This document shows, piece by piece, positions 1-64,000 of a stretch of 64,000 nucleotides of DNA. Position numbers and translations under genes: made by a program. The notes beneath the pieces were generated by a model. That model worked only from the letters and a program-made list of their open reading frames with translations. It was not told where the DNA came from and made no database searches. The stretch is from Octopus sinensis (lineage: Eukaryota), in contig NC_043014.1 in the NCBI RefSeq assembly GCF_006345805.1, positions 40,238,001 to 40,302,000 of the forward strand, read 5' to 3'. Position 1 is the stretch's first letter; every line of letters begins with the position of its first letter.

Positions 1-593
1 TAAAAGAAACGTTCACGATGATACTGTGTTGCTGCCAAAAGTCAGACATATATTTTCGGCTAATACACAGACAAAAAAATAAAGAACTGATTCACAGCCA
101 GTTCAAGAACTGTTTGATCATTTGGCATAGTGAAGAAAATTTTTATGAAAAGTGTTTTTAACAAGTGAAAAAAAAATTGGGTTTATGGCCATGATGTTGA
201 ATGAAAAAGATATACATACAAATATACACACAAGTATGTAAATGAACACACACATATATAGACATATACATATAAGTTCCAATGTACGTAAAGCGGTTAG
301 CTTTAAAGCTAAGGACTTTATGGACGTGAAACTCTGAGTAATCCCTATAGACTGATCATAACTGACTTTACCTAATTACTCTACTGCTCTATAACATAGA
401 GTGTGGCTTCTCCTTCGGATTTAGGATTAACTGACAATATATATATTGGTAAAAACGGTAAGATAACAAAAGAAAGAGAGAGACTTCAATATTATGTAAA
501 TAGAGGAAATTTATCTGTAAATTAATATGTGACAATAATTCAATAACCAAGATAAAACTCTGAGTTTCGCATGCCGAGGTGGAAATCTGGCCA

Positions 594-654
594 GATAACC
601 GAAGAGATGGTGTTGTGGATTTCCACCTCGGCATCCGAAACTCAGAGTTTTATC
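594..654 (+). ncRNA. Type-I hammerhead ribozyme-like motif (U4C core)
   Basis: GAUAA-CCGAAGA-GAUG..CAUC-C-GAAA-CUC-A-GAG-UU-UUAUC; stem I GAUAA/UUAUC, GUU triplet, stem II register off by one. Confidence 0.55.
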
Positions 655-867
655 TTGGCTATTGAATAATTGTCACATATCAATTTACAGATATATATAT
701 ATATATTATATATAGAGATATATATATATATGCATATATACGAACATACATATTAATAATCATATACATTATTATAACAAGGGATTGGCTATAAGCCTGG
801 AAAAACAGACACCAAAAGACGCTATTACCACCTATTATACACACGCGCACACACGTACTTATGTAAG

Positions 868-1063
868 GTTAGGTAAGGCCTGTTTGCGAGATTTCCCTGG
901 GTTTCACATCCATAAAGCCCTTAGCTTTATGGCGTATTATAATCAGATCCCAAACTTGTTGGGTTATGACTTCTCTAGAAAATGCTGATGATACGCCGTA
1001 AAGCTAAGAGCTTTAAGGACCTGGAAACCCAGGGAAATCCCATAAACCGGCCTTACCTAACCC
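868..1063. mobile_element. Fold-back MITE with about 70-bp imperfect TIRs
   Basis: ggttaggtaaggcc..cttagctttatggcgtat / atacgccgtaaagctaag..ggccttacctaacc. Confidence 0.7.
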
Positions 1064-1299
1064 TTATTTAGATAAAATAATGCCCTAAAACTTAGTGCCC
1101 TTCTTTTTCGGATTTATGTTTTACAGACGATATATATATATATATGGTAAGAAGCTTGCTTCTCAATCACATGGTTTCGGGTTCAGTCCCACTGCGTAGC
1201 AACTTGGGCAAAACCTTGTGAGTGGATCTGTTGACGGAAACTGAAAAAAGCTCGTGGTGTATATACATATATGTGTATATATATCTGTGTGGCTGTGTC

Positions 1300-1367
<68 letters not shown>

Positions 1368-1379
1368 CACATACATACT

Positions 1380-1423
<44 letters not shown>

Positions 1424-1435
1424 ATATATATATAA

Positions 1436-1468
<33 letters not shown>

Positions 1469-3540
1469 CTGTGTGGCTGTGTCTGCATATATATATATAT
1501 ATATATAATATATATATATATAATACACATATATATATATACAATATATATATATATATATACACATATATATATATACAATATATATATATATATATAC
1601 ACATATATATATATACAATATATATATATACACATATATATATATACATATATATATTTGCGTATATATATATATTTGCATATATATATATATACATATA
1701 TATTTGTATATATATATACATATATTTGTATATACATATATATTATACTTGCATATATATATATATATATATATGCCTATATGTATACACACACATATAT
1801 ATGCACTACGTATGTTTGTTTGTATGTATGTTACAGCGTGTGTGCGCACATGTAATGCGAGTAGTTGTCTGCTTTTGCAATGCAATTTTTACTTAGTTTT
1901 CATGCTATTTCGAAAATACTATTTTACAAAATTCTTGTCCTTTCTGCTGTTAGAAATGTCACCCGAGGTGGCATCCGTATCTTATACTTGTTGCATGCTT
2001 TTTCAACCATTAGAAATAGTCTAAAATTTATGAAGATTTCGAAATTAGTGCAAGTCTGACAGACAGCACGAAGCTAGCTAACGTTAGTCAACAATGGAAT
2101 AATGAAGAATGAGAGGGAGTAGCGAAACTGCGGATCTTTGCAGAATATTAGTAACGCAAGAGAAATAGTTAAATAATTAAACTGAAATCGCTGATAACTT
2201 GATCGAGAGTTCTGTGATTGCTATTCTCATCGATGCTGATAATCGTAGAGGGAAGCAAAAATGTATAAATGTGAAACTTAAGCCTTCTTTCATTTCAGAG
2301 TAGCGTGTGTAAAGGAAAGAATTGTGAAAGACGAGGACGAGTTCGTATTTAAAGCACCAAGAAACTTCAATTTCCGTAGCCAAATGAATAACGAAATATA
2401 TACAATAATATTTTGAAATTAAGCTAAAGTGGGTTTGATTGTAAATGAATATGTAAACTGACAATATGTAATAAAGTAACTAAAATGCCAGTGAATGAGA
2501 AAGAAATAAACAAATATGAGAACTCACGTTTAGCAGCACAATATATCCAACAAAGAAAAGTTTCTGAGAATGATGATGATCTCAATAAACAATAAACGTG
2601 CTTCTTTTTTACAAATAGTTTCTGTATTCAGCTTGTGTGTGTATATATCTATACATATATAAACATATATAAGTATATATAATAGATATATAATAGATAT
2701 ATATACAACGGTTGGCTCTTCAACGGAAACAAAACTTATACTAACAATTGAAAGTTGAGTTTAAAAGTTTTGTTTTGACAATAGTTGTTGAAGAAAAATA
2801 ATGTTGATTGTTTATATAAGTAGCTGTTGATGGTTTCGGAGCTTAACTGTTGCTTTGGAGTCCAATGCAGATAATAAGAATTGAAAGTTTTTTCTCCCAA
2901 TTTATATTGTAACCAGACGAAAATCCCAAATCTATTTTCAGAAAATCCGGTTTCATTGTTTACACACAGTGGACGGTTACAGAAGAAAGACAACTCTTCG
3001 TTCATATTTAGACTTAATTGAATCAATGAATCATTACACTAATTGCAATAATCGACGAAATATTTTAGTTGGGGGCTTTGTTATGAATGGGAAATTTGCC
3101 CTTGTCGGGGATTTGAACACAGAAATTACGAAGGGACTCCTAACAATATAACACAAAGCATTTTGTTCGCCGCCCTAACAATACGAGCAACGCACCGCTT
3201 TGTGAAAAAGTAACGCAACTACTTTTAAACTCATAGCAGCAGGTGTTTTAAATATGCGTATTCGACTTAAAGAGCGCCTTATATTGTTAAACCCCCACCG
3301 AATACTTCGTCTTTATGATTTCAGAATAGTTAAGGAAAGACAAGTCTATGAAACTGATCAAAGCTATTTCGTCAAAATATTTTTTTTTTAAATCTTTACC
3401 TGTGGTTTATAATGTCATGTGCAAGGTAAACCGAGCTTTCATATTGTTATGATACTACCGTGTATTTTGCTTTTGAGTTCTCTCTGTGTTAGATAAACGT
3501 TGCTTGTAGAACAAAATCCGCGGCACTGCTTAAATACAAA

Positions 3541-3663
3541 GGTCCCGATGCATCTCCGTAACGATATGTTTTACAGTGCATACTAGTTAGGTTTTGTTTT
3601 AAGGTTAGTTAGAGTTTGGGTTAGTTTTAGGGTTTGTTAGGGTTACATAGATGCATCGGGACC
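3541..3663. mobile_element. Small MITE with internal TTAGGG-like repeats
   Basis: TIR ggtcccgatgcatct / agatgcatcgggacc. Confidence 0.7.
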
Positions 3664-3879
3664 GCTCGATAACTAAAAACAATGAGTTATGACTAGTAAC
3701 GCAGAAATTGTAGTAAAAAGCATTTTTTTCTCTGCACCCTATGCATAGTAAGTAAAGCTAATCGATCAGAAAAATATAAATTTAAAAAGCTTTACATTTT
3801 GTATGGCATATAACGTCAGAATGGATATTTCTTATCTAAGTTTTCGAACCTGTCTTTTTCGGCATAATTTCGAAATATA

Positions 3880-4016
3880 AGGTTGTCCCAAAAGTTCGTA
3901 GAAAGTCTTGGAAAATAATGGTCTTTATTTTGAGGAATAATTTTTGTTGTTTTTGTTAGTACTTGGCGAGTAAAAATTCAATTTTCGCAAGTGTTTACGA
4001 ACTTTTGGGACAACCT
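3880..4016. mobile_element. Tc1/mariner-type MITE
   Basis: 21-bp perfect TIR aggttgtcccaaaagttcgta in TA-rich flanks. Confidence 0.75.
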
Positions 4017-5115
4017 AATAGATGTCTATGGAGAAGGGGAGAACAAAACAACCACAAAACATAAAAAAACAACAAACCACGAAACTAACAGAAAACAAAA
4101 CAACTAATAAAGCTGAACAAAACAAAACTCTATTTTCCTTCCTCTTGAAGTGTTGGGTATTTATTCCGAAACTCAGACCTGATTTCAATATCTTTATGAG
4201 ACATATTTATATTTCTTTAGTTAGATTGAGAGGCTCGTAGCTTTGAAATTAGGGCGTTGCTGTCACAATCGCAAGATCGCGGTTTCGATTCCTGGACCAG
4301 GCAGTGCATTGTGTTCAGGAGCAAAACATTTCGTTTCACGTTGCTCCAGTTCACTCAGCTGGCGAAAGTGAGTAAGCCTGCGAAGGACTGGCGTCTCGTC
4401 CAGGGGAAATGTTGTGATCTCGATCACTTATAAACGCCATGGAAACCGATTAACCGACCCTATGAGTTCAAGAACTCGAGATAAATAATGCCAGTAAAAA
4501 TGTTTAATTGTATTGCTTGTCTTGTAACATAAATCATACGTAGAAACACATTCAGACTGAAGAAACTATCATCACAACTTTATAATTACGAATTGATAAA
4601 AAATAAAGGAACTGGAACTCGTCGTGGATGTGAAAAGAATAATGATTTTACGGGATGGAGGTTAGTCGATGTAATCGATTCTAGCGGTTATCTGATACGT
4701 ATTTTATCGACCCCAAAAGGAATTAAGTGCAGAGACGATCTCGGCGGGATACGAACTCAGAAAGTAAAGAACCGGGAAAATGTCGCCAAGTATTTTGTCC
4801 GACACGCTAACGATTGTGCCAGCTCCCCACTTTTGATAATCTATTTATTTATTTGTATAATCAAAAGCGATGATGTGATTTGGCATTTTTGATCGATATC
4901 GTAAACTGCTTAATTGATAGAAGAAAAAAAGTAGTAACCCGTTTAAACGCAGGGGTCCCAGTCACCGGGCTGCGGGTCAGGATCGGGATGTGGGATCATT
5001 TGGTAGCATGCTTCACCGAAAGAATAAATTTTAAATTTTTATTTTTATTTTATTGATCATTGCAGTCTACTGGTAGTTTTTTTTTTTTTTTTTTTTTTTT
5101 GCATTATATATGTAG

Positions 5116-5365
5116 GGCATTCTTTCGATATAACTCGACAAAATCAAAACATTTCATTTTCGGTATTTCCGTGGAAGCAAATGACAGTTCGATTCTGTTT
5201 TCTGCTTGGAAATTTGCGAAATTTACATACACCCACGAAACAGGTGAGAACAAATATGCAAGGGTGTTTTTTCTTCAAGTTTAAAATGAGACCTGTACTC
5301 CACAACCCACGGAAATACCCGAAATGAACTGTTTTGATTTTGTCGAGTTATATCGAAAGAATGCC
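5116..5365. mobile_element. MITE with about 58-bp TIRs
   Basis: ggcattctttcgatataactcgacaaaatcaaaac.. matches its reverse complement at about 5308-5365. Confidence 0.8.
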
Positions 5366-5623
5366 ATATGTATTATTTATGTGATAATTAAATTAGATAT
5401 TATGAATGTTATTGTGTGTTGCTCTGCGTGTGATTCCTCTGATCCGTGGAAAAATTGTCTTGAATGTAACCGAAGGTAATGCCCCATCCCACAAAAAAAG
5501 GGAAAAAAAAGGGGTTGGGATCTTTGGTTTAACTGTTGCAAACGTCGGTTTATATTGACCATAACAATATTAGAAATACAAAGTACAAGAATTGCAAATA
5601 AATAAATATTTATTTCTGATATT

Positions 5624-6020
5624 GGCGCTGGAGTGGCTGTGTGGTAAGTAGCTTGCTAACCAACCACATGGTTCCGGGTTCAGTTTCACTGCGTGGCATC
5701 TTGGGCAAGTGTCTTCCGCTATAGCCCTGGGCCGACCAATGCCTTGTGAGTGGATTTGGTAGACGGAAACTGAAAGAAGCCTGTCGTATATATGTATATA
5801 TATATGTGTGTGTGTGTTTGTGTGTCTGTGTTTGTCCCCCTAGCATTGCATGACAACCGATGCTGGTGTGTTTACGTCCCCGTCACTTAGCGGTTCGGCA
5901 AAAGAGACCGATAGAATAAGTACTCGGCTTACAACGAATAAGTCCCCGGGTCGATTTGCTCGACTAAAGGCGGTGCTCCAGCATGGCCGCAGTCAAATGA
6001 AACAAGTAAAAGAATAAAGA
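5624..6020 (+). mobile_element. tRNA-derived SINE family A (about 400 bp, internal (TA)/(TG) tract, AAAAGAGT-type tail)
   Basis: Pol III A/B-box-like head tggctgtgtggtaag..ggttcagtcc; over 15 full or partial copies, e.g. 16482-16885(-), 28531-28953, 31975-32400, 32760-33167(-), 34627-35035, 57940-58600(-), 59305-59660(-). Confidence 0.9.
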
Positions 6021-6560
6021 AAAAAGAATTGTTTGGAAACAGGGGTTAGTAAGCAGCACCAACCTCAATATTTGACTGGTGTTTATTTTATCGACCTTGA
6101 TAGGACGAAAGGTAAATTGACTTTGGCAAGATTTGAACTCAGAATATAAAAAATAGGCCGGGAAATAGAGCAAGGCAATTTTTCTGATCCCACCCCATCC
6201 CGACGGTTTCTTGTCTTTTTACTTAGTAATTTCAAGGGAAACGGGTTGGGTTGATGGCATAGACCCCCCTGCAATTAGTTGGTACTTTATTTTATCGATG
6301 TCCGAAAAGATAAAAGGTAATGCCGACCTTGGTAGGATTTGAACGCCGAAACAAATGCTACAAAACAACTGTGCATCTCCGCCCCATCGTCCACCATTCA
6401 GCCAAACGATTCAATTACCTCGGCTATTTTGAAAAGTGTTTATTTGAAGTACATGTATTTATGTAAATTTTCACACACACACATGAACACAAATATGCCT
6501 TAAGTTTAATAATATATGATGTTCGTTCATTCACTTTCTCTTGCATATGATTCAGAAATG

Positions 6561-6987
6561 GGATCTTTTCGGTTTGACTGGCAGTTTTTTATACTAATTT
6601 CCACGTAACTAAACACTTTCAAACTTCGTATACTGGTAGAATGTGTTTATAAAACATTTTTTTCTCTTGGCTTTATTGAGAAAATTCTATAGTTTGTAAG
6701 ATATTTGTTGTTGTTTTTTTTCTTCAATTTCTGCAATTTCAACCAATCAGTGACGTCTTTTGAGGGTAAAAAAAAAACATTCTGTGCCGTATGAATATGT
6801 CCCTCGTTTAAGAAACAGATTGGGTTTATTTACATTTGTGAAGAAAAAAAGATACCGTTCCCCCCACTCCTAACCCTAACCCTAAAACAGATAGAAATGC
6901 AATAGATCGATACTAGGGTCATAATTATGGGTAGCAATTTCATATGACCCCGCTAGAAAAAAACTGCCGTTCAAACCGAAAAGATCC
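6561..6987 (+). mobile_element. MITE, about 425 bp, with about 29-bp TIRs
   Basis: ggatcttttcggtttga..gcagttttt / aaaaactgccgttcaaaccgaaaagatcc; flanks cagaaatg / tagaaatg; internal TAACCC repeats. Confidence 0.85.
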
Positions 6988-7279
6988 TAGAAATGTGTCC
7001 TAATTATTGCCAAACAGTAAAACCCTGAATCCCATATTACCAAAACAAAAATAAAAAAAAAGGAAAGAAAGAAAGAAAAGTAAAAGACATTAGAATAACT
7101 GTACATATCTTTATTCAACACAGTTGTTTATAATTACTTAGATAAAAACCCAGAAATACTTTCGTTTTCTCAGAAAGAAATGTTCATTTCTACTAAAGAA
7201 GGCTTTCTAAGAATTCCTGGCTACCGCCTTCTGTGTGAACTGTTATATCCTTGAATGCATTAGTACTTGTCCCGTTATT

Positions 7280-7512
7280 AAGGCGGCGAGCTGGCAGAAA
7301 CGTTAGCACGCCGGGCGAAGTGCGTTGCCGTATTTCGTCTGCCGTTACGTTCCGAGTTCAAATTCCGCCGAGGTCGACTTTGCCTTTCATCCTTCCGGGG
7401 TCGATAAATTAAGTACCAGTTACGCACTGGGGGTCGATGTAATCGACTTAATCCGTTTGTCTGTCCTTGTTTGTCTTCTCTGTGTTTAGCCCCTTGTGGG
7501 CAATAAAGAAAT
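7280..7512 (+). mobile_element. SINE family B (about 230 bp, core gcctttcatcctttcggggtcgataaa)
   Basis: Copies at 23980-24396 (dimer), 27621-28232 (trimer), 36937-37105, 40160-40388(-), 46409-46643(-), 56172-56365, 58377-58575(-); core resembles the Meta/MESC SINE domain (recalled, not verified). Confidence 0.88.
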
Positions 7513-7744
7513 ATATTAAGGCATTATGGCATTTAATTAACGCTGTTTAATGTGTCCACGTGCATGCATGAGAATTTCTAAAATTAAAGATTCGTTATTC
7601 TGCTCATTATAGATGCGCCCGCTGTGGTTCATTCGTATAAATTGCCATTCGCGCGTATTGTAAAACAATAGCAAGCAAAAGCGGTGGAGGTAAAGAATAC
7701 GTACACCACCCGTTTTCGGCGTAACGAAAACCCTAACCCTAACC

Positions 7745-7946
7745 CAGTGCTTTTCAAACGTTTTGCTGGAGCGGAACCCCAAGAAAAACATTCCACTGGC
7801 TCGAGGAACCCCTGTGCAATAATTTAATAGTCGTATGCACACATATCTGCACAGGAGAATTAAAAATTACTGCCGATTTTAGCAGTTTTGTAACTTCTTG
7901 CGGAACCCCTGGACTGTACTGGCGGAATCCTGGTTGAAAACCACTG
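7745..7946. mobile_element. hAT-type MITE nested in another TIR element (about 7680-7999)
   Basis: cagtgcttttcaa / ttgaaaaccactg TIRs; perfect 8-bp TSD ccctaacc. Confidence 0.85.
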
Positions 7947-8111
7947 CCCTAACCCCTAATCTTAAACATCGGGTGTGCGTATTGTTTACCTTCGCCTGCA
8001 AAAGGTACCCTGATCGGTTCTAAATGACACCTGCTAGAGATCTCTTATCTTTTACTTGTTTCAGTTATTGGACAGCGGCCATGCTGGAGCACTGTATTGA
8101 ACAGTTTAGTA

Positions 8112-9002
8112 CAGTGGTTCTCAGCCGGGGTCCATATGGCCTCTGAGGGTCCATATAAGATTTTTGGGGGTCCACGCAACAAAATAAATTGGGAATCCGC
8201 TATAGTATTTTAAGGGACCCTGGAAAACTTTTGCTTTAGATGTATGTATTAGTATTTGTTGCACGAAAAAGCTAGGTTTCTTTCTCTAACAGTTTACATA
8301 GTTTAACCTATGCAAGTTAGGCAAGTGGAGGCACATGGTCTAGCGGTTAGTGGGATCGCGAGTTCGAATCTCAAACCGGGCGATGTGTGTGTTTATGAGC
8401 GAAACACGTAAGCTCCACGCTGCCCGGCAGAAAGTAATGGCGAACGTCTTCTGACTCTTTAGCCACAACTTTCTCTCATAAATGGCGGTGCCCCAGCATG
8501 CCCACAGCTCGTGAGCTGAAACTAGATGAAATAAAAAATAAATAAAGTGTGGAAAGCAAAAGAGGACTTCTGACAGTAGTAGTATCTATAAAACTATGTA
8601 GTTTTTAAACATCGAATGGTTATGGAAGTCCACCAGAATAAAATAGTAATCTGTGTGACCTCTGGTATCTTTGATAGTATTAGAACTAGTTCATTGATTA
8701 AGGTATTATGGCATTTAATTAACATTTACTCTTTTACTTGTTTCAGTCAGTTGACTGCGGCCATGCTGGAGCACCGCCTTTAGTCGAGCAACTCGACCCC
8801 GGGACTTATTCTTTGTAAGCCCAGTACTTATTCTATCGGTCTCTTTTGCCGAACCGCTAGGTGACGGCGACATAAACACACCAGCATCGGTTGTCAAGTA
8901 GTGCTAGGGGGACAAACACAGACACACACACATACACGCACACTGTTTAATTTCTCCACGTGCATAGGTAAAACAAAAGAGAAAAATGGTTGAGAACCTC
9001 TG
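8112..9002. mobile_element. hAT-type MITE inserted in a SINE and carrying nested SINE pieces
   Basis: cagtggttctcagcc / ggttgagaacctctg TIRs; imperfect 8-bp TSD gtttagta / ggttagtc; host SINE resumes after 9002. Confidence 0.7.
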
Positions 9003-12000
9003 GGTTAGTCGAACAAACCAACCTCTACGTCTGTCGGTTATTTTTACAGAACCGCTATGTTATGGGGGCGTAAACAAACGAACACCGGTTGTCAAGCAGT
9101 GGAGGAGACGAACACAAACACGAAGAAACGGTGCGCACACACACACACAGACAGACACGATATAAAAGTAGTTCATAGTAGACTAGTAAGCTAATAAGAC
9201 ATGTTTCCCGGATTCTGTGACGTAAATATTCCTCCCTGGGACGAGACGCTGTTCCATCGCAGGAACACTCACTTTTGCTGCCCAGTAGAATGGAGCAACG
9301 TGAAATGAAGTGTTTTCCTAAAGAACACAACGCATCGCTCCGTTCAAGAATCGAAACCACAATCTAACGTTTGTTAGTGCAACACCCTAAACCACTGAGC
9401 CACGCTCCTCTACGTTGATCAGAATTACACAATAAATGTTACTTAGCATCAATTTTACTAGTAGTTATGTTCGTATTTTTGCGAAAAGTCCTACTTAAGG
9501 TTGGATGACCAACACACACAGACTCTCATACACACGAACTTACACGCACACACACACAAACATACACACACATACACACACTCACGATATAAAAGTAGTT
9601 CATACGAAGTTATTAACGACAGAATAAGTAGGAATTAAATGAATGCACATGATCATGTGTGCATGATTCAGCACTTAAAGATCTTTTTTGTTAGGCTGCA
9701 CCTGGGGAAATTTTATAGTTTTATAGTTGGTATATTAATGTAATTTTCCACGCTGAATCTCAGGAGGTAATTCACCTTTTCCCAAGGTTAAAAACAAAAA
9801 CAAACAAACAAACAAAAAAGGTACAGAGATTTAAAGTTTGGCAAATTTTACCCAGTCAGAAAACAGGATTTGGAAGTTGTCATTTTGTGCGTGACTTGCA
9901 CGTGTTGTCAATTGTAACCAAATGAAATATTGGCGGAATTCTGCTTTGCGCATGCCATATAACCCCTCGTAACTTTTTTATTTTTTGGAATTTTCAAAAA
10001 ATTCTTGCCATTTTGTATTCTACACACAGGAGTTTATACGATTATGCAAATAAATAAGTAAATAAAATTGTGATTGATTTAAAGTCTATTTAGCTGTTAT
10101 TTTTTTAACATCTCATTCCGCATTTGTTATAAGCATTTAATAAGCGACAAAAAGAACACGTGGTTAGCAGCCTGGTAACAGTTTGGCTTGTTACTATGGA
10201 ATGTTGCTTTCCATTGGCTAAAATTACTCAAAATTCGAAAACTTTAAAAGTTATTAACTCTTTTTTTTTTAATATTTATCCACCCTTTTCAAGCCTAACC
10301 TGGCTCATGGGCCCGGTTTCCCGGTTTTGTGGCGTATGTGTTCCCCCACCCCAGCTGGACGGGACGCAAGTCCATCGCAGCATTACTCAAGAAAGAGTGA
10401 GAGAAAGTTGGGGTCGCCACCACCCCCTGCCGGAGCTTCGTGGAGCTTTAGCTGTTTTCACTCAATAAACACACACACCGCCTGGTCTGGGAATCGAAAC
10501 CGCGATCCTCCGACCGCGAGTCCGGTGCCCTAACCACTGGGCCATTGCGCATCCACGATTAACTCTTTACTTATTGATTTATAGCGAACATGAATTTCAT
10601 GTAAATGATTACTTTACAAAACTACACCAGAAGACCCAATATGAAATTAATCGGAACAAAAATTGAAGAAATTGAAAAATGACAGCCTAACAAAAGACCC
10701 TAATCTTGGTGCCATGAGATCCCGTCGTAATGTATTGTGAGAAGTTTGCTTCACAACCACATGGTTCAGGGTTCGGTCCCGGTACGTGTCACCTCAGGCT
10801 GATCAAAGCCTTGTAAGTGGATTTGCTTGACGGAAACTGAGAGAAGCCCGTGTGTGTGAATACAGATACTCACACATATGACGGGATCTCATGTGATTTC
10901 CGTTTGCGAAATTCGTTCACTAGCTACTGATCGACCCCGGGCTATAGTAGAAGACACTTGCCCAAGGTGCCGCGCAGTGGGACTGAAACCAAATCCACTT
11001 GGTTGAAACTAAATCAACTTCTTAACCACAAATCTATGCCTCCTCAAAAAAAGTTTAAAAAATTTTTTAATTTAAAAAAGAAAAGAGAAGAAAATGTGTG
11101 ATTTGGTCGCTTTTGTTCGCTAGGTCAACGTTAAGCTGAAACCAGAGAAGCTACAACAGGATGTTTTATTTTCAGCTAGAAAACTAGTGATTTAATTCTT
11201 TGACAACTTAACTGTCGTCTGAATTCTAATTTCTATTAAGCTTATCTAAAATTCCGAGATTGTCTCTGCCAGTCTACACCAGAATTCAAAATGGAGGATC
11301 AGAGGCACTTTATGAATCGTCTATAATATATTAAAAATGAACATCAATCTTGCCTGCTTGTTTGCAATGTTGCACAGCCAAACTGGCGTGTAATGGGAAA
11401 ATACTTTGAAAATAAAGTGACCCTGAAGTGTGAAGACAAACAGAATAAAACAAGTTTCGCGTATGTCGGACCAGTGATTATTGAGATATTCGGAGTTTTG
11501 GGGGCATAAATACCTAAAACGGTGCATTATGGGAAAATACCCCAAAAATAACTTAACCCTGAAAGGGAAGAACCTCTAACGTTTCCATTAGATACATTAT
11601 GATGGGTAAAATATTTTAAAGTGAAAATGACTTTAATAGTACGAAAATATTTCGTAAAAGACCCATTCGTAACCTCGGTGTCAAATAGTTTTTTTCCTAT
11701 AGTTTTCTTTCGAGTTCATTCAACGTATCTCACCTCCAAAGATTTGGCTACTATTTCTAGCACGCCCTGCTACCACGCAACAGCTATTGCGATAAAGGAC
11801 CTGAAATACCTGTTATGTCGTAGCAGGGCGTGCAAGAAATACCAGCCAAATTTTCCTTTCTGGGGAAAGGAGCCATTTACGCGTGTTTTCGATGTCACAT
11901 TCGTTGAAAGCATGAGAAATATCCTGGAAGATAAAACAAAAACCTACGAAACAAAACTCCGTTGCTGGGAAACTCAGACTTTCCCGGTTATCCTACGGGT

Positions 12001-12308
12001 TACGGGTAGACTAGTAAGCTAGGAAAAGTGTTTTCCTAAACAACACAACGCATCGCTCGGTTCAAGAATCGAGACCACAGTCTAACATTTGCTAGTGCAA
12101 CACCCCAAACCACTGAGCCACGCTCCTCTACATTGATCAGAATTACACAATAAATGTTACTTAACATCATTTTCACTCGTAGTTATTTTCGTATTTTTGC
12201 GAAAAGTCCTACTTAAGGTTGTAAGACTAGCACACACACAAACTTACACGCACACAGAAACACACACACGCATACATACATACATACATACATACATACA
12301 TACATACA

Positions 12309-12340
<32 letters not shown>

Positions 12341-12347
12341 CATATAC

Positions 12348-12405
<58 letters not shown>

Positions 12406-12480
12406 CAATTGCAGCGTGGAAGGTGTTTATAAGCCATTTAAGAAACACGCAAAACCGTTAGATTCACTTCAACATTTAAA

Positions 12481-12531
12481 TTTGTCAAAATATTTTCGTC
12501 GCTCTGAGACCGCGACCTGTTCACTGACAAA
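12481..12531 (-). ncRNA. Type-I hammerhead ribozyme, G3-C8 swapped core
   Basis: UUUGUCA-GUGAACA-G-GUCGC-ggucucaga-GCGAC-GAAA-AUAU-UU-UGACAAA; 7-bp stem I, 5-bp stem II; lies between two (TA)n tracts. Confidence 0.65.
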
Positions 12532-12540
12532 GCTTCGTGC

Positions 12541-12625
<85 letters not shown>

Positions 12626-12834
12626 ATATGCACACATACATAACGGGGGTGTATAGAATATATATTATATACACCCTCGTGTTTCGGAAGTAACTGGTCC
12701 ACAAATTTTGCCTTAACGCGATATCTAACATTGGAAAATCCTGTCATGTGTCATTAACTTTCTCAAAGGTTTCCATTTTATAAATAGACAAAGCGTTCTC
12801 ACAGTTTACTTTTCGCAAAAATAAATAAATAAAA

Positions 12835-12885
<51 letters not shown>

Positions 12886-13064
12886 CTAGCAGACTTTAAA
12901 TAAAGTAACAACGAAAAGCAAGCAGCACATTTATTATGCATGAAAACAATTTCTATAAATACTACATATTTATGTATGCATAAAAACTTTTGAAATGAAA
13001 TACGTTAGGTTATAAATATGAATCGCTGAAGTATACGTTCATAACACAAAAGTATACGTATACG

Positions 13065-13480
13065 GGATCTTTTCGGTTTGAACGGCAGTTTTTTCTAGCG
13101 GTGTCATATGAAATTGTCACCCATAATTATGACCCTAGTATCGATCTATTGCATTTCTATCTGTTTTAGGGTTAGAGTTAGGGGTGGGGGAAAGGTTTCT
13201 TTTTTTCTTCACAAATGTAAATAAACCCAATCTGTTTCTTAAACGAGGGACATATTCATACGGCACAGAATGTTTTCACCTCAATAGACGTCACTGATTG
13301 GTTGAAATTGCAGAAATTGAAGAAAAAAAACAACAAATATCTTACAAACTATAGAATTTTCTCAATAAAGCCAAGAGAAAAATATGTTTTATAAACACAT
13401 TCTACCAGTATACGAAGTTTTAAAATGTTTAGTTACGTGGAAATTATTTTAAAAGACTGCCGTTCAAACCGAAAAGATCC
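13065..13480 (-). mobile_element. Second copy of the 6561 MITE, inverted
   Basis: Near-identical reverse complement; TSD cgtatacg (8 bp), or gtatac (6 bp) if termini are GGG/CCC. Confidence 0.88.
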
Positions 13481-13699
13481 CGTATACGTTCATAACACAC
13501 CCGCGTGATCTGTCTTACGGTAGAAGTGCGACGGCATGTGCAGATGATGTTACCGCCACCGTGTCTGATGAAGGGCAACTCGTGTAGAAGACGCCATCAA
13601 AGGATACGAAGCGGTTGGCAGGGGCAAAAATTAACCAGGAGAGAAATCAGTCGGCTTGCAACTCGGCACCTGGCGTGGCAGGTCGATGCGTCCCAACAG

Positions 13700-14870
13700 C
13701 GTCGTCGGACGCTGAACGGAGGGCCCAGTTAAATTGCTCGGAATCTGATTTGGACCAGATCCCCAAGTCGAGAAAAACTGGAGCGAGGTGGCAAGCGAGA
13801 TGACGGCCATAACCCAGACCTGGTCTGGAAGGACGTTATATTTGCTAGGAAGGGCCGAGGTTGCACAGGTGTTTATAGCATCGGTGATAACCTACCGCCT
13901 AATCGTCGTGCCTTACCCCGGTTTGTGGATGACCAAGTTGGAACGGATCCTTTTCCACTTTTTGTGGAAGGGGAAAACGCCACTTGTGAGACGCTCCATC
14001 TGCTGCCAAAAACCGTTAAAGGGTGGACTGGGGATGCCTTGGCTGATGATGCGCAAGTATGCGCTAAGGCTGAGACATCTCTAGTATCTGGATGGTGAGC
14101 AGCTGTGGTCACTGCATGCCAAGCAGCTCTTTCCACAACTGAAGTCCCTCAGGGACTTAGGTACATGGATCAAGCGGAGATCTAGATTGGTAGAATGGCA
14201 GAGGGAGTGTAGATAAGCACTCTACTCTGTTCTCTCGGGCGAGCATTACCGGCAGCGAGGTTAGCACTGCGGATTTTTATAGAGGGTTGGTAGAGCATAA
14301 GTCCGACAACGTCCTAGGGGTGACTCTGGGCTTCGATGAGGAGCAACTGACCAACCTGTTCGGAAGGACATTCGGGCCGAGGTGTCTGGATAACTTCCAG
14401 AAATCCTTGGCTTGGTTGTGCTACCGATCGGCCTTACCGGTTCGAGAGAGGTTGTCTAGACACGGTTTTGGCACCTCCCCCATACGCCCAAGATGCGGAC
14501 GCGTCAGTGAAACTGTCGCGCACACCTTTGTACACTGTGAGGAGTTGAGGGAGTTGATAAATTATGTCGAACAACTGATGTCGGATGCGGAAAGAGTACG
14601 GCTCTCGACTGGGTCTATAATAAAAGTTGTATCGCCTTCTTCCTTCAACAAGGAAAAGAAGGCATCTTTTTTCTCTTCGTAGTAGCCATACTGAAAGAAA
14701 CTGTATGGACGACACGAGCGAAAGGGATTAGAACAGGTCATTTCATCTCCGGACACGGGTTGGTAAGTTATTTCAGCTTTCACCTGTTGAGAAAGATCCG
14801 TCTGGAGAAAAGGTGCCTGTCGCAAAGTACGTTCGGAAAAAGATGGATGTCTGTAGTAAGGTAGCTGAGC
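13700..14870 (+). mobile_element. Decayed Tx1/L1-clade LINE ORF2, C-terminal part (RT C-terminus and zf-RVT)
   Basis: Frameshifted ORFs with WSGRTLYLLGRA, FHFLWKGK, KGGLGMP, AWLCYRSALPV, RCG..ETVAHTFVHC; related fragment at about 19700-19870. Confidence 0.85.
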
Positions 14871-14907
14871 TCTGTCTGTTTGTCTGTCTCTGTCTCTGTC
14901 TCTCTCA

Positions 14908-14958
<51 letters not shown>

Positions 14959-15973
14959 TTTTCTTTTTATACTTCCCAAGAAAAAAAGAAAAACTATCTG
15001 CAGAACTTTGCATTTTCTATGATCTTTTCATGGTTGCATGGAGATTTTTTTTCAACAGCACTTAAGCGTGTAGGTATGTGGGTATGTATGTTTGTATGTA
15101 GCTCGGTCGGTCGATCGAACGATCCGGCTCACTGCATTAACATAGTTATACATGGTAATCGAAGGCAATCAAAGTTTATCATCAGAGTCTGAAAATAATT
15201 ATAGGGAATTTGAATTATATTTTCCCCTCTGACGAGCAAATAACCTAACTGTAAGAATTTCGTTATCATGTCCTGATTCATCGTAGTGAGGAAATTCTTT
15301 GTGTGTCATTTGAAAGAATGATTTCATTCAGATGTAGACAATCAACAACGTGCAAATCAACCGTATTTTTGATGTCACACTCTTAATTTCACAGTGTATG
15401 GGATTTGGGAAAATAACATTAGCACTGCGATTCAAGATAATAACTTCAGCTTCGATATTTTCATGAATCCGTACATAATTAGGGATGGTTTTTCCAGTAA
15501 TATTGCTTCATCAACACGTAGATCGCCATAAAATGTCACTCAAAAGGCCAAATTAACACGTTTTAGTAAAAACAGACGACAACTTGATCGTCTGTCAAAT
15601 GTAAATATTATGGGAGCTGACGATGGTGATGCTGATGATGTTTGAGTCTTACTGGATTGGCAGCGGAAACTTGTTATTGAATGAAGTGTATGGAGAAGGA
15701 ATTTCCCGTTTACGAATAGGTTTACGGATATGTTATTAAAAGTATAGATCAACATATATTGTTTTCTGTCCCACACAAGCCGTTACATAGAAGTGTATAA
15801 TGAATAGTAGGAATAGTAGTATATAGGAATTTTGAAATTGACGGGTGATAAAACCTGCACATCCTTTAAAGTGTATAGATTGAGATGCTATTCTTGAGAG
15901 ACGGGAAACTGGTTAGTCATTTTTATCCCGATGAAGTTGAAATATCTTTATAAATAAACCTTTATAAATATAC

Positions 15974-16478
15974 TAGCAGTATCGCCCGGCGTTGCTCGGG
16001 TTTGTAAGGGAAATAACTATATAAGCATTTTTAGAGAGTTACTTCCCTTATAAATTCGGGCTTTCTTAGCCATTTTTGTTTTGGTGTCTTCAAGCCATGA
16101 AGTCGTTGTTCTCAAAGAACGCTGGTTTCCTTCACAACGCATTACGACGTTGATTTCTTTACACTCCCTTCCCCACAGCTTCACAAGGGAGGGAAGGGGG
16201 AGAAGCAAACAGGTGCAGCTGTGAGCGTGGACGCCAACTCCGCCGCCATCGACACACGATGCATTTTATGCATTAAAATGGAATAAAAAATGATGTTAAA
16301 TTATTTTAAAAATCGTAGACTCATCGTTGACGCGCGCTAATAGTCAGACGGGCTCGATATGAATCACGACTATAAGATACCTGAATTTGGTTAAACTGCA
16401 CCGCAAAATGTGGGAGGAGTTAGGAATCTAAATCGAAGGGGACAGACACTCACACAACTAGAGTTTTATATATATAGA
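15974..16478 (-). mobile_element. Non-autonomous Helitron
   Basis: Minus strand: A|TCTATATAT 5' end, subterminal hairpin CCCGAGCAACGCCGGG, then CTAG|T. Confidence 0.75.
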
Positions 16479-17276
16479 TATCTTTTACTCTTTTACTTGT
16501 TTCAGTCATTTGACTGTGGCCATGCTGGAGCACCGCATTTAGTCGAGCAAATCGAACCCAGGACTTATTCTTTGTAAGCCTAGTACTTATTCTATCGGTT
16601 TGTTTTGCCGAACCGTTAAGTTACGGGGACGTAAACACACCGGCATCGGTTGTCAAGCGATGTTGGGGGGGGGGACAAACACAGACACACAAACATATAC
16701 ACACACATACATATATACATATACGACGGGCTTCTTTCAGTTTCCGTCTACCAAATCCACTCACAAGGGTTTGGTCATCTCTAGGATATAGTAGAAGTCA
16801 TTTGCCGAAGGTGCCACACAGTGGGACTGAACGCGGAACCATGTGTTGAGAAGCAAGCTTTTTACCATACAGCCATGACTGTGCCTGTATGTATATATAT
16901 CTTTTAGCTTTTATTTGTTTTAATCATCAGACTGCGGCCATGCTGGGGTACCGTCCTGAAGAATCGAACGAATCGACCCAAGTCCTTATGTTTTTAAAGT
17001 CTAGTACTTATTCTATCAGCCTCTTTGGCGAACCGCTAGGTTACGGGGACGTAAGCACACCAACACTGGTTTTCAAGCGGCAGTGGAGAACAAGCAAACA
17101 CACACACTCACACGACAGGCTTCCATCAGTTTCTGTTAAACAAATCCACTCACAAGGCTTTGGTCAACTTGAGTTATAGTAGAAGACACTTACCCAAGGT
17201 GCCATGCAGTGAGACTGAACTCGAAACCATGTGATTAGGAAGCAAACTCCTCACCACACAGCTACGCCTTTTATTA

Positions 17277-18080
17277 TAGGGTGCCCACCAAAATTTGACA
17301 TCATTTCATCACCTAATAACGTGAACAATTTTCGTCCAAATTGTCTTAAGTTTTAGCAGTATGTCTAGAATTGCTTACATTTTAAAAATATGATCCTTCG
17401 TATTTCGTTTTTGGATTTGGTTTGCAAGATTCTTTGTTTGAGTTCGTGTGTTGAAGCATATTCTGTTGTGTCTGGGGAGAGTCATTTTCTTTTTGTGCCT
17501 TATAATGTAACACACGCACCGGTAAAATTTCCACTTATTTCTTATTTTTACTTTCCCAAAATTTTCGTTGCGTCTTGCAACCTTTACAATAGTCTTGACT
17601 CTCAAGACTATTGTAAAGGTTGCAAGACGCAACGAAAATTTTGGGAAAGTAAAAATAAGAAATAAGTGGAAATTTTACCGGTGCGTGTGTTACATTATAA
17701 GGCACAAAAAGAAAATGACTCAGATCCTTCGTATGTTTTTCTTTTCAGGATTAGATACGCCGTTTACTGCAACAGAAAAGGCGTTTTGTTTATTGAAGTA
17801 CACCCAAATTTAGTTAAATGGGAATGTGCAACGTTTATTTGTTAGGCGATTTCATAAACAGGGAAGCAGATTTGGACGTGGCATAAGAAGGTTCAAGAAG
17901 AAGGCTGTTTGTGTATGGAAAAAAAAAGGATCTGGACGGCCAGCAGTTTCAGAAGAGATGGTGAACCAACTTCGGGAAACGCTTAGACCACAGAAATCTG
18001 TGCGAAGACCAGGCCCGGAAACCCGGATCTCCAAGTCAAATGTTTGGTGTGTTGTAAGAAAACGCTTATACATGAAGACA
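17277..18080 (+). mobile_element. Tc1/mariner relic (left TIR-like end plus transposase N-terminal HTH), interrupted
   Basis: TA-TAGGGTGCCC end; FTATEKAFCLL..VQRLFVRRF..KKKGSGRPAVSEE..PQKSVRR..SNVWCVVRKRL with a stop codon. Confidence 0.75.
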
Positions 18081-18374
18081 ATTATCATTTTAATTGTTGT
18101 CTTCGTGTGGCCCTAAGCCTTTTATTCTGTTTAATGTTTTGTCCCTCGTCCGTCCACTAACAGCCTCGTCTCGAGCCCGTCTCGATTTGTTATGTTTTGG
18201 TCCCATTCCCGACAAGTTTTTTGCTGATGCCTCCAGAGTGGAAGCAATATTATCGATAATGGCCGAAATTGCGTTTGACCCTCTGGCTGATAACTGATGA
18301 GGAGTTGGTGACCTTCTGTGTTTTTCGTTCGTCTGTGTATTTAGTATATGTTCGTATGTTCATTTACTACACGT

Positions 18375-18413
<39 letters not shown>

Positions 18414-18954
18414 TATATAAATGTATGCATATATACAAACATATATGTAAATACGTACATATACATGTATATACATGCATAAATGGGTACAGGACGTCAA
18501 GAAAAAAACGTGAACAAAATGAGAAACGAAAACGTAAAAAGCAAAAACATAGAAAGCGAACTTTTTTCGAACAACGAAAGAAACAAATACAGACAGGCAA
18601 CATAAAGAACATTCCCTTCATCAGTTGTCCCCTCTTTTATCTACTCCGCGTTACGAAGGTAGGGATAAGATGCGACTTCGTTGAAACAGTACTTCCCGCA
18701 AAGCAAATTAAATAAAATTTGGGATTTTTTGCGGAGGGTTAAAGTGGTAACAAAAACAGGACAGTAAGAACAAAACAGTAAAAGCAAACGGTGAGGGCTG
18801 TTAAGTCATGACGGGGTGAAGTGGTGAACGCTGGAAAAACGAGCTTTGAGAAGAGATAGGCAAAAGCACGTCTTGTCTTTAAGAAGGAAGTGGGAGAAAG
18901 AAAGATAGAGAGCCGCTGGTCACGTGTGAGCAACGACAGAGTCGAGTCAAGTAA

Positions 18955-19009
<55 letters not shown>

Positions 19010-19190
19010 TACAAAATTAGAAAATGGAGAAACATACTTAAATCAATAAAACATCAACTATCAGATGATACCCAATCAATACTTTATTACACCATTACAT
19101 ATCAGTAAAGGCATTATACAAAATATAAAGTAAATATAAATAGACATCCCATGGTGGGTTGAATTTTTCAACCCCTATCTCATTTTATAA

Positions 19191-19261
<71 letters not shown>

Positions 19262-19569
19262 CAAAGTAATATCGTAAGATACTGCACGAGTGGAAATATA
19301 TATGAAAGAAGGTTGAAAATGCAGTTTTAAAGATGTTTATTCATTTGACCGGTTTTACTTTTTTAGTAAAAGATTGTCAAAAGTAAAATGTAAAGCTCTG
19401 CATAAGCTTTGTTGTGTTAAGTACTGGTTGTCACAAAAGTATTAAAATACATATATATACATTCTTTGATAATAATAAGAAAATGTTAAAATCAGTTTAC
19501 AAGAAAATATTTAAGAAAGTATTCAACAAAAAGTATTAGGAGTTCAATAAAAATCATGTTTGTTTGGTA

Positions 19570-19624
<55 letters not shown>

Positions 19625-20944
19625 AGGAAATATATTTAAGAATTTACAAAAAAATTGGAGAGGAACCGATCTGTCTTTTTGGCATTTTTTCTGTTGCGTA
19701 TGAGAGGAGCACAGTAGTCAATTGAGTCCATCATTAAGATTGTCCCACCTTCTTCCTTCAACAAGGAAAAGCAGGTAACTTTTCTCTGTTTAGTGGCTAT
19801 AGCAAAAGAGGTTGTGTGGTTGAGGCGTGTGAAAGGGATAAGGACGGGCAACTTTCTGTCTGGCATTGGTTTGACCTAATACTATATTCATCATTTAAAA
19901 CAAAACAAAAAAAAAAGCTACATCCCGTTATATTCATTATATTTGTCAATTTTTAACCATTAACAAACTTATTTATTTCGCTTTGTTATATCCATTCGGA
20001 TCTTCCACATTGTCGCCATTACTCCTTCTTGCCTATCCTGTATTGTCCCTCTATGTATAGCCTTTTGTGGCAAATAAAAATTTATATTTTCATAAAACAC
20101 GTAAAGAAGTTTTCTCTTACTCACTCCAGGTAATTTTCCAAACTTCCTTTGGAAATGGAAGAATCCCCATGAAAAAAAAAAAACAAGCATAAAAAGGATG
20201 GTAATAACGTTAAACTTGTATAGTAACAATTTTACGCTTTATACTGAATTGTTAAAATCTGAATTAAAAATTCTGAAAACCACTACAGTATTGATTGTTA
20301 CGCATGAAGAAAGAAATGGGTGTGCTGTGCTGTTGAAAGCTAAAAGTATTTTATACAATTCCATTTGCTCATAGAGGCGCGGTAAGACTTGACATTGAGT
20401 GGTGAATAAGATATTAATAGAGCTGGTAGAATTTAGTGACTTGGCTTCAGGCCTTGTAGCTGTGATAAAAATGATATGTAGAATTTTAAAACTGGGTATA
20501 AACCCTTGCCTAAAATACCAGACTCCACTCACGCATTCGCTTGATCTGTTTTTCACTTGATAAACAAAATGGTGATTAACGAGATGTTAAGGAGTTTTAT
20601 AACGATTTGTAACTTCATCAGGTATTTGGGGGAAATTTCGAACCTGGGTTCTCATTCCTAAAGTATTTTGCGATGTTATTATTATTATTATTATTATTAA
20701 TATCATTATTATTATTATTCAGGTCACTGTTCTTAACCACTACGCCATATACCCAAGCAGTGACCTGAATAATATAATAATAATAATATCGTAAAATACC
20801 TTAGAGAACCCAGGTTCGAAATTTCCCCAAGACACCTGATGAGCTGGAGGATATATCAGCCGAAACGTTATGAGGACAAATATCCATCGAATGTAAATAA
20901 TATAAATAATTCCTCGTCTCTTAAATATAGAACTGGACGGGAAA

Positions 20945-21329
20945 ATACATACATACATACATACATACACATACACACACATACATACATACACATACAC
21001 ACACATACATACATACACATACACACACATACATACACATACACACACATACATACATACATACATACCATACATACATACATACATACATACATACATA
21101 CATACATACATACATACATACATACATACATACATAACATACATACATACATACATACATACATACATACTACATACATACATACATACATACATATACA
21201 TACATACATACATACATACATACTACATACATACATACATACATACATACATACATACATACATACATACATACATACATACATACATACATACATACAT
21301 ACATACATACATACATACATACATACATA
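20945..21329. repeat. (ATAC)n tetranucleotide tract
   Basis: Direct reading; (TCTA)n tract at about 22060-22297. Confidence 0.95.
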
Positions 21330-22145
21330 ATGCCGGAGCATTAGGTGTTTCCGCTCAATAAACACTCACAATGCCCGGTCTGGGAATCGAAACCGCGGTC
21401 TTATGACCGCGAGCCCGCTGCCCAAACTACTGGGCCATTGCGCCTCCACAGAAAATAATTAGTAAACTTTAAAAAAAGAAACACTGGAATTGATTTGATC
21501 GACTAAACAAGGTAAAAAGCAATAGTTTTCGAGAACTGAACCGTATAAGACCTGGTTCATTATCAAACCGGCTGCACTATTAAATAAATTCAAGGTAATT
21601 TTTCGTTAAGAGTTCCATTCAGAAAGTCCTGCGGGTCGTAGTTTGCACATAACTGGACTAAAAAAAAAAATTTTTTTTAATTCCCGATTGTACACCAGCA
21701 TGGCCGTAGTTCAATGACTGAAATAATTTCTTTTCTTTGCTAGCAAGCCATTTCTCGTTACCGAAAGCTACGTGCATAAAGTCACGTATTATGTAAACGC
21801 TTTTGTAACAGACTCAACGAAGCGAAGCGAATATAGTCAGTTGTTCTTATATTTTTATTTTTATGTCTACTCGGTTTGCTTTTGTGTAACTCCGATGAGA
21901 GGGAGAGTAAGAGGGAGAGAGAGAGGGAGGGAGAGAGGAAGAGTCTCTGAGAGAATAAGAAAAACATAGACAAAGAGAGACAGAGAGAGAGATATAGAGA
22001 GAGGGAGAGAAAGAAAGAGAGGGGAGAGAATAAAAGCGATATGTATGTATATGTGTGTGTATATCTATCTATCTATCTGTCTGCCTGTCTATCTATCTAT
22101 CTATCTATCTATCAATCTATCTAACTATCTCTCTCTCTCTATATA

Positions 22146-22198
<53 letters not shown>

Positions 22199-22218
22199 CT
22201 ATCTGCCTGTCTATCTAT

Positions 22219-22287
<69 letters not shown>

Positions 22288-22297
22288 AATCTATCTA

Positions 22298-23770
22298 TTG
22301 TGTGAATGCGCGTGGCTTGGGGTCCCCTTGGAAACAAGGGTACCTCTTAAACGACATAAAGTTACATGAATTAGAAATCATAGCCATAAGTGAGACCTGA
22401 CTCCATAATCCACGGGCCCTAAAGTTCATGTTTGGCGGACAGTTTAACATTTATTTTTCTCCCTATCTGCCAAGAATGGGCGGTAGTGGCACGGCGGTAC
22501 TTTTTCGGAAGAGTCTAGATCTCGAAGTAAAGACAATATTCGTAGACCCGGAGAGTAGACTGGTTGTCCTGGATATCGACGGCAGCAATGGGTGCGCTTT
22601 TCGACTCGTATCAGTCAACGCACCGCCTTTAACAGGTCGGCCAGATTTCTTTCGACGTCTAGAAGTATTCCTAGGAACGTCTCGTCCTTTACTTTTAGTG
22701 GGGGATTTGAATGCTACCTTGGACACGCATCTAGACTACGTGGGAAGAGATAGGAATAGACGGGGAGCAGAGACCTTCTCAGACGATTTCAACTGTCTGA
22801 TAGGTACCGAGTCGACCACCCGAATGCGCCAACGTGGGCATGGAGCAACCGCATCGGGTCATCGAGATCGTATCTAGATAGAATACTGTGCAGGACAGTA
22901 GATAGAGATAGCGTAGGGTGTCCACAATTCCACATAGTCAGCTACACGGATCACAAACTTGTGACGTGTACGCTAGACATAGATAAGACACATAAGCAGG
23001 GTTCCGGTTACTGGAAACTAAACGCGTCTTTCCCATCGAGACAGGATTTCAGAGACCGGATTAGCACGCTAGTAATGTGGGCTTTGACGGGAGCCATCAT
23101 CAACAGCAAATGGTGGCTTGCCCTCAAGAGAGCTATAAAAGCAGAAACGATTAGATATAGCAAAGCACTAGCGATAGGCAGAAACAGAGTAGAGGGTGAC
23201 CTAATTAAGAAGCTAGATGAGGCAATTAGAAGTGGCATCGCATCCGACGTATTGGCGGCGAGGTTGGCTCTCGACCAACACTTCAACGCCAAACACGAAG
23301 GATGTATTGTCAGGGCTAGAATTCATGCTCTAAGGAACGTGGGTGTTGGAGGCCCGGGTGGCGGAGGCGCAACAGGACAACAAAGCCACCATTCGGTCTC
23401 TGGTAGATGAACAGGAGCGCGAATTACTCGAGCCAAGTAAAATGTGTGAGGCCTTTCAGCAGCATTTTGCCCGACTGTTCGGAACGAGGGGTGAGAACGC
23501 AGGATGGACTTCAGTGCCAACCTGCACAGCCTGCCATGACTCTCGACAAGAGAGGCAGAGTGCTGCGAAGGTGCCATTACGGTAGCAGAAGTGCGGGACG
23601 CGATGGCAGAATGCTCTAGGGATAAATCGCCGGGTATAGATGGTCTCCCCTACGAGCTTTACAGTTGTATGCCAGACTTGTTTGGAGACATCTTGGCAGC
23701 AAAACGGGAGCACCCCCGGTTTTGTGAGCCGTGGAGCCGTAACGCTGCTGAAGAAAGATCCAAACACGGG
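22298..23770 (+). mobile_element. Decayed Tx1/L1-clade LINE ORF2, APE endonuclease to start of RT
   Basis: CVNARGL, IIAISET, GTAVLF, LLVGDLNA, SRSYLDRIL, YTDHK, GYWKLNAS, KSPGIDGLPYELY, with stops and frameshifts. Confidence 0.9.
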
Positions 23771-24432
23771 CTGGGATTATCTTATTTATATGGTGGTTAT
23801 TCTCCCGAGTAAACCTCGTAATCAACGTATCTATCTGTCTATAATGGAGAAATTATACAAAATGTATAAGGAAATGATGAGTAAAATACCGGCACAGTTT
23901 CGATTACCTGTTGTTATCTGTAGATTTATTGCAGGAACTACGTAGTGGCGGTTGGGGTAACAGTATTAATAAGATAGAAGGCGGCGAGCTGGCAGAAACG
24001 TTAGCATGCCGGGCGAAATGCGTAGCCGTATTTCGTCTGCCATTACGTTCTGAGTTCAAATTCCGCCGAGGTCGACTTTGCCTTTCATCCTTTCGGGGTC
24101 GATAAATTAAGTACCAGTTACGCACTGGGGTCGCTGTAATCGACTTAATCCGTTTGTTTGTCCTTGTTTGTCCTCCCTGTGTTTAGCCCCTTGTGGGTAG
24201 TAAAGAAATACGTATTTCGTCTGCCGTTACGTTCTGAGTTCAAATTCCGCCGAGTTCGACTTTGCCTTTCATCCTTTCGGGGTCAATAAATTAAGTACCA
24301 GTTACGCACTGGGGTCGATGTAATCGACTTAATCCGTTTGTTTGTCCTTGTTTGTCCCCTCTGTGTTTAGCCCCTTGTGGGTAGTAAAGAAATAGGTATT
24401 ACTAAGATAGATTGAATAAAAGATTTTATTTA

Positions 24433-24474
24433 GTACGACATATGTTTCGACCCGTTCTGGGTCTCTTCGGGTAC
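24433..24474 (-). ncRNA. Minimal type-I hammerhead ribozyme (U4C core)
   Basis: GUAC-CCGAAGA-GACCC-agaac-GGGUC-GAAAC-AUAU-GUC-GUAC; diverged mirror copy on + at 25337-25378. Confidence 0.7.
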
Positions 24475-24959
24475 ATAAATAAATAAATAAATAAATAAAT
24501 AAAAAGTCTCCCTAGAGATTTCCTGATTCGGTTTTACGCACCGCTACATGCCCACCAACTTCGGGAATGAGTAAAAAAGAGAAAAATTGAAATTAAAAAT
24601 GAAAAATTCAAATATTTAAAGGCGGTGCTCCAGCATGGCCGCAGTCAAATGACTGAAACAAGTAAGAGTAAGAGTAAGAGTATATGAACGTGAAAGTTAT
24701 ACATTCTAGTTTAGAGAAAATGACGTAATGAGCCGTCGCTTTTGTAACTGTTAAGACAAAGAAGAAGAAGTAGAAGTTGAAAGGAAGATAATACCACATT
24801 TTCTTTAAAATCTAAAATGTATAATTTTCATGTTCATATTTGAATTTTTCGGGTTTCAATTTTTCTCTAGTTTTTACTCATTCCCAAAGTTGATGGACAT
24901 ATGGCGGTACGTAAAACCGAATCAGAAAATCTCTAGTGAGACTTAATTTTTAAAATTTA

Positions 24960-25331
24960 CTAGCAGTATCGTCCGGCGTTGCTCGGGTTTGTTTCCACCC
25001 TTTAGAATTGGAATTTTTGAAAAGTAAAAAATTTGCATTATGTGAACATTTTTCTGGTTAAAATACACCGAAAAATGGCGACACAGCAGTAAAAAAAAAT
25101 CGTAAAAAATAGGGATTTTCATAGTAAAAAGCACCTTTTTGATGTAAATAATTTTTGGTGTTAACATGGTCCGATTTGAAATTTTTCTTCTACGGAAGGA
25201 AGAGCAAGCCTTCTTCTATCATACTCTCAATTTTGGTCAACTTGCGTCGCAGGGTCTCGGAGGAGATAGAGTTAGTTGAAGGCTACCAAACCTGCCACAC
25301 ACAGACAACTTCAGCTTTACACATATAGAGA
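24960..25331 (-). mobile_element. Non-autonomous Helitron with the same ends
   Basis: ctagcagtatcgtccggcgttgctcggg at one end and atatagaga|t at the other; interrupts an inverted-repeat arm. Confidence 0.7.
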
Positions 25332-25686
25332 TTTATGTACCCGAAGAGACCCCGAATAGATCGAAACGTGTGTCGTTCTAAATAAAATCTTTTATTCCAT
25401 CTATTTTATTAATACTATATATAAATCTTTAGTTAAATATATTCAATGAGAATATTATATACTGAATTTATATTGAGTGCTCTATTGTATCCAAGTATTA
25501 ATACTATTAAAGTATTCATATATTTAATACGAGCGATTATCTACATATATATTTTATAATATATTATTATTAATACCAGGAAAACAATTATTTTACACAC
25601 GTATATATCTTTCTGAAGAATTTTCTAATATTGATTTCCTGATATTAATAATAATAATAATAATATATTATAAAAAATAATACTAT

Positions 25687-25730
<44 letters not shown>

Positions 25731-25964
25731 CATAAAATGCAAAATGGGACAAGAAAGCAAAACTAGGTGATACAAAAGGGGACAACAAAACATCCAGATA
25801 GAATATACAAAAAAAAAACACGGACAGGTCATTCGAAGCCTTTTATTTTCAATCAAGAACTGGATCATCCTCGCAATTTCGGCTAATACACACACCACAC
25901 ACGTGTGTGATCTAGTTATATTATTTAAAAAATATATTTTATTTTTTATTTATAATTGGTTTAT

Positions 25965-26064
25965 NNNNNNNNNNNNNNNNNNNNNNNNNNNNNNNNNNNN
26001 NNNNNNNNNNNNNNNNNNNNNNNNNNNNNNNNNNNNNNNNNNNNNNNNNNNNNNNNNNNNNNNN
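25965..26064. other. Assembly gap (100 N)
   Basis: Run of n. Confidence 1.
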
Positions 26065-26440
26065 TAAATTAATTAATTAAGAAGTAATCAATAATTTCAG
26101 AATTCGGCATGAATTCGGCATGAAAAAAGGACCATTTCATGGTAAACTTAAGTAATACTTAATAATTAGGGTTCAGCAAAGATTTGCTTTACCACATACC
26201 GAAGTTTAGAAATAGCTATTTCTTCTACTTTAAAAAGGGACTCCCATGGGTGACCAGATATAGATTGATTTGCTTTATTTTTCCTCTGCCCACGTGGATT
26301 GTTTTCAAGTATTTTGGTTTTTCTGGGAGTCCCTTTTTAAAGTAGAAGAAATAGCTAAGGTTTTTTGACTGCTATTTCTAAACTTCGGTATGTGGTAAAG
26401 CAAATCTTTGCTGAACCATAATTATTAAGTATATATATAT

Positions 26441-26485
<45 letters not shown>

Positions 26486-27105
26486 ACAAACTGAGGACAA
26501 GAAATCCTTCAAAGGGGTGTGTTAAACAACAATTCACTGGTACGTCAGTTGAATGCCACAATAATTTGGCATAATGCAATTATAAAGATAAATTAACTAG
26601 TGAGATACCGTTGATAATCCAATAATTTATTTATATGATAATATTTCATATGAATATAATATAATGTAACATAATATTATATAACACAAACAATTATTAG
26701 AACCACAGAAGGCCAACAAATTGTTTTGACTTATATATATTTTTTTTCCTGAAATACGTACATAATAAAAGTTCCCTTATATATAAAATCACCTGGGTGT
26801 CATGGTTTCAAAATAGACAAACTTCCGTGTGAAAGGACGGCTGGATTGTAAAAATTAATTATGTCGTGTAATATTATATTCATAGCATATCATGTAATAT
26901 TACAATATAAATAAATTATTGGCTTGTCAGTAGTATCTCTCGATGCATCATATAGTATCTTTATATGTATATAAATATATATAATACATATATATATATA
27001 TATTAATATATAATATATATATATAATATATATATATATAATATATATATATAGATATATAAAATATATATATAAATACATATATATATTATATAAAATA
27101 TATAT

Positions 27106-27159
<54 letters not shown>

Positions 27160-27202
27160 ATCATCATTATCATTGTTTAAACTTCTGTCTAACTGCTGGC
27201 AA

Positions 27203-27236
<34 letters not shown>

Positions 27237-27240
27237 CACA

Positions 27241-27282
<42 letters not shown>

Positions 27283-28711
27283 TATATATTATGTATGTGC
27301 ATGTGTTGTGTGTGTGTGTGCAACAAGTACAAACAAATAGAGACATGTTTATCCATAGGTGTGACAACTGAACTGCCCTTTACAAATGATTAATTTTTTT
27401 TTCATCATTTATTTATTTATGTCTTCATTTATTTATTTAATGGTCGAGAAAGCAAAAACCCGTGGTGCCCATGACCATTTCCGGAGTGAAAGAGGTTGTA
27501 GTGGTGGTGGTCGTGGTAGTGGTGGAAGAATGGACTTATTGTTAACAGGAGAACTTGGCCTCAATTCTTGCAACACAAGCACCCCAGGTGTTTATTGTTG
27601 CTAATGATATTTCATACATTAAGGTGGCGAGCTGGCAGAAACATTAGTGCACTGGGCAAAATGCTTAGCGGTATTTCATCTGCCGTTACGTTCTGAGTTC
27701 AAATTCCGCCGAGGTCGACTTTACCTTTCATCCTTTCGGGCTCAATAAATAAAGTACCAGTTTCGCACTGGGGTCGATGTAATCGACTTAATACCTACGT
27801 CTGTCCTTGTTTGTCCCTTTGTCCTCTCTATGTTTAGCCCCTTGTGGGTAATAAAGAAATAGGTATTTTGTCTGTCGTTACGTTCTGAGTTCAAATTCCG
27901 CCGAGGTCGACTTTACCTTTTACCCTTTTGGGGTCGATAAATAAAGTACCAGTTTCGCACTGGGGTCGATGTAATCGACTTAATCCTTCTGTCTGTCCTT
28001 GTTTGTTCCCTCTGTGTTTAGCCCCTCGTGGGTAGTAAAGAAATAGGTATTTCTGTCTGTCGTTACGTTCCATGTTCAAATTCCGCCGAGGTTGACTTTA
28101 CCTTTTATCCTTTCGGGGTCGAATAATAAAGTACCAGTTTCGCACTGGGGTCGATGTAATCGACTTAATCCCTCTGTCTGTCCTTGTTTTTCCCCTCTGT
28201 GTTTAGCCCCTTGTGGGTAGTAAAGAAATAGGTATTTCATACATTCATACATACACAGTAATTGTTAGACACGGCATGGCAGTGCTGTTAAGTTCACTTT
28301 GCTATCACAAGGTCTTGGATTCAATTCCACTATGTGAGTTGTTCAGTAATTGTCTTTTACCATAACTTCAGGTCTTCCTAAGTTTTATGACTGAAATGAA
28401 AGTGGGTGGATGGGAAGTGTAAGGAAGGAAGCCCATTAGTTTGATTGTAACTGTAATTCAAAGATTAAGGGTGCGTGTGTCTGTTGAATTCTCAGCTGCA
28501 TATAAGTTAATTGACTGGAATGAGCAAGTAGGAGCAGGAGTAGTTATGTGGTAAGTAGCTTGCTTACCAACCACATGGTTCCGGGTTCAGTCCCACTGCG
28601 TGGCACCTTGGGCAAGTGTCTTCTACTATAGCCTCGGGCGGACCAAAGCCTTGTGAGTGGATTTGGTAGACGGAAACTGAAAGAAGCCCGTCGTATATAC
28701 ATATATATATT

Positions 28712-28743
<32 letters not shown>

Positions 28744-29310
28744 CATATGTTTGTGTGTCTGTGTTTGTCTCCCCCAACATAGCTAGACAACTGATGGTGG
28801 TGTGTTTGCATCCACGTAACCTAGTGGTTCGGCAAAAGAGACCGATAGAATAAGTACTAGGCTTACAAAGAATAAGTCCTGGGGTCGATTTGCTCGACTA
28901 AAGGTGGTACTCCAGCATGGCCGCAGTCAAATGACTGAAACAAGTAAAAGAGTATGCTGAAACAGACATAGATCCATATTATTATTATCAAGCATATGCC
29001 TGTAGATTGGAAACCAACAGTTGGGTGTGGACTCATGCGTTTGGTGGTCAGGGTAATCCAGGATATGTGAGGTTCCCTTGATGGCCCAAGTTGGAGGTTC
29101 TTCTGTATCGGGAGGACTGTATCATTCATGTGATCCCATTTCACTCTCTTGTCTTTTTCTTTCCATTTATTTTTTATGTACCCCCACCACAAATCGTGAT
29201 GTCCCCTCATCTGAGCCCCAGTGGAAAATAAATGAAACCCTCATTTTCATCATCATCATCATCATCATAATTATCGTTATTATTGTTTTTTTTTATTGTT
29301 GGGTGAGAGC

Positions 29311-29445
29311 GTAGCATCATACAGTCTCTCGTTTACTCTGAGCGAGAGGTCCTTTGTCACCAGCAGAGGTAGGAACTCTCTGAACTTTGCCCAAGCTATT
29401 CTTATTCTAGCAGCTACACTTTCAGAGCATCCACCCACACTACTG
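29311..29445 (-). mobile_element. RTE-clade LINE RT fragment
   Basis: Minus strand reads CSESVAARIRIAWAKFREFLPLLVTKDLSLRVNERLYDA. Confidence 0.7.
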
Positions 29446-29919
29446 CATCTTTGGTAAATTTTGAAACTTTGATATCTGCAACTCTCTGTGAAAGTTTTGT
29501 TCTACTTTTCTTTCTATTCTCCCTGAGTATTTGAAAATGTAAAGATTGCTTTTTATTGCAAAAACACTACTGTCGTCTCTAATTGGACATACAAATGAAA
29601 ATCTCTAGAAAACGTAAAAGCTTTAATATCTACAATTTTGTGTGAAAATTTTATCTTTCTTTTCTCCCTCACTACCCGAATATATAAACATACCTTTTAT
29701 TGCAACAACACAAATAAATGCATGGTAAGAAAACAAATATTAAGGAAGTAAGCACCTGCCAGTATATACAAACTGCGCAATTACAAAAACTATAAACCAC
29801 AGCAAAACTTATAAGAAAAGAAGAAAAAAACAAAAAAGTTCAGAAATTCAAAAATTCAATGATGTGAACATCAGTGTATATATATCTATATATATATATA
29901 TATTATATATATAAACTAA

Positions 29920-30355
29920 TAAATATTAGGAATAAATCCAATTTACAGGGAAAAAATCAGAGATTAAGATTAATCGATTTTATATTAAAATTATAAAATA
30001 TTATCGAGACAAAACCATATTTGCAAAACAAACAAGGAAAGACTTAATAATACATAAAATTTAAAAAAATAGTCAAAAAAAACCGCACTACAATCGTTTC
30101 TGTCTTGATCGACAATCTTCAGTGGACTTCCAATAATAAGAGAAGGAGGAGTTGCAGGTAGTAAGAGTGATCCTTCTATAGTGTCTCATTATAATTATAA
30201 TTTGACACTGAATTATTGGAAGTCCACCTGAAGATTGTCGATCAAGACAAGAAACGATTGTAGTGGCGTTTTTTTTTTGACTATTTATTAAAATTTTATG
30301 TATTAATTAAGTCTTTCCTTGTTTGTTTTGCAAAATAGTGGTTGTTGTCTCGAAT
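29920..30355. mobile_element. (TA)n-embedded Penelope-like pLTR/retrozyme fold-back element
   Basis: Inverted arms, each with an HHR; related pieces at about 35888-36048, 40693-40760, 48091-48333, 50372-50390, 50870-50915 and 62001-62258, all next to (TA)n. Confidence 0.65.
30224..30266 (+). ncRNA. Minimal type-I hammerhead ribozyme
   Basis: CCAC-CUGAAGA-UUGUC-gaucaa-GACAA-GAAAC-GAUU-GUA-GUGG; indel-damaged mirror copy on - at about 30085-30125. Confidence 0.8.
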
Positions 30356-31375
30356 ATATATTATATATATATATATATATTTTCTATCAGTAATTAAAAA
30401 TAGAACAAGGTGAATTGCTTCTTTTCAAGGCCAAGGTCAGCACTCTCATGATTTCTAGTTGTAGTAAACACATTTGGCCTCTGCTGACCCAAAGGATGTT
30501 AGGCCTCTTTTGTCTCCTTATGGCACAGAAATGCCCATTGCTGACCTCCTCACCATATGGGAAATCTATTTACAGACCTGTAGAATTTGGTCTATTCAAC
30601 AAGCTGCTACTCTTCCTCCTACTATTCCCTTCAACCTTCACATATTTATGATCATCTCAAGTACAAGACAAAAGTTGAAATTAAACGTTTAATCATATCT
30701 TTTAATAATAAATAGAAATAACAACAACAACAACTACAATAATGTTGTTGCATTTTGTCCAGTGTGTTTATGATTCTGACAGCTTGCTGCCTTAATGAGA
30801 CACTAATAGAAGGATCACTCTTACCTACCTGCAACTCCTCCTTCTCTTAAAAAAAAAAAAACGGTTAAAGAAATGCTATTATTTGGTCTATTCAACAAGC
30901 TCCTGCTCTTCCTCCTACTATTCCCTTCAACCCTCACATATTTGCACCCTGTATGTGTGTGGTGTGTCACCTTGATGAGGCAATGGTCCAACAATTCATT
31001 AGCTTCTGAATCAGTGATAGTTTGGTAAAAGCTGGATTAGGAAGTAAAAGAGGGCTAAAAAATATTTAGGGTTTTTGTGTGTTGATTAGGGATACAATTG
31101 TTCCAAAGATTTAGTGTTAGTGGTGAGTTAAAACAAGTGGCAAGCCTTGCTGAATCAAAGGTACCAAATGGTCCCAATTTTCTGTTAAGGCAAGTTCATT
31201 TCATTTATGGCATTATTGCTCTGAGAAAAATTAGGAATTCCACATGGTGTCATTTCTTTCCCTCAATCATAAAATACATTGCCCGCAACTTGTGTCATAG
31301 GAATTTAATTTTTGTGTAAAAATATATCAGGTCATATTTTGTTACTTTATAACTGTAAAAGACTTTTAATTTCAG

Positions 31376-31463
31376 ATTGAAATCATCCACAGATTCTTAG
31401 AAGCAAATGGCTCAAGGCAACTCATATTCTATTACCAGGAACCAACTGTAGAGAAAACCACAG
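31376..31463 (+). CDS. DNAH5: Axonemal dynein heavy chain (DNAH5-like), first identified exon, IEIIHRFLEANGSRQLIFYYQEPTVEKTT
   Basis: ttcag| acceptor, G|gtatag donor, 88 nt (phase 0 to 1); resembles DNAH5 [22 protein letters not shown] as recalled. Confidence 0.85.
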
Positions 31464-32145
31464 GTATAGCCTTTCTTTACTCTTTGGATAATGGCCTCAT
31501 AGAAGTTGCAGAAGTGGGTGAAAGCCATTCTGTTTTTAGAGGTGGGAAATTTTTTTCTAGGTATTATAGGATGTGTTCTTCATAGGTTAGTTGCATGCAA
31601 ATTACTTGGGTACCCATGGTTATTAGTGTTGGTTGTGAGAGGAATGTGAAGGGGCATACCCCAGAAGATGGTTTCAGACACCTGTATATCTTTTTCAGAA
31701 TGGATTATAAGTTAAAGATATTTTCAGTCAAAGATAGGTTAAAAAGGCAGGAGCTGTGACTAGTTAGCTAGCCGTAGAATTCAAGAATTAATGGTTGTTG
31801 CACCCTGTATGTGTGTGGTATGTCACCTTGATGAGGCAATGGTCCAACAATTCATTAGCTTCTGAATCAGTGGTAGTTTGGTAAAGGCTGGATTAGGAAG
31901 TAAAAGAGGGCTCAAAAATATTTAGGGTTTTTGTGTGTTGATTAGGGATACAATTGTTCCAAAGATTTCATATAGGTGCAGGAGTGGCTGTGTGGTAATT
32001 AGCTTGCTTACAAACCACATGGTTCTGGGTTCAGTCACACTGCGTGGCACGATGGGCAAGTGTCTTCTACTATAGCCTCGGGCCGACCAAAGCCTTGTGA
32101 GTGGATTTGGTAGATGGAAACAGAAAGAAGCCCGTCGTATATATG

Positions 32146-32190
<45 letters not shown>

Positions 32191-33205
32191 TTGTCTGTCT
32201 GTGTTTGTCTCCCCACCATTGCTTGACAACCGATGGTGGTGTGCTTATGTCCCCGTAACTTAGCGGTTCAGCAAAACAGACTGATAGAATAAGTACTAGG
32301 CTTACAAAGAATAAGTCCTGGGGTCGATTTGCTCGACTAAAGGCAGTGCTCCAGCATGGCTGCAGTCAAATAACTGAAACAAGTAAAAGAGTAAAAGAGT
32401 ATGCTCTTTAGTCTAATTCAAAACAAAGTTTACTTTGGAAGAACAGAATATATTTAACCGACTGCTGCAATTGCTGAATCTAGAGAGGGTGCTAATGTGT
32501 GCATGTGTTTGTGTGTGTGTGTGCATGCATGTGTGTGTGTGTGTGCGTGCATGTATGTGTTTGTATGTGTGTGTGTAAGTGCATATGTAGGAAAGTAGAT
32601 GGTATTAGTTTTATGAGATGGCTACGTGATGAAAACATTTACTGGAGACAGAACTGATCTAACAAAAGATAAAGATATTTCGCATCATCACGTTTATCTC
32701 AGATGTCAGAAAAGAGGATGTAAAAATTTTATATATTTTCAGGTTGCGTAATAGATTTTTTTACTCTTTTGCTTGTTTCAGTCATTTGACTGCGGCCATG
32801 CTGGAGCACCGCCTTTAGTCGAGCAAATCGACTCCAGGAAAAATTCTTTCTAAGCCTAGTACTTATTCTATCGGTTTTGTTTTGCCGAACCGCTACGTTA
32901 CGGGGACGTAAACACACCAGCATCAGTTGTCAAGCGATGTTGGGGGGGGGGGGACAAACATATACACACACACACACACACATACATACATATATATACA
33001 TATATATGACAGGCTTCTTTCAGTTTCCATCTACCAATTCCACTCACAAGGCTTTGGTCAGCCCAAGGCTATAGTACAAGACACTTGCCCAAGGTGCAAT
33101 GCAGTGGGACTGAACCCGGAACCTTGTGGTTGGTAAGCAAGCTACTTACCACACAGAGCCACTCCTGAATTCGAGAGATAAAGAGGTGCAAATTTTATTC
33201 ATTTT

Positions 33206-33395
33206 AAGAAGGTGATATTTTGAAAGGCATATTGCTGTTAAAACAAGAGAAAAATTGGGTATTATTACCCTCACGAGTTAGAAAAAGTTGTCAACAAACA
33301 GCCATGGTTGATAACTTTTTCACCTTGTAAGGGTGAAAATACCCAATTTTTCCGCTGTTTTAATGGTGATATTGCATTCAAAATATCACCTTCTT
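33206..33395. mobile_element. Fold-back MITE with about 90-bp imperfect arms
   Basis: aagaaggtgatattttgaa..gaaaaagttgtcaac / gttgataactttttc..ttcaaaatatcaccttctt. Confidence 0.65.
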
Positions 33396-33560
33396 GTCTG
33401 TATTGTAGGATACACTGCTAAAAAACCCAAATATAAGTATACAGTTCTATATTTAAGAGATGAGGAATTATGTACATTATTTACTTTACTTACAGTTCAC
33501 ATATATTTGTCCTCATCTTGTTTGTTGTTAACACAACGTTTCGGCTGTGACCTGAAGAAT

Positions 33561-33602
<42 letters not shown>

Positions 33603-33999
33603 CCTCATCATCATCGTTCAATGCCTGTTTTCCATGCTAGCATTGGTTGGACAGTTTGACTGAGGTTTGGCAAGCCAGGAGGCTGCACCAGGCTCCAGTC
33701 TGATCTGGCAGTGTTTCTACAGCTGGATGCCCTTCCTAACACCAACCACTCTGAGAGTGTAGTGGGTGCTTTTTACGTGCCACCAGCACGTAAAATAATA
33801 ATAATAATAACAAATAATAATAATAATAATAATAATAATGATCACCATGTTGCACACATATGGTTGTGATGCATGTACCTGGTATCTCCTTATCAGACGG
33901 GTAGTCATGATGGGTATATTGGGCTTCATATATTTTACCCCGGTGTCACTTTGATGGCATGAATTGCTCTCTCACTCAATAATAATAATAATAATAATA

Positions 34000-34032
<33 letters not shown>

Positions 34033-34108
34033 TAATAATAATAATAACAAAAACAGCAGCATCGAAAACTACCTTAGGAATGAAAACTCAGGTTCGAAAT
34101 TTCCCCAT

Positions 34109-34154
34109 GACACCTGATGAAGGCTGGAGGGTATATCAGCCGAAACGTTATGTT
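34109..34154 (+). ncRNA. Ultra-minimal Penelope-type hammerhead motif
   Basis: GACAC-CUGAUGA-A-GGCUG..CAGCC-GAAAC-GUU-AUGUU; sibling copy at 20831-20872; inverted partial copy at about 33530-33548 reads GAAACGUUGUGUU and restores stem I. Confidence 0.6.
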
Positions 34155-34265
34155 AACAACAAACAAGATAAGGACAAATATCTGTCGAATGTAAATAATG
34201 TAAATGTAAGTCTGTTTATATACGCACATGGTTGTTACAATTGAATTTTAATTTCATCATATCAG

Positions 34266-34423
34266 ATAATCTTCGTCTTGGAGTGCCACTGAATCGAGTG
34301 AATCGTCCAACAAAGGCCAAAATATTTGTCACTGATGGTAAAGAGTTGTCTTTGAGAGGAACAGGTTTACTATTCATAAAAGTCGACACCTGTAATGATC
34401 TCACCGAAGCTAATATTGCTAAG
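34266..34423 (+). CDS. DNAH5: DNAH5-like exon (D)NLRLGVPLNRVNRPTKAKIFVTDGKELSLRGTGLLFIKVDTCNDLTEANIAK
   Basis: atcag| and AAG|gtaaag, 158 nt (phase 1 to 0); resembles DNAH5 KPKVFVTEG..LTGVCVFFIR. Confidence 0.88.
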
Positions 34424-35528
34424 GTAAAGTTAAAATATTGTTAATTATCGTTATATGACGTCTTTTGTCTTTATGTTTTATTTGTTTCAGTCACTGGACT
34501 GTGGCCATGCTGGGGCACCCACTTGAAAGGTTTAGTTAAACATGCAAATCGATTTCAGTACTTATTTTTAAAGTAAAGTCTGGTACTTATTCTATCAATC
34601 ACTAAGTTATGGGGATGTAAACAAACAGGAGTGGCTGTGTGGTAAGTAGCTTGTTTACCAGCCACATGGTTCCTGGTTCAGTCCCACTGCGTGGGACCTT
34701 GGGCAAGTGTCTTCTACTATAGGCTTGGGGGCGACCAAAGCCTTGTGAGTGGATTTGGTAGACGGAAACTGAAAGAAGCCTGTCGTATATATGTATATAT
34801 ATATATATATGTGTGTGTGTGTTTGTGTGTCTGTGTTTGTCCCCCTAGCATTGCTTGACAACCGATGTTGGTGTGTTTATGTCCCCGTTACTTAGAGGTT
34901 CGGCAAAAGAGACCAATAAAATAAGTACTGGGCTTACAAAAGAATAAGTCCCGGGGTCGAGTTGCTTGATTAAAGGCGGTGCTCCAGCATGGCCACAGTC
35001 AACTGACTGAAACAAGTAAAAGAGAAAGAGAGAGAAACGTTGGTTGTCAAGTGGTGCTGCTGGTGATGGAAGACAAACAGAAACAGAAAGATGCATGCAC
35101 ATACACGCACACATACACATACATGTGATGGGTTTTCACAGTTACCATCGGCCAAATTCACTCACAAGGCATCGACCAGTTTGATTAATCTGAGGCCACA
35201 GAGTCAAACGCAGGTGTTATTCAAATGATTTGAATAACACCTGTGTTTGACTCCGTTTCTTAATTTATTCATGTTATACAGAAACATTTCACTTGACCCT
35301 TGAATTTCCACCTTTATAAGTAGGCTGTAATATCCTTGGCACCTATGTGAATTTTTGCCACCCTGGTAACTATTTACTTTTGTTCCTTGTTATTTGTACA
35401 CATTGAAAAAATATACATAAATAAATAAATAAATAAATAAATATGTATATATTTTTTTCAATAGACATAAATATATATACATGTATATATGCATATTCAT
35501 CACTGCACTGCTAACTGATCACAACAAC

Positions 35529-35560
<32 letters not shown>

Positions 35561-35568
35561 TATGTATG

Positions 35569-35611
<43 letters not shown>

Positions 35612-35639
35612 ATATTATATATATATATAATATATATAT

Positions 35640-35695
<56 letters not shown>

Positions 35696-38600
35696 CTGTA
35701 GGTTTGCAGGCGTGGTTGTGTGGTAAGAAGCTTGCTTCCAACCACATGGTTCCAGGTTCATTCCACTGCATGACACCTTGGTCAAGCGTCTTCTACTATA
35801 GCCTTGGGCTGACCAAAGCCTTGTGAGTAGATTTGGTAGGCAGAAACTAAAAGAGGCCTGTAGTATATATATATATATATATAATGATATTAGGGAGTAT
35901 GGCTCCAAAAATTAGATTTAGGATTAAATCAAATTTCACAGTATAAATATAAATTAAATTAGAGATAAAACCACTATTAGGCAACTCAAACAGTGATAAA
36001 CTGTTTGAGTTGCCTAATAGCGGTTTTATCTCTAATTTAATTTATATATATATATATGTATATATCTATGTGTGTTTGTCATTGTGTCTGTGTTTGTTCC
36101 CTTATCACCACTTGGTAACTGGTGTTGTTATGTTTACCTCCCTGTAGCTTAGCGGTTCGGCAAAAGAGACTGGTAGAATAAGTGCTAGGCTTCAAAAAAA
36201 AGTCCTGGTGTCAATTTGTTAGACACCTGAAGCAGGTGTATTAGTTTGACACTGAGGAAAGTGAGAAAGTCTTTTATGTTTCGAGCCTCTGCTCTTCAAC
36301 AGAAATAAACAGAAAGAGAATGAATATACTTGTGGATTTAACGATCAATCATGGCAATTTTGTAGATCTAGTCACAAGGCTTTGGTTGATCTAGTGCGTA
36401 GGGGCTAAAATAGAAGACACTTACTCAAGGTGCCGCACCCTGGGACTGAACCTGAAGCTGCACAACATCTTGGTTTAAGAAAATTATGCAGCTTAAAACA
36501 TCTTGAAAAACTAACCACATATGAAACCATTTGTCAATGGTCATAAAGTAATATCATACTTAAGCAGCTAAGAAGGATATAGTTTGAATCTAAAATTATT
36601 TCTTTCTGCAATTAGAAAGAAAGCATTTAGTCAAAATCATTGAAACAATTCAAAATTTTATTACACAGTTGCAATTATGTACTATAAATAATGCGCATAA
36701 TTAATTAGATGGAGGATAATTTTAACGACAATGACTGTAGCAATCATCGCTTTGTCACACAGGATATTGAATAATCCCTAAAAATAGTCTCTGCTTAATG
36801 ATTCGCCAAGGCATTGTGTTGTTCATTATATCCTAATTGCTCTTAAATTTTCTGCAATGGTTCTTTAAACTATCTCATCACGACCATCATCATCATCGTT
36901 ATTATTTTACGTCCGCTTTCCATGCTGACATGGGTTTACGTTCCGAGTTCAAATTCCGCCGAGGTCGACTTTGCCTTTCATCCTTTCGAGGTCGATAAAT
37001 TAAGTACCATTTACACACTGGGGTCAATATAATCGACTTAATCTGTGTGTCTGTCCTTGTTTGTCCCCTCTGTGTTTAGCCCCTTGTGGGTAGTAAAGAA
37101 ATAGGTTTGACTGAAAACTGGGGCCGCACCAGGTTCCAATCTGATTTGGCTAGGTTTCTACGGCTGGAACCCTTCCTAATGCCAACCACTATTGCAATAA
37201 ACTATTTTAGCTCTGTTGGATTCGTTTAAGCTCTTAATTGTAACATGCAAATGATATCCTCCTTTGCACCAATCATGTTTTTGGTGCCCTTGCACATCTT
37301 TATCATGGTGGTCATGAGGAACCTTCCAGAAAATTGGGCTTTATCTATACCAGTGTTTCCCAGCCTATTTTCCCTTAGGCCCCAACAATAAGTTTCCAGA
37401 AAAATGTATGCCCCATTGGTGGTTGGAAAAAAAAGTATAGGTGCAGTATGTTTGGTGAAGGCTTGTGGTTTAGTAGTTAGGGGTATTCAGCTCCTGATCA
37501 TAAGATCATGAGTTCAATTCCCAGCTATGCGTTGTGTCTTTGAGCAAGATACTTTATTTCATATTGCTCCAGTCTACTCAGCTGGCAAAAATGAGTTGTA
37601 TCTGTATTTCAAAGGGCCAACCTTGTCACATTCTGTGTTGTGATGAATCTCCCTGAGAACTACTTTAAGGATACATGTGTCTGTACAATGCTCATCCACT
37701 TGCATGTTAATTTCATGAGCAGGATGTTCCGTTGATCAGATCAATCGGAACCCTTGTCATCATAACCGACAGAATGCCAGTTATGTTTAATGTAAAAAAT
37801 AGATTTTCACAATTCCATGTCCCACTATAAAAAAAAAAGAAGTTTTGGACCCCATGCCCCACCACAATTTTCCCAGGTCCCACTGGTGGGACATATGCCC
37901 ACATTGGGAATTCCAGCCAAAAATGAGTGGCAGTCTAGTTTGCCGTAACTCAATGCAAGATTTTAATAATTAATAAGAAAACATTATTTTTTAGAACAAC
38001 TAAAAATATCATTGTTTCTATTTTTTTTTTCTTAATTGTGTTTATTGTTATGAATTTGAATTAATTAATTGACTTTTCCTGATCTTTAGTGTCCATCAAT
38101 GGATGGACATCTGTCTCAGCTTCTAAGTTTAACATGATGCTTATCTAATGTACAGTGTGCTTCTGATGGTTACACTTATAATTTTGGTTCTCTTTTTACA
38201 GGAATAAATATCTAAACTTATTAAAAACTAATGACACTCAGTACTGATTCAATGATTTGACTGTAATTGGCATTAGGAAGGCATCTAACCATAGAAACCA
38301 TGCCAAAGCAGACACTGGAGTTTGGTGCAGTCCTCTGGATCATCAGCTCTTGTCAACCCTTCCGATCCATGCAAGCATAGAAAAGCAGACATTAAACAAT
38401 GATGATGATGATGATGATGATGATGATAGTAAGGGTGGTGGCACAAAGTCAAGGGCTTGATTGTATCACATTGTCATGACATCATGTGATAGTTGAAGAT
38501 GGGTGTCACCACCATACAAGTGGTGGTGGTATTCAGTTCTAATATTCCATAAAAATATATCTGGCTACAGGGAACTATTTATTTATTACCTTGCTTGGAA

Positions 38601-38704
38601 ACAGACAAGGGTTGGCAACAGGAAGGGCATCCAGCTATAAAAAAAAAATCTGCTTCAATAACCTTTGTCTGATCCATGCAAATACAGAAAGATAGCTGTT
38701 AAAA

Positions 38705-38735
<31 letters not shown>

Positions 38736-38872
38736 GGAGGAGGAGGAGGATGAAAGGAATAAGACTAAATAGTTGATGGTACTTTACAGGCTCTCTCTTA
38801 TTCAGTTCCCTTAGGTTTATTCACATTAACAAGATTGCTTCTCATCAACTAAAGAGGCTTATCTGAATGAAT

Positions 38873-39017
38873 CATTATTGTTGTTGTTATTATCAATATT
38901 ATTATTATTATTAATTATTATTATTATTATTATTATTATAATTATTATTATTATTATTCTCATTATTATTATTATTATTATTATTACTATTATTATTATT
39001 ATTATTCTCATTATTAA

Positions 39018-39052
<35 letters not shown>

Positions 39053-39470
39053 TATATTATCATCATCATCATCATCATTATTATGATTATCATCATCATT
39101 ATATTATTATTATCATCATCATCATCATCATTCATCATCATCATTATTATTATTATTACTATTATTATTATTATTATATTCTCATTATTATATTATTATT
39201 TATTATTATTATTTATTATTATTATTATATCATAATCATCATCATCATCATATTATTATTATTATCATCATCATTAGTATCATCATCATCATCATTATTA
39301 TTATTATTATTATTCTCATTATTATTCTCACTATTATTATTATTATTATTATTATCATCATCATCATTATTATTATTATTATTATTATCATCATCATTAT
39401 TATTATTATTATCATCATCATCATCATCATTATTATTATTATCATCATCATTATTATTATTATTATCATC

Positions 39471-39502
<32 letters not shown>

Positions 39503-39561
39503 TATTATTATTATTCTCATTATTATTATTATTATTATTATCATTATTATTCTCATTATTA

Positions 39562-39606
<45 letters not shown>

Positions 39607-39617
39607 TCATTATTATT

Positions 39618-39652
<35 letters not shown>

Positions 39653-39676
39653 GATTATTATTATTATCATCATTAT
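38873..39676. repeat. (ATT/ATC)n compound trinucleotide tract, about 800 bp
   Basis: Direct reading. Confidence 0.95.
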
Positions 39677-39700
39677 TTATTTTGTTTTTCTTCCTGACAG

Positions 39701-39911
39701 GAAGTTAATTATATGCAGTTACATGCCAGTGGTTCCAGTGAAAGCAGCAACACCGTCTTGAATTCCTTAGAAGCGTTGTTAACCAATATTTTCATCCCAG
39801 CAGCTTGTAACCATCAAAATGGCTGGGGTGAGCTGGACACACAACAGCAAGGACAAAAATTACAGAATAACTTTTATAATTCAATGTCTTCCTTTGTTTC
39901 AGTATTGTCAG
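39701..39911 (+). CDS. DNAH5: DNAH5-like exon EVNYMQL...LLTNIFIPAA...GWGELD...FVSVLS
   Basis: cctgacag| and G|gtatgc, 211 nt (phase 0 to 1); IFIPA and GWGEL motifs. Confidence 0.92.
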
Positions 39912-41210
39912 GTATGCACCCCAGTTTTTATTCTTATGGGATATGGAAATCTTATAGGCAGTTCATAGATTATACAGCTATGGCTTAGTGGTAATAAGTT
40001 TGCTATCAAACTACATGGTTTCAGATCCGGTTCCACTATGTGACTCCTTGGACAAATACCTTCTACTAAAGCCTGGTGGGGGGCAATCAAAGCCTTGTGA
40101 AGGGATTGGATTTAGTAGATGAAAACCGAAAGAAGCATGTTGTCTGTTTGTGTATATATGTATTTCTTTATTACCCACAAGGGGTTAAACATAGAGCGGA
40201 CAAACAAGGACAGACAAAGGGATTAAGTCGATTACATCGACCCCAGTGCGTAACTGGTACTTAATTTATCGACCCCGATAGGAGGAAAGGCAAAGTCGAC
40301 CTCGGTGGAATTTGAACTCAGAACGTAACGGCAGATGAAATACGGCTACGCATTTCGCCCGGCGTGCTAACGTTTCTGCCAGCTCGCCATATATACACAG
40401 GCATGCAGGAAGTAAATAGAAACCTTTAATTTTCAAAATCTTTTATTTGATATTAATTGGTTTAAGGAAAAGTTTTCTTCTAGCTGCTCGTCCATAATAC
40501 CTAAGCTATGTATAAATAATATTTGTGTATGTATGTTTGTCTGTCCCCTTTCCTTGACACCATGTGATTGTTATAAAGGGATGTCATTCATTAGCAATAT
40601 TCCGTGAAAACATGTCTGGCAATACGGATATAGTACCTTCCTTGGAATCATGTGAGCGTTGGCAATATATATATATATATATAATTATAATTGAGGGAAT
40701 ATAAATCCAAACTTACAGGGAAAAAAAATTCAATTTAGAAATACTAAATCAAATTTCACACGATATAATATATATATATATAAAAAAATAGAAAAAAACC
40801 CACCTTTTATCAATTCAAAATGAACAATTAAATTACACCATCCAGAAAATTACATATATTAGAAATATTAAAATTAAAATAACAAGAAAATTTCAATAAA
40901 GTTTCAATAAAATTTCAATGATTATTTAAATCCTTCATATTTTTCTGGGTTCATAGGATTAGGATTATGCTCAAGGTGGTTATAATCCTATAGCTGAGAG
41001 AATAATTGATGGTTTGATAACTAAGATCAACGAAATGAATTTGACCACTAAGATGTGTTAAGTAACATGTGCTTAACAGAACACACACATATGGCCTTAA
41101 GATTAAATGAAATAATGGTTCCAATGAAAATGGGAATAATGGGACAAAAATAAAAACTATAATAAATCTTTGCAAACAGGTCTTCCTTTCATCATAAACT
41201 GGTGATTACC

Positions 41211-41253
41211 GTACGTTGACAAGAGGCAAATACCTCGAAACTGCAGTCCGTAC
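41211..41253 (+). ncRNA. Type-I hammerhead ribozyme, U3-A8 core
   Basis: GUACG-UUGACAA-GAGG-caaaua-CCUC-GAAAC-UGCA-GUC-CGUAC; all stems perfect, palindromic stem III. Confidence 0.8.
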
Positions 41254-41495
41254 GTATCGCTTAGGTTTACGAGAGAGAGATGACCTCCCTTTGCAAATAC
41301 CATAAGAGCACAGAAAGTGTGCCTAAAGCCAGCTGGAGACGATGATCTCCTGGGGCTAAAAGCTACAGTAACACCCACCCTTTGTGGTTAGCCATATTGA
41401 GATGGCTAGTATACTTTACGTTAATAAAAGCTATGTTAATAAGCAAATAAATTTACATCCTTTTACAATTTTGTATGTTAAATATCATTTGACAG

Positions 41496-41659
41496 GTGCC
41501 CAAGATAGTCTTGGAGAAAAGGTGACATTGCAACATTTCAAACCAATGAGCAGTTTGCAAACATTCACAGCTTCTGGGTATGTGGCTATTGCAAATAGTG
41601 GTGAAGCATTGGAAGAAATTGAAAACATCATTAAAATTTGGATAAAGCAAGTTGAACAG
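41496..41659 (+). CDS. DNAH5: DNAH5-like exon (G)AQDSLGEKVTL...IKIWIKQVEQ
   Basis: tgacag| and CAG|gtgtgt, 164 nt (phase 1 to 0); WIKQxEQ motif. Confidence 0.93.
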
Positions 41660-42430
41660 GTGTGTTTCATTCTATGAAAAATAATGCTGTTGTTGTGTTC
41701 ATTATGTGAGCTAGGCTTTGAAAATATTATCATTATAAGCTCTTTCATAGTGTTACTTATAAATAAAAGTTACACCTGAAAGTAAAAGACAATTTTATAT
41801 AATCGTTTACACTGATGACATGGTTTGCGAATAATTCAAAGTCATACATTTCAAAAATCATCCCTTCTGCTATTACTACCTCCACCATCATCATTGCTTT
41901 CACCATCACTACTGCTATTAGATACAATGGTAGGAGAGACAGCCACTGTTATCGTCGTCATCATCATCATCATCATCATCATCATTATTGTCATTGTTGT
42001 CGTCATCGTCATCACCACCACCACCACCACCACCATCACCACCACCATCATCATCACCTTCATCATCATTCTTACAATCATATTACTACCATTATATTTG
42101 ATGTCAATTTTTCTAAACAATCTCTCCTTTTTTAAACAGTCTAGAACCATTAGAGATCTCTTCTAAACATTTCCTCAACTATACCCAGTGCAGCAGGCGT
42201 TTTCGTTACAAACTAAGAAATATTTAATACCCAAGCAACTCTTAAATATATATATATATATGTTTGTTCCTCCTTGAGCCATGCCTGGCTCACAAGGGCT
42301 GGTTTCCCAGTTTCCTTGGCTTATAGGTTCCCCATCTGTCAGTTTTTCGAAATCAGTGGCAGACGCCACTAGAAAAACTCTTATATATTTACAAGGAAGC
42401 CTTCACTTTCGTCGCATCCTGGTGGTTACC

Positions 42431-42471
42431 GCCCGTTGACAAGGGACAAAAATCCCGAAACTAATCCGAGC
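42431..42471 (+). ncRNA. Degenerate U3-A8 hammerhead, paralog of 41211
   Basis: GCCCG-UUGACAA-GGGA-caaaaa-UCCC-GAAAC-UA-AUC-CGAGC; stems covary with the 41211 copy. Confidence 0.6.
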
Positions 42472-45305
42472 GTATCACTCAGGCTTGCGAGGAAGGGATG
42501 GCCTCCCTTTGCAAATACTTCAAGGGCACTGATATGGTGTCTAAAGCCAGCTAGAGACGACGATCTCTTGGGGCTATAAAGCTACAGTAACACCCCCTCC
42601 CCTATGTGGTTAGCCATGATAAGATGGCTTCTATACTTTACATTATCGAGCGATTACTGTTTCAATCTCATTCTGAGATTTAATTATGCCTATATATATA
42701 TATATATTTGAAAAAAGAAAAAGTATGACTTCACTGGCAGTTCTAATCAGTTTAATTTATTAGTTTTTCCGTTTTTAATAATATAAATTTTAGTTCATAT
42801 ATATATATATATATATGCATAACTGGTACTTATTTAATCAACCTCAAAAGGATGAAAGGAAAAGTCGACCCTGTTGGAATTTGAACTCAGAATGAAATAC
42901 CACTAAGCATTTCACCTAGCGTACTAACAATACTCCAGGCTTGCCCCTTTTTCCTCTTAACAAATAACAGCCTTCACTCAACATCCATGTGAATACCTTT
43001 TCAATTAGTTTCTGCTTAGTATAATGTTCTCTTTCAAAACCACAATTTTTTCTAAACAGCCTCTCTTTTTCTAAACAATCTGTCCTTTTCTAAACAGTCT
43101 AGAGCTCTTCTAAATATTTCCTCAGCTACACTCAGTACAAAAAGCATTTTCTGTAAAACTAAAAAAATATTTTATCCCTAAGTAACTCTTAAGTATATAC
43201 CATACAATATATTGGTTTCAAATTTTGGCACAAAGCCAGCAGTTTCAGAGAAATTTCTTAGAAGGAGAACAGGTGATTATATGAACCCCAATTCATGACA
43301 GATATTTCATTTGATTAACCCTGTAGGGATAAAAGGTAAAACGACCCAATTGGGATTTGAACTCAGACTGAAAAAAGATTCAGAACAAATATCATAAAGT
43401 CATTTGATGTTCTAATAATTTGGACAACCCACCATGCTACCCTTATTAAATAATAAATTATGACTAATCTATGGTTTAATCTTGTACGCGTAACTCATTT
43501 TGGCCAACGGCTTTTATTTTCAGTAATTGAATATTCAGCAGAAAAAGTAATGTCAAAACATGCTGCTTATCAATTATTTTTCTTTAACAATCACACAACC
43601 TCTCTGTTTTCCTGTTGTCTAATTCCTGAACTCTTAGTGATATATTTCCTGTTGTACATCTTTCACGAGGTTCACAAATTATATCCTGTTTCCATAACAT
43701 TTAAACTACAAACTTACATTGTCTTACAGGAAATAAACGTATACTAATTTAAATTGACTATTTACTGATTAGAATCCTGGTTAGCATAATTTATTACCAA
43801 CATAATTTATTATCAACATTGGAGAACATTGCCTTCTCAATATATTCAATACTCCTCACTCGATACAGTCAATGAGGAGGGGAACCCCTTCGGTCATGAA
43901 TGACAATGGGATTGCACTTAGAAAGTTACCCTCCGAGGCACAAGTCCGGGCAAGGTTGTTTTATGGAAGACCAGCAGTCGTCCATGCATACCAGCCTCCC
44001 CTCTCCACACCACTGATGTTATCCAGGGGAAAGGCAAAGGCCAATACAGCTTGGCACCAGTGATGTCGCAACTCATTTCTACAGCTGAGTGAACTGGAGC
44101 AACGTGAAATAAAGTGTCTTGCTCAAGAACAGAACACGCAACCCGGTCCGGGAATCGAACTCACAACCTCACAATCGTAAGCTCGATGCTCTACCCTCTG
44201 AGCCATGTGCCTTCACTTACAGTTCAATACAATTTATAATTCAACACTGCAGTGGCACAGAAGCAATTGTAATAAAAATTAAAGTTCAGCTAAATTCATT
44301 CTCTAACTTCTTGTTTTATATTTTACATTTTTATCTTTTATCTTTTACTTGCTTCAGTCATTAGACAAGGGGTTGGCAAATCAGGGTCAATTACCCCAAG
44401 TGGGGTAACAAAAATAAGTAAAATTATATAAGAAATGTGTTCCTTGTTACATCATGCCATTTTGAACTACAAACAATTTGGTTGCTATGGTGTTGTCAAG
44501 TGACTAAACAGATATTATTTGTCAATTATTTCTTTGGCTTAGTGGTTATGGTGTCAGCATCATGATCGTAAGATTGTGGTTTCAATTCCTGGACTGGGCG
44601 ACACGCTGTGTTCTTGAGCAAAACACTTCATTTCACATTGCTCCAGTTCACTCAGCTGGCAAAAATGAGTAACGTTGCGATGGACTGGTGTCCCGTCCAG
44701 ATGGGGACACATACGCCATAGAGACCGGGAAACTGGGCCCATGAGCCTGGTTAGGCTTTAAAAAGGGCACATTTGGTAGACGGAAACTGAAAGAAGCCCA
44801 TCCTATATATATATATATTTGTGTGTGTTTTTGTGTGTCTGTGTTTGTTCCCCCAACATCGCTTGACAACTGATGCTGGTGTGTTTACGTCCCCGTAACT
44901 TAGCGGTTCGGCAAAAGAGACCAATAGTATAAGTACTGGACTTACAAAGAATAAGTCCTGGGGATCGATTTCCTCAACTAAAGGCGGGGCTCCAGCATGG
45001 CCGCAGTCAAATGACTGAAACAAGTAAAAGAGTAAAAGAGTAATCAATCACACAACCATGCCTAGAAGAAATTACTTGTGAAATTGTATTATTGATAAGT
45101 CAAACATCAGACTAGATAATTTACAATAGTTATTTTTCTTTATCCATGTTACATGTTCATTTGATACTCCTATCTACTTAAGCAATTTAACCATTTATAA
45201 ATCTAGGGCCATTAAAGTATGCACTTGGGATTAATCTAGTCAATTATATTTCTACTTTACAAAATTGGACTTGTTTCTGTTTTAAAGAAGAAATCCCTGT
45301 TTCAG

Positions 45306-45482
45306 GTACTTGCAGAAAGTGAACAAATGCGGAGGGAAGCCGATGATATTGGTCCACGGGCTGAACTGGAGCACTGGAAACGACGCATGTCTAAATTCAA
45401 TTATTTGTTAGATCAGATCAAAGGTGAAGAAGTGCGAACTGTTCTATGTATACTCCAAGTGGCCAAATCAAAATTCTTAAAG
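45306..45482 (+). CDS. DNAH5: DNAH5-like exon [39 protein letters not shown]...AKSKFLK (DHC_N1)
   Basis: ttcag| and AAG|gtaaaa, 177 nt in frame; [10 protein letters not shown] is characteristic of DNAH5/8 DHC_N1. Confidence 0.97.
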
Positions 45483-45519
45483 GTAAAATTATTCAACATT
45501 TTCATATGTATTTTAGTTA

Positions 45520-46030
45520 TTTTATCTTTTCCCTTCTTAGTCTTAATTTCAAAGTACCTCATTCAAATATTTACCTGTAAACACCTTCTTTGCCTTAATT
45601 TTGAAGCCCTTCAGTTAAACATTTACTTGTTAACATCTGAGCTTTACTTTTGAAAGTACTCCAATCAAATATGCATCTGTTAACACCTTTGTCTTTATTT
45701 GAAATTCTTTGTTCAAATATTTGTTTTTTAACACTTCTTAACCTTAATTCTAAAGTTTTTTATTCAATTATTTACCTGTAAACACCTTCTTTGCCTTAGT
45801 TTTAAAGTCCTTCAGTTAAATATTTACTTAACATCTGAGCTTTAATTTTCAAAGTACTCTTTTATCTGTTAATGCCTTTATAATCTTTATTCTAAATCCT
45901 TTGTTCAAATATCTGTTGTAATTGCCTTCTTTACCTTAATTTTAAAGCCTCCTTATTCAAATATTTACCTGTTAACCCCTTCTTTGCCTTAATTTTAAAG
46001 TATGCTAGTCAAATATTTACCAGTGAACAT
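45520..46030. repeat. Degenerate minisatellite, unit about 45-50 bp
   Basis: Recurring ttcaaatatttacctgt(t/a)aacaccttctttgccttaattttaaag, about 10 copies. Confidence 0.7.
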
Positions 46031-47849
46031 CTTACAATGAAATCATTTCATTTCTTACACATTTCAGAAATACATTTTAAACACTGCTGTGTAAAATTAC
46101 AGCACAACAGCTGTATCAACCCATCAGCAGTTAACTTAGAACTGGTGTAATGTAATGTACTGAGATCTAAACTAAATGGTTATGTCCTGTCACTAGCAGA
46201 GCTAGAGTGTGTGCCACCTGGGGCAGCCCTTCTATTTGCCACCCCCAGACCCCACAACAAAACACATTGTCTACAGCAATAGCCTACAAAGGGGTGGCAC
46301 TTTGATGAAAAGTGCCACCCCTTTAAAAGTGCTGCCTGGGTCAGACTGCCCATACTGCCCTGACCCCAGCCATGTTAACGTATCCTGCTCAATACAAAGC
46401 ACATAATACCTATTTCTTTACTACCCACAAGGGGTTACACACAGAGGGGACAAACAAAGACAGACAAAGGGATTAAGCTGATTACATCGATCCCAGTGCG
46501 TAACTAGTACTTAATTTATCGACCCCGAAAGGATGAAAGGCAAAGTCGACCTTGGCAGAATTTGAACTCAGAATGTAACGGCAGACAAAATATCACTAAG
46601 CATTTTACCTGGCGTGCTAACGTTTCTGCCAGCTCGCTGCCTTCAAAGCACATAATACCAAAGGATATAACCTTATAGATCATATCATCATCATCATCAT
46701 CATTCATCATTTAGCTTCCCATGCTAGCATGGGTTGGACGGTTCAACTGGGGTCTGTGAAGCTGGAAGGCTTCGTCAGGCCCAGTCAGATCTGGCAGTGT
46801 TTCTACGGCTGGATGCCCTTCCTAACGCCAACCACTCCATGAGTGTAGTGGGTGCTTTTTACGTGATTGTTGCTGTTGTTATTTAGGTCCATATCAGCCT
46901 TGAACAAGCAGACTTATCTCCAAAGTGATTCCAGTCATGACCATCTGTTTTTTTCCAGGTGCAAATACCTAAACTACATTATCAAGTACCTTCTTTTCTG
47001 GAAAGAATTTTAAAAAATACAAAACAAAAACAAATGGTAGGGCATATATTGAGGTAGATTTAGCTGTTATTTCTAGTAGCTCAAGCCATCACACTGAGGT
47101 TTCTTTGAGTTCATTTATTTGAGACATATAATATAAGCAGTGAAGGCACGTGACTTAGTGGTTAGGGTATTCAGTTCACGATCACAAGATCACAAGTTCA
47201 ATTCCCAATGATGCTTTGTATCCTTTCGCAAGACACTTTATTTCACATTGCTCCAGTCACTCAGCTGGTAAAAATGAGTAGGACCTGTATTTCAAAGGAC
47301 CAGTCCTGTCACATTTTGTATCATGCTGAATCTTCTTGAGAACTACATTTTTGTTGTTGTTGTTGTTGTTAAGCAACAAGACGGGTAAGGGTGATTAGGT
47401 GATGGTCTAGAGCTTAGGGGCGGGAGATCCCCAGACCTTGGAAAAAAAAAAACTTTGGGTCGTCTTGTTGTAGTCGAGGGATCTTCGTTGATGCCTGACA
47501 CCACTGGGAGGTGGCCCTCGAGTTGCTGGAAATGGAGATCTCCAGGTCCAAATTCTTGAACGGCAGAACTACATTAAGGGTACACGTGTCTGTAAAGGGC
47601 TCAGTCACATGCATGTTAATTCCACGAGCAGGCTGTTCCATTGATTGGAACTGGAACCCTTGTCATAATAACCAACAGAGTACCAAATCGGAATAATATA
47701 ACCAATTTACTATTTATAAAAATGTATTAATTAGGAAACTCACTATTATATAATTAAACAGAACAGTATTTTAAAATAGATTGAATTCAAGTGGGATTTT
47801 TATGTAATTATTTCGATTAAATAAATTTAAACAAACTATAATATTTCAG

Positions 47850-47963
47850 ATTTGGCAGGAACTTGATCGTAAAATCACAGATGCTGCCAATGAAGCTCGG
47901 GACAATGTTAAATTTTTATATACTTTAGAGAAATTCTGTGACCCTCTGTACAATAGCAATCCA
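47850..47963 (+). CDS. DNAH5: DNAH5-like exon [38 protein letters not shown]
   Basis: tttcag| and CCA|gtaagt, 114 nt; NEAxDNVKxLYTLEK motif; absent from the ORF track. Confidence 0.97.
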
Positions 47964-48042
47964 GTAAGTAAGACCATATTTGATTCCCATTTTATTATGT
48001 TTTTGGAGTTTACTGAACATATTCTAGACATTTCATATATAT

Positions 48043-48087
<45 letters not shown>

Positions 48088-48335
48088 ATAAATATTGGGG
48101 AATGAATCCAAAATTACAGGGAAAAATCAGATTTAGGGTTAAATCCAATTTTATAGTAAAATATTATATAATATAATTCGAGACAAAACCACTATTTTAA
48201 AACCAAACAAGGAAAGACTTAATCAATACATAAAATTTAATATAAATTAAATAAAATAAATATTAAAATTTTATGTATTGATTAAGTCTTTCCTTGTTTG
48301 GTTTTAAAATAGTGGTTTTGTCTCGAATTATATTA

Positions 48336-48734
48336 TCTCTCTCTATATAAACGGCAGTTTGTCTGTGCGTTTTCTGTGTGTCTGTTTTCTCGTACCCTCA
48401 CTCTGACCACGGCTTTCAACCGATTCTGATGAAACTTGACTCACTCATAGCCCAATGTCATAATTCAAAACTAACGCAGCGAAAATTTTGAAAAGTTCCC
48501 CCCAGTTCTGAAAAAAAAATCGATAACTTCGACATGGGGTCGAGAATCAGAAACCCAAACCACAGACCGTCTAGGGGACGCAACTCCACCTTTTTTAACT
48601 CTCAAAAAAAATTTACCATAATTTTTTTTCCATTTTTTTTCCATTTTTTTGCTATTTTTTGGCTATAACTCTCTAAAAATGCTTTATAGTTATTTATAGT
48701 TACAAACCTGAGCAACGCCGGGCGATACTGCTAG
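48336..48734 (+). mobile_element. Non-autonomous Helitron
   Basis: a|tctctctctatata...cctgagcaacgccgggcgatactgCTAG|t. Confidence 0.75.
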
Positions 48735-48859
48735 TATATATATATATATATATATTGGAAGGTTTGGAGATGATGTACAGGTATTATATATTAGAAGAAT
48801 GAGGTTTGTATTTATGGATATTTATTTATATATTACATTTTTTACATATATATCATATG

Positions 48860-49420
48860 TGGGCACGTAACAAGCACCATCCGATCGTGGCCGTTTGCCA
48901 GCCTCATCTGGCACCTGTGTCGGTGGCACATTAAAACACCATCCGAGCGTGGCGTTGCCAGCCTCGTCTGGCACCTGTGTCGGTGGCACATTAAAAAACA
49001 CCATCCGAGCGTGGCCGTCTCAGCCTCGTCTGGAACCTGTGTCGGTGGCACATATAAAAAAAAACCACCGAGCGTGGCCGTCTGCCAGCCTCGTCTGGCA
49101 CCTGTGTCGGTGGCACATAAAAAACACCATCCGAGCGTGGCCGTCTGCCAGCCTCGTCTGGCACCTGTGTCGGTGGCACATAAAAAACACCATCCGAGTG
49201 TGGCCGTTTGTCAGCCTCGTCTGGCACCTGTGTCGGTGGCACAAAAATCACCCACTACACTCTCGGAGTGGTTGGCGTTAGGAAGGGCATCCAGCTGTAG
49301 AAACACTGCCAGATCTGACTGGACTGGTGCAGCTTTCGGGCTCCCCAGACCCCAGTTGAACCGTCCAACCCATGCTAGCATGGAAAGCGGACGTTAAACG
49401 ATGATGATGATGATGATGAT
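48860..49420 (+). mobile_element. SINE/RTE-type 3' end with (GAT)n tail and an internal tandem array of about 61 bp x6
   Basis: Unit aaaacaccatccgagcgtggccgtctgccagcctcgtctggcacctgtgtcggtggcacat; same family at 33605-33790(-), 46685-46865(-), 63548-64000(-). Confidence 0.8.
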
Positions 49421-50387
49421 ATCATATCACTTAGTTCATTAGCGCTTTCTCCCATTCTAGTAAAGTTTTCAAATGAAAATAAGTTCCTTTGCTAGGGATT
49501 TTAATCATTTTATAGTTTCTGGTTGTGGTGGGGAGGAATGTAAGACAGTACAAGAGGGTGAGGTGAATGAGGAGAAAGTGAGAGGGAGAACATGTGTGTA
49601 TGTGTGTGTGTGTTTGTTTGTTTGTATCTGAGGTGATAGCTAAAGAGAAAGAGGGGAAGGGAGAGGGAAGAAGAAGGAAAGTTTTTTGATCTGCTGAACA
49701 GGATATTGACTACAAGGGGTTTCTAAGAATTTCAGTTTTGACCACTTCACAGTGTCATTGTCTTTTTTGGGTTTTTGGGATGGTCAAATGTCTTTTTGGG
49801 TTTTTAAGAATTCTTATCACTTTGTATGATCGTTTTGTGGAGGTGTGTGTGTGTGTGTGTCTGTGTGTGTGTGTGACAGTTAAAAAGTACAGATGAAGTA
49901 AATTATAAAAATAATATAATGTATATAACAGGCAATATATATATATACACACACACATATATATACATATACAGACGTATACTAAATGTTCTACTATATT
50001 AGATTGTAAATCGAAAATTGTGTCCTTCAATGTCACTATATATATATACATGCTTACACATGAAATATTATGAAATATATATGTATATAGTGGTATAAAT
50101 ATCAACACAACTTTTTTCCCCCTTCCTCCCTTATTTTTCTTTTTCTTTTTCTTTTTTTTGTCTCTCTCCCCTTCTCCAAACACACACACACCTCCACAAA
50201 ACAATAATACAAAGTGATAAGAATTCTTAAAAACCCAAAAAGACATTTGACCATCCCAACAATGTTAAAAGGAAATATAATTTATGGCTTACCTCCCCAC
50301 CCTCATACACCAATGACACTGTGAAGTGGTCAAAATGAAATTCTTAGAGAAACCCTTGAAGTCAATATCCTGGATTTATTCCCTAAT

Positions 50388-50525
50388 ATTATATTAATTT
50401 ATATATATATATATAGAATAATATATATATATATATATAATATAATATATATATATATAAATATATATATATATTAAATATATATATATAAAATATATAT
50501 ATATATATATATAAAATATATATAT

Positions 50526-50564
<39 letters not shown>

Positions 50565-50596
50565 AATATATATATTATATATATATATATATAAAT

Positions 50597-50645
<49 letters not shown>

Positions 50646-50717
50646 TATATATATATAAATATATATATATATAAATATATATATAAATATATATAAATAT
50701 ATATATATAAAATATAT

Positions 50718-50765
<48 letters not shown>

Positions 50766-50801
50766 TATATATAAATATATATATAAATATATATATAATA
50801 T

Positions 50802-50843
<42 letters not shown>

Positions 50844-50872
50844 ATATATATATATATATATAATTATATATT
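50388..50872. repeat. Large imperfect (TA)n tract
   Basis: Direct reading; similar tracts at 1260-1800, 12345-12403, 12544-12620, 19193-19260, 26960-27290. Confidence 0.95.
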
Positions 50873-51391
50873 AAATTATTAGAGATAAAACCACTATTAG
50901 GCAAATCAAACAGCGAAAACATAAACCAAACATAAAAATTAAAAAATTATTTATAATATACAAAAATATATAAAATATATAATTTAAAAATTAAATTATT
51001 TAAAAATAAAATTATTAATTTATATTTATAAATTTTTATTTTATTTTATTTATCTATTTATTTATTTTTATTAAATATATATAACTATCAAAAAGTATTA
51101 AAAAGTTTAATATAAGATAAAAAGTAAAGACAAATATATATATATAAATATATATATATAAAAATATATATATATATATAATATTTCAATAGGTGAATGA
51201 ATTATCCCATGTTTATCGTCAGCATGGAAAATTCGTTGAGCCGATACCAGGGTAGCAAATTCTTGTCAGAAACACGGTTGAAGCGACCTGTCCAAGTGTA
51301 GAAACTCTGGGTTCGTTTGCAGAAATTTGTGTGTTATATATGAATAAATGAAAGAATGGAGTCGAACAAAGATGTTAACAAAATTCCTTTA

Positions 51392-51473
51392 CTCTCGACA
51401 TATGTTTCGAAGACCACATGGTTTCATTCCAAAGGAATAAAGGGTGTATGATGCAATCTTCTCATCAGGAAAG
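51392..51473 (-). ncRNA. Type-I hammerhead ribozyme with enlarged loop II
   Basis: CUUUC-CUGAUGA-GAAGA-(about 43 nt)-UCUUC-GAAAC-AUAU-GUC-GAGAG; 5'-truncated mirror copy on + at 51581-51656. Confidence 0.75.
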
Positions 51474-52085
51474 AAAGGGAGCCTCTCTCGGCAACAAGAC
51501 AAACAAAAATTTCGATGACTGCCTACATGGTAAACACAACGACATTGTCGTTGTGTTTACCATGTAGGCAGTCATCGAAATGATGAGAAGATTGCATCAT
51601 ACACCCTTTATTCCTTTGGAATGAAACCATGTGGTCTTCGAAACATATGTCGAGAGTAAAGGAATTTTGTTAACATCTTTGTTCGACTCCATTCTTTTAT
51701 TTATTTATATATATATATGTGAAACTAAGAGTAACAAGTTTTGTTGAATTTCTGCTGCTTTGAAATAAAGCATATTACTCTACCCCTGGTATTTGAGTAC
51801 TCTTTTTTTCCACCTTGTTTCACATTTATGTGTTTACTCTGGTATATATTTATATAATATATATAGATTATATATATATATTTATATTATATATATATAT
51901 ATATATATAGATTATATATATATGTAATATATAATGTATGTATATATACGCCTATTTATATATTACATACACACACACATAAATGCACTCATCCCACAAC
52001 ACACACACACACATCTGTTTCCAGATACCAGATATAACTGTGAATTATCACGTCTAATATTGAATGATGACTCATTTTCTTTCAG

Positions 52086-52193
52086 GTTGGTATGCTGGCT
52101 GGAATTGCAGGTCTAATCAATGGCATCCGCATGATACATAGCATTTCTCGCTATTACAACACATCAGAGAGAATGACATCTCTTTTTGTAAAA
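52086..52193 (+). CDS. DNAH5: DNAH5-like exon [36 protein letters not shown]
   Basis: ttcag| and AAA|gtaagt, 108 nt; YYNTSExxTSLFVK motif. Confidence 0.97.
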
Positions 52194-52253
52194 GTAAGTA
52201 GGTGATCGCAGCCAGTTTTCTAATAATTTATTATTGCAAGTTTGCTTTCATTT

Positions 52254-52730
52254 GTGGAGGCGGATGGCTTAGTGGTTAGGGTATCAGCATCATGATCGTA
52301 AGATTGTGGTTTCGATTCCTGGACCGGGCGACGCGTTGTGTTCTTGAGCAAAACACTTCATTTCACATTGCTCCAGTCCACTCAGCTGGCAGAAATGAGT
52401 AACACTGCGATGGACTGGCTGGGGAACACATGTGCCATAGAAACCGGGAAACCGGACCCATGAGCCTGGCTAGGCTTTGAAAGGACGCATTTATTTGTGA
52501 AGGTGCATGACTTAGTGGTTAGGGTGTCAGCATCATGATCATAAGATTGTGGTTTCGATTCCTGGACCGGGCAATGCATTGTGTTCTTGAGCAAAACACT
52601 TCATTTCACGTTGCTCCAGTCCACTCAGCTGGCAAAAATGAGTAATCCCGCGATGGACTGGCATCCCATCCAGCTGGGAACACATACGCCATAGAAACTG
52701 GGAAACTGGCTTTAAAAGGGCACATTTATT
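52254..52730 (+). mobile_element. tRNA-derived SINE family C, tandem dimer
   Basis: Head tggcttagtggttaggg..ggtttcgattcc occurs twice; related copies at 4232-4470, 9230-9412(-), 10282-10556(-), 21332-21449(-), 37460, 44536, 47140, 54770. Confidence 0.85.
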
Positions 52731-53046
52731 ATTTATTTATTTTACTTTCATTTGGTTTCACTGAAGAAATGACAAAGAACCGGGAGATGTGGTGATTTTC
52801 TGTACTTGATAAGCCACGTCAAGCTAAGCAAAATCACTCCCTTCCACACATATGGTGCTAGTGCCACGTAAAAAGCACCCGACACACTCTGCTAACTGGA
52901 TGGTATTAGGAAGAGCATCCAACCATAGAAACCATGTCACAGTTGGAATTTGGACAGCTCCCTGCTAGCCAACTCCAGCTCTATGTCAAACTGTCCAAAC
53001 CATGATGATGAAGATGATATTTTTAAAATTTTGTTTATGCACCCTG

Positions 53047-54472
53047 GTGTGTGTGTGTGTGTGTGCATGTGTGTGTTTGTGTGTGTGTGTTGGTTTGTGA
53101 GTGAGAGGGTGTGTGTGTGTGCGCGCATGCACGCATGTGTGCACATGTAAGCGTGTATGTGCACACGTGCGCACATGCATGTGTGTGTGAGTGTGAGTGA
53201 GTGAGTGTGTGAGTGAGAGAGTGTGTGTGTGCGCATGCGTGTGTGTGTGAGTGAGTGTGTGACAGTGATTGTGTGTGTGTGCATGTGTGTGTTTGTGTGT
53301 GTGTGTTGGTTGTGAGTGAGAGGGTGTGTGTGTGCACGTGCATGCACGCATGTGTGCACGTGTAAGCGTGTGGTGCACACGTGCGCACATGCATGTGTGG
53401 TGTGGTAGTGTGAGTGAGTGAGTGTGTGAGTGAGAGAGTGTGTGTGTGCGCATGCGTGTGTGTGCGCATGCGTGTGTGTGTGAGTGAGTGTGTGACAGTG
53501 ATTGTGTGTGTGTGTGCATGTGTGTGTTTGGTGTGTGTGTTGGTTTGTGAGTGAGAGGGTGTGTGTGCACGTGCATGCACGCATGTGTGCACGTGTAAGC
53601 GTGTGTGTGCACACGTGCGCACATGCATGGTGTGTGTGTGTGAGTGTGAGTGAGTGAGTGTGTGAGTGAGAGATGTGTGTGTGCGCATGCGTGTGTGTGT
53701 GCGCATGGTGTGTGTGTGAGTGAGTGTGTGACAGTGATGTGTGTGTTGTGTGCATGTGTGTGTTTGTGTGTGTGTGTTGGTTTGTGAGTGAGAGGGTGTG
53801 TGTGTGCGCGCATGCACGCATGTGTGCACGTGTAAGCGTGTGTGTGCACACGTGCGCACATGCATGTGTGTGTGAGTGTGAGTGAGTGAGTGTGTGAGTG
53901 AGAGAGTGTGTGTGTGCGCATGCGTGTGTGTGTGAGTGAGTGTGTGACAGTGATTGTGTGTGTGTGTGTGCATGTGTGTGTTTGTGTGTGTGTGTTGGTT
54001 TGTGAGTGAGAGGGTGTGTGTGCGCGTGCATGCACGCATGTGTGCACGTGTAAGCGTGTGTGTGCACACGTGCGCACATGCATGTGTGTGTGAGTGTGAG
54101 TGAGTGAGTGTGAGTGAGAGAGTGTGTGTGGCGCATGCGTGGGTGTGTGTGAGTGAGTGTGTGACAGTGATTGTGTGTGTGTGTGCATGTGTGTGTTTGT
54201 GTGTGTGTGTTGGTTTGTGAGTGAGAGGGTGTGTGTGTGCGCGCATGCACGCATGTGTGCACGTGTAAGCGTGTGTGTGCACACGTGCGCACATGCATGT
54301 GTGTGTGAGTGTGAGTGAGTGAGTGTGTGAGTGAGAGAGTGTGTGTGTGCGCATGCGTGTGTGTGTGAGTGAGTGTGTGACAGTGATTGTGTGTGTGTGT
54401 GTGTGCGCGTGCATGCATGTGTGTGTGTTTGTGTGCATGTGTGTGTGTGTGTGTGTGCATGCGTGCACGTGT
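53047..54472. repeat. Higher-order GT/GTGA/GCAT minisatellite, unit about 216-236 bp, about 6.5 copies
   Basis: Marker gacagtgat recurs at about 53261, 53494, 53730, 53946, 54163 and 54379. Confidence 0.9.
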
Positions 54473-55126
54473 GTTCACGTTGATGAATTAAATTTGATTG
54501 GGTGGGAATGTTTTAAAATGATTTAGTCTCATCACAAAGAAATTCCTGTAAACTGGATGAAAAATATGATAAAGCGTGTCTAGCAGCCACAACACAGTGA
54601 TCTTCAAACTAATCACTGCCTTCATTATCTAAATCTAATGTTCCCTTGTGTTTGCACGGTCGATCATATTAGCATTATGTGTAGAACCTCAAATAATGTA
54701 AAGTTAACAAAAAGTTCATTCATAGTCACAGCCAGAGCACGTTTTGCAGGAGCAAGCACCGAAAGGTGAAGATGCGTGGCTTTGTGGTTAGGGTGCCGCA
54801 CTCATGATCGCAAGACAATGGTTTTGATTCCTGGACCTTTTGGTCAATTGTGTTCTTTTAGCAAAACACTCCATTTCACATTCCTTCTGTTTACAATCAG
54901 CTGTAAAACGATTGTATGTCAGGGAAACTGTGTAACAGCATCTATGAGTCCTAAGACTTGAGAAAGTAATGGTCCAGAGGTTGTTGATGACGATGATGAT
55001 GATAGTGGTGGTGGTGGTAGTGGCGCTGGTGGTGATCATGATAGTGTGGTGGTGGTGATAATGGTGATGAAGATGATGATGGTAGTAGTGGTGGTGGTGG
55101 TGGTAGTAATGATGATGACAACAACA

Positions 55127-55157
<31 letters not shown>

Positions 55158-55175
55158 CAGTGCTGGTAGTGGTGG

Positions 55176-55206
<31 letters not shown>

Positions 55207-55636
55207 GATGACGAGGGCTGGTGAACCAGATGGCTGCACCAGGCTCCAATCTTGATTTGGCAGAGTTTCTACAGCTGGATGCCCTCCCTTACGCAATGAT
55301 GATGATGATGATGATATATATATATATATACTTGAAACTAACTCTTATAGCATATCCATACATACATTATATGTATATAGTGAATCTTGCATGCATGTAG
55401 TGGATTCGATCCACCATAGCCAAATTTAAATTAACACTGCAACAGAACTTTTTTTAACAATACCCTTCCTAATGCCAACCATTTTTACAGAGTGTGCTGG
55501 GTGCTTTTCATGTGCCACCAGCACAGGTGTATTTTCATGATGTCAAGAATTCAAGAGAACATCTTATTTGTTCACCTTTAGTATGTACATCTGAACCTCT
55601 GAAATTAAAGTTTTATCTTTCCTTTTCACCTCTCAG

Positions 55637-55946
55637 GTAACCAATCAAATGATAACTGCTTCTAAAGCATACATTACCTGCGATGGAAGTGAGACGGTAT
55701 GGACGCAGCCCACTGATTTATTGATGAAGAAACTACACGATTGTATCATGCTTAATGATACTTACCAAAAATGTTTCCAACAGACCAAAGAAAAGCTGGA
55801 GAAACTGCCACACGAGAGACAGTTTGACTTCTCGGGGATGTACATATTTGGGAAATTTGACACATTCGTAAGGAGGCTTAGAAAAATTATCGAAATGTTT
55901 GAAACCATTGAACGTTATTCTAATCTGTCGACATCTAAAATTGAAG
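55637..55946 (+). CDS. DNAH5: DNAH5-like exon VTNQMITASKAYIT...QFDFSGMYIFGKFDTF...SKIE
   Basis: tctcag| and G|gtaaac, 310 nt (phase 0 to 1); QFDFSxMYIFGKF motif. Confidence 0.97.
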
Positions 55947-56874
55947 GTAAACTAATCAGTTGTTACTTCGAAAATGGTAATTATTAAAGGATAACAAAAC
56001 ATTTCCTATGTTTCCATAGGTGAGGTATGGCTGTATGGTAAGAAGCTTCCTTCACAGACACACGGTTCTGGGTTCAGTCCCACTGCATGGTAACTTGAGC
56101 AAGTATCTTCTACTATAGTCTTGGGCCAGCCAAGGCTTGTGAGAGGATTTCATAGACAGAAACTGAAAGAAGGCAGAATCGTTAGCACGCTGGGCGAAAT
56201 GCTTTGTGGTATTTCGTCTGCTGCTGCGTTCTGAGTTCAAATTCCGTCGAGGTTGACTTTGCCTTTCATCCTTTCGGGGTCGATTAAATAAGTACCAGTC
56301 ATGCACTGGGGTCAATGTAATCAACTTAATCCCTTTGTCTGTCCTTGTTTGTCCCTTGTCGGCAATAAAAAAAAAAGAAGCCCATTGTGTGTGTATTTGT
56401 CTCCCACCACCACCTGACAGCTGATGTTGGTGCATTTACATCCCTGTAACCTAGCAGTTCGGCAAAAAGAGACCGATAGGATAAGTATCAGGCTTAACAA
56501 AATGAAGAAATATAAAATAAAAAAAGTACTAGGGTTGATTAATTTAACTAAAAATTAAAAAAAAAATTCTTCAAGGTGGTGATCCAGCATGGCCATAGTT
56601 TAATGACTGAAGCAAGTAAGCGAAAGAAGATAAAAAAAATATATGTTGCCCTCAGTTTAGTCTCCCCAACTCCTTGTTGACACCAGCATCTGTCTATAGA
56701 ACAAAATGGCTGGTGATAATGTAATAGTTAACATTTGTATTTATGTATTTATCTGACACAAGTATAACAGAATAAATTGTATTTTTAATAATCAAAAATT
56801 GTCAGTAGTTAATGTTCACTTTGGTTCAAGGCTAGTAATTTTGAGGGGAGGGGACATGTGACTGTTTAATTTAA

Positions 56875-57692
56875 CCCTTTAGTGTTCAGATTATTCTGTC
56901 AAATGTGATGTTTGGTTATTTAAAATGGTTTGAATTAATCATGCATTATCTTGTAGTTTAGAGATTTCAGTGATGTGATTTTTTAGTTTTTTAACGACAT
57001 GGTAGGGCTGAGGTGAGAGGTGAGATCTGGTCAGTTTATCTGCGGCTTTATATAGCTATGGTAAGACCTCACCTGGAATTTGCATCACCGGTCTGGAACC
57101 CCTATCTTGCCCAGGACATCAATCGTCTGGAAGCTGTTCAGCGACGTGCAACCAAAAGAATACCCTCCATCAGGCATTTGCCATATCCTGAATGCCTTAC
57201 TTCCCTGGGCATGGACACATTGAAACTCTGACGTCTGGCAGGTGACTTGGCAGACACCCATAAAATTATCAACCATCGCACAAACAATAACTCTGAGCAC
57301 CTCTTCAAACTCCACCCATCTAACACCCGTGGACATATTTACAAAGTAAGAAAACAGCACAGCTCCCATGACTTCAGGAAACATTTTTTCACGCTGAGAG
57401 TTGCTGAAGCGTGGAACAAACTGCCGGCATCGGTTGTTAGTTGTCGGAGCACTGCATCCTTCAAAACTTCCATGCTTCCTGAGATTCGCCAACACTACAC
57501 TTGATTTTCTCCCCTCCATACACACACAAGCATGTTCACTTTCCAGACATTTCTACATTACTGCATGCACTTTATATGCACTTTCTGACAAGTTGTGGTG
57601 CACCTGAGCACTGTATACAATAATTTCATTATTATTATTATAAAACAGGTTAAATATTTTGGCCAGATATGGACGGTTTGAATGCTGAAGGG
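56875..57692. mobile_element. piggyBac-type MITE hosting the CR1/L2 fragment
   Basis: TTAA|CCCTTTAGTGTTCA ... TGAATGCTGAAGGG|TTAA. Confidence 0.75.
57030..57641 (+). mobile_element. 5'-truncated CR1/L2-clade LINE 3' end with (ATT)n tail
   Basis: LYIAMVRPHLEFASPVWNP, LEAVQRRATK, TRGH, FFTLRVAEAWNKLP; in-frame stop. Confidence 0.9.
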
Positions 57693-58164
57693 TTAAAGGT
57701 TTGTAGTCTCACCAAACATTACAGCAACAAATGCTGTTTATTTCGATCATTGGCTTAACTACATCTTCACTTGTAACAGCTGTACAATTAAACGATTTCG
57801 TTTCGAATATCACTTGAAAGTGATATCCGTTTTCAGTATCACTTCAAAGCTGAGAAAATGTGTTCTTATAACTGACAAACTAACAGGCATGGGAAACGGA
57901 AAAATTGTTCAGAATTGGTCATCCCGTCATTCACTCAGACTCTTTTACTCTTTTACTCTTTTACTTGTTTCGGTCATTTGACTGCGGCCATGCTGGAGCA
58001 CCGCCTTTAGTCGAGCAAATCGACCCCAGGACTTATTCTTTGTAAGCCCAGTACTTATTCTATCAGTCTCTTTTGCCGAACCGCTAAGTTACGGTGACGT
58101 AAACACACGAGCATCGGTTGTCGAGTGATGTTGGGGTGACAAACACAGACACACAAACATACAC

Positions 58165-58195
<31 letters not shown>

Positions 58196-59135
58196 ACACA
58201 CACATATATATATACATACATATATACGACAGGCTTCTTTCAGTTTCCGTCTACCAAATCCACTCTCAAGGCATTGGTCGGCTCGAGGCTATAGTAGAAG
58301 ACACATGCCCAAGGTGCCACGCAGCGGGACTGAACCCGGAACCATGTTGTTGGTAAACAAGCTACTTACCACACATATTTCTTTACTACCCACAAGGGGC
58401 TAAACACAGAGAGGACAGACAGACGGATTAAGTCGATTACATCGACCCCAGTGCGTAACTGGTACTTCATTTATCGACCCCGAAAGGATGAAAGGTAAAG
58501 TCGACCTTGGCGGAATTTGAACTCAGAACGTAGCGGCAGACGAAATACCGTTAAGCATTTCTGCCAGCTCGTCGCCTTACCACACAGCCACTCCTACACC
58601 TATAGACTGTTCATAATACTTTCAATTAAAATAATGATGGCATTCCTTGCTGCCCACACAGGTTTTGATTTTCAGTTTAAGCTTTGGTTTCTCTTTTCTG
58701 AGAATGACAACATTCTTCTTATCTGTTTCAAAGTTGGGGAAAGTAGAGAGAAAACTAAACTAATTGACCCTTTTGTCATCCTGAGGCTGATTCAAAGCAC
58801 GAGAAATTCTACTGGGTAATATTCTTTTTAAATGAATCGAAGATTTACGCAAATAGATAATTTAGGTGCTAGTTTACTTTATTACGTAATCTCTCTTAAA
58901 CAATTTGAAATATTTAAAGTGTGTGTTTACATCCCCGTAACTTAGCGGTTCAGCAAAAGAGACCGATAGAATAAGTACTAGGCTTACAAAGAATAAGTCC
59001 TGGGGTCGATTTGCTCGACTAAAGGTGGTGCTCCAGCATGACCACAGTCAAATGACTGAAACAAGTAAAAAGAGTATTTTGGAAAATAGTAAGGCATGCA
59101 GTGCATGCATTGCACACACAGACCCTTTGCCCCTG

Positions 59136-59216
<81 letters not shown>

Positions 59217-59461
59217 GTGTGTGTGTATGTATGTATGTATGTATGTGTGTGTGTGTGTGTGTGGAAAAAAAGCATGCAAAAATAGAGCATTAAAATGATA
59301 ATTACTCTTTTACTTGTTTCAGTCATTTGACTGTGGCTATGCTGGAGCACTGCATTTAGTCAAGCAAATCGACCCCGGGGCTTATTCTTTGTAAGCCTAG
59401 CACTTACCAGCATCGGTTGTCAAGCAATGTTGAGGGGACAAACAAAGACACACAAACTTAT

Positions 59462-59496
<35 letters not shown>

Positions 59497-59801
59497 CAAC
59501 GGGCTTCTTTCAGTTTCCGTCTACCAAATCCCCTCACAAGGTTTTCGTTGACCCGAGGCTATAGTAAAGACACTTGCCCAAGATGCCACACAGTGGGACT
59601 GAACCCGGAACCATGTTGTTGGTAAGCAAGCTACTTACCACACAGCCATTCCTACGCCTATAATGATAATAACAGTGATAGTTAATTTTTGGGTTTTAAC
59701 AAGGATCTTGATGCAAAGCTTTAGAAGATATTTTCCACACATTGACAACAGAAAACTTATTCTCATTTTAATAAATGTTTTATAATATTGAATATTTGTA
59801 G

Positions 59802-59938
59802 GTCTGGAAAGCATGTCTAAGAATTTCCAAAGTATTGTCTCTTGTCTTCAAAATAAAACTTATAATTGTTTGGATCAAAGAAAGACCGAATATGATCAAG
59901 ACTTTGAAGATTTCAAAAGAAAAATACAAGAACTCCAT
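59802..59938 (+). CDS. DNAH5: DNAH5-like exon (G)LESMSKNFQSIV...LDQRKTEYDQDFEDFKRKIQELH; gene continues beyond the window
   Basis: ttgtag| acceptor, weak CAT|gtttgt donor, 137 nt (phase 1 to 0); LDQRK..DQD motif. Confidence 0.92.
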
Positions 59939-60559
59939 GTTTGTTATGAGACTTCCATTTCATTATTTAAAAAAAATATATTTGAAGTTATTTTGTTTTT
60001 AGTATTTTTTATACATCATCATCATCATTAGTGTCATCATCGTTATTTATCATCATCATCATCATCATTATCATCATAATCGTCATCACCATCATTGTTG
60101 TTGTAGTCGCTGTCATCATCATTATCATCATCATCATGAAGAATGATGATAAAATATTTATAAAAAATTGTCATTTAAGCTTCAATATATATATACTTTA
60201 TTTAAAAGCAGCAGAAATTCAACAAAACCTGTTACTCGAAGTTTCACGTTCCCGGGAATGTGAAACTCTGAGTAACAGGTTTTGTTGAATTTCTGCTGCT
60301 TTTAAATAAAGCATATTACTCTACCCCTGGTATTTGAGTACTCTTTTTTCCACCTTGTTTCACATTTATGTGTTTACTTCCGTATATTATATATATATAT
60401 ATATATATATAATAATGACCTCGAACACACAAGTGCAAACAAGAGAGACAGAGAAAGGCAGAAACAAGGAAAATGCCACTTATTTTTGAACTCTACACAA
60501 ATATTCCTTTAAAAAAACTTTTCTTTTAATTTTTCTAAATTTAATTATTTAATCATTAC

Positions 60560-60595
60560 AGTTGAAAAGGTCTCAAAATGACCGAAACCGGTACT
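60560..60595 (+). ncRNA. U3-A8 hammerhead-like motif with weak stem I
   Basis: AG-UUGAAAA-GGUC-ucaaaau-GACC-GAAAC-CG-GUA-CU; identical copy on - at 61900-61935. Confidence 0.5.
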
Positions 60596-61128
60596 AAAAT
60601 GTTCTTTATAAAATTATTTTAGCATTTTCTATCTTGACTTGTTTTTTCATATATATATATATATATATACGTTTAAATATTTGTTGTGCAAGATTTTTTA
60701 TGTGAAGTCGTGTGTTGAAACAGATATTGTTATATTTCGGAATGGTCATATTGCCAGTTTAGCCAATAAAAACACACGCACTATATATTTGGTGTTATTT
60801 TGCTTCAGTGATATTTATTTTTTACATTAATCTTAATCTTATTTCGGCCAAGTTCTTTCGTCACACTCCTGTGACCGCATCAGTGGTCCTTTGTTTTCTT
60901 CTCACTTACTTGTGTCTCTCCTTACATCCGTAAGAGAGACACAAGTAAGTGAGAAGAAAACAAAGGACCACTGATGCGGTCACAGGAGTGTGACGAAAGA
61001 ACTTGGCCGAATAAGATTAAGATTAATGTAAAAAAAATATCACTGAAGCAAAATAACACCAAAATATAGTGCGTGTGTTTTTATTGGCTAAACTGGCAAT
61101 ATGACCATTCCGAAATATAACAATATAT

Positions 61129-61177
<49 letters not shown>

Positions 61178-61317
61178 GAGGGCATTATACATACATGCCA
61201 GAAGGCATTATACATACAAGCCACACGCTAAGAGGGACAATTAGTCATTTCTACCAAAAATATTACTAATCCCAACCGAATGCAATTTTTCAAAGTAAGA
61301 CATTTAAAAAATATATA

Positions 61318-61363
61318 GACCTGTATCACAGTGATTTCATACTTACGTATTCATCAGCAGGCC
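61318..61363 (-). ncRNA. Canonical-core type-I hammerhead ribozyme
   Basis: GGCCUG-CUGAUGA-AUAC-GUAA-GUAU-GAAA-UCAC-U-GUGA-UA-CAGGUC; mirror copy on + at 61510-61554 has GAA (1-nt deletion). Confidence 0.8.
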
Positions 61364-61962
61364 TGAATGTATTATAAATAAACAACGACCCTGCCCCGCT
61401 TAAGCCGATCAGCTAACTGATCAACATCAACTGATCAAAATCGTTGATGTTGATCAGTTAGCTGATCGCTTAAGCGGGGCAGGGTCGTTGTTTATTTATA
61501 ATACATTCAGGCCTGCTGATGAATACGTAAGTATGAATCACTGTGATACAGGTCTATATATTTTTTAAATGTCTTACTTTGAAAAATTGCATTCGGTGGG
61601 ATTAGTAATATTTTTGGTAGAAATGACTAATTGTCCCTCTTAGCGTGTGGCTTGTATGTATAATGCCTTCTGGCATGTATGTATAATGCCCTCTATATAT
61701 AAATTAATATGTTCAATAAGAAATAATTATTTTCGAAATTTTTTCTCTTATGAGGTTCTCACGCTATCTACCTGACAATTTCTTGTTAAGTTTTCCTTAT
61801 TAAGTAGTTGTCCTTAATTGATATATATATATATATATATATATATGAAAAAACAAGTCAAGATAGAAAATGCTAAAATAATTTTATAAAGAACATTTTA
61901 GTACCGGTTTCGGTCATTTTGAGACCTTTTCAACTGTAATGATTAAATAATTAAATTTAGAA

Positions 61963-62005
<43 letters not shown>

Positions 62006-62171
62006 TTAGGGAATAAATCCAAATTTACAGGGAAAAATCAGATTTAGGATTAAATCGATTTTATAGTAAAATATTATAAAATATTATTCGAGACAAAACC
62101 ACTATTTTGCAAAACAAACAAGGAAAGACTTAATTAATACATAAAATTTTAATAAATAGTCAAAAAAACCG

Positions 62172-62214
62172 CCACTACAATCGTTTCTTGTCTTGATCGA
62201 CAATCTTCAGGTGG
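62172..62214 (-). ncRNA. Minimal type-I hammerhead ribozyme, same family as 30224
   Basis: Exact reverse complement of 30224-30266. Confidence 0.8.
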
Positions 62215-62250
62215 ACTTCCAATAATTCAGTGTCAAATTTGTCTCGAATA

Positions 62251-62311
<61 letters not shown>

Positions 62312-62939
62312 GAGAGAGAGAGAGAGAGATAGATAGATAGATAGATAGAGTGCAAGAAAAACTGTTGAGAAAGAGGGTATTTCAGACAATCACAATGCAG
62401 AAGGATGGGTTCTGTTTAGTCACCAGAAACTAATAACTTTTTTTCACATAATACCCTCATTTGAATTATTAGGAGTGGATGGTATTGTCTTACACTTGAA
62501 AATTCCAGTTACACTGGATTCTTCAGAATCTAATGTATCAAAAATTTCCAAGTATAATAAATGATACATCAGCTGCAGGATTTGACTTCATTAAAAGGTG
62601 TGCATGTGTGTATGATGGGGTTATAATCCTAGAGTTTTAATTGCTCAGTAATTTATCCTCTATAACTACAATTTTTTTCTCTTAGTTCCGTTTAATAATG
62701 CACTTCTTGTAATTCGTTATTAATTTTTTTTTAAACTATATAAATGCAGGCATAGTTGTGCGGATAAGAATTTTAATTCGCAACCTCATCGTTTGAGGTT
62801 CAGTCCCATCATGTGGTACCTGTGAACTAGTGTAACACCTCTTATTTTTCGAGCACCTTCTGGAGTATTTGAGCAGTTCATCGATTAGAAGGAATTCTTT
62901 CTTAGTGATCTACTTGGTTTTTGTCTATTTAGGCTTTTA

Positions 62940-63548
62940 TCCAATTAGTCCTTAATGCTTAATCTTGTGCAGCTACTAACAAACTCTCTGTCTCCCACTT
63001 CAGCTTTCCTTACTGCAACCACTACTACAGTTTGCTGCAACTGTATTTGGGAATATACCATATAACACCTTCTGCCAGTCAGATAATTTCTGTTCCTTTT
63101 TTCTGGTTTTTAAGTTCATTTGGGTTTTTGGCTTCCCTGTGTCTTGATGTGACTCTAGCAGCTTTTAATAAACTTTCTCCACTATTACCTACAGAGAAGT
63201 CTATATCTTGCTCAAGCTAACTACATGCAGTCATCCACTGGTATTAACCCTCTTCTGCCTTCCTTTCTAGGTAGGTATAATCTTGCTCCCATTCCCTTGG
63301 GTGGAGTCCTCTATTCATATTGAATCCCTTCCTAGTTCTTCTATCTAACTTTGCTAATTCAGTTTTTGTCCAGTCTACAAAAATTACTGTGTATCTAAGT
63401 AATGATACTGCCCAAGTATTTACAGCTTTCACTAGATTCGATCCATCTAGCTTTGGCTTCATTAGCTTCCTCACCCTTCTGATGTACTCCTTCTCAATTT
63501 TCGTTTTCATTTCTGTAGTTAGTACCTTGTCAGATTCTAATACTCCTA
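62940..63548 (-). mobile_element. R4/Dong-like (RLE-type) non-LTR retrotransposon RT C-terminal fragment
   Basis: EYIRRVRKLMK.KL.G.NLVKAVNTWAVSLLRY...LDRRTRK...LHPR, then RLYLPRKEG after a frameshift. Confidence 0.7.
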
Positions 63549-64000
63549 TCATCATCATCATTCAATGTCCGTTCTCCATGCTAGCATGGGTTGGACGGTT
63601 CGACCGGGGATCTGGGAAGCCAGAAAGCTGCACCAAGCTCCAGTCTGATCTGGCAGTGTTTCTACAGCTGGATGCCCTTCCTCATACCAACCACTCCGTG
63701 AGCGTAGTGGGTGCTTTTTACGTGCCACCTACACAGGTGCCAGGCGAGGCTGGCAACGGCCACGATTGGATTGGTGCATTTTACGTGCCACCGGCACGGA
63801 AGCCAGGCAAGGCGGCACGGCACTGGCATCGGCCACGATTCGAATGGTGCTTTTTACGTGCCACCGGCAGGGAAGCCAGTCAAGGCGGTGCTGGCATCGG
63901 CCACGATTCGGATAGTGCTTTTTACGTGCCACTGGCACGGAAGCCAGTCTAGGCGGCACTGGCATCGGCCATGTTCAGATGGTGCTTTTTACGTGCCACC

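What the first reader, a model, noticed from the sequence alone, without database searches (positions are those of the whole stretch)
513..61700. Consistent outward polarity of HHR fold-backs suggests a double-primed insertion mechanism
Seen: in nine inverted-repeat structures (513-692, 20612-20940, 24397-25416, 29920-30355, 33440-34205, 51340-51710, 60196-60311, 60724-61126, 61171-61700) the HHR or HHR remnant is on the minus strand in the left arm and the plus strand in the right arm. RNA 3' ends therefore face the flanks, usually (TA)n, and variably truncated 5' ends meet in the centre. Inference: both ends of a break in (TA)n prime reverse transcription and the two cDNAs join head-to-head. 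Inverted pLTRs are known in Penelope elements; the strict polarity across unrelated families is the notable point. The pair 60560(+)/61900(-) is an inward-facing exception.
Basis: partly seen in the sequence, partly recalled or inferred. Interest (0 to 1): 0.72.

Follow-up and report, generated by a model that had tools for sequence, protein, structure and literature searches.

The report
Twin-primed Penelope retroelement fold-backs
These hairpin-shaped repeats are head-to-head insertions of Penelope-like jumping genes, a layout already known for this class, but almost every one carries the extra end piece on exactly one arm while either arm can be the longer, so they likely form when both ends of the cut DNA start copying the element's RNA at two fixed points.

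Summary
All nine fold-backs are real and face outward. So do 14 of 14 pairs in 1.2 Mb sampled blind (SINE-like control 17 outward, 21 inward). They are truncated Penelope-like elements (PLEs). The head-to-head polarity is in print (PMC3846280, PMC8557442) and cannot separate double priming from the published self-priming idea.

Other features can. In 113 of 115 two-armed loci exactly one arm carries the 3' tail (70 of 71 with tail-neutral queries). The tail-less arm is the longer at the 5' end as often as the tailed arm (33 vs 29 loci), which copying one arm from the other cannot give. Arms share source variants, splice state and paired short ends; joins are enriched for microhomology.

Best reading (inferred): the two ends of a cut (TA)n prime at two fixed RNA sites, likely on one RNA, and the cDNAs are end-joined. 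The "inward exception" is two separate tail-less solo copies. The one junction aimed at directly was not bridged by short-read contigs, and no empty allele was seen. This scan noted the same design before on other DNA (213 notes, at least 34 genomes), some with a twin-priming reading.

The parts
445..692 (.). Family F1 fold-back: tail (about 445-512) plus left arm on minus; right arm on plus with a full variant hammerhead at about 593-655; (TA)n on both sides
   Evidence: tail matches 12 other F1 loci (read by eye)
20613..20940 (.). Family F2 fold-back, older: short minus remnant on the left, plus arm with hammerhead core at 20836 and tail on the right
   Evidence: tail read by eye against L104
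24396..25415 (.). Family F3 arms (24396-24480 minus, 25331-25415 plus) around an 850-bp spacer with other repeats; tail not determined
29923..30355 (.). Family F4 fold-back: tailed minus arm, about 60-nt foreign spacer, longer tail-less plus arm with hammerhead at 30228-30262
   Evidence: L128
33440..34205 (.). Family F2 fold-back: tailed short minus arm, spacer with other repeats, tail-less plus arm with hammerhead core at 34114
   Evidence: tail read by eye
48092..48334 (.).
51181..51713 (.). Family F5 fold-back: tailed minus arm with hammerhead at 51397-51468; tail-less plus arm with an internal deletion
   Evidence: L235
60191..60378 (.). Family F9 fold-back: tail-less minus arm and tailed plus arm; 3' half of the hammerhead only; 2-nt overlap at the centre
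   Evidence: (L326)
60414..60656 (+). Family F8 solo arm, tail-less, (TA)n at both ends (left member of the 'inward exception')
   Evidence: L296
60674..61126 (.). Family F6 fold-back: tailed minus arm and tail-less plus arm; non-canonical hammerhead-like motif; the family is the 3' end of a GIY-YIG frame
   Evidence: (L265)
61169..61820 (.). Family F7 fold-back: tail-less minus arm (hammerhead 61324-61357) and tailed plus arm; the family is a 480-bp tandem hammerhead unit
   Evidence: (L158)
61839..61971 (-). Family F8 solo arm, tail-less, (TA)n at both ends (right member of the 'inward exception')
   Evidence: L295
62003..62274 (.). Extra F4 fold-back: full tailed minus arm (hammerhead 62176-62210) and a 22-nt tail-less plus arm
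   Evidence: (L141)

Best explanation
These are head-to-head pairs of 5'-truncated Penelope-like element copies in (TA)n, likely made when both ends of one endonuclease cut prime reverse transcription at two fixed sites of the element's RNA, likely on a single RNA molecule, after which the two cDNAs would be end-joined. Shown: outward polarity, one tail per pair, either arm longer, shared source variants, short microhomology or inserts at the join. Inferred: one DNA end starts at the tail end (site A) and the other at an inner site (B) 30-160 nt upstream, which in 5 of 6 families ends in an A/T-only, TA-like run that could pair with the target. Each cDNA runs until it stops or falls off the RNA start, and host end-joining links the two 3' ends. 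If the second end does not prime, a solo arm results.
For: One tail in 113 of 115 two-armed loci of six families; 70 of 71 with tail-neutral queries. The same holds in 5 of 5 resolved long loci (8 fetched) and 12 of 12 F1 loci. Free choice of site by each end would give at most half. The tail-less arm is longer by more than 10 nt in 33 loci, the tailed arm in 29, and 51 are within 10 nt. In the three non-tandem, frame-bearing families it is 24 vs 9 of 37, median difference 106 nt; extremes are 1.1 kb (L263), about 1.4 kb (L249/L357) and about 2.6 kb (L194/L355). In L277 the tailed arm is tail only, so neither arm contains the other. Two tail-less F4 arms joined directly to their partner reach the first base of the short RNA (L148, L203). 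Microhomology of 1 nt or more occurs in 50 of 59 joins without an insert, against 43% in the null (p 4e-11). Same source: F4 site -60 is 19 G/G, 19 A/A, 0 mixed, and arms are closer within than between loci in 5 of 6 families (p_diff at most 0.02). F4 arms are spliced in both arms in 29 of 44 pairs, unspliced in both in 5 further loci, and never mixed. L112 has the same 430-nt foreign 5' piece on both arms. F4 ends just 3' of the hammerhead cut site come in pairs (4 pairs from 4 tailed and 5 tail-less arms, permutation p 4e-5). In vitro, the anole PLE cuts and extends both strands and starts at two internal sites that bound the tail (PMC11167929).
Against: Everything on mechanism is read from finished insertions; no intermediate and no empty site was seen. 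One RNA versus two sibling RNAs is not settled: the F4 A and G subfamilies differ in age (arm divergence 0.17% vs 0.79%), so allele concordance may only show a common source, and arm-to-arm conversion could add to it. No RNA-editing marks are shared by both arms; the one A-to-G cluster (L288) lies in a TA repeat. Two of 12 fetched F1 loci differ between arms at a polymorphic site (L368, L371, by eye). F9 shows no significant within-locus similarity (p_diff 0.099) and never has the tail-less arm longer (6 vs 0); in F4 and F9 the 5' ends correlate (rho 0.33, 0.45), as snap-back or central deletion also predicts. Exceptions are L320 (two tails) and L222 (none). In vitro the start site did not differ between strands, so the one-tail coupling is unexplained there. 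71 of 193 loci gave no pair; 18 of 27 F8 loci gave none and most of those checked are solos, so double priming is not obligatory.
Confidence: 0.6

Rival explanations
1. Dual priming on two RNAs: each break end is primed by its own RNA, held by one enzyme dimer or drawn from one active source locus, with the two subunits set to different start sites.
For: It explains polarity, either-arm-longer and microhomology equally well. It avoids displacing the first cDNA from the RNA. The anole protein is predicted to be a dimer (PMC11167929). Two F1 loci have discordant arms.
Against: No spliced/unspliced mixed pair (29 and 5 concordant), although both forms are common (892 and 1220 first-look candidates). 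A rare foreign 5' piece is on both arms of L112. Short ends near the ribozyme cut come in pairs. It needs an extra rule for one tail.
Confidence: 0.2
2. Self-priming or snap-back: one strand folds back and copies itself (published as self-priming on an antisense template, PMC3846280), the endonuclease trims the copy at site B, and later lopsided deletions at the palindrome centre make the tail-less arm look longer.
For: It gives the same polarity and identical arms. Many centres are near-perfect palindromes (51 of 113 within 10 nt). 5' ends correlate in F4 and F9, and F9 never has the tail-less arm longer. D. virilis endonuclease needs the tail for cleavage, as cited in PMC11167929.
Against: A copied arm cannot be longer than its template, yet the tail-less arm is longer in 33 of 113 loci, by more than 50 nt in 22. 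L277 has disjoint arms. Tail-less arms reach the RNA's first base with no room for a loop. F4 arms are mostly spliced, whereas the antisense model was proposed to explain intron retention. 31 of the 51 near-symmetric cases are F4, where both arms mostly end at the same RNA start.
Confidence: 0.13
3. Two independent insertions that happen to land next to each other in a (TA)n hot spot.
For: Hot spots are real: five families sit within 60191-62274, and inward neighbours across a TA tract occur (L136, L274, L281 and the window's F8 pair).
Against: Independent events give inward or direct pairs with (TA)n between them, no one-tail rule and no allele concordance. Observed 14:0 outward, 113 of 115 one tail, 0 of 38 mixed at F4 site -60.
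Confidence: 0.03
4. Long-read chimeras or assembly artefacts that mirror the sequence.
For: The F7 centre (61433-61440) had no cover in four short-read contig sets; see Tried and rejected. The assembly has homopolymer indels in arms.
Against: A chimera would mirror the flanks and stop anywhere. Here the mirrored part stops at the same two element positions in 113 of 115 loci, with a tail on one side only and arms 0.2-5% apart. The same architecture with target-site duplications is in print for other animals.
Confidence: 0.03

Closest known systems
Inverted-pLTR insertions of endonuclease-positive Penelope-like elements (PMC3846280; PMC8557442)
   Same: Inverted 5'-truncated copy at the 5' end, head-to-head, optional tail on one arm, partial tandems, (TA)n bias, hammerhead in the terminal repeat, C-terminal GIY-YIG frame.
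   Different: In print the tail is 30-40 bp and 'optional' or 'often' one-sided; here it is 30-160 nt and on exactly one arm in 113 of 115 pairs. The printed mechanism is self-priming on an antisense template or is left undefined; the arm-length data here argue against self-priming.
Anole Poseidon element PAc in vitro (PMC11167929)
   Same: Cuts and extends both strands of AT-rich DNA; reverse transcription starts at two internal sites that bound the tail.
   Different: [quoted passage not shown] I saw no model for inverted copies in parts 1-2 of 4, which hold the main text.
L1 twin priming and proposed dual priming (PMC2837659)
   Same: The second nicked strand primes at an internal RNA site (twin) or on a second RNA (dual); the two cDNAs meet at an internal join repaired by microhomology or end-joining.
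   Different: L1 twin priming yields an inversion with an internal deletion from a variable internal site. Here the second site is fixed near the 3' end and both cDNAs cover the same stretch, giving an inverted duplication.
Non-LTR retrozymes (10.64898/2026.07.22.740005)
   Same: F7 is a 480-bp tandem unit with one type I hammerhead per unit and no long frame noted.
   Different: F7 arrays end at the same two sites and form inverted pairs like PLEs; the preprint's main text has no occurrence of 'tail' or 'palindrom'.

Membership tests
EN+ Penelope-like elements | GIY-YIG endonuclease at the C-terminus of the frame, upstream of the terminal repeat | tested here: met
   F6 frame hits PF01541 at E 6e-4 and F8 at E 2e-4, both just under the cut-off; a related neighbouring copy passes it (E 1.6e-6). 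F5 has YIG and Cys motifs by eye but no Pfam hit.
EN+ Penelope-like elements | PLE-type reverse transcriptase in the same frame | tested here: inconclusive
   The F5 frame of 470 aa shows RT-like motifs by eye (motif identity recalled). Pfam, PDB and the protein search gave no hit. No tree was built, so no clade is assigned.
EN+ Penelope-like elements | Minimal type I hammerhead in the terminal repeat | tested here: met
   Structure-aware hits for F3, F4, F5, F7; variant cores by eye for F1, F2, F8, F9; non-canonical for F6. Cleavage not tested.
EN+ Penelope-like elements | Partial tandems, inverted 5'-truncated copy and one-sided tail | tested here: met
EN+ Penelope-like elements | Spliceosomal intron near the hammerhead, retained in some copies | tested here: met
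   F4 only: donor and acceptor motifs flank an intron ending 12 nt before the core; spliced and unspliced copies both occur.
EN+ Penelope-like elements | Short target-site duplication | not testable with these tools
   108 of 115 pairs sit in (TA)n, which hides duplications; no empty allele was obtained.
L1-type twin priming | Two inverted pieces of one RNA that do not overlap (inversion plus deletion) | tested here: not met
   Arms overlap over the whole shorter arm in nearly all pairs; L277 is the one disjoint case seen.
L1-type twin priming | Both cDNAs come from one RNA molecule | tested here: inconclusive
   Same source shown; same molecule not proven.
Self-primed (snap-back) palindromes | The copied arm is contained in its template arm | tested here: not met
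   The tail-less arm is longer in 33 of 113 pairs while the other arm holds the tail.
MITEs and DNA transposons | Fixed length with symmetric terminal inverted repeats | tested here: not met
   Centres vary from locus to locus and the outer ends are asymmetric.

The most novel reading that the evidence does not exclude
Penelope-like elements routinely integrate by coupled twin priming: one enzyme complex on one RNA primes the two ends of a cut at two fixed sites, so the inverted pLTR and the one-sided tail are two marks of the same step, no fold-back is needed, and the rule holds across unrelated families, coding and non-coding.
Probability: 0.55. Interest if true: 0.7.

Novelty: new variant of a known kind. 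Interest (0 to 1): 0.5.

Why it matters
How PLEs make their inverted repeats and one-sided tail is described as still undefined (PMC8557442), and the one printed model that I found is self-priming (PMC3846280). The counts here argue against that model. They tie the tail to the two start sites seen in vitro and give a sharp test for the existing anole system: the two strands of one target should start at different sites. If right, a telomerase-related enzyme would build both strands of its insert by two reverse-transcription events, unlike the usual single-primer scheme. The polarity itself is not new.

Tried and rejected
Reads. Laying four short-read contig sets on the F7 centre gave no cover at 61433-61440. 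A hole proves nothing: the tool filters records, and hairpins or a private allele could explain it. On F6 one contig at single-copy depth covers 60933 in two of four runs but was not listed as bridging. Arm-to-arm joints of other family copies recur in several runs, but with sides of only 20-33 letters. Neither junction is confirmed, and no empty allele was seen.

Motif-only polarity count: for the 3' half motif, 8 outward vs 5 inward (short spacers) and 10 vs 8 (long) among 165 blind inverted repeats. Many hits lie in SINE- and MITE-like repeats, so it was replaced by the family-oriented count.

Rfam found only two sub-threshold hammerheads in the window and seven in the genome. Folding of nine motifs was not significant against shuffles.

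Templated inserts: 9 of 31 inserts match nearby sequence at p below 0.05, too mixed to name a repair pathway.

Protein identification of F5 by Pfam, PDB and the large search failed; the Atlas gave no answer. An RT-like frame in L283 has no DNA match to other F6 loci and was dropped.

Rows dropped before counting: 7 of 122 automatic pairs (L238, L256, L225 spurious; L208 another subfamily; L174, L179, L187 run off the locus or reference). Three of eight extended loci stayed unresolved (L358, L359, L360). The partners of L199 and L202 were not reached.
Full report
Setting. The window is G000:C18:40238001-40302000 in a 2.72-Gb genome of 13,516 contigs. Its short interspersed repeats look octopus-like to me; that label is recalled and was not tested.

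Observation. Self-BLAST and the sequence show all nine inverted structures. I fetched 120 stretches of 10 kb chosen blind to content, six of them beside the window. A library of nine window families plus motif-anchored seeds gave 82 hits there. Same-family inverted pairs within 1 kb were 14 outward and 0 inward; five SINE-like control repeats gave 17 outward and 21 inward (Fisher p 2.3e-4). The F1 search table adds 14 of 14 outward pairs besides the window's own (counted from coordinates). A cruder motif-only count was noisy.

What they are. I searched the genome with six families; each search scores only the best 40 candidates or fewer, so the samples lean to young copies. F5, F6 and F8 are 3' ends of coding elements. 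F6 and F8 frames hit GIY-YIG just under the Pfam cut-off. F5 has endonuclease- and RT-like motifs by eye and an asparagine-rich linker, but no database hit. F7 is a 480-bp tandem hammerhead unit. F4 short copies are spliced: a 23-nt first exon is joined to an acceptor 12 nt before the hammerhead core, and long unspliced copies exist. 57 of 88 F4 arm ends lie within 8 nt of one start. The reference begins at that start, but two solos end there too and it fits an initiator consensus (recalled). These are Penelope-like elements by structure; the clades are not assigned.

The one-tail rule. Of 193 loci given to the pair caller, 122 had an outward pair and 71 did not; 7 pairs were dropped, leaving 115, of which 6 are the window's own. 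Every family has two 3' ends: an inner site B and an outer site A, 30-160 nt further. Exactly one arm reaches A in 113 of 115 pairs, and in 70 of 71 found with tail-neutral queries. The tail is left in 65 and right in 48. L320 has two tails and L222 none. Five of eight extended long loci resolved, all with one tail, and 12 of 12 F1 loci have one tail by eye. Both outer ends touch (TA)n in 108 of 115, and site B ends in a TA-like run in 5 of 6 families.

Which arm is longer. If one arm were copied from the other, the tailed arm would have to be the template and reach at least as far 5'. It is longer by over 10 nt in 29 pairs, the tail-less arm in 33, and 51 are within 10 nt; over 50 nt it is 17 vs 22. 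In F5, F6 and F8 it is 9 vs 24 of 37. L277 pairs a 36-nt tail-only arm with a 935-nt tail-less arm. Against my reading, F9 is 6 vs 0 and 5' ends correlate in F4 and F9; both are short families whose references stop at about the RNA start. Joins without an insert show microhomology in 50 of 59 cases against 43% expected; 42 joins have 1-30 extra or unresolved letters and 14 have more.

One source, likely one RNA. Arms are closer within than between loci in 5 of 6 families. F4 site -60 is never mixed in 38 pairs, but the two alleles mark subfamilies of different age. Splice state is concordant: 29 of 44 pairs spliced in both arms, 15 with one or both arms too short to tell, and 5 further loci unspliced in both. 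L112 carries one foreign 430-nt 5' piece on both arms. Ends 8-23 nt past the hammerhead cut site occur in pairs (p 4e-5), all in the older subfamily; this fits a cleaved RNA copied twice but also a symmetric deletion. No shared editing marks were found, and two F1 loci have discordant arms. Arm-to-arm conversion was not excluded.

The exception. 60414-60656(+) and 61839-61971(-) are both tail-less, each has (TA)n at both ends, and 18 of 27 F8 loci gave no outward pair. Two solo insertions in a crowded tract explain it. The other inward flags (L136, L274, L281) also have a TA run after the plus arm.

Artefact check. Short-read contigs did not confirm either junction laid. The anatomy argues against chimeras: unmirrored flanks, fixed ends and a one-sided tail.

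Literature. PMC3846280 (passages) calls head-to-head the most frequent arrangement, places the tail on one inverted pLTR and proposes self-priming on an antisense template. PMC8557442 (passages) describes the same layout and (TA)n bias across clades and calls the mechanism undefined. PMC11167929 (parts 1-2 of 4) shows both-strand cleavage and extension and two start sites. PMC2837659 (passages) defines twin and dual priming for L1. PMC4209133 (passages) describes PLE hammerheads. The retrozyme preprint was read in part 1 of 5 and by term search; PMC9977147 (passages) added nothing on mechanism. Six searches (listings) showed no paper proposing two-end priming for PLEs. The library lacks most subscription papers, and I saw no supplements or figures, where such a model could stand.

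Earlier notes of this scan. 213 notes in at least 34 genomes hold these words, and several reach a twin-priming reading. I had written the one-tail, either-arm-longer reading before that look-up. They are not independent support.

Verdict. The mechanism is inferred: two-end priming overall about 0.8, with one RNA 0.6 and two RNAs 0.2. The value lies in a counted rule that contradicts the printed self-priming model and can be tested in an existing in vitro system.

Noticed in passing
L129, L132, L136, L146, L150 and other F4 loci: One identical 12-nt centre recurs in both allele classes. In 7 of 12 readable arms that reach the RNA's first base, the next letter is the one a copied cap would add, but in most it is also the partner arm's letter.
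   Followed up: partly
L194, L355, L375-L410: Unspliced F4 copies are several kb long, with 680-830-bp repeats that each hold the first exon and splice donor, and one acceptor before the hammerhead; no coding frame was looked for.
   Followed up: partly
L112:430-886; L193:1120-1378: Foreign sequence is joined exactly at the F4 splice acceptor; in L193 it is family F2 sequence. These are likely spliced chimeric RNAs copied by the element.
   Followed up: partly
window 51548-51590; L043:7366-7742; L245; L260: F5 tail-less arms repeatedly start or jump at the hammerhead core (about -128): an internal deletion in two copies and the 5' end in two others.
   Followed up: no
L246, L249, L251, L253, L254: The F5 frame has a long asparagine-rich stretch between the RT-like and endonuclease-like parts, as reported for rotifer Penelope families (PMC3846280).
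   Followed up: no
window 17479-17721, 35198-35256, 35942-36052: Further short fold-backs that by eye resemble F6, F5 and F4 ends with a one-sided extension; not oriented by the library.
   Followed up: no
window 867-1062, 5113-5368, 11739-11854, 13056-13489, 26155-26432, 33206-33395: Other inverted repeats with no hammerhead call; 13056-13489 recurs at fixed length in blind stretches and looks like a MITE.
   Followed up: no
L139: A 39-nt insert of TA and TG repeats sits at an F4 centre, as if target-like DNA was copied into the join.
   Followed up: no
L090:1-1084: A perfect palindrome of at least 1084 bp at 100% identity that runs off the stretch; a very young element or an assembly artefact.
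   Followed up: no
window 60191-62274: Six insertion events of five PLE families are packed end to end around shared (TA)n tracts; L277 and L281 also have F8 beside an F6 end.
   Followed up: partly

What the first reader, a model, noticed from the sequence alone, without database searches (positions are those of the whole stretch)
41190..42645. U3-A8 hammerhead heading a conserved, covarying structured module of about 230 nt (two diverged copies)
Seen: copies at about 41190-41425 and 42415-42645 both start with a UUGACAA-core HHR whose stems covary (stem II GAGG/CCUC versus GGGA/UCCC; stem I GUACG/CGUAC versus GCCCG/CGAGC). A shared non-coding tail follows with further hairpins (GCAC..GUGC/GUGU followed by CUAAAGCC, GAGA..UCUC, AGCCAU..AUGGCU). 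Both are sense to the dynein pre-mRNA and bracket exon 41496-41659; the first copy ends about 70 nt before the acceptor. Inference: a retrozyme-like RNA, possibly with a second structured domain.
Basis: partly seen in the sequence, partly recalled or inferred. Interest (0 to 1): 0.75.

Follow-up and report, generated by a model that had tools for sequence, protein, structure and literature searches.

The report
Self-cutting mobile RNA repeat (retrozyme) copies
These are two of thousands of scattered copies of a ~355-base non-coding repeat that carries a hammerhead ribozyme motif (predicted to cut its own RNA), keeps the same predicted fold across many diverged subfamilies, and was likely pasted around the genome by Penelope-like retrotransposon enzymes; it is a new animal family of a known kind of element and likely not a device that regulates the dynein exon.

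Summary
Both copies belong to a dispersed, non-coding repeat with a 349-364 bp unit: 5,273 exact hits to one hairpin motif and 4,134 hammerhead-core hits genome-wide. Copy 1 (41162-41422) is 5'-truncated, between a 12-bp target duplication. Copy 2 (42336-42689) is a full unit of another subfamily with a mutated stem III. Copies show Penelope-like (PLE) insertion marks: two fixed 3' ends about 46 nt apart (the 'tail'), variable 5' ends, inverted arms, head-to-tail tandems, AT/(TA)n targets. Long-ORF Neptune-type PLEs occur in the genome, but no partner was identified. The whole unit folds alike across 18 lineages. A tree-aware test supports 6 of 74 pairs, two of them downstream of the ribozyme, including a long-range helix that encloses the first 3' end. 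U3-A8 is a known variant and covers only 26% of cores; U3-G8 wobble (22%) and U4C are fixed in young subfamilies. [quoted passage not shown] Bracketing of the dynein exon is best explained as chance. Cleavage and circular RNA are untested.

The parts
41149..41160 (+). Left target-site duplication of copy 1 (AATAAAAACTAT)
   Evidence: 11 of 12 identical to 41423-41434; 77 of 234 family loci show such >=9-nt duplications vs 5 of 234 controls
41162..41422 (+). Copy 1: 5'-truncated, tail-less copy of subfamily A (unit about 48-306), 95% identical to the subfamily consensus
41169..41301 (+).
   Evidence: predicted fold; compensatory changes between subfamilies
41202..41260 (+). Type I hammerhead, U3-A8 core, palindromic stem III CUGCAG; predicted cut after C41248
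   Evidence: sequence; core intact vs subfamily; cleavage not tested
41306..41357 (+). Hairpins H1 (GCACA/UGUGC) and H2 (AGCC..GGAGA/UCUCC..GGCU)
   Evidence: one H2 pair significant in the tree-aware test (E=0.039; canonical in 13 of 18 lineages); no H1 pair significant
41365..41422 (+). 5' arm of long-range helix P3 (41365-72; its partner lies in the tail, absent from this copy), hairpin H4 (41390-41407), and primary 3' end of the family (41422)
41423..41434 (+). Right target-site duplication of copy 1 (AATAAAAGCTAT)
41496..41659 (+). Host exon, axonemal dynein heavy chain (DNAH5-like); context, not part of the element
   Evidence: E=2.5e-4; downstream exons DHC_N1
42336..42689 (+). Copy 2: one full unit of subfamily B including the tail, 95% identical to the subfamily consensus, followed by (TA)n
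42340..42377 (+). 5' hairpin (UUUUUC..AGUGGC/GCCACU..GAAAAA)
   Evidence: no pair significant
42422..42480 (+). Type I hammerhead of copy 2, U3-A8, stem III damaged by G42464A; predicted cut after C42466 if still active
   Evidence: Rfam HH9 E=2.3e-4; other copies read G at 42464
42584..42660 (+). Long-range helix P3 (42584-91 with 42653-60) enclosing H4 and the primary 3' end (about 42644-46)
   Evidence: A-U/G-C pair canonical in 16 of 16 lineages, E=0.005
42647..42689 (+). Optional ~46-nt PLE-type tail with hairpin H5, ending at the second fixed 3' end

Best explanation
The two modules are separate insertions of a non-coding, ~355-bp hammerhead repeat family (a non-LTR retrozyme) that is likely mobilised in trans by a Penelope-like retrotransposon's reverse transcriptase/GIY-YIG endonuclease. 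Shown: thousands of dispersed copies, many subfamilies, head-to-tail units, two fixed 3' ends, variable 5' ends, inverted arms, target duplications at AT-rich or (TA)n sites, no conserved ORF, a shared predicted fold. Inferred: multimeric transcripts are cut by the hammerhead, with the palindromic stem III pairing between two copies. Monomers would be circularised, as shown for coral, mussel and axolotl retrozymes. The PLE protein would bind the structured 3' part (H1-H2-P3-H4-H5), nick AT-rich DNA and start reverse transcription internally at two sites: inside the P3 multiloop and at the tail end. It would run through the intact or re-ligated cut site and sometimes round the head-to-tail junction. 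The dynein-intron copies are likely passengers: copy 1 is intact but solitary, copy 2 is decaying.
For: Copy number 5,273 and 4,134, controls 0 and 20. Unit periods 353, 357 and 364 bp in tandems. In a position-ordered sample, 41 of 44 segments end at the primary end (18) or at the tail/model end (23, which includes read-through into the next unit), 12 of 26 loci hold both orientations, 22 of 44 segments start upstream of the cut site and 1 of 44 within 5 nt of it. Target duplications in 77 of 234 loci vs 5 of 234. These match the PLE marks in PMC8557442 and the two internal RT starts that define the tail in PMC11167929. Neptune-type RT+GIY-YIG frames of 775-883 aa exist in the genome and also end at (TA)n. 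Stem III is a perfect palindrome in 24 of 30 loci (10 different sequences) and a G-U palindrome in 4 more (the pattern fixes only the outer C-G; some loci are two arms of one insertion). Fold: 31 compensatory vs 10.6 expected and 54 broken vs 98; a 57%-identical subfamily folds to the same order of helices.
Against: No autonomous PLE shares the unit's sequence. Only 150 of 5,029 GIY-YIG candidates were scored, and the Neptune 3' ends seen carry short AT-rich hammerheads and about a 28-nt tail, not this 3' domain. No RNA evidence for cleavage or circles. Covariation is under-powered: none of the proposed pairs is significant in the all-pairs test, and H1, H4, H5 and the 5' hairpin have no significant pair. 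Subfamily B's reverse complement folds better than its sense strand. U3-G8 (924 cores) and U4C lineages are as young as U3-A8 ones, which could mean that cleavage is dispensable.
Confidence: 0.8

Rival explanations
1. The copies are 5'-truncated pseudo-LTR ends of an autonomous PLE that was not found, not an independent non-autonomous element.
For: All insertion marks are PLE-like; solitary pLTR hammerheads are common (PMC4209133); only 150 of 5,029 GIY-YIG candidates were scored; in L255 a subfamily-M copy abuts a Neptune 3' end.
Against: Where copies extend 5', they continue into their own tail (head-to-tail) in every subfamily examined. Of 240 family-derived loci, 16 have PLE-protein fragments nearby; those inspected (L198, L093/L109, L255) are adjacent insertions, not a shared 5' body, and no shared long 5' flank was seen among the first 30 loci.
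Confidence: 0.1
2. The element moves by the PLE machinery from uncleaved tandem transcripts; the hammerhead is a largely idle or protein-assisted passenger and no circle is needed.
For: In PAc, ribozyme mutants did not affect insertion in vitro and no reads ended at the cut site (PMC11167929); 8 of 9 Xenopus dimers did not cleave (bioRxiv 2026.07.22.740005); U3-G8 and U4C cores are fixed in young subfamilies; there is no pile-up of 5' ends at the cut site.
Against: The core G5, A6, A9, GAAA and NUH, the stems and the palindrome are kept across lineages down to 44% identity; position 3-8 stays Y-R paired (W-C or wobble) in 17 of 18 lineages. This rival differs from the best explanation only in the role of cleavage.
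Confidence: 0.3
3. The pair is an exapted cis-regulatory device that cuts the dynein pre-mRNA on both sides of the exon.
For: Both copies are sense to the gene and 1.22 kb apart; copy 1 has an intact core and ends 72 nt before the acceptor.
Against: Both are about 5% from their subfamily consensus, like other copies; copy 2 has a damaged stem III; their stem III segments cannot pair with each other (-0.8 vs -12.5 kcal/mol for the copy 1 homodimer); about 13 such neighbours are expected by chance; a contig from a related organism joins 42217 to 43348, omitting copy 2 (run X17, record 17).
Confidence: 0.03
4. A tRNA-derived SINE that happens to carry a hammerhead.
For: Similar size and copy number; hammerhead-bearing SINE-like repeats are described in schistosomes (PMC6765202, passages).
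Against: No tRNA by ARAGORN or Rfam; a T5 run near the unit start; no poly(A) tail; tail, tandem and inverted structures are PLE-type.
Confidence: 0.03

Closest known systems
Metazoan non-LTR retrozymes (Cervera & de la Pena 2020, PMC7229834; mussel 350-390 bp, axolotl 331/353 bp, coral 225-245 bp)
   Same: Type I hammerhead in a 350-365 bp head-to-tail unit, GC 43-46%, no LTR or conserved ORF, long target duplications, thousands of copies, compact predicted fold.
   Different: Mostly dispersed partial, monomer or inverted copies (up to three consecutive units seen) rather than long arrays; circles and cleavage untested; U3-A8, U3-G8 and U4C cores; two fixed 3' ends. I saw no mention of octopus or cephalopods in that paper's main text; sequence similarity to the published retrozymes was not tested.
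Penelope-like elements: pLTR, tail and inverted structures (Craig et al. 2021 PMC8557442; PAc, Frangieh et al. 2024 PMC11167929)
   Same: Optional tail between two fixed 3' ends, 5' truncation, inverted arms, tandem units, AT-rich or microsatellite targets, hammerhead upstream of the 3' ends.
   Different: No ORF; the tail is about 46 nt (about 55 in subfamilies M and N) vs 30-40; in PAc the RT start sites lie inside the ORF, here inside a non-coding structured domain.
PLE minimal hammerheads including the U3-A8 variant (Cervera & de la Pena 2014 PMC4209133; Perreault et al. 2011 PMC3088659)
   Same: U3-A8 core covariation; short palindromic stem III suited to dimers.
   Different: Here the ribozyme has a canonical 6-bp stem I and 4-bp stem II on a long rod, and C3-G8, U3-G8 and U3-A8 all occur within one family.
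Xenopus retrozymes as non-autonomous PLE derivatives (Li, Clavereau, Pollet, bioRxiv 10.64898/2026.07.22.740005)
   Same: Same proposed relationship to PLEs.
   Different: That link rests on pLTR homology and co-occurrence; here no homologous pLTR was found, but the insertion anatomy is PLE-type.

Membership tests
Type I hammerhead ribozyme | Core YUGANRA/GAAA/NUH with stems I and II, ends in stem I | tested here: met
   copy 1 intact, copy 2 with a damaged stem III
Type I hammerhead ribozyme | Self-cleavage after the NUH triplet | not testable with these tools
   only contigs available
Non-LTR retrozyme | 150-450 bp head-to-tail unit with one type I hammerhead per unit | tested here: met
   periods 353-364 bp; dimers and trimers
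Non-LTR retrozyme | Non-coding, GC below 50%, no LTR organisation | tested here: met
   GC 0.43-0.46; longest ATG frames 34-92 aa and different between subfamilies; PBS/PPT not searched
Non-LTR retrozyme | Target duplications longer than 4 bp | tested here: met
   12 bp at copy 1; 77 of 234 vs 5 of 234
Non-LTR retrozyme | Expressed as monomeric circular RNA | not testable with these tools
   no run on record as RNA; contigs cannot show circles
PLE-mobilised non-autonomous element | Two fixed 3' ends (optional tail), 5' truncation, inverted arms, AT/(TA)n targets | tested here: met
PLE-mobilised non-autonomous element | Shared 3'/pLTR sequence with an autonomous partner | tested here: inconclusive
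   none among the Neptune families fetched; only 150 of 5,029 candidates scored
Autonomous PLE | RT + GIY-YIG ORF between pLTRs | tested here: not met
tRNA-derived SINE | tRNA-like head with Pol III boxes | tested here: not met
   T5 run at unit start

The most novel reading that the evidence does not exclude
The region downstream of the hammerhead is a portable, ORF-free recognition and initiation element for Penelope-like reverse transcriptase: a conserved fold whose long-range helix P3 positions two RT start sites. The family is also a natural series of ribozyme cores (C3-G8, U3-G8, U3-A8, U4C) in recently amplifying lineages. Together they would make the open questions 'which RNA feature does a PLE RT recognise' and 'is hammerhead cleavage or circularisation needed for retrozyme mobility' directly testable with a 355-nt RNA.
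Probability: 0.45. Interest if true: 0.68.

Novelty: new member of a known kind. Interest (0 to 1): 0.42.

Why it matters
Retrozyme mobilisation by PLEs has been argued from co-occurrence and pLTR homology. This family carries the PLE insertion signature itself and keeps a defined 3' RNA fold round the start sites across lineages down to 44% identity. That gives a compact candidate substrate for PLE reverse transcriptase and a natural panel of hammerhead core variants. For the dynein locus itself it matters little.

Tried and rejected
Rfam at gathering score: nothing. The 18-mer count of 4,546 was rejected as a copy number, because 21 of 29 sampled loci were another repeat carrying a 62-nt fragment. 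Partner search: no homology of the unit to the Neptune 3' ends fetched; apparent adjacencies at L198, L093 and L255 looked like neighbouring or nested insertions. Pfam PF26215 was not in the library. Expression: no RNA holder listed on record; guessed-RNA contigs hold family sequence but also every other repeat, so they are not evidence either way. The all-pairs covariation test gave nothing significant, and its top pairs look phylogenetic. My first clustering had subfamily D in the wrong orientation and was redone. For the 18-lineage test, 44 clusters were reduced to 18: 21 old C-type clusters were collapsed into one, 5 A-like clusters were dropped, and foreign 5' parts of two rows were masked; four rows were left out when the profile was built. 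Earlier scan notes: none found. Lunse et al. 2017 and Przybilski & Hammann 2007 could not be read. They and unread supplements of PMC7229834 and PMC4209133 may already list cephalopod hammerheads or U3-G8 activity. Repbase and Dfam could not be searched.
Full report
Observation. The two modules are present as described: 78% identical over 277 bp, and no third copy lies in the window. Each has a type I hammerhead layout with a UUGACAA core. Rfam finds nothing at gathering score; in E-value mode copy 2 matches Hammerhead_HH9 (E=2.3e-4). The exon between them matches DNAH5 and the next two exons are DHC_N1 on the + strand, so both copies are intronic and sense.

It is a repeat. The window lies in a 2.72-Gb genome (size and repeats suggest an octopus, from recall, not tested). 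Copy 1 drew 2,688 candidates, and the best 40 scored were 94-97% identical apart from itself. Copy 2 drew 1,840, the best 40 at 92-98%. A 15-base motif at the foot of hairpin H2 occurs 5,273 times (control 0), and a hammerhead-core pattern 4,134 times (control 20; not every hit was verified as a family member, and U4C cores are missed). Tandems give unit lengths of 353 (A), 357 (B) and 364 bp (M); consensus units are 349-358 bp for A-D. Copy 1 is unit ~48-306 of subfamily A between an 11/12 duplication. Copy 2 is a whole subfamily-B unit ending in (TA)n. Each is 95% identical to its consensus.

Insertion anatomy. Copies end at one of two fixed points about 46 nt apart (about 55 nt in M and N). 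In the first 30 motif hits on contig C1 (26 loci with 44 segments after removing overlapping loci), 18 segments end at the first point, 23 at the tail/model end and 3 elsewhere. Twelve loci hold both orientations. 5' starts are scattered: 22 lie upstream of the cut site and 1 within 5 nt of it. Target duplications of 9 nt or more occur at 77 of 234 loci vs 5 of 234 controls, and 97 of 173 ends are TA-rich (a sample biased to long copies). Craig et al. (PMC8557442, passages read) list tandem and inverted arrangements, an optional 30-40 bp tail and microsatellite bias as PLE features. Frangieh et al. (PMC11167929, parts 1-2 of 4 read) show that the tail is the interval between two internal RT start sites and that the target is AT-rich. 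The genome has Neptune-type elements with long open RT-GIY-YIG frames (775-883 aa; the clade name rests on the CxxxxCxxC linker and my recall). Two of these families carry their own short U3-A8 hammerheads near the 3' end. None shares sequence with the unit, so the partner is unidentified. Single junctions with Neptune 3' ends (L255, L240) are hints only.

Structure. The unit folds into a 5' hairpin, a long rod carrying the hammerhead, hairpins H1 and H2, a multiloop closed by an 8-bp helix P3 (enclosing H4 and the first 3' end, its 3' arm in the tail), and H5. With the fold predicted from subfamily A alone, the other three consensuses show 31 compensatory and 54 broken pairs, against 10.6 (maximum 21 in 3,000) and 98 (minimum 74) under site shuffling. 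The other three references behave alike (this null ignores rate variation and shared branches). On 26 real copies, 93% of cells pair and 19 of 75 pairs have double changes, against 3-7 for slid controls. A tree-aware G-test on 18 lineages (mean identity 65%, minimum 44%) gives E<0.05 for 6 of 74 proposed pairs: one in stem I, two in stem II (one canonical in only 10 of 18), one in the stem III palindrome, one in H2 (13 of 18) and one in P3 (16 of 16, E=0.005). Nothing passes the all-pairs test. Subfamily M, 57% identical to A, folds independently into the same order of helices; 70 of A's 113 pairs lie within 2 nt of an M pair (no null computed). So a second structured domain is supported for H2 and P3; H1, H4 and H5 rest on conservation and folding only.

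Ribozyme. Stem III is a self-complementary 4- or 6-mer in 24 of 30 sampled loci (10 different palindromes), and a G-U palindrome in 4. This is the dimer signature described in PMC4209133 (parts 1-2 of 4 read) and PMC6765202 (passages). U3-A8 is a known natural variant (PMC4209133; PMC3088659, passages). Here it accounts for 1,066 of 4,134 cores, U3-G8 for 924 and C3 for the remaining 2,144. Sampled U3-G8 (B) and U4C (M; 26 of 26 cores) copies are 95-96% identical to each other, as young as the rest (samples biased to near copies). Whether these cores cut is unknown. U4C is reported to lower activity in vitro (PMC3088659); my one search for C3U/G8A/wobble listed a single paper, seen as a listing only.

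Mechanism. Shown: dispersal, PLE-type ends, tandem units, no conserved ORF, conserved fold. Inferred: transcription of multimers, hammerhead processing, circles as in coral, mussel and axolotl retrozymes (PMC7229834; passages, discussion and first part of results read), and internal priming by a PLE RT at the two ends. Half of the sampled copies cross the cut site intact, so the template was uncleaved or re-ligated; the data cannot separate these. PAc ribozyme mutants still inserted in vitro (PMC11167929), and 8 of 9 Xenopus dimers did not cleave (bioRxiv 2026.07.22.740005, parts 1-3 of 5 read), so cleavage may be dispensable.

The dynein exon. The two copies are of different subfamilies, their stem III segments do not pair with each other, copy 2 has lost C15.2-G16.2, and about 13 such close pairs are expected by chance. 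One contig from another organism (run X17) joins 42217 to 43348 and so lacks the block holding copy 2; it begins 26 nt inside copy 1, a weak hint that copy 1 is shared. Exaptation is unlikely.

Novelty. Searches for octopus + hammerhead ribozyme, octopus + Penelope + non-autonomous and retrozyme + cephalopod listed no paper on this family; the library is partial, and repeat databases and supplements were not seen. The kind of element is known, so this is a new member. Its added value is the direct PLE insertion signature, a mapped 3' fold round the start sites, and the core-variant series. Interest 0.42.

Noticed in passing
L159, L161, L162 and 18 more loci (matches window 41358-41419 and 42578-42646): A ~430-bp high-copy repeat ending in a short hairpin plus CTAG (Helitron/Helentron-like, label recalled) carries a captured retrozyme insertion: an inverted tail fragment plus the 62-nt 3' end, between a 10-bp duplication. 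It has amplified this passenger to perhaps 3,000 copies (21 of 29 sampled of 4,546).
   Followed up: partly
L092, L097 (3' ends) and L198:1080-1130: Autonomous Neptune-type PLE families in this genome also use U3-A8 minimal hammerheads with palindromic CATG or CCGG stem III, 45-90 nt from their 3' ends.
   Followed up: partly
L250-L268 (subfamily M): A young subfamily (about 95% identity, 364-bp unit) has U4C fixed in the hammerhead core (26 of 26 cores).
   Followed up: partly
window 40759-40885 (minus strand): 79% match to DNA just downstream of a Neptune ORF in L103; probably a PLE 3'-end fragment 275 bp upstream of copy 1.
   Followed up: no
L255:1848 and L240:1316-1322: Retrozyme copies abut the 3' ends of Neptune elements (same sense in L255, end-to-end in L240): shared target preference or template switching.
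   Followed up: partly
unit positions about 45-55 (window about 42379-42390): A TATA-like AT run about 80 nt upstream of the cut site is present in most subfamilies; it could be an internal Pol II promoter.
   Followed up: no
window about 42100-42245 and 43050-43200: A diverged local duplication flanks the block holding copy 2; a related organism lacks 42218-43347.
   Followed up: no
window 42262-42335: Fragment of another high-copy repeat directly 5' of copy 2, itself preceded by (TA)n.
   Followed up: no
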